DNA from: Clostridium saccharobutylicum DSM 13864
GTDB lineage: Bacteria > Bacillota > Clostridia > Clostridiales > Clostridiaceae
Direction: 5' to 3'
NCBI RefSeq assembly: GCF_000473995.1
Contig: NC_022571.1
Location: forward strand, 2,301,416-2,325,415
DNA: 24,000 nucleotides
Part shown: in pieces, positions 1-24,000 of the stretch
Layout of the letters: every line of letters begins with the position of its first letter
Numbering within the stretch: the first letter of the stretch is position 1
Notes under the pieces: generated by a model
Told to the model about the DNA's origin: nothing
Seen by the model: only the letters and a program-made list of their open reading frames with translations
The model's database searches: none
Program-made: the position numbers and the translations under genes

Positions 1-1737
1 GAAGCAAGCGCAGCTTCAAGAGAGCTTGGTGCTACAATGACTCAAATAGCTACTGGAGCAGTACAAGCATCATCCGCAGCAGAAGAATCAAGAGCAGCAG
101 TAAATCAGATAGATAAAGCTTCTATTGTAGGAATGCAAAGGGCAAAGGAATCATTAGATAGAATGACTGAGGCTCAAGCACTAATAAGAACAACAGCAAG
201 AGATACAGAGCAGCTTATATTAGGAATTGGAGAAGCAGCAAAAACGAATCTTGAATCAGTTAAGTTAATAAATGAACTTGAAAAACAGTCTGATGAAATA
301 GGTGACATTGTACAAGCAGTGGTACGAATAGCTGATCAAACTAATTTGCTTGCTCTTAATGCTGCTATTGAAGCTGCTAGGGCAGGGGAACATGGAAGAG
401 GTTTTGCTGTAGTGGCAGATGAAGTGAGAAATTTAGCAGAGATATCTGAGAAATCTGCTCGTAATATAACAGACTTAGTAGATGAAATACAAAAAAATGT
501 TAAAATTGTTGTTACTGATATAGAAGCTTCAGGAAAAGCCGCAAACGAAGAAATTGAAAAAGCTAAAAAAATTACAGAGGATTTAGTAAAAGTTGAAGAA
601 GATGTTATCATAGTGCAACGTGGTATAAATGAAATTGAAGAAAACTCAACAGATGCAAATAATGGGGCTTCTGAATTTTTAGAAATATCTGAACAAATAG
701 CAGCAGCAGCAGAAGAGCAAACCAGTGCAGCAGAAGAAGTAGAGAGATCAATAGAAGAGCAAAATAAAGCATTTGAAGAATTAAATATAGCATCTTCTGA
801 ACTATCACAGTTATCAGAAGAATTAAAAGTATCAACAGATACACAAAAATCATCTGAAATACTTGCATCTACAGCTGAAGAACTTTCTTCAAATGTCGAA
901 GAGGCAAATTCAGTTGCAACAGAGATAATGAGAGCTATTGAACAAGTTGCAATAGGAGCTGAAACTCAAGCAAACTTGACAGAAAAAGCAGCATTAATTA
1001 GTGAAAGATTAGCTGCTGGAGCAACACAAATGAATTCAACATCAATTGAATCCGGAGAAAAAGTTACAGAGCTTCAGCAATTACTTGATGAGAACAAACA
1101 AGGAGTAGATGTAATGATAGATGGAATTAGTTCATCTGCAGAGGCTAGTAATGTGGCTGCAAAGAATATCAAGAATCTAGAGGAAACTACTAGAAAAATT
1201 GATAAAATTGTAGATGCAATTGTAAATGTAACAATTCAAACTAATATGTTAGCAGTTAATGGATCTATAGAAGCAGCTAGAGCAGGTGAATTTGGAAGAG
1301 GTTTCTCAGTAGTAGCAGGAGATATAAGAACATTAGCAAATGAATCAGCTGAGAATACAGATAAGATAAAAGATTTAGTTAGAGGAATTCAAAGTCAGAT
1401 TACAAGAGTTGCTATGGATATAGAATTATCTAGCAAGACTTCTTTCGCTGAGGTTGAAAAGGCAAAAACAATAACGGATAATTTAAATTTGATTCAAGAT
1501 GGCATGAATGTTATTTTAATTGGAACAAACGAAATTTCTAAAGGCTCTGAAGAAACTATGGTAGCACTTGAACAAGCTAAAAAGGGAGTTGAACAAATTT
1601 CATCAGCAGCTACAGAAACATCTGCAGCTACAGAAGAAGCGAGCAATGTGGCAACAGAGCAATCTAAAGGAATGCAAGAACTTGCAGAGGCTATAGAGGA
1701 GATAGCAGGGCTTGCAGATGAGTTACAAAATATGTAA
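1..1737 (+). CDS. Methyl-accepting chemotaxis protein with two tandem signalling (MA) domains. It is 5'-truncated by the window edge, and the ATG at 37 is internal.
   Basis: Frame 1 is open from nt 1 ([12 protein letters not shown] precedes the ATG at 37). There are two MCP hairpin-tip signatures: [35 protein letters not shown] (tip Glu codon at 388-390) and [37 protein letters not shown] (tip Glu codon at 1288-1290), exactly 300 codons apart. Each is followed by A/E/Q/S/T-rich methylation-helix-like segments ([20 protein letters not shown]; [20 protein letters not shown]). No hydrophobic TM stretch occurs in the visible part. Confidence 0.9.
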
Positions 1738-1755
1738 TTAATGGAGGGGTGACAA

Positions 1756-3225
1756 ATGGCTTCTATAGAAAACAATTTGAGTTTAACAGAAAGACAGTTG
1801 GTAACTTTCCATCTTGGAAACGATGAATTTGGTGCAGATATAATGAATGTAAAAGAAATAGTAAGAGTTTCCGAAATTACAAAAGTACCCAATGTGCCAT
1901 TCTATGTGGAGGGTGTCTGCAATCTTAGGGGAAATGTACTTCCTATCATAGATGGTAGGACAAGATTTAACATGGAAAAAAAGGATAAAGATGAGAACAG
2001 TAGAGTACTTGTAATTGATATAAATGGCAGGGCTACGGGTGTAATAGTAGATAGAGTTTCAGAAGTAATGAGAATAAATTCTTCAGAAATTGAAGCTACT
2101 CCAAGTATAATGAGAACAGAAAATATGGACTATTTAAGTGGAGTATTGAAACTTGATAATGGTAACCGGATTATATTGCTTTTAGATTTATTAAAAGTTT
2201 TAAATGTTGAGGAAGTTCAAAATATTGATTTAAAAGATTTTAGTACTGATTTAGAAAAAATAGATAATTTCATAGAAAAAGAAAAAATAAATGAAGAACA
2301 GTTAGTTTCTTTTATGGTTGATAAAGAAGAATATGCAATAAATATAATGCAGGTAAAAGAAATAATAAGAGTTATTGATATAGTGAAAGTTCCGAGTACT
2401 GAAGATTATATTGAAGGTGTAGTATCAATAAGAAATAATCTGTTGCCAATTATTAATTTGCGAAAATATTTTGGTTTAGAGATTTCACAAATCAATGATC
2501 ATACTAGAATTTTGATAGTTGATATGGGAAAAATAACCTGTGGAATAATGGTGGACAAGGTTTCAGAGGTGAAAAGAGTTCAAGAAAGTATTATACAGCC
2601 ACCACCAAGTATTTTTTCTAATGAAGAAGAGCCTCTTAAGGGGGTAGCTAAATTAGATGGTGGAAAAAGACTTATTATGATTTTAGAACCGACAAAGTTA
2701 ATATCCCTAGAAAGATTAGAAAAAATTGCAGGGCTTGAAGAAAATAAAGAAGAAAATTTTAAAACTATCGAAAAACAATTGCTAGCTGAAGAGCAATTAG
2801 TGACTTTTAAGATAGATCGTGAAGAATATGCTATAAAAATAAATTCTGTTCAAGAAATAACAAGAATGACAGAAATAACAAGAATTCCAAGAGCTCCATA
2901 TTTTATTGATGGTATTGTAAATCTTAGAGGAAATATTATACCGGCACTTGACTTAAGAAAACTATTTGAAATGGAGGAAAAAGAAGTAACAGATTCAACT
3001 CGAATTATCATTGTTGATTTAGATAATAAGAAAACAGGAATAATAGTTGATGAAGTTTCTGAAGTTTTAAGATTTGAAAAAAATCTTATAGAAAGTTCAC
3101 CAGGTATCTTAAGTAAAAGTAAAAGTAATAAATATATTGATGGAGTTGGTAAGATAGATAATGGAAATAGAATGGTTATAATACTGGAATTAAATCAAAT
3201 ACTAAATTTCAATAATAATATTTAA
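1756..3225 (+). CDS. cheW: Coupling protein with three tandem CheW domains
   Basis: Three repeats of the CheW core pattern: LVTFHLGNDEFGADIMNVKEIVRV...VEGVCNLRGNVLPIID; LVSFMVDKEEYAINIMQVKEIIRV...IEGVVSIRNNLLPIIN; LVTFKIDREEYAIKINSVQEITRM...IDGIVNLRGNIIPALD. Each is followed by a ...GIIVD.VSEV... segment. GGAGGGG RBS lies 7 nt upstream of the ATG. Confidence 0.9.
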   Translation: MASIENNLSLTERQLVTFHLGNDEFGADIMNVKEIVRVSEITKVPNVPFYVEGVCNLRGNVLPIIDGRTRFNMEKKDKDENSRVLVIDINGRATGVIVDRVSEVMRINSSEIEATPSIMRTENMDYLSGVLKLDNGNRIILLLDLLKVLNVEEVQNIDLKDFSTDLEKIDNFIEKEKINEEQLVSFMVDKEEYAINIMQVKEIIRVIDIVKVPSTEDYIEGVVSIRNNLLPIINLRKYFGLEISQINDHTRILIVDMGKITCGIMVDKVSEVKRVQESIIQPPPSIFSNEEEPLKGVAKLDGGKRLIMILEPTKLISLERLEKIAGLEENKEENFKTIEKQLLAEEQLVTFKIDREEYAIKINSVQEITRMTEITRIPRAPYFIDGIVNLRGNIIPALDLRKLFEMEEKEVTDSTRIIIVDLDNKKTGIIVDEVSEVLRFEKNLIESSPGILSKSKSNKYIDGVGKIDNGNRMVIILELNQILNFNNNI

Positions 3226-3236
3226 ATTATAAATAG

Positions 3237-3280
3237 TTCCATTTAGGTTATTCATAATTGAAAATCTAAATGGAATTTTA
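3237..3280 (+). terminator. Hairpin plus T-run between the cheW3 and cheB genes (possible partial intrinsic terminator or attenuator)
   Basis: TTCCATTTAG (3237-3246) is the exact reverse complement of CTAAATGGAA (3266-3275), with a 19-nt loop, followed directly by TTTTAT. The stem is AT-rich, so the strength is uncertain. Confidence 0.4.
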
Positions 3281-3323
3281 TAAGTAATACGTAGTTAATT
3301 TAATATTTAAGAAGGTGGTTATA

Positions 3324-4433
3324 ATGGTACATAAGATAAGAGTATTAATAGTAGATGATTCTGCGTTAATGAGAAGAGTAATAAAAGAGATTTTGCTTAC
3401 AGATGACAAATTAGAAATTGTTGGGATAGCCAAGGATGGAGAAGATGCCATAGAAAAAGTGAGATTACTAAATCCAGATGTAGTAACAATGGACATTAAC
3501 ATGCCTGTTATGGATGGATTAACTTCTATGCAGTATATTCTTGAAGAGTTTTCAGAAGTAGCTGTTCTTATTTTAAGTTCCCTTACACAAGAAGGTGCAT
3601 TGAAGACATTTGAGGCGCTTGAGTTAGGAGCATTTGATTATGTTAGTAAGCCTTCAGGAACGGTATCTTCAAACTTATATATAGTTGGAAAAGAAATAAT
3701 AGAAAAAGTTAAAGCTGCTTACAAGTATATCCAAAAAAGAAATAGGCATCAAAGAATTATGGGGGGGAAGTCTACACTTATTGGAATTAGAAGTAATAAG
3801 AATCATAAGCAACCTATCATTGGTGAAAGAAAGGTTTCAATAAGTGACAATCTTTCAAAAGTTGTAGTAATTGGTATATCAACAGGAGGACCAAGCACGC
3901 TTATGGAGGTACTTCCACAGCTGCCAGGTGATTTAAAAGCATCTATAATAGTAGTGCAGCATATGCCGCCATCATTTACAGGTCAATTTGCTAAGCGAAT
4001 TGATTCAGCAACTGAAATTGATTTTAAGGAAGCTGAGGCAGGAGATATTATTACTAATGGAAGAGGATTTTTAGCACCAGGGGGATATCAGCTTTTAGTA
4101 AGAAGTAGCAGTCTAAAAGGTGGTAATCTGATAAGGTTGACCAAGCAGCCTCAAACTCTTTTTATGCCTTCTGTTAATATAACTATGGAATCAGTGCTTG
4201 AATGTTTCGGTCCTAAAAAAACTATAGGAGTTTTAATGACTGGAATGGGTGACGATGGCGCAGATGCAATGGTTAAAATAAAAAGAGCAGGCGGCATAAC
4301 TATAGCAGAAGATGAATCTACTGCAGTTGTATATGGGATGCCAAGGGAAGCAATAAAAAGAGGCGGAGCTGATATAGTAGTGCCTTCATATAAAATAGCA
4401 AGGGAAATAATAAAAGCAGTAAATATGAAATAA
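3324..4433 (+). CDS. cheB: CheB protein-glutamate methylesterase (receiver plus methylesterase domain)
   Basis: The N-terminal receiver has RVLIVDDSALMR and PDVVTMDINMPVMDG. The C-terminal part has VVIGISTGGP...VVQHMPP...GVLMTGMGDDGA...VVYGMPREAI. The ATG at 3324 is preferred over the GTG at 3315 because AAGGTGG (3312-3318) sits about 6 nt upstream of it. Confidence 0.93.
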   Translation: MVHKIRVLIVDDSALMRRVIKEILLTDDKLEIVGIAKDGEDAIEKVRLLNPDVVTMDINMPVMDGLTSMQYILEEFSEVAVLILSSLTQEGALKTFEALELGAFDYVSKPSGTVSSNLYIVGKEIIEKVKAAYKYIQKRNRHQRIMGGKSTLIGIRSNKNHKQPIIGERKVSISDNLSKVVVIGISTGGPSTLMEVLPQLPGDLKASIIVVQHMPPSFTGQFAKRIDSATEIDFKEAEAGDIITNGRGFLAPGGYQLLVRSSSLKGGNLIRLTKQPQTLFMPSVNITMESVLECFGPKKTIGVLMTGMGDDGADAMVKIKRAGGITIAEDESTAVVYGMPREAIKRGGADIVVPSYKIAREIIKAVNMK

Positions 4434-4459
4434 TAATTCAATTCTATTCAACTGGAAAG

Positions 4460-6349
4460 GTGCTGATTGAGATAGATTTTTATGAGCTTCAAGAAATGAA
4501 TGAAAGTAATATTGAATATCTTATAAATGAACTTAAAAATGAAAAAGATAAATATACTCAAGAAATAATTGCGAATAGAATTGGACAATTTAAATCTGAA
4601 TACACTGCAAATTTAGTTGGAAAAATGCTTGAAATAGAAGATACCCGTATTCGAAATACAGCTATAGAAATATTACAGGATATGGGCGAAATGTGTATTA
4701 ATACTATAAGCAAAATGGTTTATCATAATGATAAAAATGTAAGAAAATTCATATTAGATATAATAAAAGAAATAAAAACTGAGAAAAGCAGTTTAGTTGC
4801 GTTGGCTGCATTAAATGACAATGACGACAACATAGTTCAAACAGCTGTAGAAATAGTAAATTATAATAGATACATTCCTGCTATTCCTAAGTTATTAGAT
4901 ATTTTAAAAGTAACTAATAATATATGGATAATTGTTGCTTTAATCAATGCCTTTTCTACACTAGGAGAAAAATCTGCTGCACAGCATATAGAAGAGAGAT
5001 TAGATGAAATTAGTTTATCAACTTTAGAAAAAAATATTATTATTAATTATTATGTTAAGGCCCTAGGTGATATAGGTTCAATTAGGCACTTAGAGAAGAC
5101 TATGACTATATACAAGAATATGTTTCAAATTGATGATGATAATTTAGATTACTGCATTAATGGAATAGTTACTAGAAATGAAGTTGATACCTTAAGCTTA
5201 GATGTCATAAGTTTGATCCAAGAATATTATGAAGATAAAATTAATTCTAAAAATCCGAAGTTAACCTTGGATAATATTAGAACAGCAGTAAAATTAGGAT
5301 TTATATTTTCTATAGATAGTATAGAACTTTTAAAAGAATTGCTAATAAATTCTCCGAGCGAAGATTATTTTGAAGGTTTATTTGAAATAGTAGCGAATCA
5401 AAAAGATTTATCTAAAGATATTATCTCAGAGCTTATAAAGCATAATGATTCCCAAATAAACGTGTTTACTTTAAGGCTTATTAGAAGAAGGCGAATTTTA
5501 GGATTTAATGAATTTGTAAAAAGTTTTCTGATTAGTGGAATAGATACTAATATGTGCGTTGAGGCTTTAAATGTTGTTACAAGAATTGAAAGCTATTATG
5601 ATAAGGAGATTTTAAATCGATTTGTTAATTGCAATAATCATGAATTGAGTAAGATTGCAATACAAGGGATAAAGCTTGAATCAGTAAGTGATAGAGACAC
5701 TTTAATGAAGATATTTATTGGTTCTAATACTGATTTAAGAAAAATTATAGTAAAAAGGTTTATAGAAAATAGTAAATTTATAGATATTGATAAAATTATA
5801 GAAATAATTAGAGAAGCGAAAGATTCTGCCATAGTAGAGGCGTTAGAAATTTTGTTTTACATAGATAGTAAAAGGGCTGGAGAAGTTATTGATGAAACTT
5901 TAGATAATGAAGATAAAGAGATAAGAAAAAAAATAGTTAGAATAATGAAGTTAATTGGAACTGATGATGATTTCTATAAATACATGTACATTATGGCTCA
6001 AGATTGTGAAGCAGAAGTAAGAAGAGTAGTCATAAGGGAGATAAGCAAAGAAAGTAAGCATAGAGCATTTGTTTTTCTTAAGGGGCTTTTGGAAAGCGAA
6101 AACGACGTGCAAAATAAATATGAAATTATATGTAATCTTTATAAGTATAAATTTGAGGATTGTTACAAACTAATAGTTCAAAATTTAGAGAACAGTAATC
6201 TTCTCTTGAAAATTGCAGCCATTACAAGCTTAGGAGCATATGGAGATAAACGAGCAATAGAATATTTAAGTGAACTAATTAAAGATATAAATCCTGATAT
6301 CAGAGAGTGTGTACAAGAGGCGCTTTATAGATTGGAAGTGGTTAAGTGA
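4460..6349 (+). CDS. HEAT-repeat (PBS-lyase-type) protein of unknown function
   Basis: Recurrent helical-repeat motifs of the D..VR..A...L type: EDTRIRNTAIEILQDMG, NDKNVRKFILDIIKEI, DNIVQTAVEIV, EDKEIRKKIVRIMKLIG, CEAEVRRVVIREISK, NPDIRECVQEALYRL. The GTG start at 4460 is uncertain, and the in-frame ATG at 4496 is an alternative. The stop overlaps the cheR start. Confidence 0.7.
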   Translation: MLIEIDFYELQEMNESNIEYLINELKNEKDKYTQEIIANRIGQFKSEYTANLVGKMLEIEDTRIRNTAIEILQDMGEMCINTISKMVYHNDKNVRKFILDIIKEIKTEKSSLVALAALNDNDDNIVQTAVEIVNYNRYIPAIPKLLDILKVTNNIWIIVALINAFSTLGEKSAAQHIEERLDEISLSTLEKNIIINYYVKALGDIGSIRHLEKTMTIYKNMFQIDDDNLDYCINGIVTRNEVDTLSLDVISLIQEYYEDKINSKNPKLTLDNIRTAVKLGFIFSIDSIELLKELLINSPSEDYFEGLFEIVANQKDLSKDIISELIKHNDSQINVFTLRLIRRRRILGFNEFVKSFLISGIDTNMCVEALNVVTRIESYYDKEILNRFVNCNNHELSKIAIQGIKLESVSDRDTLMKIFIGSNTDLRKIIVKRFIENSKFIDIDKIIEIIREAKDSAIVEALEILFYIDSKRAGEVIDETLDNEDKEIRKKIVRIMKLIGTDDDFYKYMYIMAQDCEAEVRRVVIREISKESKHRAFVFLKGLLESENDVQNKYEIICNLYKYKFEDCYKLIVQNLENSNLLLKIAAITSLGAYGDKRAIEYLSELIKDINPDIRECVQEALYRLEVVK

Positions 6350-7188
6350 TATTATCGGAGATTTTATATGAGAAGTTTACAGAGTTCATTTATAGAAAAA
6401 CAGGATTATACTACGAGACTAATAAAAAATATTTTGTAGAAAAAAGAATTGAAAATCGCACTATTGAATTAGGTTTTTCAGATTACAAAGAATATTATAA
6501 TCTTATAAAATTCTCTGTTGATGAAACCGAATTTTATAAACTTGTTAATGATTTAACAGTTAATGAAACTTATTTTTTTCGCGATTTTCCACAACTTCAG
6601 AATTTTGCAGAAAAGGTGCTTCCAATTATAGTAAAAGAAAAGGAAAAAAATAATGATTACACCCTCAATATATGGAGCGCGGCTTGTTCTAGAGGTGATG
6701 AACCATATACTTTAGCTATAATACTAAATGAGATGTTAGATAAACCAGAAAAATGGGATATTAAGATAACGGCATCGGATATTAATGATGAAGTTCTTAA
6801 ATTTGCAAAAATAGGTGCATATGATAATAGATCAATAAAAGATGTACCACCGGAGTATCTTAATAAATACTTTGTAAAAAGAAATGAAAAATATTTAGTT
6901 AATTTGAAGATTAGGAAACCATTGGAATTTAAAAGGTTAAATTTTTTTGATTTTAGTGAAATGAAAAAAATGATAAATTATGATGTTATTTTTTGTAGAA
7001 ATGCTCTGATTTATTTTAATGACCAATCAAGAAAAACAGTAATAGATAGTTTTTATTACAGTTTAAATCCAGGAGGTTTTATATTCCTCGGTCATTCAGA
7101 GTCTATAGGAAGAATAAGTTCTGCTTTCCAAGCTAAAAGAATTGGAAGTGGAATAGTTTATTCAAAACCTTTCAGAGAGGATTTGTAA
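6346..7188 (+). CDS. cheR: CheR chemotaxis protein methyltransferase
   Basis: VNETYFFRD, NIWSAACSRGDEPYTLAIIL, ITASDIN, VIFCRNALIYFN and GGFIFLGHSES motifs. The GTG start overlaps the upstream stop (GTGA). Confidence 0.92.
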   Translation: MILSEILYEKFTEFIYRKTGLYYETNKKYFVEKRIENRTIELGFSDYKEYYNLIKFSVDETEFYKLVNDLTVNETYFFRDFPQLQNFAEKVLPIIVKEKEKNNDYTLNIWSAACSRGDEPYTLAIILNEMLDKPEKWDIKITASDINDEVLKFAKIGAYDNRSIKDVPPEYLNKYFVKRNEKYLVNLKIRKPLEFKRLNFFDFSEMKKMINYDVIFCRNALIYFNDQSRKTVIDSFYYSLNPGGFIFLGHSESIGRISSAFQAKRIGSGIVYSKPFREDL

Positions 7189-7190
7189 GT

Positions 7191-7559
7191 ATGAAAAAGA
7201 TATTGATTGTTGATGATTCAGAAATGGTTAGAAATTTTTACAGCTATATTTTAAAAGTGTTTTCCATGGAATCAGATACGGCAGAAAATGGCTTAGTTGC
7301 TTATGAAAAAATATTAGAGAGTGAATTCAGTGTTATTATTACTGATATAAATATGCCAAAAATGAATGGGTATGAATTAGTAGAAGAAATAAGAAGATTA
7401 GAAATAAAGACTCCTATAATAGTAGTATCTACTCAGGATGAGCAAAAAGAAATATTAAAAAGCATGAAAGCTGGCGCGAATATATTTCTTATTAAACCTA
7501 CAGAACCTGATAAATTTATACATACAGTTAAAGAAATCCTTAGAAAAGAGAGTGTGTAG
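7191..7559 (+). CDS. Single-domain response regulator (CheY-like receiver)
   Basis: KILIVDDSEMVR, VIITDINMPKMNGYEL, IIVVSTQ and FLIKP give the full set of receiver acidic pocket, phospho-Asp, Thr/Ser and Lys positions. It lies 2 nt after cheR and 2 nt before cheA. Confidence 0.85.
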   Translation: MKKILIVDDSEMVRNFYSYILKVFSMESDTAENGLVAYEKILESEFSVIITDINMPKMNGYELVEEIRRLEIKTPIIVVSTQDEQKEILKSMKAGANIFLIKPTEPDKFIHTVKEILRKESV

Positions 7560-7561
7560 GT

Positions 7562-9799
7562 ATGAGCTATACGTTTGAAAGTACAGATTTAGAAATATTA
7601 AATTTATTTATAGAAGAAGCTGTAGAGTCTTCAAATCAAGTTGAAAAAGAAATATTAAAACTTGAAACAAATGCAGAGAAGGATGAGTTGATTAATGATG
7701 TTTTTAGAGCTATTCACAGTATAAAAGGCGGCTCATCATTTTTAGGTCTTGTAGGAATTACAAAATTAAGTCATAGGATGGAGACTGCATTAGATTATTT
7801 AAGGAAAAAAAAGATAGAGATAAGTACTGAATTTGTGGATTGTTTTATAGAAGGATTAGATTTGCTAAGCAGTTTTATATATGATATCCAAGATAAAGTT
7901 AATATTATAAATTCTGAAGGAATAGAAGGAAAATTTGAAATAGAATTAAAAAACGAAGATAAAATTGCAGAGATTCTTGTTAAAGTTGAGAATATCTTAG
8001 ATAATGAACAAGAAAAAGTCAAAGAAGAAGTAAAAGATGATAAAAGCGAAGAGGCGTTCTTTTTTGAAATTGATCCTAAAGATTTAGATGAATTTAAAGA
8101 ACAATTTATAACAGAAGCTTTAGAACATATAGAAAAAGTAGAGAATGACTACTTGGTTAAGCTAGATAAAAACGAAAATGATGCAATCACAATAAATGAT
8201 CTTTTTAGAAGTATTCATAGTATAAAAGGTATTACTGGTGTATTGTTAGGAATACTAAAAGAAGATAATAATTGTTTTGCTTGTGTTAAGGGTATATCGT
8301 TAGTGTCTCATTCTTTTGAGACTTTATTGTCAATTTTTAGAGATAAAAATTTTAGTTTCAAAAGGGAAGATATTAATTTAAGTTATGAAATTATAGATTA
8401 TATAAAATTATGTGTAAGTGTAATCAGCGGAGTTAGCGAAGTTTATATACCTGCGCAGATAATTCTTGATAAAATTAATAAACAAATTGAAAATTTATCA
8501 AAGGATTTAAAGGAACATTCAGAACAGGAAAATAAAAAAATAAAAAATGAAAGTAATTCTAATACTAATGATGAAGTGATAAAAGAAGCACTAAAAAAAG
8601 AAACTCAGTTGCAAAGCATACGTGTTAATCAAGAAAAGCTAGATAAAATGATGAATACTATTGCTGAACTTATGGTAACAAAGAATGCTTTTATGCATGT
8701 TTCTAGGAGATTAAATTTAGAATATAATATTCCGGATCTTGCAAAGGAAGTAAAGGAAATTGGCGCATCTGTAAATAGAATTTCAGATGAATTGCAAAAT
8801 TCTATGATGTCTATGCGAATGATAGAAGTAAAAACAGTATTTCAAAAAATGCCAAGAATTATAAGGGATGTATCTCAAGTTACTAATAAAAAGGTCAATT
8901 TAATTATTGAGGGAGAAAGTACTGAAATAGATAAAACCATAGTGGAACGGATTAGTGATCCGTTGGTACATATAATTAGAAATGCAGTAGATCATGGTAT
9001 TGAAGACCCTAAAATTAGAGCTGAAAAAGGCAAAAATGAAATAGGTACAATATATTTACGTGCTTATAATAAGAACAAGAATGTATATATTGAGGTTCAG
9101 GATGACGGAAAAGGTATTGATAGTGAAGAAATAACAAAAAAAGTTATAGATAAAGGTTTTATAGAACCCAGTGTATTAAATAATATGAATAAGAAACAGA
9201 TATTAAATTTAATCTTTCTACCTGGTTTTAGTACAGCTAAGAAGATAACCGAAGTATCAGGCCGAGGTGTAGGCATGGATATAGTTAAAAGCAATATAAC
9301 AAAAATAAATGGAATTGTTAATATTGATAGTGAGGTTAATGAAGGTACAAAGATGACAATTCAATTACCTCTTACTTTAGCTGTATCAAGAGGTTTACTA
9401 ATACAAAGTGTTGCAGAAAATTATATTATACCAATAGATAATATAATTGAGACTGTAAAAATTCATAAAGATAATATTTATGAATTTAATAATAAACATT
9501 TTGCTCACATGAGAGGAGAAATAATAGGAATAGAATGGTTAAGCAAACTTCTATTAATAGGTGGACTTAAAAATAACATTGAAGAAGTAGAAGAGTTAAG
9601 CATAATTTTAATTACTAACGGAATTGAGAAGTTAGGATTGGTAGTGGACAAGTTATTAAATGAACAAGAATTTGTAATTAAAGCATTAAGTGATTGCCTT
9701 GGAGAGATACCGGGAATATCTGGTTCCACTTTACTTGGAGATGGAAAGGTAGTCTTGATATTGAACTCTGGAGATATAATAAAAATGGCAAGAAAATAG
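7562..9799 (+). CDS. cheA: CheA histidine kinase with two N-terminal HPt (P1) domains
   Basis: HPt signatures FRAIHSIKGGSSFLG (His52, CAC 7715-7717) and FRSIHSIKGITGVL (His219, CAT 8216-8218). A dimerisation-like segment follows (QSIRVNQEKLDKMMNTIAELMV), then an ATPase core (DPLVHIIRNAVDHGIE, VQDDGKGID, GRGVGMDIV) and a C-terminal CheW-like P5 (LLIQSVAENYIIPIDNI...GDGKVVLILN). Confidence 0.93.
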   Translation: MSYTFESTDLEILNLFIEEAVESSNQVEKEILKLETNAEKDELINDVFRAIHSIKGGSSFLGLVGITKLSHRMETALDYLRKKKIEISTEFVDCFIEGLDLLSSFIYDIQDKVNIINSEGIEGKFEIELKNEDKIAEILVKVENILDNEQEKVKEEVKDDKSEEAFFFEIDPKDLDEFKEQFITEALEHIEKVENDYLVKLDKNENDAITINDLFRSIHSIKGITGVLLGILKEDNNCFACVKGISLVSHSFETLLSIFRDKNFSFKREDINLSYEIIDYIKLCVSVISGVSEVYIPAQIILDKINKQIENLSKDLKEHSEQENKKIKNESNSNTNDEVIKEALKKETQLQSIRVNQEKLDKMMNTIAELMVTKNAFMHVSRRLNLEYNIPDLAKEVKEIGASVNRISDELQNSMMSMRMIEVKTVFQKMPRIIRDVSQVTNKKVNLIIEGESTEIDKTIVERISDPLVHIIRNAVDHGIEDPKIRAEKGKNEIGTIYLRAYNKNKNVYIEVQDDGKGIDSEEITKKVIDKGFIEPSVLNNMNKKQILNLIFLPGFSTAKKITEVSGRGVGMDIVKSNITKINGIVNIDSEVNEGTKMTIQLPLTLAVSRGLLIQSVAENYIIPIDNIIETVKIHKDNIYEFNNKHFAHMRGEIIGIEWLSKLLLIGGLKNNIEEVEELSIILITNGIEKLGLVVDKLLNEQEFVIKALSDCLGEIPGISGSTLLGDGKVVLILNSGDIIKMARK

Positions 9800-9817
9800 A
9801 AAGTAGAGGGTTTATAT

Positions 9818-10189
9818 ATGGATAATAAATGTAAAATTTTGATAGTAGATGATTCGCCAATGATTCATGCTTTAATAAAAAGGGCTCTAGAAAATGATGA
9901 ATTTACAATTTGTGGTTCTGGTAAAAACGGCAAGGATGGAGTAGAAAAATACAAAGAATTATCACCTGATATTGTAACAATGGATATAACGATGCCAGTT
10001 ATGGATGGTTTAGAAGCTTCAAAAGAGATAATGAGCATAAATCCAAAAGCAAAGATTGTTATGCTGAGCGCAATGGGAGATGAAGAAATAATTGAGACTG
10101 CTAACCAAATAGGCATAAATTATATAATAAAAAAACCTTTTAACAAAGAAGAACTTCTCGATGTATTAAAAAAAGTACTTGAAGACTAA
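9818..10189 (+). CDS. cheY: CheY response regulator
   Basis: KILIVDDSPMI, PDIVTMDITMPVMDGLEA, IVMLSAMG and IIKKPF. GTAGAGGG RBS upstream. Confidence 0.88.
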   Translation: MDNKCKILIVDDSPMIHALIKRALENDEFTICGSGKNGKDGVEKYKELSPDIVTMDITMPVMDGLEASKEIMSINPKAKIVMLSAMGDEEIIETANQIGINYIIKKPFNKEELLDVLKKVLED

Positions 10190-10226
10190 ATAACTAGATA
10201 AATTTATTTATTATAAGGAGATATTT

Positions 10227-10712
10227 ATGAATACAAGTTTCGTGACAGCATTTACTGATAATATTATTACAACATTTATAAAAATGGCAGATATAAAATT
10301 AACTTCAGATGGTGAAGCGTATAAAGATAATAGTGATATAACTTCATTTGGTATTACGTCTATTATATCTTTTGCAGGAAAAGGCAAGGGTAGATTACTA
10401 TTAGATATAGAAACTAATTTAGCTATGAAAATAGCCAAAAACATAATGGGGGAAGATTATGATAATCCAAGGGATGATATGCTGCTTGCTACAATAGGAG
10501 AATTAAATAACACTATAACAGGTGCAGCTATTACAGATATTAATAATTCTTTTTCAGTAAGTTTAAGACTTTCTCCACCAATAGTATTTACAGGAAAGGA
10601 TGTAGTTATCGCCATACCTAAAATAAACTCTATATCTAGAATTTATACAACTGAGTATGGAAATTTAAAAATGAATATAGCTTTTGAAGGAGGTAGTTTT
10701 GATGGATGTTAA
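10227..10712 (+). CDS. CheX/CheC-family CheY-P phosphatase-like protein (copy 1)
   Basis: About 160 aa with a single CheC-family active-site-like motif, IGELNNTITGAA...LSPPIVF (E-x2-N ... P). AAGGAG RBS lies 7 nt upstream. The size fits CheX rather than two-site CheC. Confidence 0.7.
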   Translation: MNTSFVTAFTDNIITTFIKMADIKLTSDGEAYKDNSDITSFGITSIISFAGKGKGRLLLDIETNLAMKIAKNIMGEDYDNPRDDMLLATIGELNNTITGAAITDINNSFSVSLRLSPPIVFTGKDVVIAIPKINSISRIYTTEYGNLKMNIAFEGGSFDGC

Positions 10713-11163
10713 ATGTATAAATCCATTTCTAGATTCTGTAAAGAGTGTTTTAGAACAGCTGGGAATTACTGATATAAAGATGTCTGGTTTAAACAAAAAA
10801 GAAAAGATGTTTGTTGACTTAGAAATAACATCTATGATAGGTATTGTTGGAGATATAAGAGGAAATATATCATATTCAATGTCAGAGGAGAGCGCTAAAA
10901 AGGTTATTTCTATAATGATGATGGGAATGAGTATTGACAAGATAGATGAAGTTGGTAGAAGTGCAATAGGGGAGCTTACTAATATGATAACAGGTAATGC
11001 ATCTACACTCCTTTATAGCAATGGGTATTTAACTGATATTACACCACCATCAACTATTTTGGGAAAGGATATGTATTTCATTATTAGTACTGTAGAAACA
11101 ATAACTATAGAAATTGATACTTCTATAGGAAGAATAGAAGTAAACATAGGATTAGAAGTATAA
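10702..11163 (+). CDS. CheX/CheC-family CheY-P phosphatase-like protein (copy 2)
   Basis: MDVKCINPFLDSV... with IGELTNMITGNAS...ITPPSTILG. The ATG at 10702 is preferred over the TTG at 10684 because GAAGGAGG (10687-10694) lies about 8 nt upstream. It overlaps the copy 1 stop by 11 nt. Confidence 0.7.
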   Translation: MDVKCINPFLDSVKSVLEQLGITDIKMSGLNKKEKMFVDLEITSMIGIVGDIRGNISYSMSEESAKKVISIMMMGMSIDKIDEVGRSAIGELTNMITGNASTLLYSNGYLTDITPPSTILGKDMYFIISTVETITIEIDTSIGRIEVNIGLEV

Positions 11164-11262
11164 AAACAAAAGCAAAATATATAAATAATTTAATTAGAGA
11201 ATCAGATGTGATCTACTAGAAATTACATAATAAATTAAAATGATTTGGAAGGACGGAAAATA

Positions 11263-12123
11263 ATGAGCAATACTAATGAGAACGCTAAAATTATTAAAAA
11301 CAGAGAAACAATTTTAGAAAAATGGTTACTTGAATTAAACTCACACAAACTTATAGGTAGTGGAGTTTTTCAAGAAAGAGAAGTAGAAGAAATGGGAAGA
11401 AAAATTTTCAATGCTTTTCTGACTATGCTTAAGTTAAATGATGAAATAAATTGGGGGAGTAATGATCTTGTAGAAATAGGCCAGATAGTTGCAGAATTTT
11501 CTAAAAAGATGGCTACAAGAGGGCAGACTCCAACTGTAGCAACTAATTTTATTTATTCTTTAAAGAGTATTGTATTTGAATCTCTTCAAGATTATTATAG
11601 TGATTCTCAAGAACTATTAAATAAGGAAATTATTAGAATATCGGATGTTTTGGATAAAATTGGTTTACGTTCTTTTGATTATTTTGTACAAGAAAGAGAA
11701 GAAATTATTAAAGTGCAACAAGAAGATATGATGGAATTATCTACACCAGTAATAAAAATATGGGATGGGATATTAGCAGTGCCACTTATAGGGACACTAG
11801 ATAGTAAGAGGACCCAGTTGATAATGGAAAAATTGCTAGAAATGATAGTTAATACATCTTCAAAAGTTGCTATAGTAGATATCACAGGAGTTGGAACTGT
11901 AGATACTTTAGTTGCAAATCATCTAATAAAAACGGCGACAGCTACAAAGCTTATTGGTGCCGAGATAATAATTACAGGAATTAGTCCTGTAATAGCTCAA
12001 ACTATAGTTCATTTGGGTGTTGACTTATCAGGAATGATAACAAGGGCAATTATGGAGGATGGAATAAAATTAGCAATGGAAATGTGTAGTTACAAAGTAG
12101 TTAAAGCAATAAATAATATTTAA
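11263..12123 (+). CDS. rsbR: RsbR-type stressosome sensor/scaffold protein (N-terminal RsbR-type helical domain plus C-terminal STAS)
   Basis: The C-terminal STAS closely follows the RsbR pattern: STPVIKIWDGILAVPLIGTLDSKRTQLIMEKLL...VAIVDITGVGTVDTLVANHLIK...GAEIIITGISPVIAQTIVHLGVDL. Thr residues are retained at the positions phosphorylated in B. subtilis RsbRA. The ATG at 11263 is preferred over the TTG at 11245 (GGAAGGA RBS). Confidence 0.85.
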   Translation: MSNTNENAKIIKNRETILEKWLLELNSHKLIGSGVFQEREVEEMGRKIFNAFLTMLKLNDEINWGSNDLVEIGQIVAEFSKKMATRGQTPTVATNFIYSLKSIVFESLQDYYSDSQELLNKEIIRISDVLDKIGLRSFDYFVQEREEIIKVQQEDMMELSTPVIKIWDGILAVPLIGTLDSKRTQLIMEKLLEMIVNTSSKVAIVDITGVGTVDTLVANHLIKTATATKLIGAEIIITGISPVIAQTIVHLGVDLSGMITRAIMEDGIKLAMEMCSYKVVKAINNI

Positions 12124-12136
12124 ATGGAGAGTAGTC

Positions 12137-12553
12137 ATGGGAAAAATTCCAATTATAAAAATAAGAAACTTTTTGATTGTATCACTTGATGGTGATTTAA
12201 CAGATAAATCAGCTATTAAGCTGCAATCTGATATACTTAATAAGGTTTATGAAAATACAGTGAAGGGCGTTTTAATAGATATATCAATTTTGGATATGGT
12301 GGATTCATATCTAGGTAAAATTATAGCTGATATGTCAGCAATGATTAAATTATTAGGAGCAGAAACAGTTCTTGTAGGCATGAAGCCCAATGTAGCTATA
12401 ACACTTGTAGAGATGGGATTTAATATAGACGGAATTGCTACTTCAATGAATGTTGAAACTGGAATAGAAATGTTAGAGAATATAATAAAATCAAATGCAA
12501 TTCAAGAAGTTTTTTTTAATGAATTGTTGAAAGTGAGAAATGATGATATGTAA
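12137..12553 (+). CDS. rsbS: RsbS-type single STAS stressosome protein
   Basis: IPIIKIRNFLIVSLDGDLTD...VLIDISILDMVDSYLGKII...GAETVLVGMKPNVAITLVEMGF. The Ser in DMVDSY aligns with the RsbS phospho-Ser position. TGGAGAG RBS upstream. The stop overlaps the rsbT start. Confidence 0.8.
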   Translation: MGKIPIIKIRNFLIVSLDGDLTDKSAIKLQSDILNKVYENTVKGVLIDISILDMVDSYLGKIIADMSAMIKLLGAETVLVGMKPNVAITLVEMGFNIDGIATSMNVETGIEMLENIIKSNAIQEVFFNELLKVRNDDM

Positions 12554-12938
12554 TGAAATTTCTATTGAGTATGAAAAGGATATAGTTGTTGCAAGGCAAA
12601 AGGCAAGAGAAGTATCCAAAATTCTAGAGTTTGGAATTGTAGATCAAACAAGAATTATTACTGCTGTTAGTGAACTGGCAAGGAATATATTTCTATATGC
12701 ACAAAAAGGAACGGTCAAATTTCAAGAAGTTTTTGAAGATAGAAAGCACGGATTGCAAATTTCTTTTATGGATGATGGGCCTGGAATTGAAGATGTAGAA
12801 TTTGCAATGCAGGGTGGATATTCTAAAGGCCGCAGTATGGGGCTTGGAATGTCTGGAAGTAAGAGATTGATGGATGAATTTTACGTAACTTCATTATTAG
12901 GGAAGGGAACAGAGATCATAATAAAGAAATGGTTGTGA
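12540..12938 (+). CDS. rsbT: RsbT-type serine kinase / switch protein
   Basis: From memory it aligns near full length with B. subtilis RsbT: DIVVARQKAREVSKILEFGIVDQTRIITAVSELARNIFLYA...DDGPGIEDV...GLGMSGSKRLMDEF...GKGTEIIIKKWL. Confidence 0.88.
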   Translation: MMICNEISIEYEKDIVVARQKAREVSKILEFGIVDQTRIITAVSELARNIFLYAQKGTVKFQEVFEDRKHGLQISFMDDGPGIEDVEFAMQGGYSKGRSMGLGMSGSKRLMDEFYVTSLLGKGTEIIIKKWL

Positions 12939-12971
12939 TATTTATTTGATTTTTGATGGTGATACATTTAT

Positions 12972-14018
12972 ATGGAAATATTTGAAATAAGTAACGATTG
13001 GGATATAGGAAAAGTTAGAAGATATATAGCAGAAAAGAGCAAAGAAACAGGATTTTCTAGTATAGAAATAGGAGAAATATCCATTGTAGTTAATGAACTT
13101 TGTTCAAATTTAATAAAGCATCATTCAGTTGAAGGTAAACTAATATTTAAAAAATTAGAAATGAACGGAAGAGTTGGAATTGAAATTATAGCTGAGGATA
13201 AAGGCCCTGGAATTCTTAATGTGGATGAGGTTATAAAAGATGGAATATCTACAAAGGGGACAATGGGTGGGGGACTTGGAGCAACTAAAAGATTAATGGA
13301 CAGCTTTGAACTTTATTCTAGAACAAGTACTAATCGAGGAAAGTATATTGGATATGGACACTTGGGGGGGAATAATAGAATTGGAACTATTGTTATAACT
13401 CAGAAATGGCTTAAAAATAGCTTATATATAGGAACAAAAGAAGTTAAGATAAGTGTAATGAGTAGACCTTATATGGGATGTAAAATAAACGGAGATGTAT
13501 ATTACATTAAAGAATTTAATAATAAAGTAATTTTTGCACTTATAGATGGTTTAGGTCATGGAATAGAGGCTAACAAAGCTGCAATTAGAGCAAAAGAATT
13601 GCTAGAGGAAAATAATTATAAGTCATTAAAGGAATTGCTTTATAGTATTGATAATGGTATGAAAAATACAAGAGGTGCCGTAATTGGTGTATGTATAATT
13701 GATAAGGAGACAAAGAGATTTCAATATGGAAGTATTGGAAATGTTCAGCTAAGGTACATCTTAAATAACAAAACTAAAAAATTTATAGCTACTAATGGTA
13801 CTTTGGGTGTTTCTCTTAATACGAGAGTCAATGTACAGCAAAGCTCATATGAAAATGGAGGAATTATAGCGATGAACACAGATGGCATATCAGATAAATG
13901 GGAGTATGATGAATATTTGGATATACCAGTACATAATCCTGCGGTGCTTTCTAACATGATATTTAGAGATTTTGCAAGAGATAATGATGATGCGACTGTT
14001 TTAGTGGCAGTTATTTAG
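12972..14018 (+). CDS. rsbX: Fusion protein: RsbT/RsbW-like GHKL kinase-type N-domain plus RsbX-like PP2C (SpoIIE-type) phosphatase
   Basis: N-terminal half: IGEISIVVNELCSNLIKH...EDKGPGILNV...GGGLGATKRLMDSFE. C-terminal half: NGDVYYIKEFNNKVIFALIDGLGHGIEANKAA...TRGAVIGVCIID...YGSIGNV...AMNTDGISD...DDATVLVAVI, collinear with B. subtilis RsbX as I remember it. Confidence 0.8.
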   Translation: MEIFEISNDWDIGKVRRYIAEKSKETGFSSIEIGEISIVVNELCSNLIKHHSVEGKLIFKKLEMNGRVGIEIIAEDKGPGILNVDEVIKDGISTKGTMGGGLGATKRLMDSFELYSRTSTNRGKYIGYGHLGGNNRIGTIVITQKWLKNSLYIGTKEVKISVMSRPYMGCKINGDVYYIKEFNNKVIFALIDGLGHGIEANKAAIRAKELLEENNYKSLKELLYSIDNGMKNTRGAVIGVCIIDKETKRFQYGSIGNVQLRYILNNKTKKFIATNGTLGVSLNTRVNVQQSSYENGGIIAMNTDGISDKWEYDEYLDIPVHNPAVLSNMIFRDFARDNDDATVLVAVI

Positions 14019-14028
14019 AGGATAATTT

Positions 14029-15000
14029 ATGAGCAAAGATAGGGAATACCTGATTAGAAGAAATATTGAATTAGAAGAACAAGTTGGAGATCTAACAAAG
14101 GAACTTATTCAAACTAATCACGAAGTACTTAATATTTTACAAGCTTTTGAGGATTTGAATAAAGATATGTTGAGTAACGATAAAGAAAAAAATGAGTTTC
14201 TGACTAAACTTAAGATTTCTAACAAAGAACAGTTAGAAAAAATTAAAATGCAGGAAAATGCTTTAATCCAGGCTGATAAGTTAGCTTCCTTAGGGCAGCT
14301 TATTGCTGGAATAGCTCATGAAATCAATAATCCAAATACGTATATAAGAGCAAATATAGAACTTTTGCAAAAATATTGGAAGCTGTTAGAAAAAAAAATA
14401 AGTGTAGATGAAGGGGATTTCTGTACATCAATTGTAAGCGATGTTCCAAACATTATGACTTCCATGTATAAAGGAACAGAGAGAATAATGGAAATAATAA
14501 GTGCACTTAAAGCTTTTTCGAAAGAAGAAAAGTTATTTTATGAAAAAATAAATATAAATCAATTTATAGAGGAAGCGTACAAATTAATTAAGGTTGAATT
14601 AACAAAAAATAAGGTAATCTTGATTAATAAAGTTAATCAAGACGGATATGAAATAAATGCATCTAAGCAGAAAATAGAACAAGTTCTAATTAACCTATTT
14701 TTAAATTCGATTAAAGCAATAAAACATAAAAAAGAAGAAAATGGTCAAATTATTATATTTGCATCAGAAGATAAGGATATTCTTAATATTTCTATAAAGG
14801 ATAATGGTTGCGGAATAAATAAAGAGCATTTAGATATGATTTTTAATCCATTTTTCACTACTCACCAAGAGGATGGTGGAACTGGACTCGGATTATCTAT
14901 AGTACACGGAATTATGAAGGAACACGGGGGAAGTATTAAGGTACAGAGCAAAATAAATGAAGGTACAGAGTTCACTCTTATATTTCCTAAGGGTAGGTGA
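14029..15000 (+). CDS. Cytoplasmic histidine kinase without a recognisable sensor domain (coiled-coil N-terminus, HisKA, HATPase)
   Basis: H-box LASLGQLIAGIAHEINNPNTYI (His97). ATPase motifs QVLINLFLNSIKA, IKDNGCGI, FNPFFTT and GGTGLGLSIVHGIMKEHGGSI. Residues 1-80 are charged and heptad-like, and no TM segment is present. Confidence 0.88.
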   Translation: MSKDREYLIRRNIELEEQVGDLTKELIQTNHEVLNILQAFEDLNKDMLSNDKEKNEFLTKLKISNKEQLEKIKMQENALIQADKLASLGQLIAGIAHEINNPNTYIRANIELLQKYWKLLEKKISVDEGDFCTSIVSDVPNIMTSMYKGTERIMEIISALKAFSKEEKLFYEKININQFIEEAYKLIKVELTKNKVILINKVNQDGYEINASKQKIEQVLINLFLNSIKAIKHKKEENGQIIIFASEDKDILNISIKDNGCGINKEHLDMIFNPFFTTHQEDGGTGLGLSIVHGIMKEHGGSIKVQSKINEGTEFTLIFPKGR

Positions 15001-15006
15001 TAAAAT

Positions 15007-16431
15007 ATGAATCAAAACGAGCTTTTAGAAGTTTACTTTGAAGAGACTTGTGAAAATTTAGATGAAGCAGAAAGATGTATGATAGGTTTGGAAAAGTCAT
15101 TTTGTATGGAAGAGCTCAACAGTCTTTTTAGGTGTATTCATACAATTAAAGGTAGCTCAGCAGCTGTAGACTTTAATGAAATTTCAAGCTTAGCGCATAA
15201 ATTAGAAGATATATTAAACCATGTGCGTGATGGGGATTTAGAGTTTAATTCAGATAATTCTAATCTTTGCATTAGTTCCATAGATAAGCTTTTGGAATTA
15301 TTTAATTTTCGTAGACAGTATAGAAATGATGATATTGATTATGACATAATAAAAAATACTTTAGATATTGAAGAACGTATGGATCAGCTAATAAGTAGTG
15401 TAAGTGAAGATACAGGAGATATAGAAGATAAACAACCGATTATTATAACAAATTCTCAAAAGGAAGATAATTATAATGAAAAGTTTTATCAGACATATTT
15501 CGTTCATATACTATTTGATGTTGAAGATATGATGCAATCAATAACAAGTTTTATGATTATTAATTCAATGAATGAAAATGGGAAGATATGCTATTCATAT
15601 CCAGAAGTTGATTTTATGATATCAATGCAAATTAATGAACCAGTTAGTCATTACGAATGTCTATTTAAAACAAATCTTGATAGTGAACAATTATTTAATA
15701 AATTAGATATTCCATTTATAAAAAAAATTAAGATTATTGATGTTACTAATGCAATCTCATCAAGAGAAGAATTAACAGATTATACTGAAAAGGTATGTAT
15801 TTTATTTGCTTTATTAAATAATTTTCTATCTATAGGAAAATACTATAACAATGTTTCTTTTAGTAAAAAAGCAAAGAAGGATATAAATAATTTATATGAA
15901 AACTGTGAAAAAATTTTAGAATCGAATGAGTTTAGCGAAGAGATAGTAATGCTAATTAAAGAATTGAAATCATTTCTAGATATACCAATATACATGATTG
16001 ATAACAACTCTTGCAAGGAGTTATTTAACAGTACAAATAGTTTATATGAATGCTTGATTTATAAAATATATAATACTTTTAAGAATAAAATAATTTTTAA
16101 ATACGTTGAACTTAAACTGGACAAGCAAAATATCGAAAGATTAGATAATATATCTAGTAAGCTTAATAAAAAAATATTTAAATATGTGCTTCTTGATGTA
16201 AGTGAAGTAGAAATACTTGAAAGTGATGAGATTAAGAAATTAATTAAAGTTAATAATTCATTGGAAGAAGAAGGTATTGAACTGGTTATTATAAATGGAG
16301 GAAAATATAAAAAGAGATTATACAATATATTTGAAGCCATAGGAGACTTTGATAATATTAGGCAGTGCAATAGTGAAATAAATGCAGTTTTACTTATAAA
16401 AAATAATAAAGAAAGGTATGAGGAATTATGA
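15007..16431 (+). CDS. Protein with a CheA-P1-like HPt domain at the N-terminus and a STAS-like domain at the C-terminus. The middle roughly 250 aa is unassigned.
   Basis: N-terminus: LNSLFRCIHTIKGSSAAVDFNEISSLAHKLEDILNHVRDGDL (His45, CAT 15139-15141). C-terminus: KYVLLDVSEVEILESDEIKKLIKVNNSLEEEGIELVIINGG...LYNIFEAIGDFDNI...SEINAVL, which follows the SpoIIAA/STAS layout. GGTAGGTGA RBS upstream. The stop overlaps the next gene. Confidence 0.6.
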   Translation: MNQNELLEVYFEETCENLDEAERCMIGLEKSFCMEELNSLFRCIHTIKGSSAAVDFNEISSLAHKLEDILNHVRDGDLEFNSDNSNLCISSIDKLLELFNFRRQYRNDDIDYDIIKNTLDIEERMDQLISSVSEDTGDIEDKQPIIITNSQKEDNYNEKFYQTYFVHILFDVEDMMQSITSFMIINSMNENGKICYSYPEVDFMISMQINEPVSHYECLFKTNLDSEQLFNKLDIPFIKKIKIIDVTNAISSREELTDYTEKVCILFALLNNFLSIGKYYNNVSFSKKAKKDINNLYENCEKILESNEFSEEIVMLIKELKSFLDIPIYMIDNNSCKELFNSTNSLYECLIYKIYNTFKNKIIFKYVELKLDKQNIERLDNISSKLNKKIFKYVLLDVSEVEILESDEIKKLIKVNNSLEEEGIELVIINGGKYKKRLYNIFEAIGDFDNIRQCNSEINAVLLIKNNKERYEEL

Positions 16432-16841
16432 AAAAGGAATATAAAATACTGATAATCGATGATGAAGAAGAGATTTTATTATCATTAAAAAAGAATCTTA
16501 TACTTGAAGGATATAATGTAGAGACATGCAATGATTCAGTAGAAGCACTGGAAATGATAAAAAACAATAAGTTTCATATTGTAATAACTGATATTGTAAT
16601 GCCTAATATGAATGGTATAGATCTTTTGAAAGCAGCTAAAGCTTATGATGCATTGACACAAGTAATAATGATGACTGGATATTCAACAATGGAAATAACA
16701 ATACAATCTTTAGAATTCGGAGCAAATGATTATATTCTTAAACCTTTTAAAAGTATTGAATATATTATTGAAATTATAGATTACTCTATACAGAAGTTAG
16801 AGAGATGGAGAGAGTCCATAAGGGGACTTGTATCAAAATAA
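16428..16841 (+). CDS. Stand-alone response regulator receiver with a short helical C-terminal tail
   Basis: KILIIDDEEEIL, HIVITDIVMPNMNGIDLL, VIMMTGYS and YILKPF. The ATG overlaps the upstream stop (ATGA). Confidence 0.88.
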   Translation: MKKEYKILIIDDEEEILLSLKKNLILEGYNVETCNDSVEALEMIKNNKFHIVITDIVMPNMNGIDLLKAAKAYDALTQVIMMTGYSTMEITIQSLEFGANDYILKPFKSIEYIIEIIDYSIQKLERWRESIRGLVSK

Positions 16842-16890
16842 AATTATAAGTAAATAAAAATCAATTGCAGGGCATAAAGGAGAAAAAAAT

Positions 16891-17118
16891 ATGACTCAGT
16901 TTGATGATGAAATATTATTAAAAGTATTAAAAACTAATGATACAGAAATGTACACATTAGCAGAAATTCATAAGATAATATTACAAAATGATATTAAATG
17001 CAGTATAGAAGAAATTAGAAAAAAAATTCATATTTTATTGTGCGATGGTTACTTGGGTTTTGAGTTAATAAGTGATGGAATTAAAATGTATTTCGTAATT
17101 TTTTCTCCTGAATATTAA
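16891..17118 (+). CDS. Hypothetical 75-aa protein
   Basis: AAGGAG RBS lies 8 nt upstream of the ATG, and it is co-directional with the operon. I recognise no motif in it. Confidence 0.45.
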   Translation: MTQFDDEILLKVLKTNDTEMYTLAEIHKIILQNDIKCSIEEIRKKIHILLCDGYLGFELISDGIKMYFVIFSPEY

Positions 17119-17318
17119 TTTAAGGCACATTCAAAAAAATAACAAGTCCATTTACCAGACTATTTTCCATCATACTGCATTGGTAAATTGACCTAATAGA
17201 TCCGCTATGAGGGCGATTTGCCTCTTTGGTTGATGAAAAATTATCTATGGTAACTTTGGACCTGTTATTTATTTTCATGTGCCTAAATAAGTATATTTTT
17301 ACAAGATAGGAGGTTAGT

Positions 17319-18083
17319 ATGATTAATGAACCTTTGAAATATGCAGTACTTAATAATAAAGGTGGTGTGGGAAAAAGTACAATTTCTGTACATATTGCAC
17401 ATGGACTTGCCCTTCTAGGGAATAAAGTATTGTTGATTGATATGGATGGACAAAATGATGCAAGTTTATTTCTTGGCATTTCTGATCAAGATTATAAAAA
17501 GACATTTTACGATTTGATTAACAAAAGAGAGGATGTTGAACTTTCAGAGTGCATAATTAATGTAAGGGATAATTTGGACTTACTCCCATCTAAGCACATA
17601 GACATTATAAATACAGAGTTTTATAGAGAATCAAGAATTGATTTAATACTAAAAGAAAAATTACAAGGCATAAATACCATGGAGTATAACTATCTTATTA
17701 TTGACTGTGGACCTCAACGAAGTAAAGTTAATGATGCAGTTTTATGCTTTGTTGATAACATAATAGTTCCAGTTCAGGTAGAATCAGCATCCGTTAGAGC
17801 TATTGGAAATATATATGAGTATCTATCTGACTTAAGATTGAATCCAGAGATGATAGAGTTAATAATACCTAATATGTATGATCAAAGAACAAGTGAATCT
17901 AGGGAGAACATGCAGCTGCTTAAAGAATTATTTTCAGAAAGTAATTTTTTGGCTGAACCAATCAATAGAAGAGTAAAGATTACAGAAGCAGGGAAATTAG
18001 GGAAAACCGTATATGAATATGATAAAGATTCTGCTAAACAGTTTTTTAAAATAGTTGAGAGGCTGGTAAGCACAAATGCCTAG
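17319..18083 (+). CDS. ParA/MinD-family (deviant Walker A) ATPase
   Basis: VLNNKGGVGKSTISVHIAHGLALLGNKVLLIDMDGQ (KGGxGKS with signature Lys), YNYLIIDCGP (Walker B-like). TAGGAGG RBS upstream. The 3' end overlaps the next gene by 8 nt. Confidence 0.88.
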   Translation: MINEPLKYAVLNNKGGVGKSTISVHIAHGLALLGNKVLLIDMDGQNDASLFLGISDQDYKKTFYDLINKREDVELSECIINVRDNLDLLPSKHIDIINTEFYRESRIDLILKEKLQGINTMEYNYLIIDCGPQRSKVNDAVLCFVDNIIVPVQVESASVRAIGNIYEYLSDLRLNPEMIELIIPNMYDQRTSESRENMQLLKELFSESNFLAEPINRRVKITEAGKLGKTVYEYDKDSAKQFFKIVERLVSTNA

Positions 18084-19881
18084 AAGTAAGGTAAATAAAG
18101 AGGTATTAAACAGTATTGATAAGATAAAACAGGAAATTAATAAAAAGAAACAAAAGGCTATAGAATCACATAATTCCAATGAATTTATACTTGAAAAAGA
18201 TAAGTTAAGTAATGATAATTTAGAGTTGTCCAATAATAAAAGTATTGATAAAGTCAATATTAATATTGGTGAAGGAAAAAAAGACATCAATAAAGCAATC
18301 AAAAGTACAAAGAAAGTACATAAAGCTGCCAATAAAGAAACTAAAAGTGCTAGTAAAAGAACTAAAAGTGTGGCAAAAAAGTGTGAAAGTGTAGATGAAA
18401 AAAATAAAAATAGTAGTGAAAATGCAGATAAAAGGCAAGGCGATGAAACCAAGTATGTAATTTTTGTGGTGAACAATGAAGAATATGCAATAGAATTAGT
18501 TAATGTAAAAGAGATAATTAGGATACCAAAAATTAAGAAAGTACCTAATTCTGTTTATGTTGAAGGAGTATTTAATTTAAGAGGGGAACTTGTTACTATA
18601 ATTGATATTCATAAGAGATATAACATATCTAAAAGTGAATATAAAGATAATAGCAGAGTCATAGTTATGGAATTTGGCGGCTGTATTGTAGGCATTATTG
18701 TTGATAAAGTTTTACAGGTGTTAGCTGTTCATAAATCATATATAAAATTAATATGTGAAAATACTGATGATACGAAGGAAGGCTATATTGATGGCATTAT
18801 AATGATTGAAAATGGAAAAAGATTAATTATGATTATGGATGCACAAAGTATCATAAATATAAATGGTCTTGGAAGTATTTTAGTCAATGCATATAAAAAA
18901 TCAAATGAAAAAGTATCAGCTTTTATTAAGGATATTGAAGAAAATGAGCAGCTAATAATTTTTAGTATAAATGATGTTGAGTATGCATTTCATATATCCG
19001 AAATAAAGGAAGTTATTAGAATTCCAAATGTTGTAAAGGTACCAAATTCTTCGGATTTTATAGAAGGTATTATTTCATTAAGAAATGAACTCATTGGAGT
19101 AGTAAACCTTGCTAAAATTATAAATATAGATAGTGAAAGTATCAGCAAAGACCGAAGCATACTCATAGTTAATACAGGAAATTTAATATATGGAGTAATT
19201 GTTGATAAAGTTTCAGAAGTAAAATTGGTTTCAAAAAAAGATTTATTAAAGCCATGGCAAGTTGTTGGAAATATTGATGTTAAAATAGTGAAAGAATTTG
19301 CTAATATGGATAATGGTAAAAGAGTAGTTACAATATTGGATCCATATAATATTTTAAATCTTGAGGAAATACAATGGAATTTTAAGGTTAATGAAATCAC
19401 TGAAATTGTTTCAAATAATTATAATAAATCTACATTAGATTTAAAAAAAATAATAAAAAGTATTGTGATTTTTAAAATAGAAAATGAAGAATATGGAATT
19501 AGTATTGATTTTGTTCAAGAAATTAATACAATTAATAAAATTACAAGCTTCCCTAATAGACAAAATGCTGTTGAAGGATTAATAAATTTAAGAGGAGATA
19601 TGATTCCATTAATTAATTTACGAACATTGTTTGGTTTAGAAATTCAGAGTAAAGATTCTTATTTCAAAACTTTAATTGTAAAAATAAATAATAAGAAAGT
19701 AGGAATTCGCATTGATTCAGCATCAGAAGTTCTAAACCTTTCAGAGGATATATTTCAAGATTATTTTGAAGATTTAAATGCAGATAATAATAGAAGATAT
19801 GTAGAGGGAATTATAAAGCCGAATGATGGTAAACGAATTATTCTTTATCTTAACATAAATGAAATTTTAGATTTTATATAA
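18076..19881 (+). CDS. Protein with a roughly 125-aa Lys-rich N-terminal tail followed by three CheW domains
   Basis: Tail: MPRSKVNKEVLNSIDKIKQEINKKKQKAIE...KSTKKVHKAANKETKSASKRTKSVAKK. CheW cores: YVIFVVNNEEYAIELVNVKEIIRI...VEGVFNLRGELVTIID; LIIFSINDVEYAFHISEIKEVIRI...IEGIISLRNELIGVVN; IVIFKIENEEYGISIDFVQEINTI...VEGLINLRGDMIPLIN. Confidence 0.85.
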   Translation: MPRSKVNKEVLNSIDKIKQEINKKKQKAIESHNSNEFILEKDKLSNDNLELSNNKSIDKVNINIGEGKKDINKAIKSTKKVHKAANKETKSASKRTKSVAKKCESVDEKNKNSSENADKRQGDETKYVIFVVNNEEYAIELVNVKEIIRIPKIKKVPNSVYVEGVFNLRGELVTIIDIHKRYNISKSEYKDNSRVIVMEFGGCIVGIIVDKVLQVLAVHKSYIKLICENTDDTKEGYIDGIIMIENGKRLIMIMDAQSIININGLGSILVNAYKKSNEKVSAFIKDIEENEQLIIFSINDVEYAFHISEIKEVIRIPNVVKVPNSSDFIEGIISLRNELIGVVNLAKIINIDSESISKDRSILIVNTGNLIYGVIVDKVSEVKLVSKKDLLKPWQVVGNIDVKIVKEFANMDNGKRVVTILDPYNILNLEEIQWNFKVNEITEIVSNNYNKSTLDLKKIIKSIVIFKIENEEYGISIDFVQEINTINKITSFPNRQNAVEGLINLRGDMIPLINLRTLFGLEIQSKDSYFKTLIVKINNKKVGIRIDSASEVLNLSEDIFQDYFEDLNADNNRRYVEGIIKPNDGKRIILYLNINEILDFI

Positions 19882-19940
19882 AATTCTATTCATTTGGTGA
19901 AAATTAATTTAAATATAATCAAAGAAAATAGTATGATAAT

Positions 19941-20087
19941 TAGGGCGTGTCTGAGAACTATTTATTACTATATAAATAGTCAAATTAATGTGATTTACTA
20001 ATAGAAAACAACCATTAATTAGAGTATGAATCTCTTGTTTTCTGGTTCTTTCTTAATTTTATTTGTTAAGTTTTTAGACACGTCCTA
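19941..20087 (+). promoter_or_regulatory. Candidate structured 5' leader RNA upstream of the third cheY (closing stem plus two internal hairpins)
   Basis: GGGCGTGTCTGA (19943-19954) pairs with TTAGACACGTCC (20074-20085), extendable to about 17 bp. Two of the 12 core pairs (a third in the extension) are G-U on the plus-strand transcript and would be A-C mismatches on the minus strand. Internal hairpins: ACTATTTAT/ATAAATAGT (19957-19965/19972-19980) and AGAAAACAA/TTGTTTTCT (20003-20011/20035-20043). A TATAAT hexamer at 19914-19919 is a possible -10, but its -35 is weak. Confidence 0.35.
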
Positions 20088-20128
20088 GTTTAAAATTAAA
20101 AAAAATTTTTATACGAGGAGAAAATTAA

Positions 20129-20482
20129 ATGAAAAAAGTTTTGATTGTTGATGATGCAGTTTATATGAGACTTTCTTTAAGGGACATATTAGAAAGAAAT
20201 GGATTTGAAGTTATAGGGGATGCGGTAAATGGAATAGATGCTATTAATAAATATAAAATGTTAATCCCAGACATTGTAACTATGGATATAACAATGCCAG
20301 AAATGGATGGAGTTAAAGCATTACAGGAAATAAAAAAGTTAGATCCAAATGCTAAGGTAGTAATAATATCTGCAATGGGTCAAGAATCTATTGTTAGAGA
20401 AGCAATAATGAATGGTGCTAAAGGATTTATAATAAAACCTTTTAAAGAAGAAAAAGTTATTCAGTCATTAAGTAAGATATAG
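20129..20482 (+). CDS. cheY: CheY response regulator
   Basis: KVLIVDDAVYMR, PDIVTMDITMPEMDGVKA, VVIISAMG and FIIKPF. GAGGAG RBS upstream. Confidence 0.9.
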   Translation: MKKVLIVDDAVYMRLSLRDILERNGFEVIGDAVNGIDAINKYKMLIPDIVTMDITMPEMDGVKALQEIKKLDPNAKVVIISAMGQESIVREAIMNGAKGFIIKPFKEEKVIQSLSKI

Positions 20483-20514
20483 CATTAATTGATGATGTTA
20501 AACTAAGTATTTAC

Positions 20515-20558
20515 TTTTCCAATCTTATAAGTAATAACTTACTTATAAGATTGGAAAA
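20515..20558 (+). terminator. Perfect 20-bp-stem hairpin 33 nt after the cheY stop (likely end of the locus, atypical terminator)
   Basis: TTTTCCAATCTTATAAGTAA (20515-20534) is the exact reverse complement of TTACTTATAAGATTGGAAAA (20539-20558), with a 4-nt loop. No T-run follows the stem on either strand, so it is not a canonical intrinsic terminator. Confidence 0.45.
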
Positions 20559-20714
20559 CCGTTGTAATTCATTGATTTTTATAAAAAATATCTCCTAATA
20601 AGCTTATATTGAGGTGTAGGAATAATTTTATATTTTCAATGAAAAAACTTTATGAAGATGATACTTTTATTGTACGCGTCAAAGAATCGACGCGTAGCGG
20701 GAGTATAATTTAAG

Positions 20715-20757
20715 TGATAAAATAAACCCAACAGAAAAATTCATATTCTCTGTTGGG
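20715..20757 (-). terminator. Hairpin with trailing T-run on the minus strand
   Basis: CCCAACAGA (20727-20735) pairs with TCTGTTGGG (20749-20757). On the minus strand the stem is followed by TTTATTTTATC. No minus-strand gene to be terminated is obvious apart from read-out from the IS region. Confidence 0.35.
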
Positions 20758-20784
20758 TACAATTTTATATAGAAATAATTATTT

Positions 20785-20792
20785 GGTAGTAA
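20785..20792. repeat. Left copy of the 8-bp target-site duplication of the IS256-family element
   Basis: GGTAGTAA lies immediately outside the left IR and is identical to 22299-22306. Confidence 0.7.
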
Positions 20793-22298
20793 GGGGATGT
20801 AGCTAGATTTGTGTAAAACAAATCTACTACATTCTTTTTTTGTATTGTTTGATGGTAGATTTGGAATAATATACTTGAAAATAATAAGGGAGGATTCCAA
20901 ATGAAAGTACCAGATATTAATTATCAAGAAGAAATTAAAAAGTGTAAAAGCATGGATGATGTTGTAGGTAAGAATGGATTGATGCAAAAGCTATTAAAAG
21001 ATGTTATGCAACAATTGCTTGAAGCGGAAATGGATGAACATTTAGGCAGAGAGAAGTATGAAAGAGCCGATAACGAAAGTGAAAAGAATTATCGAAATGG
21101 TTATTCTAAAAAAGATGTTAGAAGTAGTTACGGGGAGGTACCTTTAGATATTCCACGAGACAGAAAATCAGAGTTTGAGCCAAGAGCAATTCGAAAGTAT
21201 GAAACAGAATGTAGTGAACTGGATAAAAAAATAATTGGTTTGTATGCACGTGGAATGTCTACAAGAGATATTCAATCCGAACTCGAAGAGCTCTATGGTA
21301 TAGATGTCTCTCCATCAATGATATCGAAAATAACAGATAAAGTGATGGACGCAGCAGCAGAATGGCAAAACAGAATGTTAGACCCAGTATATCCTATAGT
21401 ATATATGGATGCGGTTCATTTTAAGGTAAGAGATGAACATAGAATTGTTTCTAAAGCAGCATATATTTGTATGGGAGTTGATATGAATGGCTATAAAGAT
21501 ATTTTAGGAATTTGGATAGGCGAAGCTGAAGGTGCAAAATTTTGGTTAAGTGTATGCAATGATTTAAATAATCGTGGCGTTAAAGACATCTTAATTGCAT
21601 GTATGGATGGATTAAGAGGCTTACCAGACGCAATTAGAGCTGTTTTTCCAAAGGTATGTATTCAAAATTGTATAATACATCAAATAAGAAATTCGATAAA
21701 ATATGTCTCTTATAAAAACAGAAAAGAATTTATGAAAGATTTGAAGCTTGTTTATAAAGCAGATACAGAGGAAATTGCGCTAGCGCAGCTCGATGAGTTG
21801 AAGAAAAAATGGGATAATCTTTATGATTCTGTAGTGGATTCATGGTATGAAAACTGGGATAAATTATCTACATATTTTTCTTATACTAAAGAAATTAGAA
21901 AGATGATTTATACTACCAATACACTTGAAGGTTTTAATAGGCAACTAAGAAAATTCACTAAGATTAGAACTGTATTTCCAACTGATGATTCATTACGAAA
22001 GTCATTGTATTTAGCAACAGATCAAGTTATGAAAAAATGGACTTCACCACTTCCAAACTGGGGTGTTACACTTTTAAAATTTGAAATAATGTTTAAAGAA
22101 AGAATCAACGAAGCGTTAGCTGTATAGTTTGTCCATTTTATGAAATTATGCATATATTATCTTTTTTGGCACAAACTAAAAATATAATAATATCCAGTTT
22201 TAGTATTTCAAAAGAAAGATAAAAATATAACTGGAAATAAAATTTCCAGTTATATAACATATCAAATATTCAATTTACACAAGTTATTCTACATTCTC
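20793..22298 (+). mobile_element. IS256-family insertion sequence, apparently intact (1506 bp)
   Basis: It has a single transposase ORF. The imperfect terminal inverted repeats are GGGGATGTAGCTAGATTTGTGTAAAA (20793-20818) and the reverse complement of 22273-22298 (GAGAATGTAGAATAACTTGTGTAAAT), matching at 18 of 26 positions. It is flanked by an identical 8-bp direct repeat, GGTAGTAA. Confidence 0.85.
20901..22127 (+). CDS. IS256-family (Mutator-type) transposase
   Basis: 408 aa. LLEAEMDEHLGREKYER...NYRNGYSKK...IIGLYARGMSTRDI...YPIVYMDAVHFKVR...LIACMDGLRGLP...IQNCIIHQIRNS...YTTNTLEGFNRQLRK are family-typical blocks. GGGAGG RBS upstream. Confidence 0.93.
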   Translation: MKVPDINYQEEIKKCKSMDDVVGKNGLMQKLLKDVMQQLLEAEMDEHLGREKYERADNESEKNYRNGYSKKDVRSSYGEVPLDIPRDRKSEFEPRAIRKYETECSELDKKIIGLYARGMSTRDIQSELEELYGIDVSPSMISKITDKVMDAAAEWQNRMLDPVYPIVYMDAVHFKVRDEHRIVSKAAYICMGVDMNGYKDILGIWIGEAEGAKFWLSVCNDLNNRGVKDILIACMDGLRGLPDAIRAVFPKVCIQNCIIHQIRNSIKYVSYKNRKEFMKDLKLVYKADTEEIALAQLDELKKKWDNLYDSVVDSWYENWDKLSTYFSYTKEIRKMIYTTNTLEGFNRQLRKFTKIRTVFPTDDSLRKSLYLATDQVMKKWTSPLPNWGVTLLKFEIMFKERINEALAV

Positions 22299-22306
22299 GG
22301 TAGTAA
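22299..22306. repeat. Right copy of the 8-bp target-site duplication of the IS256-family element
   Basis: GGTAGTAA lies immediately outside the right IR. IS256-family elements are known to make 8-9 bp duplications. Confidence 0.7.
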
Positions 22307-22417
22307 CGTAAGCGTCAAAATTTTGGCACCTTTAATATTTTTAAAAGAAGCAGTAAAATATCCTAGTAAGGCACGAATACGCTTTACTAGGATTAATTTA
22401 TTCCCTATCTTTAATTT

Positions 22418-22756
22418 TCATATTTTAGGAATCTTATTAGAGGAAGGCATAAGATTTTCCAAGCTATCGCTATAGGATAAATCTATCTTTGATAGATTAT
22501 CAAATAGATAGACTAAATACCTTTCTACAACTAGATTATTAGCTTTGGCACTTTCAACAATGCTATAAATATTAGCACTTGAAGTTGCACCTTTAGCAGT
22601 ATTTGCAAACAAGAAATTTTTTCTTCCTATAACAAAAGGTTTAATCGCTCTTTCAGCCGCATTATTATCAACTTCTAAACACCCATCTAATAATACATTT
22701 TTTAATCCTGGTAAATGCTTTTTAGCATAATCAAGTGCCTTACCTAAAGGGCTTCT
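22418..22756 (-). pseudogene. 3' fragment of the IS66-family transposase gene tnpC (no start codon, N-terminal part deleted)
   Basis: The minus-strand frame is open from 22756 and reads RSPLGKALDYAKKHLPGLKNVLLDGCLEVDNNAAERAIKPFVIGRKNFLFANTAKGATSSANIYSIVESAKANNL... This matches the conserved IS66 transposase C-terminus (DG.LEIDNN.AER.I.P...GRKN.LF....GA..SA.IYS..E.AK.N.L). Confidence 0.75.
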
Positions 22757-22866
22757 TTATCTAAATCAGCGATTATAACAATCATAATTAATCCATCACT
22801 GCTTTTTCTTAAATCTGTGTAGCCGCAGGCAAGATAAACTTTTTCTACTTTATCTATATTTAACAT
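22744..22866 (-). pseudogene. Truncated IS66 tnpB (orf2), first 40 codons only
   Basis: The minus-strand translation MLNIDKVEKVYLACGYTDLRKSSDGLIMIVIIADLDKEAL* carries the characteristic YLACGxTDxRKSxDGL motif, then stops at a TAG (22746-22744). Confidence 0.65.
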
Positions 22867-23162
22867 TTTGCCATCAGCTCCTTTATTATTGAAGATATCA
22901 ATAATATTTCACTTGAAGGGATATGTATTTTGGCTTTTCTAATTGATATTATAACTTCGTTTGCGGCTGATGTCTCAGTACTTTTTATAATGTTTGCATC
23001 TTCATTTAAAGATACAGCATGAAAAATTACAGTTTCTTTATTTATGTTTAGCTTTTTCTTGAAATAATGAAATTGACTTTTAGTCATATTTTTTCCTTTG
23101 CAAAAATTACTTAATCCCATATTTCCATTATAGGCATAAAATTCGTTTATAGTTTTTTTCAT
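22860..23162 (-). CDS. IS66-family accessory protein TnpA-like (orf1)
   Basis: 100 aa. Position and layout match IS66 orf1: about 100 nt inside the IR, an HTH-like N-terminus (GLSNFCKGKNMTKSQFHYFKKKL), and a stop overlapping the tnpB ATG (ATGTTAA). Confidence 0.6.
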   Translation of the reverse strand: MKKTINEFYAYNGNMGLSNFCKGKNMTKSQFHYFKKKLNINKETVIFHAVSLNEDANIIKSTETSAANEVIISIRKAKIHIPSSEILLISSIIKELMAKC

Positions 23163-23485
23163 AAGTTATGGTTCGATTCTTTTCCCATAAAAAACACTTC
23201 CTTTAAGAATAGAATTTTTCTATATTTTATCAAAGGAAGTGCTTATATTCTATTTACTGAATTTTTGACGCTTACAAAACATCTACAGTATAGAACAATA
23301 TATATCAAAATAATAAAGAGGATTTTATGAGAGTAAAAATAAACAGAAGCGTTATAGGTGAAAATTCAATTTTAATGTGTAGGTCATCTAGTGTATTTTT
23401 AGCTTTCAATAAATCATCGTGAAAACGTTAAAACAATACTTGACTAATGCAAGTTTTGGTAATATTCTTAATATATAAGAAAATA

Positions 23486-23497
23486 TGAAACGTTTCA
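23486..23497. promoter_or_regulatory. Perfect 12-bp palindrome resembling a LacI-family operator half-site pair
   Basis: TGAAACGTTTCA is self-complementary around a central CG. A related TGAAAACGTTA lies at 23420-23430 and a TTGACT hexamer at 23440-23445. No downstream gene is visible in the window. Confidence 0.25.
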
Positions 23498-24000
23498 ATT
23501 TTTAAATTTACTAAAAATAGCAGTTCATTTATCCGCACTAATAGGATTGATTAGTTATTCAAATGGATTTTCATTGATATAAATAAATATTGTATTGCTG
23601 TAAGTTAGAATTAACATTCAAATGTATTTAAGGAAATGGATAAACTTCGCAGAATAATTTAGTCATTTTTAAAGTATGTAAATATATTGAGAAATTAGAT
23701 AAAAGGTGTGTCAATAAGAATTATCAGTGTGTAATTTAAAAAAGTGTATCAGTATCAATGCAAATAGTTTCCATGTACAGGTATGTGAAAAACTAACTAT
23801 TTGTATCAAATGGTAGTTACGGAAGTAAGATATTGTATCTCCTCCAATCTTTAGTTTGAGTTAATCGCTATTTTTTTATAAAGTTTTGTTAAACTACGCT
23901 GTGTAATTGTATACATGTAAGGATTTCTCAAGTTGAGTTAACATGCAGTTTTTTGAAACTTATGATGTTAGATAAAATGTAATATATTAAAACTACACAT

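Follow-up and report, generated by a model that had tools for sequence, protein, structure and literature searches.

Stressosome genes are conserved within F9-class chemosensory clusters of clostridia and may feed a phosphorelay to CheY

In Clostridium saccharobutylicum DSM 13864, the genes of an RsbRST stressosome lie inside a wholly cytoplasmic chemosensory system of class F9. The combination is real, conserved and new, both component systems being already known; a literature search gave no paper joining stressosomes with F9 arrays, in agreement with the preliminary description of this DNA, which knew of no characterised system of this kind. Coupling between the two is well supported and, judging from the arrangement, stress signals may pass straight to the F9 array. 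As for direction and output, we infer, with a confidence slightly better than even, that the stressosome is an extra input to the array, reaching the CheY proteins via a relay of a histidine kinase (HK), a receiver (REC3) and an Hpt-P2 protein.

Re-checking the ORFs of the window (the whole 24,000-nucleotide stretch analysed) reproduced the co-directional set of 21 described before, each on the + strand and with unchanged coordinates. Pfam backed every earlier domain call across the gene set, the order being MCP, CheWx3, CheB, HEAT, CheR, REC, CheA, REC, CheX, CheX in the first part, RsbRD_N+STAS, STAS, HATPase, HATPase_c_2+SpoIIE in the stressosome stretch, HisKA+HATPase, Hpt+P2 (STAS weak, E 0.003), REC in the relay stretch, and a 75-aa ORF, ParA, CheWx3, REC in the last part. 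The features are as follows.

1..1737, + strand: DosM-type soluble chemoreceptor with two signalling tips (MCPsignal 2.1e-61, several stretches)
1756..3225, + strand: CheW3a, triple CheW scaffold, F9 signature (CheW 1.9e-109, 3 stretches)
3315..4433, + strand: CheB methylesterase (Response_reg + CheB_methylest; annotated start 3324; called gene in locus L008)
4460..6349, + strand: HEAT-repeat protein (HEAT_2 9.3e-27; annotated start 4496)
6346..7188, + strand: CheR methyltransferase (CheR + CheR_N)
7191..7559, + strand: CheY1, single-domain receiver (Response_reg 1.9e-27; catalytic D/D/T-S/K residues present)
7562..9799, + strand: CheA with duplicated P1 (Hpt) plus P3, P4 and P5 (Hpt, H-kinase_dim, HATPase_c and CheW matches)
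9818..10189, + strand: CheY2, single-domain receiver (Response_reg 4.8e-28)
10227..10712, + strand: CheX1, CheY-P phosphatase family (CheX 4.7e-19)
10702..11163, + strand: CheX2, CheY-P phosphatase family (CheX 3.3e-18, CheC weak match)
11263..12123, + strand: RsbR, RsbRD_N sensor domain plus STAS (Pfam)
12137..12553, + strand: RsbS, single STAS scaffold (match to B. subtilis RsbS, 6JHK, 1.2e-30)
12540..12938, + strand: RsbT-type serine kinase (HATPase_c, HATPase_c_2)
12972..14018, + strand: RsbT-like kinase domain fused to RsbX-type PP2C phosphatase (HATPase_c_2 + SpoIIE)
14029..15000, + strand: soluble histidine kinase (HK) with no sensor domain (HisKA + HATPase_c)
15007..16431, + strand: phosphotransfer protein, P1 (Hpt)-P2-helical-STAS-like (Pfam Hpt, P2, weak STAS)
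16428..16841, + strand: REC3, stand-alone NtrC/AtoC-type receiver (Response_reg 6.7e-28)
16891..17118, + strand: orf75, small conserved acidic protein of 75 aa, predicted winged-helix (RBS present)
17319..18083, + strand: ParA-family ATPase (AAA_31, CbiA, ParA and MipZ matches)
18076..19881, + strand: CheW3b, triple CheW (CheW 3.5e-85, 3 stretches)
20129..20482, + strand: CheY4, single-domain receiver (Response_reg 9.1e-28)
20515..20558, + strand: perfect 20-bp hairpin (inverted repeat I5, 100% complementary)

The genes are closely packed. The five start/stop overlaps (6346, 10702, 12540, 16428, 18076) proved exact, including those of rsbT with rsbS (14 nt), of CheW3b with parA (8 nt) and of REC3 with the translationally coupled Hpt protein gene (4 nt), and 16 of the 20 intergenic gaps are below 50 nt, the others measuring 89, 99, 200 and 247 nt. 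The 200-nt gap reflects an insertion of ∼163 nt; C. diolis lacks it and has 33 nt at this junction. Folding of the 99-nt cheX2-rsbR gap (11164-11262), for which no hairpin had been described, indeed showed no significant structure (MFE −6.4 kcal/mol, z −0.5), and a terminator scan found no convincing + strand terminator from 9500 to 20482. The promoter scan was uninformative in the AT-rich DNA of the window, and an internal promoter could lie in the 99-nt gap. The hairpin located 33 nt 3' of cheY4 (fold energy −28.3 kcal/mol, z −5.9) is probably the 3' end of the transcription unit.

The Che genes, previously described as a Che-type array, belong to a known class, and the cluster of this strain had already been catalogued as F9 '[DosMW3B.RYAYXX]; W3Y', C. 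saccharobutylicum having F1, F7, F9 and F11 systems (Mo et al. 2022). The two markers of F9 are DosM and CheW3 (Mo et al. 2022), and the F9 identity here follows from both, namely, the two MCP signalling tips and the triple CheW. Stressosome terms occur neither in that paper nor in its supplements (Mo et al. 2022). The MCP gene at the start of the set is 5'-truncated by the window edge; the full-length DosM, read from locus L008, has 662 aa and a basic N-terminal tail and lacks a transmembrane segment, as do all 21 window proteins. Its translation shows two EAARAGE(H/F)GRGF tips, and it is 70-75% identical to orthologues of other orders. The HEAT-repeat protein fills the '.' slot between cheB and cheR of the canonical F9 order, and its adjacency to CheR is kept across all clostridial F9 loci. 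The two P1 copies of CheA share 35% identity (E 3e-12) and the sequence IHSIKG, and Pfam found no P2 domain in this protein. All receivers are single-domain or CheB, as had been stated. ParA, with a deviant Walker A motif (KGGVGKS), is a candidate array-positioning ATPase and adjoins a CheW-domain gene at four further loci as well (L011, L012, L018 and L019); CheW3b, with a Lys-rich N-terminal tail of 125 aa (pI 9.7), is its candidate adaptor, and the pair probably positions the array. In other lineages, the CheY4 orthologues adjoin orf75 and DosM.

Judged by their sequences, the stressosome parts are genuine. RsbR matches the solved Listeria and Vibrio stressosome RsbR proteins (E 1e-30), with the Thr209 equivalent conserved and a Ser at the Thr175 equivalent; RsbS retains the phospho-serine motif LDMVDS; and the closest solved relative of RsbT is SpoIIAB. 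The gene first taken for rsbX does encode an RsbX-type PP2C, best matching Moorella MtX (3ZT9, 1.9e-14) and B. subtilis RsbX (3W40), but it is not a stand-alone RsbX, since an RsbT-like kinase with 31% identity to the RsbT of the window is fused N-terminally. The full-length fusion was found again in 30 metagenome loci.

The absence of RsbU, RsbV, RsbW, a sigma factor and GGDEF from the 21 proteins was borne out, and the cluster and its immediate flanks contain no sigB-type or transcription-factor output of the classical type. The module is nevertheless not without an output, since RsbRST-PP2C with a histidine kinase and then a receiver behind it represents a recognised two-component/phosphorelay output type; RsbRSTX followed by HisKA, REC and Hpt proteins is likewise a recognised predicted one (Heinz et al.). 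HK is AtoS/NtrB-like, with no transmembrane segment and no RsbU_N-like domain in Pfam or NCBIfam. Its N-terminal ∼45 aa, a conserved helix, are present in 10 of 10 Rsb-linked orthologues and missing from the single Rsb-less F9 HK (L019), whose genome could hold Rsb genes elsewhere. At the level of the AF2 model (pLDDT 72.6), the P1 and P2 folds of the phosphotransfer protein are confirmed, Foldseek matching CheA P1 with TM 0.85, P2 with TM 0.83 and STAS proteins with TM 0.65-0.70, PDB 3KYI being among the matches. This family is rare, with 22 representatives in 1.84 billion proteins. The best NCBIfam matches of REC3 are AtoC/NtrC. The AtoS/AtoC-like character of HK and REC3, and the fusion (in protein P0271) or coupling of REC3 to the Hpt-P2-STAS protein, are points for a relay.

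A gene-neighbourhood survey ruled out a juxtaposition peculiar to one genome. The cassette, in the order RsbR-RsbS-RsbT-kinase/PP2C-HK, lies inside F9 clusters of about eleven clostridial lineages, with hosts including C. diolis/beijerinckii, C. cylindrosporum, Pseudobacteroides, Petroclostridium, three Bacillota MAGs and three metagenome contigs, and the linkage spans at least two clostridial orders. It occupies four different positions among these clusters, and its recurrence at four insertion points argues for functional coupling. Related F9 clusters without Rsb, or without Rsb and HK, still hold the receiver and the Hpt-STAS protein, forming a graded series: R. herbifermentans has REC3 and Hpt-STAS only, L019 has HK in addition, and the remaining clusters add RsbRST-kinase/PP2C upstream of HK.

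This modular series suggests the order stressosome, HK, receiver/Hpt-P2, F9 CheYs. RsbR and RsbS would form a STAS core that holds RsbT and is reset by the fused RsbT-like kinase/RsbX phosphatase. Upon a stress signal, freed RsbT would act on the sensor-less HK, probably via its conserved N-terminal helix, although such an RsbT-kinase interaction could not be shown in Vibrio (Heinz et al.), which counts against the relay. HK would then phosphorylate stand-alone REC3, from which the phosphoryl group would pass to the P1 domain of the P1-P2-STAS protein, whose P2 may dock the F9 CheY and/or CheB receivers; this P2 matters because the F9 CheA has none of its own. CheY phosphorylation would thus be under two inputs, the receptor array (CheA) and the stressosome (a His-Asp-His-Asp relay), and flagellar behaviour, or some other response at the protein level, is the probable final output.

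The wiring might also be reversed, which we regard as unlikely: the F9 array would sense, CheA would phosphorylate the P1-P2-STAS protein in trans, and the STAS-like domain would engage RsbT or the kinase/PP2C fusion. In its variants, the chemosensory state would control the stressosome or partner switch, or the STAS-like domain would join the core as an RsbR-like co-antagonist. Split CheA P1 proteins are phosphorylated in trans in R. sphaeroides, and the window encodes two RsbT-type kinases and three STAS-type domains. The phosphotransfer protein has a C-terminal STAS fold, its helical-plus-STAS part aligning to RsbR of 7B0U (E 0.011), and in C. magnum and C. sp. PL3 the Hpt-P2-STAS/REC3 pair lies directly 3' of CheA, in a cluster adjoined by a partner-switch set of another make-up (REC-PP2C, RsbW-like kinase, STAS, Hpt). 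However, orthologues of the STAS-like domain have S, Y, T, V, P or E at the canonical phospho-serine position, the domain lacks profile similarity to RsbR STAS (hhalign probability 0.7%), and it is kept in clusters without RsbT. HK would, moreover, be left with no input, and the kinase/PP2C fusion, being frequent at RsbRST loci without Che genes, is not specialised for the P1-P2-STAS protein.

It is quite improbable that the two systems are neighbours without cross-talk, RsbRST-kinase/PP2C-HK-REC3 being a self-contained 'Vibrio-type' unit that acts elsewhere and merely shares the operon with F9. Most RsbR relatives elsewhere do show the known RsbRSTX plus two-component layout with no Che genes, as is common in soil metagenomes for RsbRST-PP2C with histidine kinase and receiver; a close RsbR relative (53% identity, locus L020) lies outside an F9 cluster, and the 99-nt gap may contain a promoter. 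Against this stand the linkage held across the lineages despite the varied insertion points, the CheA-type P1 and P2 domains of the relay, and the confinement of REC3 and Hpt-P2-STAS to F9 clusters, with or without Rsb genes, among 15 sampled lineages, window included.

The output could yet be transcriptional or a second messenger, through orf75 or c-di-GMP enzymes beside the cluster, to which we assign little probability. The absence of DNA-binding domains noted earlier holds for Pfam domains in all 21 proteins, with the caveat of orf75, which is conserved at 7 other loci (51-83% identity) and has a predicted H-H-H-beta-beta fold (AF2, pLDDT 75) that Foldseek matched to PadR, Fur, RTP and TubR and that resembles the DNA-binding domains of PadR, Fur and MarR; but this model was built from a single sequence, orf75 is acidic in 8 of 8 orthologues (pI 4.6-5.3), and it has no Pfam HTH match. 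The upstream neighbour of DosM, 525 nt away, is a 5TMR-LYT-GGDEF gene, the sister metagenome locus L012 runs on into CheY-CheX-HD-GYP-type genes, and the V. vulnificus stressosome influences motility via fleQ transcription and c-di-GMP; the GGDEF gene, however, encodes a membrane sensor of its own, lacks a receiver and is followed by a terminator-like hairpin and a promoter region of ∼480 nt, and neither GGDEF nor HD-GYP genes are conserved alongside the cluster.

Compared with known stressosomes, the module has RsbR, RsbS and RsbT homologous to those of the B. subtilis/Listeria RsbRST-RsbU-RsbV-RsbW-SigB pathway, with conserved phospho-sites and an RsbX-type phosphatase, whereas RsbU, RsbV, RsbW and SigB are missing from the window and its flanks. 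To Moorella thermoacetica MtR-MtS-MtT-MtX it is related by the PP2C half (nearest to MtX) and by RsbS (matching MtS, 2VY9), but a kinase/phosphorelay follows it instead of a GGDEF protein (diguanylate cyclase). With the V. vulnificus RsbRSTX stressosome, whose downstream module is a two-component one (VvD1/VvD2), and with related 'phosphorelay' types it shares RsbR-RsbS-RsbT and PP2C directly followed by histidine kinase and receiver, with neither sigB nor an RsbU_N domain; a link to motility is reported. Unlike these, the module of the window has RsbRD_N instead of a haem globin as RsbR sensor, a PP2C fused to a second RsbT-like kinase, a receiver without output domain, and a relay ending in CheA-type P1-P2 within a Che cluster where Vibrio has c-di-GMP enzymes. 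The chemosensory part resembles V. cholerae cluster I (F9: DosM, CheW3, CheA1) in its DosM with two signalling domains, triple CheW, core order DosM-W3-B-.-R-Y-A, purely cytoplasmic nature and coexistence with other Che systems. No Rsb genes have been reported in the Vibrio F9 cluster, to which the clostridial one adds RsbRST-kinase/PP2C-HK, REC3, P1-P2-STAS, orf75, ParA, a second CheW3 and a second P1 domain in CheA. The cytoplasmic cluster of Rhodobacter sphaeroides (CheA3/CheA4, TlpT, PpfA) and Vibrio ParC/ParP likewise encode an array with a ParA-like ATPase, and a CheW-domain partner adjoining ParA is common to the window and PpfA/ParC/ParP-type systems; those belong to another chemosensory class, and array positioning is here a candidate role read from the genes. 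A stand-alone P1 protein apart from the kinase core is shared with R. sphaeroides, CheA3 P1 being among the best structural matches, and that of the window carries P2 and STAS-like domains in place of P5.

We observed that the chemosensory genes of the window follow the order of the F9 core, DosM-W3-B-.-R-Y-A, and include DosM and CheW3, the two signature components of this class (Mo et al. 2022). The S6 table of that study lists F1, F7, F9 and F11 for C. saccharobutylicum DSM 13864 and gives the F9 order as "[DosMW3B.RYAYXX]; W3Y", a string that is an exact match to the window once the nine genes that separate cheX2 from cheW3b are taken out; the phylogenetic placement of the cluster is that of the same table. 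STAS, RsbR and the stressosome are mentioned nowhere in the paper or its supplements. DosM contains several MCPsignal stretches with two conserved signalling tips and has no sensor, transmembrane or hydrophobic segment, and the gene of CheW3, with its three CheW stretches, stands 18 nt downstream of the MCP gene. No membrane segment was found in any of the 21 proteins. F9 arrays are structurally well described; those of V. cholerae are two-layered, purely cytoplasmic and observed under starvation or low oxygen. Since almost all DosM proteins (98%) have no sensor domain, an external input to F9 arrays has been postulated. The cluster further encodes a HEAT-repeat protein between cheB and cheR, two CheX proteins, and a CheA with tandem P1 (Hpt) domains (35% identical, IHSIKG histidine motif in both) and no P2; the CheA orthologues of C. 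magnum and C. sp. PL3 seem to have one P1 only.

Genes of the window referred to by position
7562-9799, plus strand: cheA
12972-14018, plus strand: kinase/PP2C fusion, earlier called rsbX
14029-15000, plus strand: sensor-less histidine kinase (HK)
15007-16431, plus strand: P1-P2-helical-STAS-like protein (Hpt protein)
16428-16841, plus strand: receiver (REC3)
16891-17118, plus strand: 75-aa ORF (orf75)
18076-19881, plus strand: cheW3b
20129-20482, plus strand: cheY4, the last cheY

All 21 genes lie on the plus strand, with 16 of the 20 gaps below 50 nt. The overlaps that the preliminary description had placed at 6346, 10702, 12540, 16428 and 18076 are exact, and its domain calls were upheld by Pfam and NCBIfam annotation. 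RsbR combines RsbRD_N and STAS domains and matched solved RsbR chains at 2.6e-30; of its two phospho-sites, the second keeps its threonine (TVDT), and a serine replaces the threonine of the first. RsbS is a single STAS domain that matched B. subtilis RsbS at 1.2e-30, its LDMVDS aligning with VDMIDS and the phospho-serine being conserved. Both proteins gave matches of about 1e-30 to solved stressosome subunits of Listeria, Bacillus, Vibrio and Moorella. The rsbT gene directly follows rsbS with a 14-nt overlap, and its SpoIIAB-like product matched HATPase_c and HATPase_c_2. By its components, RsbR-RsbS-RsbT is a predicted stressosome module, in which a pseudo-icosahedral RsbR/RsbS core of ~1.8 MDa would sequester RsbT. 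The product of the supposed rsbX is a fusion and not a plain RsbX: its C-terminal PP2C domain is closest to the stressosome phosphatases MtX (3ZT9) and RsbX (3W40), and its N-terminal half is an RsbT-like kinase, an RsbT paralogue (31% identity) whose N, G1 and G2 boxes can be recognised from the sequence. The same fusion is common in RsbRST loci of soil metagenomes (L023-L098; 30 full-length matches), and the single-domain RsbX of model organisms is therefore not the sole form of the feedback phosphatase.

From rsbT onward to REC3, the genes are separated by 33, 10, 6 and -4 nt. HK is a soluble HisKA kinase of the AtoS/NtrB type that has an N-terminal helical stretch in place of a sensor. Its N-terminal ~45 residues (LTxELxxTNxxVLxxxQxFE) are found in all ten Rsb-linked kinases and missing from the single Rsb-less one; no RsbU_N-like domain was detectable in the kinase. 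REC3 is an AtoC/NtrC-like receiver without output domain. The Hpt protein matches an NCBI protein of C. saccharobutylicum at 100% identity. For this protein, Foldseek searches with an AlphaFold model (pLDDT 72.6) indicated a CheA-type P1 (TM 0.85) and a CheA-type P2 (TM 0.83), then a helical region and a STAS-like domain (TM 0.65-0.70 to STAS proteins and SpoIIAA), at a C-terminus where the Pfam STAS match is weak (E 0.003). We downgraded the reading of this domain as an RsbR-type co-antagonist or phosphorylated partner-switch element, since the canonical phospho-serine position varies among orthologues and hhalign showed no similarity to the RsbR profile; the domain is also retained in clusters without Rsb genes. 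An exhaustive phmmer search of 1.84 billion proteins yielded 22 representatives of the Hpt-P2-STAS family, and a profile search with the C-terminal half only 11 further proteins, so the family is small; a link to Vibrio is unsupported. The architecture is kept among its members, one of which is fused to the receiver.

The cluster probably forms a transcription unit that starts shortly before the window and ends near 20560. The dosM gene extends upstream beyond the window (full product, 662 aa) and is preceded by ~480 nt of non-coding DNA and a terminator-like hairpin closing an unrelated 5TMR-LYT-GGDEF gene, while a perfect 20-bp hairpin (fold z -5.9) stands 33 nt 3' of cheY4; together these features set the likely limits of the unit. 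Between 9500 and 20482, a terminator scan of the plus strand gave nothing convincing, and the 99-nt cheX2-rsbR gap is indeed free of a significant fold (z -0.5), as first described. A scan for promoters, with 90 sites versus 100 expected, was uninformative, and an Rfam search gave no match. The 200-nt gap between orf75 and parA was rejected as an operon boundary since it is due to a recent insertion of ~163 nt. The 247-nt gap before cheY4 was likewise rejected, being poorly conserved and carrying a species-specific inverted repeat. Downstream, mobile elements intervene between the cluster and the gene of a LevR-type regulator; in C. diolis, feoAB comes after the cluster.

Insertion, inverted repeat and mobile elements in and beside the cluster
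17119-17281: ~163-nt insertion between orf75 and parA, missing in C. diolis (gap there, 33 nt); in view of its inverted ends, TTAAGGCACAT ... ATGTGCCTAAA, possibly a miniature transposable element
19940-20090: long-range inverted repeat, GGGCGTGTCTGAG / TTAGACACGTCC, missing in C. diolis; could be a second small insertion or a large stem-loop
20797-22294: complete IS256-family element with 21-nt terminal inverted repeats and a 408-aa Transposase_mut gene
22308-23275: internally deleted IS66-type remnant with GTAAGCG ends, immediately after the IS256-family element

Neighbourhoods in other genomes were collected by exact-protein look-ups and two collection scans and annotated by Pfam and tblastn. 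The cassette RsbR-RsbS-RsbT-kinase/PP2C-HK was found together with REC3 and the Hpt protein inside the F9 cluster in all lineages listed below, about eleven by our count, which includes metagenome contig L024 although it stops inside the kinase/PP2C gene. The juxtaposition is thus not confined to a single genome, and the cassette occupies four positions.

Position of the cassette within F9 clusters
After cheX-cheX: C. saccharobutylicum, C. diolis/beijerinckii and their metagenome relative L012
Upstream of dosM: C. cylindrosporum
Between cheB and the HEAT gene: Pseudobacteroides cellulosolvens, Petroclostridium sp. X23, three Bacillota MAGs and metagenome contig L021
After cheA: metagenome contig L024

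These clusters form the fullest step of a graded series. The F9 cluster of Ruminiclostridium herbifermentans encodes REC3 and the Hpt-STAS protein and has neither kinase nor Rsb genes; on contig L019 the kinase is added directly after cheB, again with no Rsb genes; and in the cassette lineages RsbRST-kinase/PP2C immediately precedes the kinase. C. magnum and C. sp. PL3 carry the Hpt-P2-STAS/REC3 pair directly after cheA and have no RsbRST, and directly upstream of F9 (L001, 1-2061; L005, 1-2373) they encode REC-PP2C, RsbW-like kinase, single-domain STAS and Hpt proteins, so that partner-switch components are paired with F9 in a second, distinct way; this set also includes a divergent XRE-type HTH gene. 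In Petroclostridium-type clusters (L013, 461-4122; also L015, L016 and L021), cheY4-orf75-dosM is preceded by a hybrid kinase of PAS-PAS-PAS architecture that also has REC and Hpt domains. The hybrid kinase is followed by a receiver and an ORF of 75 aa whose sigma-70 region-4-like match is weak, and the arrangement suggests additional phosphorelay inputs. Other C. saccharobutylicum assemblies (L003, L004, L009) have split or truncated versions of cheA, kinase/PP2C, HK, cheW3b, the HEAT gene or cheR, reflecting either assembly indel errors or decay of the cluster in some strains.

P2 is the domain of CheA on which CheY and CheB dock. The modular series is most simply read as a relay, whose direction and output we infer: the stressosome would act on the kinase, the kinase on REC3, REC3 on P1, and P1 on receivers docked on P2. 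As HK itself lacks a sensor, RsbT would be its natural input, and the HK-REC-Hpt order matches that of a classical His-Asp-His-Asp relay. The P2 of the Hpt protein would dock receivers in a system whose own CheA is without P2, so that stress would set the phosphorylation of CheY alongside the CheA that the array controls, the two CheX proteins serving as phosphatases. We put forward, tentatively and as a possibility rather than an expectation, that the stressosome and the double-layered F9 array, two cytoplasmic assemblies of megadalton size, form one circuit, in which the stressosome supplies the missing sensory input of a sensor-less array through RsbT, the kinase and the relay to P1-P2. Reverse wiring of the same parts appears unlikely, as it would give the kinase no input. 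Against the proposed relay, Heinz et al. could not demonstrate an interaction between RsbT and the kinase in Vibrio.

A mere co-location of stressosome and F9 genes seems quite improbable to us. RsbR relatives number in the thousands, and a metagenome profile scan with RsbR returned 80 loci, mostly from soil (36-53% identity), in which RsbR-RsbS-RsbT is followed by the kinase/PP2C fusion (30 full-length matches), often with kinase and receiver, and no Che genes; only L021 and L024 were F9 clusters. The RsbR relative of L020, 53% identical, adjoins divergent kinases and no Che genes, and a genome-contig scan with RsbR returned 5 loci only, the source clade not among them. Within F9, the linkage survives extensive rearrangement, which argues for function, and a functional coupling of cassette and cluster has good comparative support.

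That a transcriptional or c-di-GMP output is hidden in the system we regard as similarly doubtful. Among the 21 proteins there is neither a DNA-binding domain by Pfam nor a sigma factor, an RsbU/V/W protein or a GGDEF domain, in line with the earlier claim of a missing transcriptional output, to which orf75 and locus L012 are caveats; RsbU (RsbU_N), RsbV, RsbW and sigB were found neither in the 21 proteins nor in the 8-10 kb flanks. Nor do these flanks supply an output gene: they hold the separately terminated GGDEF gene, the IS256 and IS66-type elements and the LevR-type regulator. We rejected the upstream GGDEF gene as an output, since it forms a unit apart, encodes a membrane sensor of its own and shows no conservation alongside the cluster. 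In metagenome locus L012, the cluster runs on into an HD-GYP-type gene. The orf75 gene is genuine: its product is 51-83% identical to proteins of seven other loci, mostly adjoining cheY4 and dosM, and its model predicts a winged helix like the DNA-binding domains of PadR, Fur, RTP and TubR. It is acidic in every orthologue and matches no HTH family, and a role as transcription factor was therefore kept as a caveat only. The orf75 family comprises acidic 74-80-aa predicted winged-helix proteins that belong to no Pfam family (also L013, 4952-5173; L018, 4527-4766) and lie within the clostridial F9 cluster in every examined locus.

Overall, the earlier interpretation was largely right and needed refinement. 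Literature searches joining the stressosome with chemotaxis, CheA, DosM, CheW3 or Clostridium returned no description of the arrangement. The single parts and the F9 cluster of the strain are already known; as far as we found, the conserved Rsb-F9 fusion and the P1-P2-STAS relay are new to the literature. Being conserved in genetically tractable solventogenic clostridia, the fusion offers one testable circuit, from RsbT through kinase, receiver and P1-P2 to CheY, that bears both on the signal and cellular role of F9 and on what stressosomes act on where sigma B is absent, and natural variants with or without Rsb genes or kinase can guide experiments. If the proposed circuit is true, stress would reset CheY phosphorylation, and hence behaviour, directly and without transcription, and a function would be assigned to F9 arrays and to the stressosomes of bacteria without sigma B.

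The ParA-type ATPase (ParA matches, KGGVGKS motif) is encoded by a gene that overlaps cheW3b, and CheW3b has a Lys-rich 125-aa N-terminal tail (pI 9.7). This pairing of parA with a CheW-domain gene, conserved in other loci, makes the ATPase and its basic-tailed partner candidates for array positioning like that by PpfA or ParC/ParP. The cassette shares with the RsbRSTX two-component/phosphorelay (Vibrio) type, an architecture described by Heinz et al., rsbRST and a PP2C gene followed at close spacing by HisKA kinase, receiver and Hpt. Since the same arrangement occurs in the non-Che loci, the cassette is a member of this recognised type, one clostridial branch of which became attached to F9 clusters. 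As a functional precedent, the V. vulnificus stressosome comes closest; it affects motility, apparently via fleQ transcription and c-di-GMP.

Follow-up and report, generated by a model that had tools for sequence, protein, structure and literature searches.

A double-signalling-domain soluble chemoreceptor of the DosM type at the head of an F9-class chemosensory operon in Clostridium saccharobutylicum DSM 13864

The window analyzed is a stretch of 24,000 nt of the Clostridium saccharobutylicum DSM 13864 genome (contig NC_022571.1, positions 2,301,416 to 2,325,415 of the forward strand). It begins inside a chemoreceptor gene, which is followed by a long series of chemosensory genes and accessory genes. 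In window coordinates, the genes and gene blocks are as follows.

1..1737, + strand: dosM homologue, residues 85-662 and stop codon, the 3' part of a 662-aa open reading frame (ORF)
1756..3225, + strand: CheW3, a 489-aa protein of three concatenated CheW domains (E = 1.9e-109), starting 18 nt after the dosM stop codon
3315..4433, + strand: CheB, with receiver (REC) and methylesterase domains
4460..6349, + strand: 629-aa HEAT-repeat protein, corresponding to the '.' that separates B from R in the F9 order as published
6346..7188, + strand: CheR
7191..7559, + strand: CheY
7562..9799, + strand: CheA, with Hpt, dimerisation, HATPase_c and CheW-like P5 domains
9818..11163, + strand: a further CheY gene and two genes for CheX phosphatases, matching Y-X-X in the published order
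11245-16841: block of RsbR-like, STAS, RsbT-like, GHKL-PP2C fusion, histidine kinase, kinase-less Hpt-P2 and receiver genes
17319..19881, + strand: ParA-type ATPase and a second triple-CheW protein (601 aa, 18076-19881), the start of which it overlaps
20129..20482, + strand: CheY after the second CheW3, the 'W3Y' of the published order
20901-22127: Mutator-family (IS256-like) transposase at the 3' end of the chemosensory locus

The operon headed by dosM has the order DosM-CheW3-CheB-HEAT-CheR-CheY-CheA-CheY-CheX-CheX, and ParA, the second CheW3 and a CheY are found farther on. The multi-CheW proteins and the ParA gene on which the first-pass annotation had drawn are present as two triple-CheW proteins and a ParA-type ATPase, and the ParA/second-CheW3 pair is a probable array-positioning pair. 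No gene for a partner receptor was found within the dosM operon.

The 5' end of dosM lies outside the window, and an additional sensor domain, a transmembrane (TM) region or even a third MA module had been considered possible there. In the 12 kb of upstream sequence taken from the genome, the dosM frame opens only about 100 codons before the window. The start codon is an ATG at genome position 2301164, 252 nt 5' of window nt 1 and preceded at a distance of 8 nt by AGGAGG; the frame is open from window nt 1 up to the stop codon at 1735-1737, giving a protein of 662 aa. The 84 residues encoded off-window consist of a short basic peptide, a low-complexity linker and the beginning of the first helix, and they contain no TM segment, sensor domain or third MA module. 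Recovery of the upstream sequence has therefore defined the N-terminus and removed these possibilities, and the TM helices with a periplasmic domain that would have pointed to normal membrane topology are not encoded there. Further upstream, dosM is preceded by an AT-rich spacer or leader of about 450 nt, in which no promoter-like site stands out above chance. A strong intrinsic terminator with a 19-bp stem (genome positions about 2300670-2300710) ends an unrelated upstream gene for a membrane GGDEF protein. Because this gene is closed by the terminator and followed by the AT-rich spacer, dosM is the first gene of its operon.

The features found within dosM are listed below in window coordinates.

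70..99, + strand: methylation-consensus site (consensus match) at residue 108, in the N-terminal arm of module 1
253..699, + strand: MA (MCPsignal) domain 1 (Pfam PF00015)
325-438, + strand: core tip sequence of domain 1, 38 residues
388-390, + strand: tip Glu of domain 1, E214 (GAA codon)
700-729, + strand: methylation-consensus site (consensus match) at residue 318, in the C-terminal arm of module 1
832..840, + strand: S362-T363-D364 helix break where the two hairpin modules join (AlphaFold and conservation)
886-915, + strand: methylation-consensus site (consensus match) at residue 380, in the N-terminal arm of module 2
1156..1605, + strand: MA (MCPsignal) domain 2 (Pfam PF00015)
1225-1338, + strand: core tip sequence of domain 2, 38 residues
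1288-1290, + strand: tip Glu of domain 2, E514 (GAA codon)

In a whole-genome scan with a PF00015 cut-off of 34.6 bits, the two MA copies pass separately (125.8 and 100.9 bits) and lie in one open frame. Among the 58 MCP-like ORFs of the genome, dosM is the only one with two MA domains. The tip residues E214 and E514 are exactly 300 codons apart, and 148 residues follow E514 up to the stop codon. The translation is Ala/Glu-rich and all-helical. No TM segment was found over the whole 662 aa, the highest Kyte-Doolittle hydropathy of any 19-residue stretch being 1.07, which is well under TM values, and Pfam and NCBIfam searches of the protein returned MCPsignal alone and no sensor domain. The first-pass annotation had described two complete MA modules in one polypeptide, tip Glu codons at nt 388 and 1288 with this spacing and tail, and the absence of a visible TM segment; all of this is borne out, the last point also for the recovered N-terminus. 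It had also allowed that one MA copy might prove degenerate on careful alignment. Neither copy is, as both tips retain the invariant core ending in R.LA.

The two modules can be aligned with each other without gaps over 299 residues (34% identity), and both align without gaps in the arms to the ordinary transmembrane MCPs of the same genome, which have 154-155 residues after the tip. The heptad class, which the first-pass annotation had left to be assigned by alignment, is that of 44H-length receptors for both modules, as judged only from length and gapless alignment. PDB searches by sequence and by fold pick the Thermotoga maritima 44H receptor 2CH7, and one DosM module superposes on 2ch7_A over 298 columns with a TM-score of 0.70 on the target (Foldseek). 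A long soluble MCP of the F11/F13 type, with one very long hairpin and a single tip, was considered and rejected, given that DosM carries two tips.

Sites matching the methylation consensus occur at residues 73, 80, 108, and 318 of module 1 and at residue 380 of module 2. The acidic pair at these sites varies among EE, QE, and EQ between orthologues, as it does at genuine adaptation sites. Together with the adjacent cheB and cheR genes, this pattern suggests that DosM may be adapted like a normal receptor and would not serve only as a passive strut. The N-terminal peptide MEKKLAKP (residues 1-9 are encoded at genome positions 2301164-2301190) is also conserved, with L5 invariant and A6 and P8 at least 90% conserved among 33 homologues. 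After it comes a linker of some 30 residues, variable in sequence and predicted to be disordered (pLDDT < 50). In distant DosM members, the N-terminus is of the MALVK(K/T) type instead. The MEKKLAKP peptide may serve to dock ParA, the HEAT protein or the adaptation enzymes.

The two tips differ in sequence. The signature of tip 1 starts with NLLALNAA and that of tip 2 with NMLAVNGS, and each is kept family-wide, in the Firmicute subfamily as well as in the distant MALVK-type subfamily. A pairing of the two tips with the two CheW3 paralogues was considered and appears unlikely, since the tip differences are equally conserved in the MALVK-type subfamily, a group defined by N-terminal peptide and not by taxon that is probably mostly proteobacterial. 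As published F9 gene orders give one CheW3 in Proteobacteria, the tip differences are probably not tied to the second CheW3.

More than 100 full-length DosM homologues with 53-82% identity were found in Clostridia, Paenibacillaceae, Heliobacteria, Desulfosporosinus, and related groups. Nearly all close homologues are 646-650 aa long, and length variation among them is confined to the N-terminal tail; both tips are seen in 116 of them, and 114 of these have exactly the 300-residue spacing and the 148-residue tail. An HMMER scan covering all 1.84 billion representatives exhaustively gave 393 representatives at E <= 1e-30, with colinear single-stretch alignments down to 29-31% identity, lengths of about 630-670 aa and, in many cases, the same 300-residue spacing. 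The distant members that could be named belong to Hyphomicrobiales, Gammaproteobacteria, Mariprofundales, Rhodocyclus, Herbaspirillum, Chromatiaceae, and Pseudomonas. No Vibrio homologue was found among the best 120 matches listed for a search seeded with a gammaproteobacterial member. A scan of genome contigs, with the genome of this strain left out, matched Firmicutes and, weakly, two alphaproteobacterial sequences only.

To address the history of the two modules, a maximum-likelihood tree was built from 31 sequences of each module and, from the C. saccharobutylicum genome, 12 ordinary MCPs. The module 1 copies form one clade (99/94), the module 2 copies form another (100/97), and both together are split from the ordinary MCPs (99/91). 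These clades indicate one ancient internal duplication that preceded the spread of the family, with both halves under selection since. By this sequence evidence, the DosM of this strain and the DosM proteins of other phyla are orthologous and share the same internal duplication. A search of 79 other sampled genomes of the genus, in which the best 14 candidates per genome were scored, gave no DosM orthologue at E <= 1e-100, and the nearest relatives are scattered over Clostridia and Paenibacillaceae. This distribution and the transposase flanking the locus fit horizontal acquisition of the locus. F9 clusters are frequently horizontally transferred (Mo et al., 2022; PMC9321776).

The F9 class of chemosensory systems has two signature components, CheW3 and DosM, the latter with double signalling domains (Mo et al., 2022; PMC9321776). 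In the same survey, full F9 clusters were found in 64 of 2,781 representative species, including 15 Firmicutes, and partial F9 sets without CheA were reported in other species; 98% of DosM homologues have two signalling domains and nothing else, and the receptor type of F9 is given as 44H (S1 Table). The S6 Table of that paper lists C. saccharobutylicum DSM 13864 with classes F1, F7, F9, and F11, and it gives the F9 order as "[DosMW3B.RYAYXX]; W3Y" together with a named DosM accession (PMC9321776). The observed order, DosM-W3-B-HEAT-R-Y-A-Y-X-X and a later W3-Y, is identical. A tblastn comparison of the locus with 31 related loci showed that DosM-W3-CheB is constant, followed by CheR and CheA, and that Hpt-P2 with a receiver, the HEAT protein, the stressosome-like block, and ParA-W3 recur as accessories. 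The block of RsbR-like, STAS, RsbT-like, GHKL-PP2C, histidine kinase, receiver, and Hpt-P2 genes recurs in other Firmicute F9 loci, where it lies between cheB and the HEAT gene; most other F9 loci have just Hpt-P2 and a receiver at that place.

Taken together, two MA domains, no TM segment or sensor domain, a CheW3 gene 18 nt downstream and a matching F9 gene order agree with the first-pass annotation of this gene as a DosM-like soluble chemoreceptor with a double signalling domain. Judged on these features, the receptor is a DosM orthologue of an F9-class cluster. The interpretation is supported but not new, because the S6 Table already lists the strain with the exact gene order and a named DosM.

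The best explanation of the data, to which we give a probability of roughly 0.85, is that the protein is the DosM orthologue of an F9 cluster, a soluble all-helical receptor of two 44H-length hairpins joined back to back, with a role in a receptor array by analogy with V. cholerae. In that species, DosM (VC1403) forms extended rods that carry one signalling domain at either end and reach into both baseplates, whose components are CheA and VC1402, a triple CheW. DosM takes up every second trimer-of-dimers position and is indispensable to the cytoplasmic array (reviewed in PMC7534058; the role of DosM is also described in PMC7184735). Likewise, a C. saccharobutylicum DosM homodimer would form a rod with a CheA/CheW-binding tip at each end and would have one tip embedded in each of two opposing baseplates of CheA and triple-CheW protein. 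The rod would nucleate and tie together a two-layered, membrane-free array that also holds ordinary single-tip soluble receptors. DosM would be methylated and adapted through the products of the adjacent cheB and cheR genes, and the ParA/second-CheW3 pair may position or partition the array. A two-layer cytoplasmic array in C. saccharobutylicum is proposed by analogy only, since the structural and cell-biological picture comes from V. cholerae.

Structure prediction bears on how the two hairpins are joined. The AlphaFold2 monomer, run with 33 homologues, has a mean pLDDT of 86.8 and contains predicted helices at residues 39-211, 213-361, and 365-661, with residues 1-37 disordered. The only mid-chain helix break is at residues 362-364, exactly 150 residues from each tip, and this position upholds the earlier proposal of equal arms of about 150 aa for each hairpin. 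Around the break, K367 is invariant and conservation reaches at least 90% at K360, S362, and T363; the S-T-D break itself is present in the Firmicute and distant subfamilies. A straight 300-residue helix between the tips would be about 44 nm long, taking about 1.48 Å per residue, whereas the baseplates of the V. cholerae F9 array are 35 nm apart (PMC7184735). The AlphaFold monomer and Foldseek confirm the hairpin fold, and extended and folded-back forms both fit. The mismatch in length and the conserved break leave room for a hinge in the modelled rod; a folded-back pseudo-dimer would also fit them but is the less likely of the two.

In the folded-back arrangement, the chain would turn back at S-T-D and hairpins 1 and 2 would share one four-helix bundle with both tips at the same end, making DosM an ordinary, heterodimer-like soluble receptor of a single-layer array. 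The predicted helix break lies exactly at 362-364, is conserved in both subfamilies and consists of residues that, by our own reading, are typical of helix caps. The consistent differences between the tips are as expected for the halves of an obligate heterodimer, the very large rmsd (123 Å) of full-length Foldseek alignments to transmembrane MCPs fits a non-collinear model, and an extended rod, at a predicted 44 nm, would be longer than the 35 nm of Vibrio. However, cryo-tomography density in V. cholerae spans both baseplates and arrays are lost without DosM (PMC7534058), and monomer predictions of obligate coiled-coil dimers often fold back artefactually. Moreover, the N-terminal helix exceeds the length required for a simple hairpin by about 23 residues, and this surplus suits an overlap joint within an extended rod. 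This arrangement therefore appears quite unlikely.

Two further alternatives concern the origin of the gene and its partners. The double architecture could lack any function and have arisen from the joining of two adjacent MCP genes, whether through an error in sequencing, the loss of a stop codon, or a tandem duplication of recent date. Nothing beyond the repeat itself favors such a fusion, whereas the modules are just 34% identical, the same architecture with identical spacing occurs in hundreds of proteins across phyla, the module tree gives one ancient duplication, and the genome is a closed single replicon. A recent fusion or assembly artefact is thus refuted by the conservation data, and its probability is negligible. 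Alternatively, instead of working with the kinase of its own operon, DosM may belong to the arrays of another of the genome's CheA systems, of which there are four more, and could for instance cross-link different arrays. The genome encodes five CheA proteins and 58 MCP-like ORFs, most of them with arms of 44H length, and partial F9 sets without CheA exist in other species (PMC9321776). Nevertheless, dosM heads an operon with its own CheW3, CheB, CheR, CheY, and CheA, and more than 25 Firmicute loci retain the same synteny, which makes an allegiance to another kinase very improbable.

The genome, a closed single replicon of 5,107,814 bp with 28.66% GC that matches the size and form given in the genome announcement of C. 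saccharobutylicum NCP262 (DSM 13864; PMC3869335), also encodes soluble receptors outside the dosM locus. Three orphan receptors consist of an MA domain only and have 44H-like arms.

Genome position 833857, + strand: 330-aa orphan MA-only soluble receptor, with a C-terminal arm of 150 residues
Genome position 4198492, - strand: 319-aa orphan MA-only soluble receptor
Genome position 4548991, + strand: 313-aa orphan MA-only soluble receptor

All three are candidate single-tip partners of DosM in a cytoplasmic array, and the 330-aa protein is the best match in length. Elsewhere in the genome, a gene at about positions 2628280-2632715 on the - strand encodes a soluble MCP of 1478 aa, whose only tip lies near residue 750 and whose very long arms are made up of internal repeats. 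Its gene adjoins genes for another CheA, CheR, and CheB, presumably the F11 system given for the strain.

A bolder reading is that the rod does more than act as a symmetric strut. Its two tips differ in conserved ways, and the basic N-terminal peptide, held on a disordered tether that would emerge at mid-rod, may bring a specific partner (ParA, the HEAT protein or CheR/CheB) inside the sandwich; the array would then be intrinsically polar, ParA-partitioned and, in Clostridia, wired to a stressosome-like input. This scenario is speculative and we consider it doubtful.

To our knowledge, the function of F9 chemosensory systems is not known in any organism, and double-layered F9 cytoplasmic arrays have been imaged only in V. 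cholerae. A solvent-producing, non-pathogenic Clostridium that is amenable to genetics and has the full F9 operon could serve as a second F9 model, and its value would come mainly from the ParA gene and the stressosome-like block in the operon. The DosM receptor itself adds nothing new, being a typical and catalogued member of its family; the small details that remain are the N-terminal peptide, the mid-rod break, the differing tips, and the lengths of 44 versus 35 nm.

Compared with known systems, the receptor is similar to VC1403 of V. cholerae cluster I (F9) in having two tandem MCP signalling domains of class 44H and neither TM segment nor sensor domain, and the loci share an adjacent triple CheW followed by cheB, a conserved gene of unknown function, cheR, cheY, and cheA; this likeness is drawn from architecture, gene order, and the BLAST-based table of Mo et al. 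Unlike V. cholerae cluster I, the C. saccharobutylicum operon adds two CheX genes, the RsbR/S/T-PP2C-histidine kinase block, the kinase-less Hpt-P2, ParA, and a second CheW3. Within the family, the Firmicute clade differs from most distant members (MALVK type) in its MEKKLAKP N-terminus. Rhodobacter sphaeroides also has a cytoplasmic two-layer array, formed with the soluble receptors TlpT and TlpC of cheOp3, and its position and inheritance depend on PpfA, a ParA-like ATPase encoded in the che operon. The cheOp3 receptors have a single signalling domain, and the system has neither a double-tipped strut nor a triple CheW. Finally, each DosM module is a hairpin of the same fold and length class as the 44H receptors TM1143 (2CH7) and soluble TM14 (3G67) of T. 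maritima; unlike these receptors, which have one hairpin per chain, DosM joins two hairpins through a conserved three-residue break.

Follow-up and report, generated by a model that had tools for sequence, protein, structure and literature searches.

A kinase-less relative of CheA combining P1, P2 and STAS domains in a clostridial chemotaxis-type gene cluster

Introduction

STAS proteins are binding partners of GHKL kinases, as in the SpoIIAA–SpoIIAB, RsbV–RsbW and RsbS–RsbT pairs. In P. aeruginosa, the HptB–HsbR–HsbA pathway is reported to be a His phosphorelay that feeds a STAS partner switch (e.g., PMC5085249, PMC6482189). Hpt, the receiver-PP2C-kinase and the STAS protein are distinct polypeptides in this pathway, and it is Ser phosphorylation that switches the last of them. 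The Vibrio vulnificus stressosome (VvD1/VvD2) has a two-component output, with a block of RsbRST and phosphatase genes followed by a histidine kinase gene (PMC10014275). On the chemosensory side, R. sphaeroides CheA3/CheA4 offers the precedent of a separate, kinase-less P1 protein that is phosphorylated in trans by a distinct kinase (PMC3591291).

Here we describe a gene, hereinafter T, from a 24,000-nucleotide stretch of the genome of Clostridium saccharobutylicum DSM 13864 (the whole of this stretch is hereinafter the window), the product of which has the layout P1–P2–four-helix region–STAS (Table 1). While its single domains are well known, we found no description of the combination, or of its constant position within a Che cluster, in the searchable literature; the preliminary description of this DNA, made from the sequence, had likewise not recognized the architecture as a described one. 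With the N-terminal P1–P2 arm of Thermotoga maritima- and Bacillus-type CheA, T has in common the P1 fold, a His/Lys/His/Glu quartet and the P2 fold, but it carries a four-helix region and a STAS domain in place of P3, P4 and P5 and is encoded beside a complete CheA that itself has no P2. Like R. sphaeroides CheA3/CheA4, the locus pairs a kinase-less P1 protein with a separate kinase, and with its soluble MCP and ParA genes it resembles the PpfA-type cytoplasmic cluster of that organism. However, CheA3 has a P5 domain and neither P2 nor STAS, whereas T has no CheW-like domain for entry into an array, and CheA4 lacks P1, whereas the CheA of the window has two. A CheA3-like split CheA is thus not what we find here, there being no P5 in T and two P1 domains in the cluster CheA.

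The stressosome genes of the window resemble the V. vulnificus arrangement in placing a histidine kinase behind an RsbRST and phosphatase block; unlike the latter, they lie inside a Che cluster, lack a receiver of their own and adjoin T and the receiver gene RR3. In comparison to the RsbR–RsbS–RsbT–RsbX stressosome, a fusion of an RsbT-like and a PP2C domain takes the place of RsbX. In contrast to the HptB–HsbR–HsbA pathway, T joins Hpt and STAS in one polypeptide, and the STAS phospho-site is mostly Glu in its family. As in the RsbR paralogues and YtvA, a helical region directly precedes the STAS domain, and the whole model of T gives weak Foldseek matches to RsbR (7b0u) and YtvA (2mwg); however, T does not resemble the RsbR N-domain in sequence, its STAS domain is not of the stressosome type, and most members of its family occur without RsbS or RsbT.

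Results and Discussion

Domain architecture of T

The reading frame of T is intact in the window, with a Shine–Dalgarno-like AGGTGA 7 nt 5′ of its start. Its end overlaps the start of RR3 by 4 nt (ATGA) at 16428, which agrees with the overlapping receiver gene reported earlier. The C. saccharobutylicum protein in the databases is 100% identical to T and is labeled either 'Hpt domain-containing protein' or 'CheA'. The latter label is wrong: the P3, P4 (HATPase_c) and P5 (CheW-like) domains are absent in Pfam searches even at E up to 10, and the matches to the NCBIfam CheA models cover no more than the N-terminal 120–210 aa and score far below the cut-offs. We accordingly reject, on Pfam and hhalign evidence, that T is a CheA histidine kinase. 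That it is a degraded CheA is also rejected, as the full-length layout is kept in 35 sequence clusters in which the neighbors are conserved too.

Table 1. Features of T and of neighboring genes in the window
Feature	Position	Strand	Remarks or basis
Cluster CheA	7562..9799	+	two P1 (His52, His219), P3, P4, P5; no P2
RsbR	11245-12123	+	Pfam RsbRD_N+STAS; NCBIfam YtvA_fam (STAS region)
RsbS	12137-12553	+	Pfam STAS; NCBIfam YtvA_fam (STAS region)
RsbT	12540-12938	+	Pfam HATPase_c; NCBIfam spIIAB
RsbT/RsbW-like GHKL-PP2C fusion at expected RsbX place	12972..14018	+	Pfam HATPase_c_2 + SpoIIE
Soluble histidine kinase (HK), HisKA+HATPase_c	14029..15000	+	N-terminal coiled coil of ~85 aa
T, kinase-less CheA relative, P1-P2-helical-STAS	15007..16431	+	474 aa
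P1 of T (CheA-type HPt), aa 1-133	15007..15405	+	Pfam Hpt, Foldseek
P2 of T (receiver-docking domain), aa 160-245	15484..15741	+	Pfam P2, Foldseek
Four-helix region of T, family-specific, aa 253-358	15763..16080	+	AlphaFold secondary structure
Divergent STAS-fold domain of T, aa 360-470	16084..16416	+	profiles, AlphaFold, Foldseek
Receiver RR3	16428..16841	+	137 aa; Pfam Response_reg E 7e-28; conserved C-terminal tail DYSIQKLERWRESI
Unannotated conserved ORF	16891..17118	+	75 aa; same Che cluster type

The preliminary description had proposed that T fuses a CheA-P1-type HPt module, phosphorylatable on His45, to a C-terminal STAS domain, and had guessed at a P2-like segment around aa 160–200. 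The profile and structural comparisons uphold the presence of all three domains. The Pfam Hpt model matches aa 5–86 (E 7e-13; 49.1 bits as against a cut-off of 24.6), the P1 region superposes on the P1 structures 1i5n and 3kyi with Foldseek TM scores of 0.82–0.87, and His45 (codon 15139–15141, checked) aligns with the phospho-accepting His48 of E. coli CheA P1. This residue lies in an H(S/T)IKG motif, and the Lys, His and Glu that follow it (+3, +19 and +22, respectively) keep the spacing of CheA P1, which both P1 domains of the window CheA also show. The resulting quartet (H45, K48, H64 and E67, which we take to be the residue numbers in T. maritima CheA as well) is unvaried across 26 diverse members of the T family. 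The P2 domain is recognized by Pfam at aa 164–243 (E 1.1e-11; 45 bits, cut-off 23) and matches the P2 domain of T. maritima (1u0s_A) with a TM score of 0.83; the same Pfam match is found in 19 of the 26 members. The four-helix region that follows matches no Pfam family, shows no relation in hhalign comparisons to CheA P1–P5 or to the RsbR N-domain (probability <1% against P3, P4 and P5), and has no invariant column across the 26 members.

The C-terminal domain is a divergent version of the STAS fold. Pfam STAS (PF01740) scores 17.8 bits against full-length T (E 0.003) and 20.5 bits against the isolated domain, both short of the gathering score of 22.6. It is the top Pfam match in 11 of 12 close homologues (best E 4.8e-5), and among the 26 diverse members it reaches E 0.01 or better in only three. 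A profile of the C-terminal domain run against the PDB has SULTR STAS domains and SpoIIAA as its top matches. AlphaFold models aa 356–474 with a pLDDT of 79 and a pTM of 0.74, and nearly all of the top ~30 Foldseek matches of this model are STAS domains (TM 0.6–0.72). The AlphaFold model of full-length T has a pTM of 0.38, and the arrangement of its domains relative to each other is unreliable.

The C-terminus had further been proposed to follow the SpoIIAA/RsbS layout. Ser406 of T (codon 16222–16224, checked) does align with Ser58 of SpoIIAA and Ser59 of RsbS. However, among 39 family members, this position is Glu in 25, Ser in 4, Thr in 3 and another residue in 7, being Glu in L120 and Pro in L092, both of them stressosome-bearing loci; in these 39 sequences, helix 2 does not begin with a conserved phosphorylatable Ser/Thr. 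Hence, Ser406 of the window protein is lineage-specific and the STAS domain of the T family is not a conserved phospho-switch. Across the 26 diverse members only Asp397 (invariant) and Arg437 (at least 90%) stand out as conserved in this domain. An hmmsearch scan of the window proteins with the STAS profile of T retrieved a weak RsbS match and no other. The hhalign comparison of the profile to RsbS, with a single sequence as template, was uninformative (probability 6%). The STAS part of NCBIfam YtvA_fam is matched by RsbR (E 8e-23) and RsbS (E 6e-13) of the window, whereas T has no match to this model, which argues against the earlier suggestion that T enters the RsbR/RsbS core scaffold.

The T family and its place in Che clusters

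A search of 1.84 billion proteins (E <1e-3) yielded 35 representatives, so that at 50% identity the family falls into no fewer than 35 clusters, most relatives being 440–493 aa long with the same domain layout. A search of contigs with P1 peptide patterns retrieved mostly ordinary CheA genes and three full-length T relatives, the species group of the window not being among the matches. The cluster type to which T belongs codes for a soluble MCP, a triple-CheW protein, CheB, CheR, the P2-less CheA, a ParA-like ATPase and another triple-CheW protein; in the window there are also several receivers and two CheX phosphatases. The P2 domain of T is the sole P2 in the cluster, and no CheA of the related loci has one in any locus annotated with Pfam. 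The cluster CheA is the presumed kinase for His45 of T.

RR3 adjoins T in essentially all loci, and its cross-species identity is 61–74% as against 40–45% for T. It is closest to the receiver of AtoC, i.e., NtrC/AtoC-like and not CheY-like, and its likely phospho-acceptor, read by eye, is Asp55. In 19 loci, T and RR3 occur in either order between CheB and CheR–CheA, with Che genes directly flanking the pair and neither an Rsb gene nor a histidine kinase gene. The T/RR3 pair is thus a constant component of one cytoplasmic Che cluster type. Fusions, which come from metagenome contigs, add to the link between T and RR3: P0133 and P0137 show P1–P2–helical–STAS–REC, wherein T is joined to the receiver; L109 has REC–helical–STAS with P1 and P2 missing; and L097/L098, from two samples, have CheB–P2–helical–STAS with P1 missing. 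The constant core of the family is therefore the helical–STAS unit, which is kept where P1, or both P1 and P2, have been lost.

The stressosome block beside T

Upstream of T in the window lie RsbR, RsbS, RsbT, the GHKL-PP2C fusion (with NCBIfam spIIAB and spore_II_E matches) and HK. As the preliminary description had observed, the kinase beside T is sensor-less: HK consists of HisKA and HATPase_c, and neither a sensor domain nor a TM segment was found. A comparison of its first 90 aa to an RsbU_N-like RsbT-binding domain gave only noise. Its core is closest to AtoS/ZraS and its H-box is normal (AHEINNP, with His97; motif and number read by eye). Wherever the Rsb block occurs, HK accompanies it. 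The RsbR–RsbS–RsbT–(RsbT-like-PP2C)–HK block is found in three lineages (window/L088, L092 and L120) as against the 19 loci without it, and the RsbT-like-PP2C fusion recurs in L088, L092 and L120. The block has no receiver of its own and always abuts the pair, as HK–T–RR3 or HK–RR3–T. GHKL Ser kinase genes are accordingly present beside T in the window, L088, L092 and L120, while none adjoins it in the 19 other loci. In the window, L088, L092 and L004, HK is the direct neighbor of T at a distance of 6 nt, and a PAS-HK gene lies beside T in L091.

That the block sits beside T in three lineages which differ in gene order argues for a functional connection in these lineages. The 19 Rsb-free loci in turn imply that the STAS domain is older than the association with the stressosome and independent of it. 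In the lineage of Clostridium sp. N3C, the upstream genes are housekeeping genes and no Rsb gene lies within 10 kb, and C. magnum and C. thailandense have a different set of partner-switching genes just upstream of the Che cluster. The stressosome block is thus an accessory cassette that only a minority of the lineages have, and T, which co-occurs with RsbS/RsbT in only three lineages, does not behave as a core protein of the stressosome. For the bridge between phosphorelay and stressosome that T had been suggested to form, the abutting block in the three lineages speaks in favor, and the Rsb-free loci speak against it as a general property of the family.

Proposed mechanism and alternatives

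We posit, with about even confidence, that the chemosensory signal runs from CheA through His45 of T to RR3, which controls the helical–STAS unit, and that the stressosome acts on the same RR3 via HK. Here, the P4 domain of the cluster CheA would phosphorylate His45 of T in trans, P2 of T would dock RR3, as their adjacency and the fusions suggest, though the NtrC/AtoC-like type of RR3 counts against this, and the phosphoryl group would pass from His45 to RR3, probably to Asp55. The retention of helical–STAS without P1 and P2, directly behind a receiver in L109, makes output or docking its most likely role; it would bind proteins under the control of RR3 and not of Ser phosphorylation. On the stress side, the simplest reading is that stress would release RsbT, which would act on the sensor-less HK, and HK would phosphorylate RR3, with RR3 integrating the chemoreceptor and stressosome inputs. 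We infer the pairing of HK with RR3 from gene order alone, and the noise obtained for RsbU_N at the HK N-terminus counts against this route; such a link is nevertheless simpler than the docking of the STAS domain on Rsb proteins. In favor of the model as a whole are also the AtoS/ZraS type of HK alongside the AtoC type of RR3, and the V. vulnificus and R. sphaeroides precedents. Should this model hold, the chemosensory output would include a STAS binding module under a dedicated receiver, and a few Clostridium lineages, among solvent-producing clostridia, would plug the stressosome into a chemotaxis-like pathway. The stressosome neighborhood of T is accessory and does not account for the existence of its STAS domain, however tempting that reading may be.

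A somewhat unlikely variant has helical–STAS as a partner switch driven by Asp phosphorylation of RR3, with T scaffolding P1, P2, RR3 and STAS, and RsbT or the RsbT-like-PP2C protein as one partner in the stressosome lineages; if so, the chemosensory and stress states would be read on one protein. The model put forward in the preliminary description has the STAS domain itself dock on RsbT or the RsbT-like-PP2C protein, or enter RsbR/RsbS, thereby coupling phosphorelay and stressosome. A STAS–GHKL kinase pairing would indeed be the archetypal STAS interaction, the Rsb block abuts T/RR3 in three gene orders, Ser406 of the window protein falls exactly at the SpoIIAA Ser58/RsbS Ser59 position, and the partner-switching genes upstream of the C. 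magnum and C. thailandense clusters would also suit it. The whole-model Foldseek alignment of helical plus STAS to Listeria RsbR, which covers 219 columns, could be counted on the same side, but its rmsd is 21 Å. We nevertheless consider direct docking unlikely, given that 19 T/RR3 loci have no adjacent Rsb genes and N3C has none within 10 kb, that the phospho-site is usually Glu, including in L120, or Pro, as in L092, and that the STAS domain of T lacks the stressosome-type signature common to the window RsbR and RsbS.

As two P1 domains are already part of the cluster CheA, it does not require T as a substrate, and T might be a phosphate sink or competitor. On this reading, T would be a CheA3-like sink or phosphatase-like modulator of RR3 and would shape the dynamics of the response, either by taking back on His45 the phosphoryl groups of RR3~P made by CheA or HK, or through the helical–STAS part speeding up the dephosphorylation of RR3~P. 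The phosphate flow in the cluster is clearly tuned, with its several receivers and two CheX phosphatases, and CheA3, which joins a P1 domain to a non-kinase region with phosphatase activity, offers a precedent (PMC3591291). However, with conservation limited to Asp397 and Arg437 in STAS and absent from the helical region, a shared catalytic site is unlikely, and, as REC–helical–STAS and CheB–P2–helical–STAS proteins have dispensed with P1, the core function cannot lie in a P1 sink, making this alternative improbable. A catalytic phosphatase role of helical–STAS was rejected as the main idea on account of the too few conserved residues in the 26 members. Still more doubtful is a split histidine kinase made up of HK and T, in which the STAS domain would take the place of the covalent tether of CheA, docking on the GHKL domain of HK or on P4 of CheA and presenting P1. 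Although this would accord with the classical binding of GHKL ATPases by STAS domains and with the close spacing of HK and T in the window, L088, L092 and L004 (and of the PAS-HK in L091), HK retains HisKA and, in the H-box His97, a phospho-acceptor of its own, no HK lies near most members of the family, and the Glu at the phospho-site, by analogy to phosphorylated SpoIIAA, would disfavor canonical GHKL binding.

A conserved small gene downstream of RR3

The same Che cluster type also contains the unannotated 75-aa ORF that follows RR3 in the window; it matches no family, and at least 10 of the related loci carry a homologue.

Domain architecture of the P1–P2–STAS protein

The open reading frame of the target gene (hereinafter T) is intact, encodes 474 aa, is preceded by the ribosome-binding site AGGTGA and shares an ATGA overlap with the gene for the receiver RR3. 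It lies, as the preliminary description had it, between a sensor-less histidine kinase (HK) and this overlapping receiver. The predicted product is 100% identical to a C. saccharobutylicum protein, which databases give no other names than "Hpt domain-containing protein" or "chemotaxis protein histidine kinase". Pfam profiles recover an Hpt domain (aa 5–86, E 7e-13) and a P2 domain (aa 164–243, E 1.1e-11), each scoring higher than its curated cut-off, while NCBIfam yields only partial, sub-threshold CheA matches at the N-terminus and faint sulP and SpoIIAA matches at the C-terminus. His45 of T aligns with the His of E. coli CheA that accepts the phosphoryl group, and the catalytic quartet His45, Lys48, His64 and Glu67 shows no variation in 26 diverse family members, with spacing equal to that of both P1 domains of the window CheA. 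The latter bear His52 and His219, with a 12-aa insertion ahead of the second domain's His/Glu pair. A CheA-P1-type HPt centered on His45 and a more tentatively suggested P2 had both been read from the sequence, and both hold.

In the full-length protein the Pfam STAS match (aa 380–446, E 0.003) scores 17.8 bits, below the 22.6-bit cut-off. When the C-terminal 110–120 aa of 12 close homologues (alignment A1) were scanned alone, STAS was the best Pfam match in 11 of them (best E 4.8e-5), and the three best PDB sequences for the C-terminal profile comprise the STAS domain of a plant SULTR and two SpoIIAA entries. For the whole protein, AlphaFold (pLDDT 72.6) predicts four parts: P1 consists of five helices, P2 is of alpha/beta type, aa 253–358 form four helices, and aa 365–473 form a domain in which beta and alpha elements alternate. 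The Foldseek matches of this model group as P1, P2 and STAS structures. Modeled alone, aa 356–474 (pLDDT 79, pTM 0.74) match almost exclusively STAS domains at TM 0.6–0.72, including anti-sigma antagonists, RsbS, RsbR, YtvA and SLC26/SulP STAS. Profiles and models thus confirm a C-terminal STAS fold, in agreement with the layout first proposed. The four-helix region has no family match and no detectable kinship to CheA P1–P5 or the RsbR N-domain.

Ser58 of SpoIIAA is aligned by HMMER to Ser406 of T (ILESDE; codon 16222–16224). Among 39 members, this site is Glu in 25, Ser in four, Thr in three and another residue in seven; in two stressosome-bearing loci it is Glu (L120) and Pro (L092). Since the residue varies, the T-family STAS, while sharing the fold of phospho-switch STAS proteins, does not act family-wide as a conserved Ser-phosphorylated switch, and the majority Glu state resembles a phosphomimetic.

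Family, domain rearrangements and Che-cluster context

A word-based search returned 12 full-length relatives, all from Clostridium, while an exhaustive HMMER search with a helical-plus-STAS profile returned 35 representatives (50% identity clusters, E < 1e-3), most of them 440–493 aa long with the helical-STAS module at the C-terminus. Full-length members have Hpt in 26/26 cases and a Pfam-detectable P2 in 19/26. Two members (P0133 and P0137) are P1-P2-helical-STAS-REC fusions, and their REC shares its C-terminal tail with the window RR3. At another locus (L109, 4992–6074) an RR3-type REC is fused to helical-STAS without P1 or P2; the module there occupies the usual position of a response regulator effector domain, and the cluster has no separate T. 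In two samples (L097, 8411–10366, and L098) the architecture is CheB-P2-helical-STAS, without P1. The helical-STAS module is thus what stays constant as the family's core, and it is linked to RR3.

Genomic contexts were obtained from locus look-ups and by scanning metagenomes with a profile of the STAS region (29 loci); they were annotated by phmmer with the window proteins. T and an RR3-type receiver are neighbors, in either order, in one Che cluster type: MCP, triple CheW, CheB, [T, RR3], (HEAT), CheR, (CheY), CheA, then ParA and triple CheW. RR3 is better conserved than T (61–74% versus 40–45% identity to the window proteins). CheA lacks P2 in every Pfam-annotated locus, so T supplies the sole P2 of its cluster; CheA with two P1 domains and no P2 also occurs in related loci. 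The MCP lacks a predicted TM segment, and a triple-CheW protein comes after the ParA-like ATPase, which suggests that the receptors form a cytoplasmic array positioned in ParA fashion, as they do in R. sphaeroides.

Genes of the window cluster
Gene	Coordinates	Strand
MCP, soluble, no TM segment	37–1737	+
Triple-CheW protein	1756–3225	+
CheB	3315–4433	+
HEAT-repeat protein	4460–6349	+
CheR	6346–7188	+
CheY	7191–7559	+
CheA (two P1, P3, P4, P5; no P2)	7562–9799	+
CheY	9818–10189	+
Two CheX (10227–10712, 10684–11163)	10227–11163	+
RsbR	11245–12123	+
RsbS	12137–12553	+
RsbT	12540–12938	+
RsbT-like GHKL domain fused to PP2C	12972–14018	+
HisKA kinase, sensor-less (HK)	14029–15000	+
T	15007–16431	+
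Receiver RR3	16428–16841	+
Conserved 75-aa ORF	16891–17118	+
ParA-like ATPase	17319–18083	+
Second triple-CheW protein	18076–19881	+
CheY	20129–20482	+
Mutator-family transposase	20901–22127	+

The stressosome block

Besides the window and C. diolis (L088), a distant MAG (L092) and L120 carry the block RsbR-RsbS-RsbT-(RsbT-like–PP2C)-HK, which has no receiver of its own. The block directly adjoins T/RR3 in all three arrangements while the surrounding gene order varies: CheX-[block]-T-RR3-ParA in the window, CheB-[block]-T-RR3-HEAT in L092 and CheB-[block]-RR3-T-HEAT in L120. At the usual RsbX position, all four have an RsbT/RsbW-like GHKL–PP2C fusion. The Clostridium sp. N3C lineage retains only HK (L004), with housekeeping genes upstream; block and HK are both missing from C. 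magnum and C. thailandense. In 19 loci, Che genes directly flank the T/RR3 pair, and neither Rsb genes nor a histidine kinase are present there. This patchy distribution, together with the constant adjacency, argues that the block is an accessory cassette of a minority of lineages, functionally attached to the T/RR3 node where present. The bridge between phosphorelay and stressosome envisaged earlier is thereby partly supported, where the block adjoins T/RR3, and finds no counterpart in the 19 loci without Rsb genes.

Just upstream of the cluster in C. magnum and C. thailandense (L001 1–2061, L003 1–2373) is a second, distinct partner-switching set comprising Rec-PP2C, an RsbW-like kinase, STAS, a stand-alone Hpt and an HTH protein. 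Compared with the 99.7–99.9% identical metagenome contig L004, the N3C genome assembly (L007) is short of 5.5 kb that reach from the C-terminus of CheW over CheB, CheR and CheA to HK; either this stretch was truly deleted or the assembly is faulty.

Proposed mechanism and alternatives

T resembles the P1-P2 arm of CheA in its presumed working; however, it is no CheA because P3, P4 and P5 are absent. It is similar to the split CheAs, yet falls outside their definition because it has no P5 and its partner CheA retains its own P1 domains. By analogy with CheA and with R. sphaeroides CheA3, whose P1 is trans-phosphorylated (PMC3591291), we propose that the cluster CheA would phosphorylate His45 in trans, and that P2 would dock RR3, which, once phosphorylated, might govern the helical-STAS module. 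In stressosome-bearing lineages, stress could additionally pass via RsbT and HK to RR3, making the latter a potential integrator of both inputs; stressosomes with two-component outputs are known (PMC10014275). The AtoS/ZraS-like core of HK and the AtoC-like receiver of RR3 are compatible with such a pairing, as weak evidence.

That the STAS domain instead docks directly on RsbT or the stressosome, as the preliminary description held, would suit its fold and the adjoining block. We consider this unlikely: the STAS portion of NCBIfam YtvA_fam is matched strongly by the window RsbR and RsbS, whereas T has no such match, which argues against a stressosome core subunit and against entry into the RsbR/RsbS scaffold. 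A phosphate sink or phosphatase role seems similarly improbable; the L109 and L097/L098 fusions lack the P1 that a sink would use. A split kinase formed by HK and T, adjacent in the window, seems less probable still, given the loci where T occurs without a histidine kinase nearby.

For "STAS domain", "Hpt domain" and "CheA" combined, as for "REC-STAS", the searchable literature returned nothing, in keeping with the initial view that HPt plus STAS was an undescribed architecture. The novelty would lie in the P1-P2-helical-STAS combination, its single domains each being of known type. The searchable literature likewise describes no stressosome inside a Che cluster, though the RsbRST output-module survey of Pane-Farre 2005 may mention one.

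Three minor features of the window deserve mention. At least 10 loci of this Che cluster type conserve the 75-aa ORF (motif TLAEIHK...DGYLG) that lies, unannotated, downstream of RR3 and upstream of ParA; it has no NCBIfam match. The tandem CheX genes overlap by 29 nt given the TTG start of the second, which may be a start-codon artefact because their L088 counterparts abut. The Mutator-family transposase directly follows the cluster's last CheY.

Follow-up and report, generated by a model that had tools for sequence, protein, structure and literature searches.

A ParA-type ATPase and a peptide-tailed triple-CheW protein as a probable positioning and segregation module of the F9 chemosensory array in Clostridium saccharobutylicum

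Why should a chemosensory gene cluster end in a gene for a ParA-type ATPase that runs directly into a gene for a second triple-CheW protein? This arrangement occupies positions 17319–19881 of the 24,000-nt stretch of the Clostridium saccharobutylicum DSM 13864 chromosome analysed here (the window; the che-cluster genes and their segments described below are on the + strand). A sequence-only reading of the locus had proposed that the pair is a Firmicute analogue of the ParC/ParP or PpfA/TlpT systems in which a CheW protein serves as the adaptor. Our analysis supports that proposal, as the pairing recurs at the ends of F9 clusters and the adaptor has an N-terminal peptide in common with the ribbon-helix-helix (RHH) partners of related ParA proteins.

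The window opens with a DosM-type soluble receptor with two signalling tips (1..1737; MCPsignal E=2e-61, 3 stretches), the ORF being open at the 5′ end of the window with its first ATG at 37. The EAARAGExGRGF tips fall at residues 112 and 412 of a protein that has no hydrophobic segment. It is followed by a canonical F9 CheW3 with three CheW domains and no tail (1756..3225; Pfam CheW E=2e-109, 3 stretches; PMC9321776 table S6) and by the remainder of the F9 core, encoding CheB, a HEAT-repeat protein, CheR, CheY, CheA, CheY, CheX and CheX (3315..11163; Pfam). This gene order agrees with the F9 order of PMC9321776 table S6, where C. saccharobutylicum is listed as F9: [DosM W3 B. R Y A Y X X]; W3 Y. 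By its DosM and CheW3, the window is the F9-class chemosensory cluster of the organism. Vibrio cholerae cluster I, also F9, has DosM, CheW3, CheB, x, CheR, CheY and CheA in the same order, and F9 arrays with DosM and CheW3 are cytoplasmic and double-layered in that species (PMC7534058), from which analogy we infer a cytoplasmic array here.

Beyond the core lie parA, the tailed cheW3 and, 3′ of these, a CheY-like response regulator gene (20129..20482; Response_reg E=9e-28) whose counterpart is kept in C. beijerinckii. The published gene orders show no second CheW3 for V. cholerae and 69 others of the 72 F9 species, whereas the window has one (PMC9321776). Because most F9 clusters do without it (second CheW3 in 2/72 species of table S6), the module is not needed for F9 array formation. 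The parA gene would be among those written as ‘.’ in that table, as seen directly for Paenibacillus naphthalenovorans; of the module in C. saccharobutylicum, the row lists the second CheW3 only, separately.

The parA gene (17319..18083; ORF, Pfam), preceded by AGGAGG 7 nt 5′ of its ATG, encodes a 254 aa ParA/MinD-family ATPase that is type-Ib-like. Pfam matches to AAA_31 (E=5e-36, 124.6 bits) and CbiA (E=2e-19, 70.3 bits) both exceeded the cut-off, while no curated NCBIfam model did so (the best, ParA_partition, reached 93 of the 180 bits required). The deviant Walker A, A′ and B motifs are all intact and invariant in the family alignment: NNKGGVGKST, with signature lysine K14 and catalytic K19 (NKGGVGKST, 17355..17381), DMDGQND (D41, D43) and IIDCGP (D129). 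Walker A begins at residue 13, and the protein, within the class norm of ~200–260 aa, has no N-terminal HTH extension. Alignment to Thermus thermophilus Soj (1wcv) paired K220, within the segment RRVKITEAGKLGKT (17967..18008), with the Arg of the Soj ‘PRNVRLAEA’ motif (B. subtilis Soj R189), which we take to be implicated in non-specific DNA binding. R217, R218, K220, K226 and K229 are invariant across the family alignment, and from the one aligned residue, K220, we infer that the window ParA may bind the nucleoid.

The ATG of the tailed cheW3, at 18076, lies within ...ACAAATGCCTAG; with the parA stop codon, TAG, at 18081–18083, the genes have 8 nt in common (ATGCCTAG, 18076..18083), as had been read earlier for the KGGVGKS-encoding gene and its neighbour. 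Such an overlap, of 8–35 nt, was found between the CheW gene and the parA stop in 37 of 37 distinct CheW-linked members sampled, at the end of a che cluster each time. The adjacency of parA and cheW is therefore no coincidence.

The tailed CheW3 itself (18076..19881) is a protein of 601 aa consisting of an N-terminal peptide, a disordered linker and three CheW domains (Pfam CheW E=3.5e-85, 3 stretches; AlphaFold2). The initial description of a Lys-rich tail starting MPRSKVNK and followed by three CheW domains was thus correct, with a tail length of 124 aa. Pfam, a custom CheW HMM and AlphaFold2 placed the domains at residues 124–264 (18445..18867), 290–432 (18943..19371) and 460–600 (19453..19875). 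The protein is a paralogue of the canonical CheW3 of the cluster (1756–3225), with which it has 36% identity and is colinear across all three domains. Its residues 1–124 include 28 Lys (22.6%, compared with 9% in the remainder) and carry a net charge of +11. AlphaFold2 returned a helix at residues 8–32 (pLDDT 65–71), disorder at 33–122 and three confident CheW domains. The tail therein has two parts: a conserved basic N-terminal motif (MPRSKVNKEVLNSIDKIKQEINKKKQKAIESH, residues 1–32, 18076..18171; consensus, HMM, AlphaFold2), presumed to be a ParA-binding and ATPase-stimulating peptide, and a lineage-specific, Lys-rich, low-complexity linker (residues 33–123, 18172..18444; pLDDT 25–31, homologue comparison).

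Among tailed homologues the linker varies from 19 to 173 aa and in net charge from −19 to +7 (median −7), the window's being the most basic, with +8 in residues 66–124 and histone-like KxxK repeats. A Lys-rich linker is common to C. saccharobutylicum and C. beijerinckii; beyond them, conservation of the tail is confined to the first ~30 residues. The earlier idea that the basic tail may contact ParA is hence best placed in these ~30 residues; the remaining ~90 are a variable linker, acidic in the majority of homologues. Any nucleoid contact by the tail would therefore be, at best, a trait of this lineage. This bears on a reading in which the Lys-rich tail tethers the array directly to the nucleoid, as FrzCD does by its basic N-terminal tail (PMC5716589), with ParA dispensable or secondary in C. 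saccharobutylicum. The strongly basic window linker, kept in C. beijerinckii, is what such tethering would call for. However, ParA and the N-terminal motif are always kept even where the linker is acidic, and a Lys-rich tail that could be an add-on of these two species cannot explain the conserved module; we regard direct tethering as very unlikely.

Within the linker lies an imperfect 21-bp tandem repeat (18334..18375), with units AAAGAAACTAAAAGTGCTAGT and AAAAGAACTAAAAGTGTGGCA encoding KETKSAS and KRTKSVA. Tandem Repeats Finder scored it at 52, barely above the default threshold (period 21, 2.2 copies, 76% matches), a second repeat search gave 88% identity across 17 nt, and C. beijerinckii keeps it as protein (KAPKSTS/KRNKSVR). 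The duplication singled out in the sequence-only reading is present but weak; it lies in Lys-rich coding sequence of low complexity, is confined to the C. saccharobutylicum/C. beijerinckii lineage and is incidental.

Relatives of the window ParA were sampled at about 94 loci, giving 72 distinct ParAs for a tree with outgroups that were 21–31% identical. Genome contigs were scanned with generic Walker A patterns, yielding at least ~11 family loci, and metagenomes with family-specific C-terminal patterns. Identity was 49–100% within the family and 21–31% to other sampled ParAs, and the 72 sequences formed a clade against the outgroups in 100/100 bootstraps. The unrooted tree divided them by downstream partner, CheW-linked (37) from RHH-linked (34), in 100/100 bootstraps and with no exceptions to the partner rule; identity between the two subclades was 49–69%. 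The window ParA falls in the CheW-linked subclade. Overlapping parA and tailed cheW genes were found in Aneurinibacillus, a Bacillus MAG, C. bowmanii, C. beijerinckii and many metagenomic Bacillota; these CheW-linked loci span Clostridia and Bacilli and always stand at the 3′ end of an F9-type cluster, after CheA or CheX. In the sister subclade, Pfam found RHH_1 in the small partner proteins at E=6e-7 and E=0.002, and the RHH-linked ParAs include copies on 14 PLSDB Clostridium plasmids, to which the window ParA is 67–70% identical.

The two kinds of partner are alike at their N-termini, where both tailed CheW and RHH proteins carry the motif N[FL]EK[IM]KxEMxxKKxKA. In 34 tailed CheW3 homologues the consensus reads MAGKxSKKxxDNFEKIKREMxxKKQKA, and K16, K18 and E20 (window numbering) are invariant. 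A peptide HMM trained on RHH-partner N-termini only was compared with a background of 5621 ORF N-termini and 3400 composition-matched shuffles. CheW-partner N-termini scored a median of 20.6 bits, with 32/34 above the best true background (7.2 bits), and 30/34 exceeded 10.2 bits, a score passed by only 4/3400 shuffles. These results support homology between the N-terminal peptide of the CheW3 adaptors and the N-termini of the RHH centromere-binding partners. The protein encoded in the window has a more divergent form of the motif at its N-terminus (NSIDKIKQEINKKKQKA), with a score of 9.1–9.9 bits that is above all true background and below the 99.9th percentile of the shuffles (10.2 bits); because of this score, its likeness to the RHH partners is transitive, by way of the other CheW-type tails.

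Kinship with plasmid ParAs raises the question of whether the locus might itself partition DNA. The sequence-only reading had counted a grouping with plasmid partition ParAs, coupled with parS/ParB nearby, as evidence against array positioning; the grouping was seen (67–70% identity), but ParB, RHH and a centromere-like array were absent. No RHH or ParB gene was found near parA in the window, the sole hit of an RHH HMM across the che-type loci (18245–18394 of the window) being an out-of-frame, Lys-rich, low-complexity ORF and hence a compositional artefact. A search of 16800–20200 for iterated repeat families of the kind that form centromere-like arrays found none. A single 31-nt inverted-repeat pair surrounds a 168-bp insertion just 5′ of parA, and this insertion is absent from C. 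beijerinckii. The small gene orf75 (16891–17118) was considered as a ParB-like partner and set aside, as it is confined to the C. saccharobutylicum/C. beijerinckii lineage and so lies outside the conserved module; its model has a generic winged-helix fold, with PDB matches that were not significant (best E=0.011, TubR among many). Rfam gave no match in the gap upstream of parA, and a promoter and terminator scan of 16400–20900 was uninformative in this AT-rich DNA (34 promoter-like sites, against 33.5 in shuffles). With no RHH, ParB or centromere array near, and CheW3 filling the ParB/RHH slot, the plasmid kinship supports the array reading instead of refuting it.

The module is closely followed, on its 3′ side, by an IS256-family transposase and IS66 fragments. 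Together with the 168-bp inverted-repeat element upstream and the occurrence of the ParA family on plasmids, they could suggest that a plasmid partition locus integrated here, by chance beside che genes, and that the pair is what remains of it as it decays. Yet neither ORF is broken, and the ParA catalytic residues are invariant; the partner is a peptide–CheW fusion and not a broken RHH gene, and an RHH or ParB gene is absent. Moreover, parA–cheW stands at the F9 cluster end in 37 distinct sequences from two Bacillota classes, and this conserved synteny effectively refutes the remnant reading, which we consider scarcely credible.

In its gene anatomy the module closely follows type-Ib plasmid partition systems (ParF/ParG of TP228, delta/omega of pSM19035, and the Clostridium plasmid loci of ParA, RHH and TIGR04540). 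Both have a small ParA with no N-terminal HTH, a partner gene that overlaps the parA stop and a flexible basic N-terminal peptide on the partner. The Clostridium plasmid loci, which are uncharacterised, are the nearest, their ParA being 67–70% identical to the window's and the N-terminal motif held in common. In contrast to these systems, the window locus has three CheW domains in place of the RHH domain, has neither centromere-like repeats nor an upstream TIGR04540 gene, and is chromosomal, within a che cluster. As the partner keeps the presumed ParA-contact peptide but bears three CheW domains and no DNA-binding domain, the cargo to be positioned and segregated is most likely a protein array, not DNA.

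ParC/ParP systems (Vibrio, Pseudomonas, Halothiobacillus; F6) likewise pair a che-cluster gene for a ParA-like ATPase with an overlapping gene directly after it. The second protein begins with a region that interacts with the ATPase, and a linker connects this to a C-terminal CheW-type domain by which the protein joins the array (PMC5706961, PMC7534058, PMC10241942). The adaptors differ, the window's having three canonical CheW domains and being a paralogue of the F9 CheW3, and ParP a single divergent AIF domain. Among the ParAs sampled, the nearest relatives of the window's are Firmicute RHH-partnered ParAs, some of them plasmid-borne, which suggests that ParA was recruited to arrays independently of ParC/ParP. 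The shared architecture, seen also in H. neapolitanus Hn0722/Hn0723 (parA and an overlapping CheW-like gene with an N-terminal ATPase-interaction region), would fit anchoring of the ParC/ParP kind, in which ParA, with no part played by the nucleoid, would use the tailed CheW3 to tether the array to a polar or septal landmark. We think this improbable: the cluster is F9, a class with cytoplasmic arrays, whereas ParC/ParP go with the polar membrane arrays of F6; the closest relatives (49–69%) have RHH partners, and the matrix in similar type-Ib systems is the nucleoid; the Soj-type basic residue is invariant; and no polar landmark is evident within the window, where no HubP- or FimV-like gene was found.

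A nucleoid matrix has precedent among array systems. [quoted passage not shown] The partner there is a cytoplasmic chemoreceptor and here a CheW3 protein, not an MCP; the cluster there has the split CheA3/CheA4, and here DosM and CheW3. The carboxysome-positioning pair McdA/McdB, as we propose for the present pair, spread a protein cargo over the nucleoid by means of a ParA-type ATPase and an adaptor with a charged N-terminus (PMC11407121), although cargo and adaptor differ and McdA lacks the signature lysine that is part of the canonical KGGVGKS of the window ParA. Charged N-terminal peptides mediate the action of ParA/MinD ATPase partners, and do so for chemoreceptor arrays in ParP and TlpT (PMC10241942; PMC5706961; PMC3964821).

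The analysis shows how the genes are built, how widely the pair is conserved, how the family divides and how the motif is shared; the physical interactions and the cellular role that follow are proposals. DosM, the canonical CheW3 and CheA would build the array, as in V. cholerae F9, and the tailed CheW3 would enter its baseplates through its three CheW domains, so displaying the basic N-terminal helix of ~30 residues in many copies, each at the end of a flexible linker. ParA–ATP dimers may coat the nucleoid, as the Soj-type basic residues and plasmid ParA kinship suggest. The helix would bind ParA and stimulate its ATPase, and the array would thereby be tethered to and spread over the nucleoid and inherited by both daughters, like a plasmid partition complex. 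On balance, then, we favour the view that parA and the tailed cheW3 form an accessory positioning and segregation module of the F9 chemosensory array.

The same ATPase cycle could instead serve assembly, with ATP-dependent ParA binding sequestering and releasing the tailed CheW3 so as to set the timing, size or baseplate composition of the F9 array. ParP promotes array formation besides localisation (PMC5706961), cluster assembly in H. neapolitanus needs ParC (PMC10241942), and F9 arrays form conditionally. A stressosome-like (Rsb)/HK insertion also adjoins the module in C. saccharobutylicum, but it is missing from all other CheW-linked loci and is therefore outside the conserved module. The close kinship with plasmid partition ParAs, and an N-terminal peptide that is still ParB-like, speak for a cycle of transport or tethering, and we hold such control of assembly or stoichiometry to be unlikely.

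As to origin, a Clostridial type-Ib plasmid partition system of ParA and an RHH centromere-binding protein may have been the source of the module, or the two may share a recent ancestor; the RHH DNA-binding domain would have been swapped for CheW domains and the presumed ParA-contact peptide retained. Rooted monophyly of the CheW-linked clade had a bootstrap of only 52%, and the domain swap may have run in either direction. That the ParA machine recently changed its cargo, from DNA to a protein array or the reverse, and that both states survive in sister subclades whose adaptors share a presumed ParA-contact helix of ~20 residues, is in our judgement an evenly balanced proposition.

The general principle, that ParA/MinD ATPases also position cargos other than DNA, is established by ParC/ParP, PpfA/TlpT and McdAB, so the module extends known biology and overturns nothing. 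How a DNA partition system comes by a new cargo has so far been deduced mostly by comparing distant systems, but in this one tight family both states would be adjacent, offering a testable model of cargo re-targeting through an adaptor domain swap. If the switch is real, the peptide would be a portable ‘ParA handle’ that could be grafted onto arbitrary cargos, and, being short and conserved (invariant K16, K18 and E20), it is a target for mutagenesis and engineering. The module also suggests a likely function for a gene written as ‘.’ in the F9 table and would explain the second CheW3 in that F9 lineage. F9 arrays have been characterised structurally in V. cholerae, while their function and positioning are poorly understood; tractable solventogenic Clostridium or Paenibacillus could help here, and the parA/tailed-cheW3 pair, if it acts as proposed, would provide a first handle on how the F9 cytoplasmic array is positioned and inherited.

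The parA gene (17319-18083) is an intact ORF encoding 254 aa with the motif NNKGGVGKST, preceded by AGGAGG 7 nt upstream. The following ORF starts at the ATG at 18076, inside ATGCCTAG, so that the two genes overlap by 8 nt, as the sequence-only reading had noted. That reading also described a Lys-rich tail of about 125 aa on the second gene product, followed by three CheW domains, and both are present in the 601-aa protein (hereafter tailed CheW3): residues 1-124 contain 28 Lys (22.6%, against 9% in the rest of the protein) with a net charge of +11, and the CheW domains (Pfam CheW in three stretches, E = 3.5e-85) occupy residues 124-264, 290-432 and 460-600. The imperfect 21-bp tandem duplication noted earlier (18334-18375), encoding KETKSAS/KRTKSVA, is genuine yet weak (Tandem Repeats Finder score 52, 76% matches). 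Tailed CheW3 and the canonical, untailed CheW3 of the same cluster are colinear paralogues, with 36% identity across all three domains. In ParA, every catalytic motif is present and the invariant basic residues are kept, among them K220, whose counterpart in a Soj alignment is the Arg of PRNVRLAEA, a residue with a role in non-specific DNA binding.

The window is chromosomal, and its ParA protein exactly matches NCBI assemblies of Clostridium saccharobutylicum. Two of these (L001, GCA_013149765.1, and L002) encode an identical ParA but carry frameshifts that split CheA, the phosphatase, the histidine kinase, the Hpt-P2 protein and tailed CheW3; assembly errors seem more likely here than pseudogenes.

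Just upstream of parA lies orf75 (16891-17118), encoding a 75-aa protein found in the C. saccharobutylicum/C. beijerinckii lineage only, with 80% identity in C. beijerinckii. It had no Pfam or NCBIfam match; AlphaFold2 predicted a winged-helix fold of three helices and a beta-hairpin (pLDDT 75), and the best matches in a PDB search were generic wHTH proteins (RTP, PadR, Fur and TubR), none significant. The 200 nt that separate orf75 from parA consist largely of a 168-bp element (17120-17287) with 31-nt imperfect inverted repeats at its ends (17120-17150 and 17257-17287; 84% complementary). Because the C. beijerinckii gap is only 33 nt, this element is an insertion; it is either MITE-like or a large hairpin, occurs in a single copy within the window and had no Rfam match.

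No curated NCBIfam model captures the window ParA. The best 120 matches in a database search were unusually close, 64-100% identical to it, and came from Clostridia, Paenibacillaceae and other Bacilli. In Aneurinibacillus and one Clostridia genome, parA again lies at the end of a che cluster, and the gene after it, which overlaps it, encodes a CheW protein. On a C. botulinum plasmid, the overlapping gene after a 67%-identical ParA encodes 137 aa, and the C-terminus of this protein looks like a ribbon-helix-helix (RHH) domain. Fourteen Clostridium plasmids in PLSDB carry ParAs 67-70% identical to that of the window.

Sampling further loci from GTDB genomes and, by means of family-specific patterns, from metagenomes yielded 94 ParA ORFs, 72 of them distinct. 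Wherever the downstream gene was readable, the partner in every sampled locus was of one of two types, CheW (37 distinct ParAs) or RHH (34 distinct ParAs). Most CheW-type partners have three CheW domains, and some have one or two. In all cases the partner gene overlapped the parA stop, by 8-35 nt. Three RHH-type partners were examined by domain search: two matched Pfam RHH_1 (E = 6e-7 and E = 0.002), and the third had a weak NCBIfam match, below cut-off (E = 0.004), to PRK11675 'LexA regulated protein', a CopG/RHH-type protein.

Neighbour-joining trees (about 250 columns) recovered the family as monophyletic against outgroup ParAs, and an unrooted split between CheW-linked and RHH-linked members, each in 100/100 bootstraps. 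Members of different subclades were 49-69% identical to each other, and identity to the outgroups was 21-31%. The root position inside the family had bootstraps of only 52-61%, so the tree does not fix the direction of the RHH/CheW swap. Given the plasmid-borne relatives, we considered a degenerate integrated plasmid locus; this is excluded, as the genes are intact and synteny is conserved across two classes of Bacillota.

A small gene (~91-103 aa) lies upstream of parA and overlaps its start in several of the RHH-linked loci that we examined, that of the C. botulinum plasmid among them (L007:1629-1940, L013:7745-8020 and L015:7742-8023, numbered within each sampled locus). This looks like a conserved third component; the L007 copy matched the TIGR04540/CLB_0814 family (85.5 bits, cut-off 50), and CheW-linked loci showed no such small gene ahead of parA. 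In Lutispora thermophila (L023:8001-8814), parA and the downstream cheW, at the end of a che cluster that is otherwise intact, are split into several short ORFs, apparently a copy of the module in decay.

The two partner types open alike. CheW-type N-termini follow the consensus MAGKxSKKxxDNFEKIKREMxxKKQKA, present in the window protein as MPRSKVNKEVLNSIDKIKQEINKKKQKA, with K16, K18 and E20 invariant among 34 homologues; the pattern recurs at the start of RHH partners, as in MPNPKEQNNFEKLKIEMLAKKRQAEE and MANKGKGDLNYNFEMLKEQMKKKREIAE, or ..EKFDDLLNDVKEKKEKSK in a more divergent subgroup. An HMM trained on RHH-partner N-termini alone scored CheW-partner N-termini at a median of 20.6 bits (maximum 31.5). 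Thirty-two of the 34 exceeded the best genuine background score (7.2 bits, from 5621 other ORF N-termini), and 30 exceeded 10.2 bits; of 3400 composition-matched shuffles, 4 got that high. The tail of the window protein, at 9.1-9.9 bits, is a divergent copy of the motif; its link to RHH partners is therefore transitive, via the other CheW-type tails.

AlphaFold2, given the 34-sequence alignment, modelled residues 8-32 of tailed CheW3 as a helix (pLDDT 65-71) and all three CheW domains with confidence (pLDDT about 80-90); residues 33-122 came out disordered (pLDDT 25-31). Across homologues, the linker between motif and first CheW domain varied from 19 to 173 residues and from -19 to +7 in net charge (median -7), which points to the first ~30 residues as the conserved functional element. 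The window linker is the most basic among them, a character common to C. beijerinckii, and the Lys-rich stretch and 21-bp repeat are thus best read as embellishments of a single lineage. In that C. saccharobutylicum/C. beijerinckii lineage the Lys-rich linker could bind DNA directly and add to tethering, but this cannot account for the conserved module.

The pair sits in an F9 chemosensory cluster. Within 1-11163 the genes run receptor, untailed triple-CheW, CheB, HEAT-repeat protein, CheR, CheY, CheA, CheY and two CheX. The receptor has two signalling-domain tips (EAARAGExGRGF, residues 112 and 412) and no hydrophobic segment; its frame is open from window base 1 to an ATG at 37, and its true start probably lies beyond the window's 5' edge (646 aa in the Aneurinibacillus homologue). 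Such a double-signalling-domain receptor (DosM) and a triple CheW (CheW3) define the F9 class, the arrays of which are purely cytoplasmic and double-layered in V. cholerae (PMC7534058; PMC9321776). Published gene orders list C. saccharobutylicum as F9, [DosM W3 B. R Y A Y X X]; W3 Y, and Paenibacillus naphthalenovorans as [DosM W3 B. Y R A. W3], the only 2 of 72 F9 species with a second CheW3 (PMC9321776 Table S6). That table does not name the ParA gene, and we found no discussion of ParA in the paper; the '.' before the second W3 of P. naphthalenovorans is the slot that ParA occupies in all sampled CheW-linked loci. In every CheW-linked locus with sufficient flank, the cluster was of F9 type and ParA lay at its 3' end, after CheA or CheX.

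In the window, an inserted stressosome-like module (11245-16841) separates the CheX genes from parA and comprises RsbR (RsbRD_N and STAS), RsbS (STAS), an RsbT-like kinase, a HATPase_c_2-SpoIIE phosphatase fusion, a histidine kinase, an Hpt-P2 protein and a stand-alone receiver. C. beijerinckii has it too; at all other CheW-linked loci ParA comes directly after CheA or CheX. Through this module the F9 system may receive a stress input or deliver an output. The 474-aa Hpt-P2 protein of the module (15007-16431) is similar to a CheA fragment that lacks the kinase. Homologues (467-632 aa) lie between CheB and CheR in many other F9-type clusters; here it is displaced and follows the histidine kinase. 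Directly after the last CheY come a 408-aa IS256-family transposase (Transposase_mut, 20901-22127) and, after it, minus-strand small ORFs with an IS66 C-terminal fragment (22418-23162), an arrangement seen in several C. saccharobutylicum strains and absent from C. beijerinckii, where feoAB comes next.

Partners of ParA/MinD ATPases recruit and stimulate them through short charged N-terminal peptides, and the remainder of the partner binds cargo (PMC11407121; PMC10241942); ParP in Vibrio and TlpT in Rhodobacter use this peptide mode for chemoreceptor arrays. By sequence comparison, the window adaptor joins a peptide homologous to that of RHH-type partners, some of them plasmid-borne, to three array-integrating CheW domains. 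From sequence and context, on which all our functional statements about the pair rest, tailed CheW3 would enter F9 baseplates and present many ParA handles; nucleoid-bound ParA-ATP would bind these and be released by stimulated hydrolysis, and the array would be tethered, spaced and inherited as a plasmid partition complex would be. Handling could be dynamic, as in a diffusion ratchet, or amount to static tethering of the PpfA kind, the sequence being compatible with both. The pair may act mainly in array assembly or stoichiometry, a role that would not preclude positioning. ParC-style polar anchoring is less likely, because the chemosensory class is F9, not F6, no gene for a landmark lies nearby and the nearest ParA relatives are RHH-partnered, plasmid copies among them.

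The pair shares its principle with ParC/ParP and PpfA/TlpT but differs in chemosensory class and adaptor, and on these features membership of either family is not supported. A 2010 catalogue of ParA homologues in che operons includes C. beijerinckii (PMC2829493), whose ParA is 89% identical to that of the window, and a table of 2022 lists the second CheW3 of C. saccharobutylicum (PMC9321776). Our literature search found no paper linking the che-operon ParA with the second CheW3, noting the tail on the latter or relating the che-cluster ATPase to plasmid ParA/RHH systems. Of particular interest is that this family would present a switch of cargo, plasmid DNA versus protein array, caught in the act.
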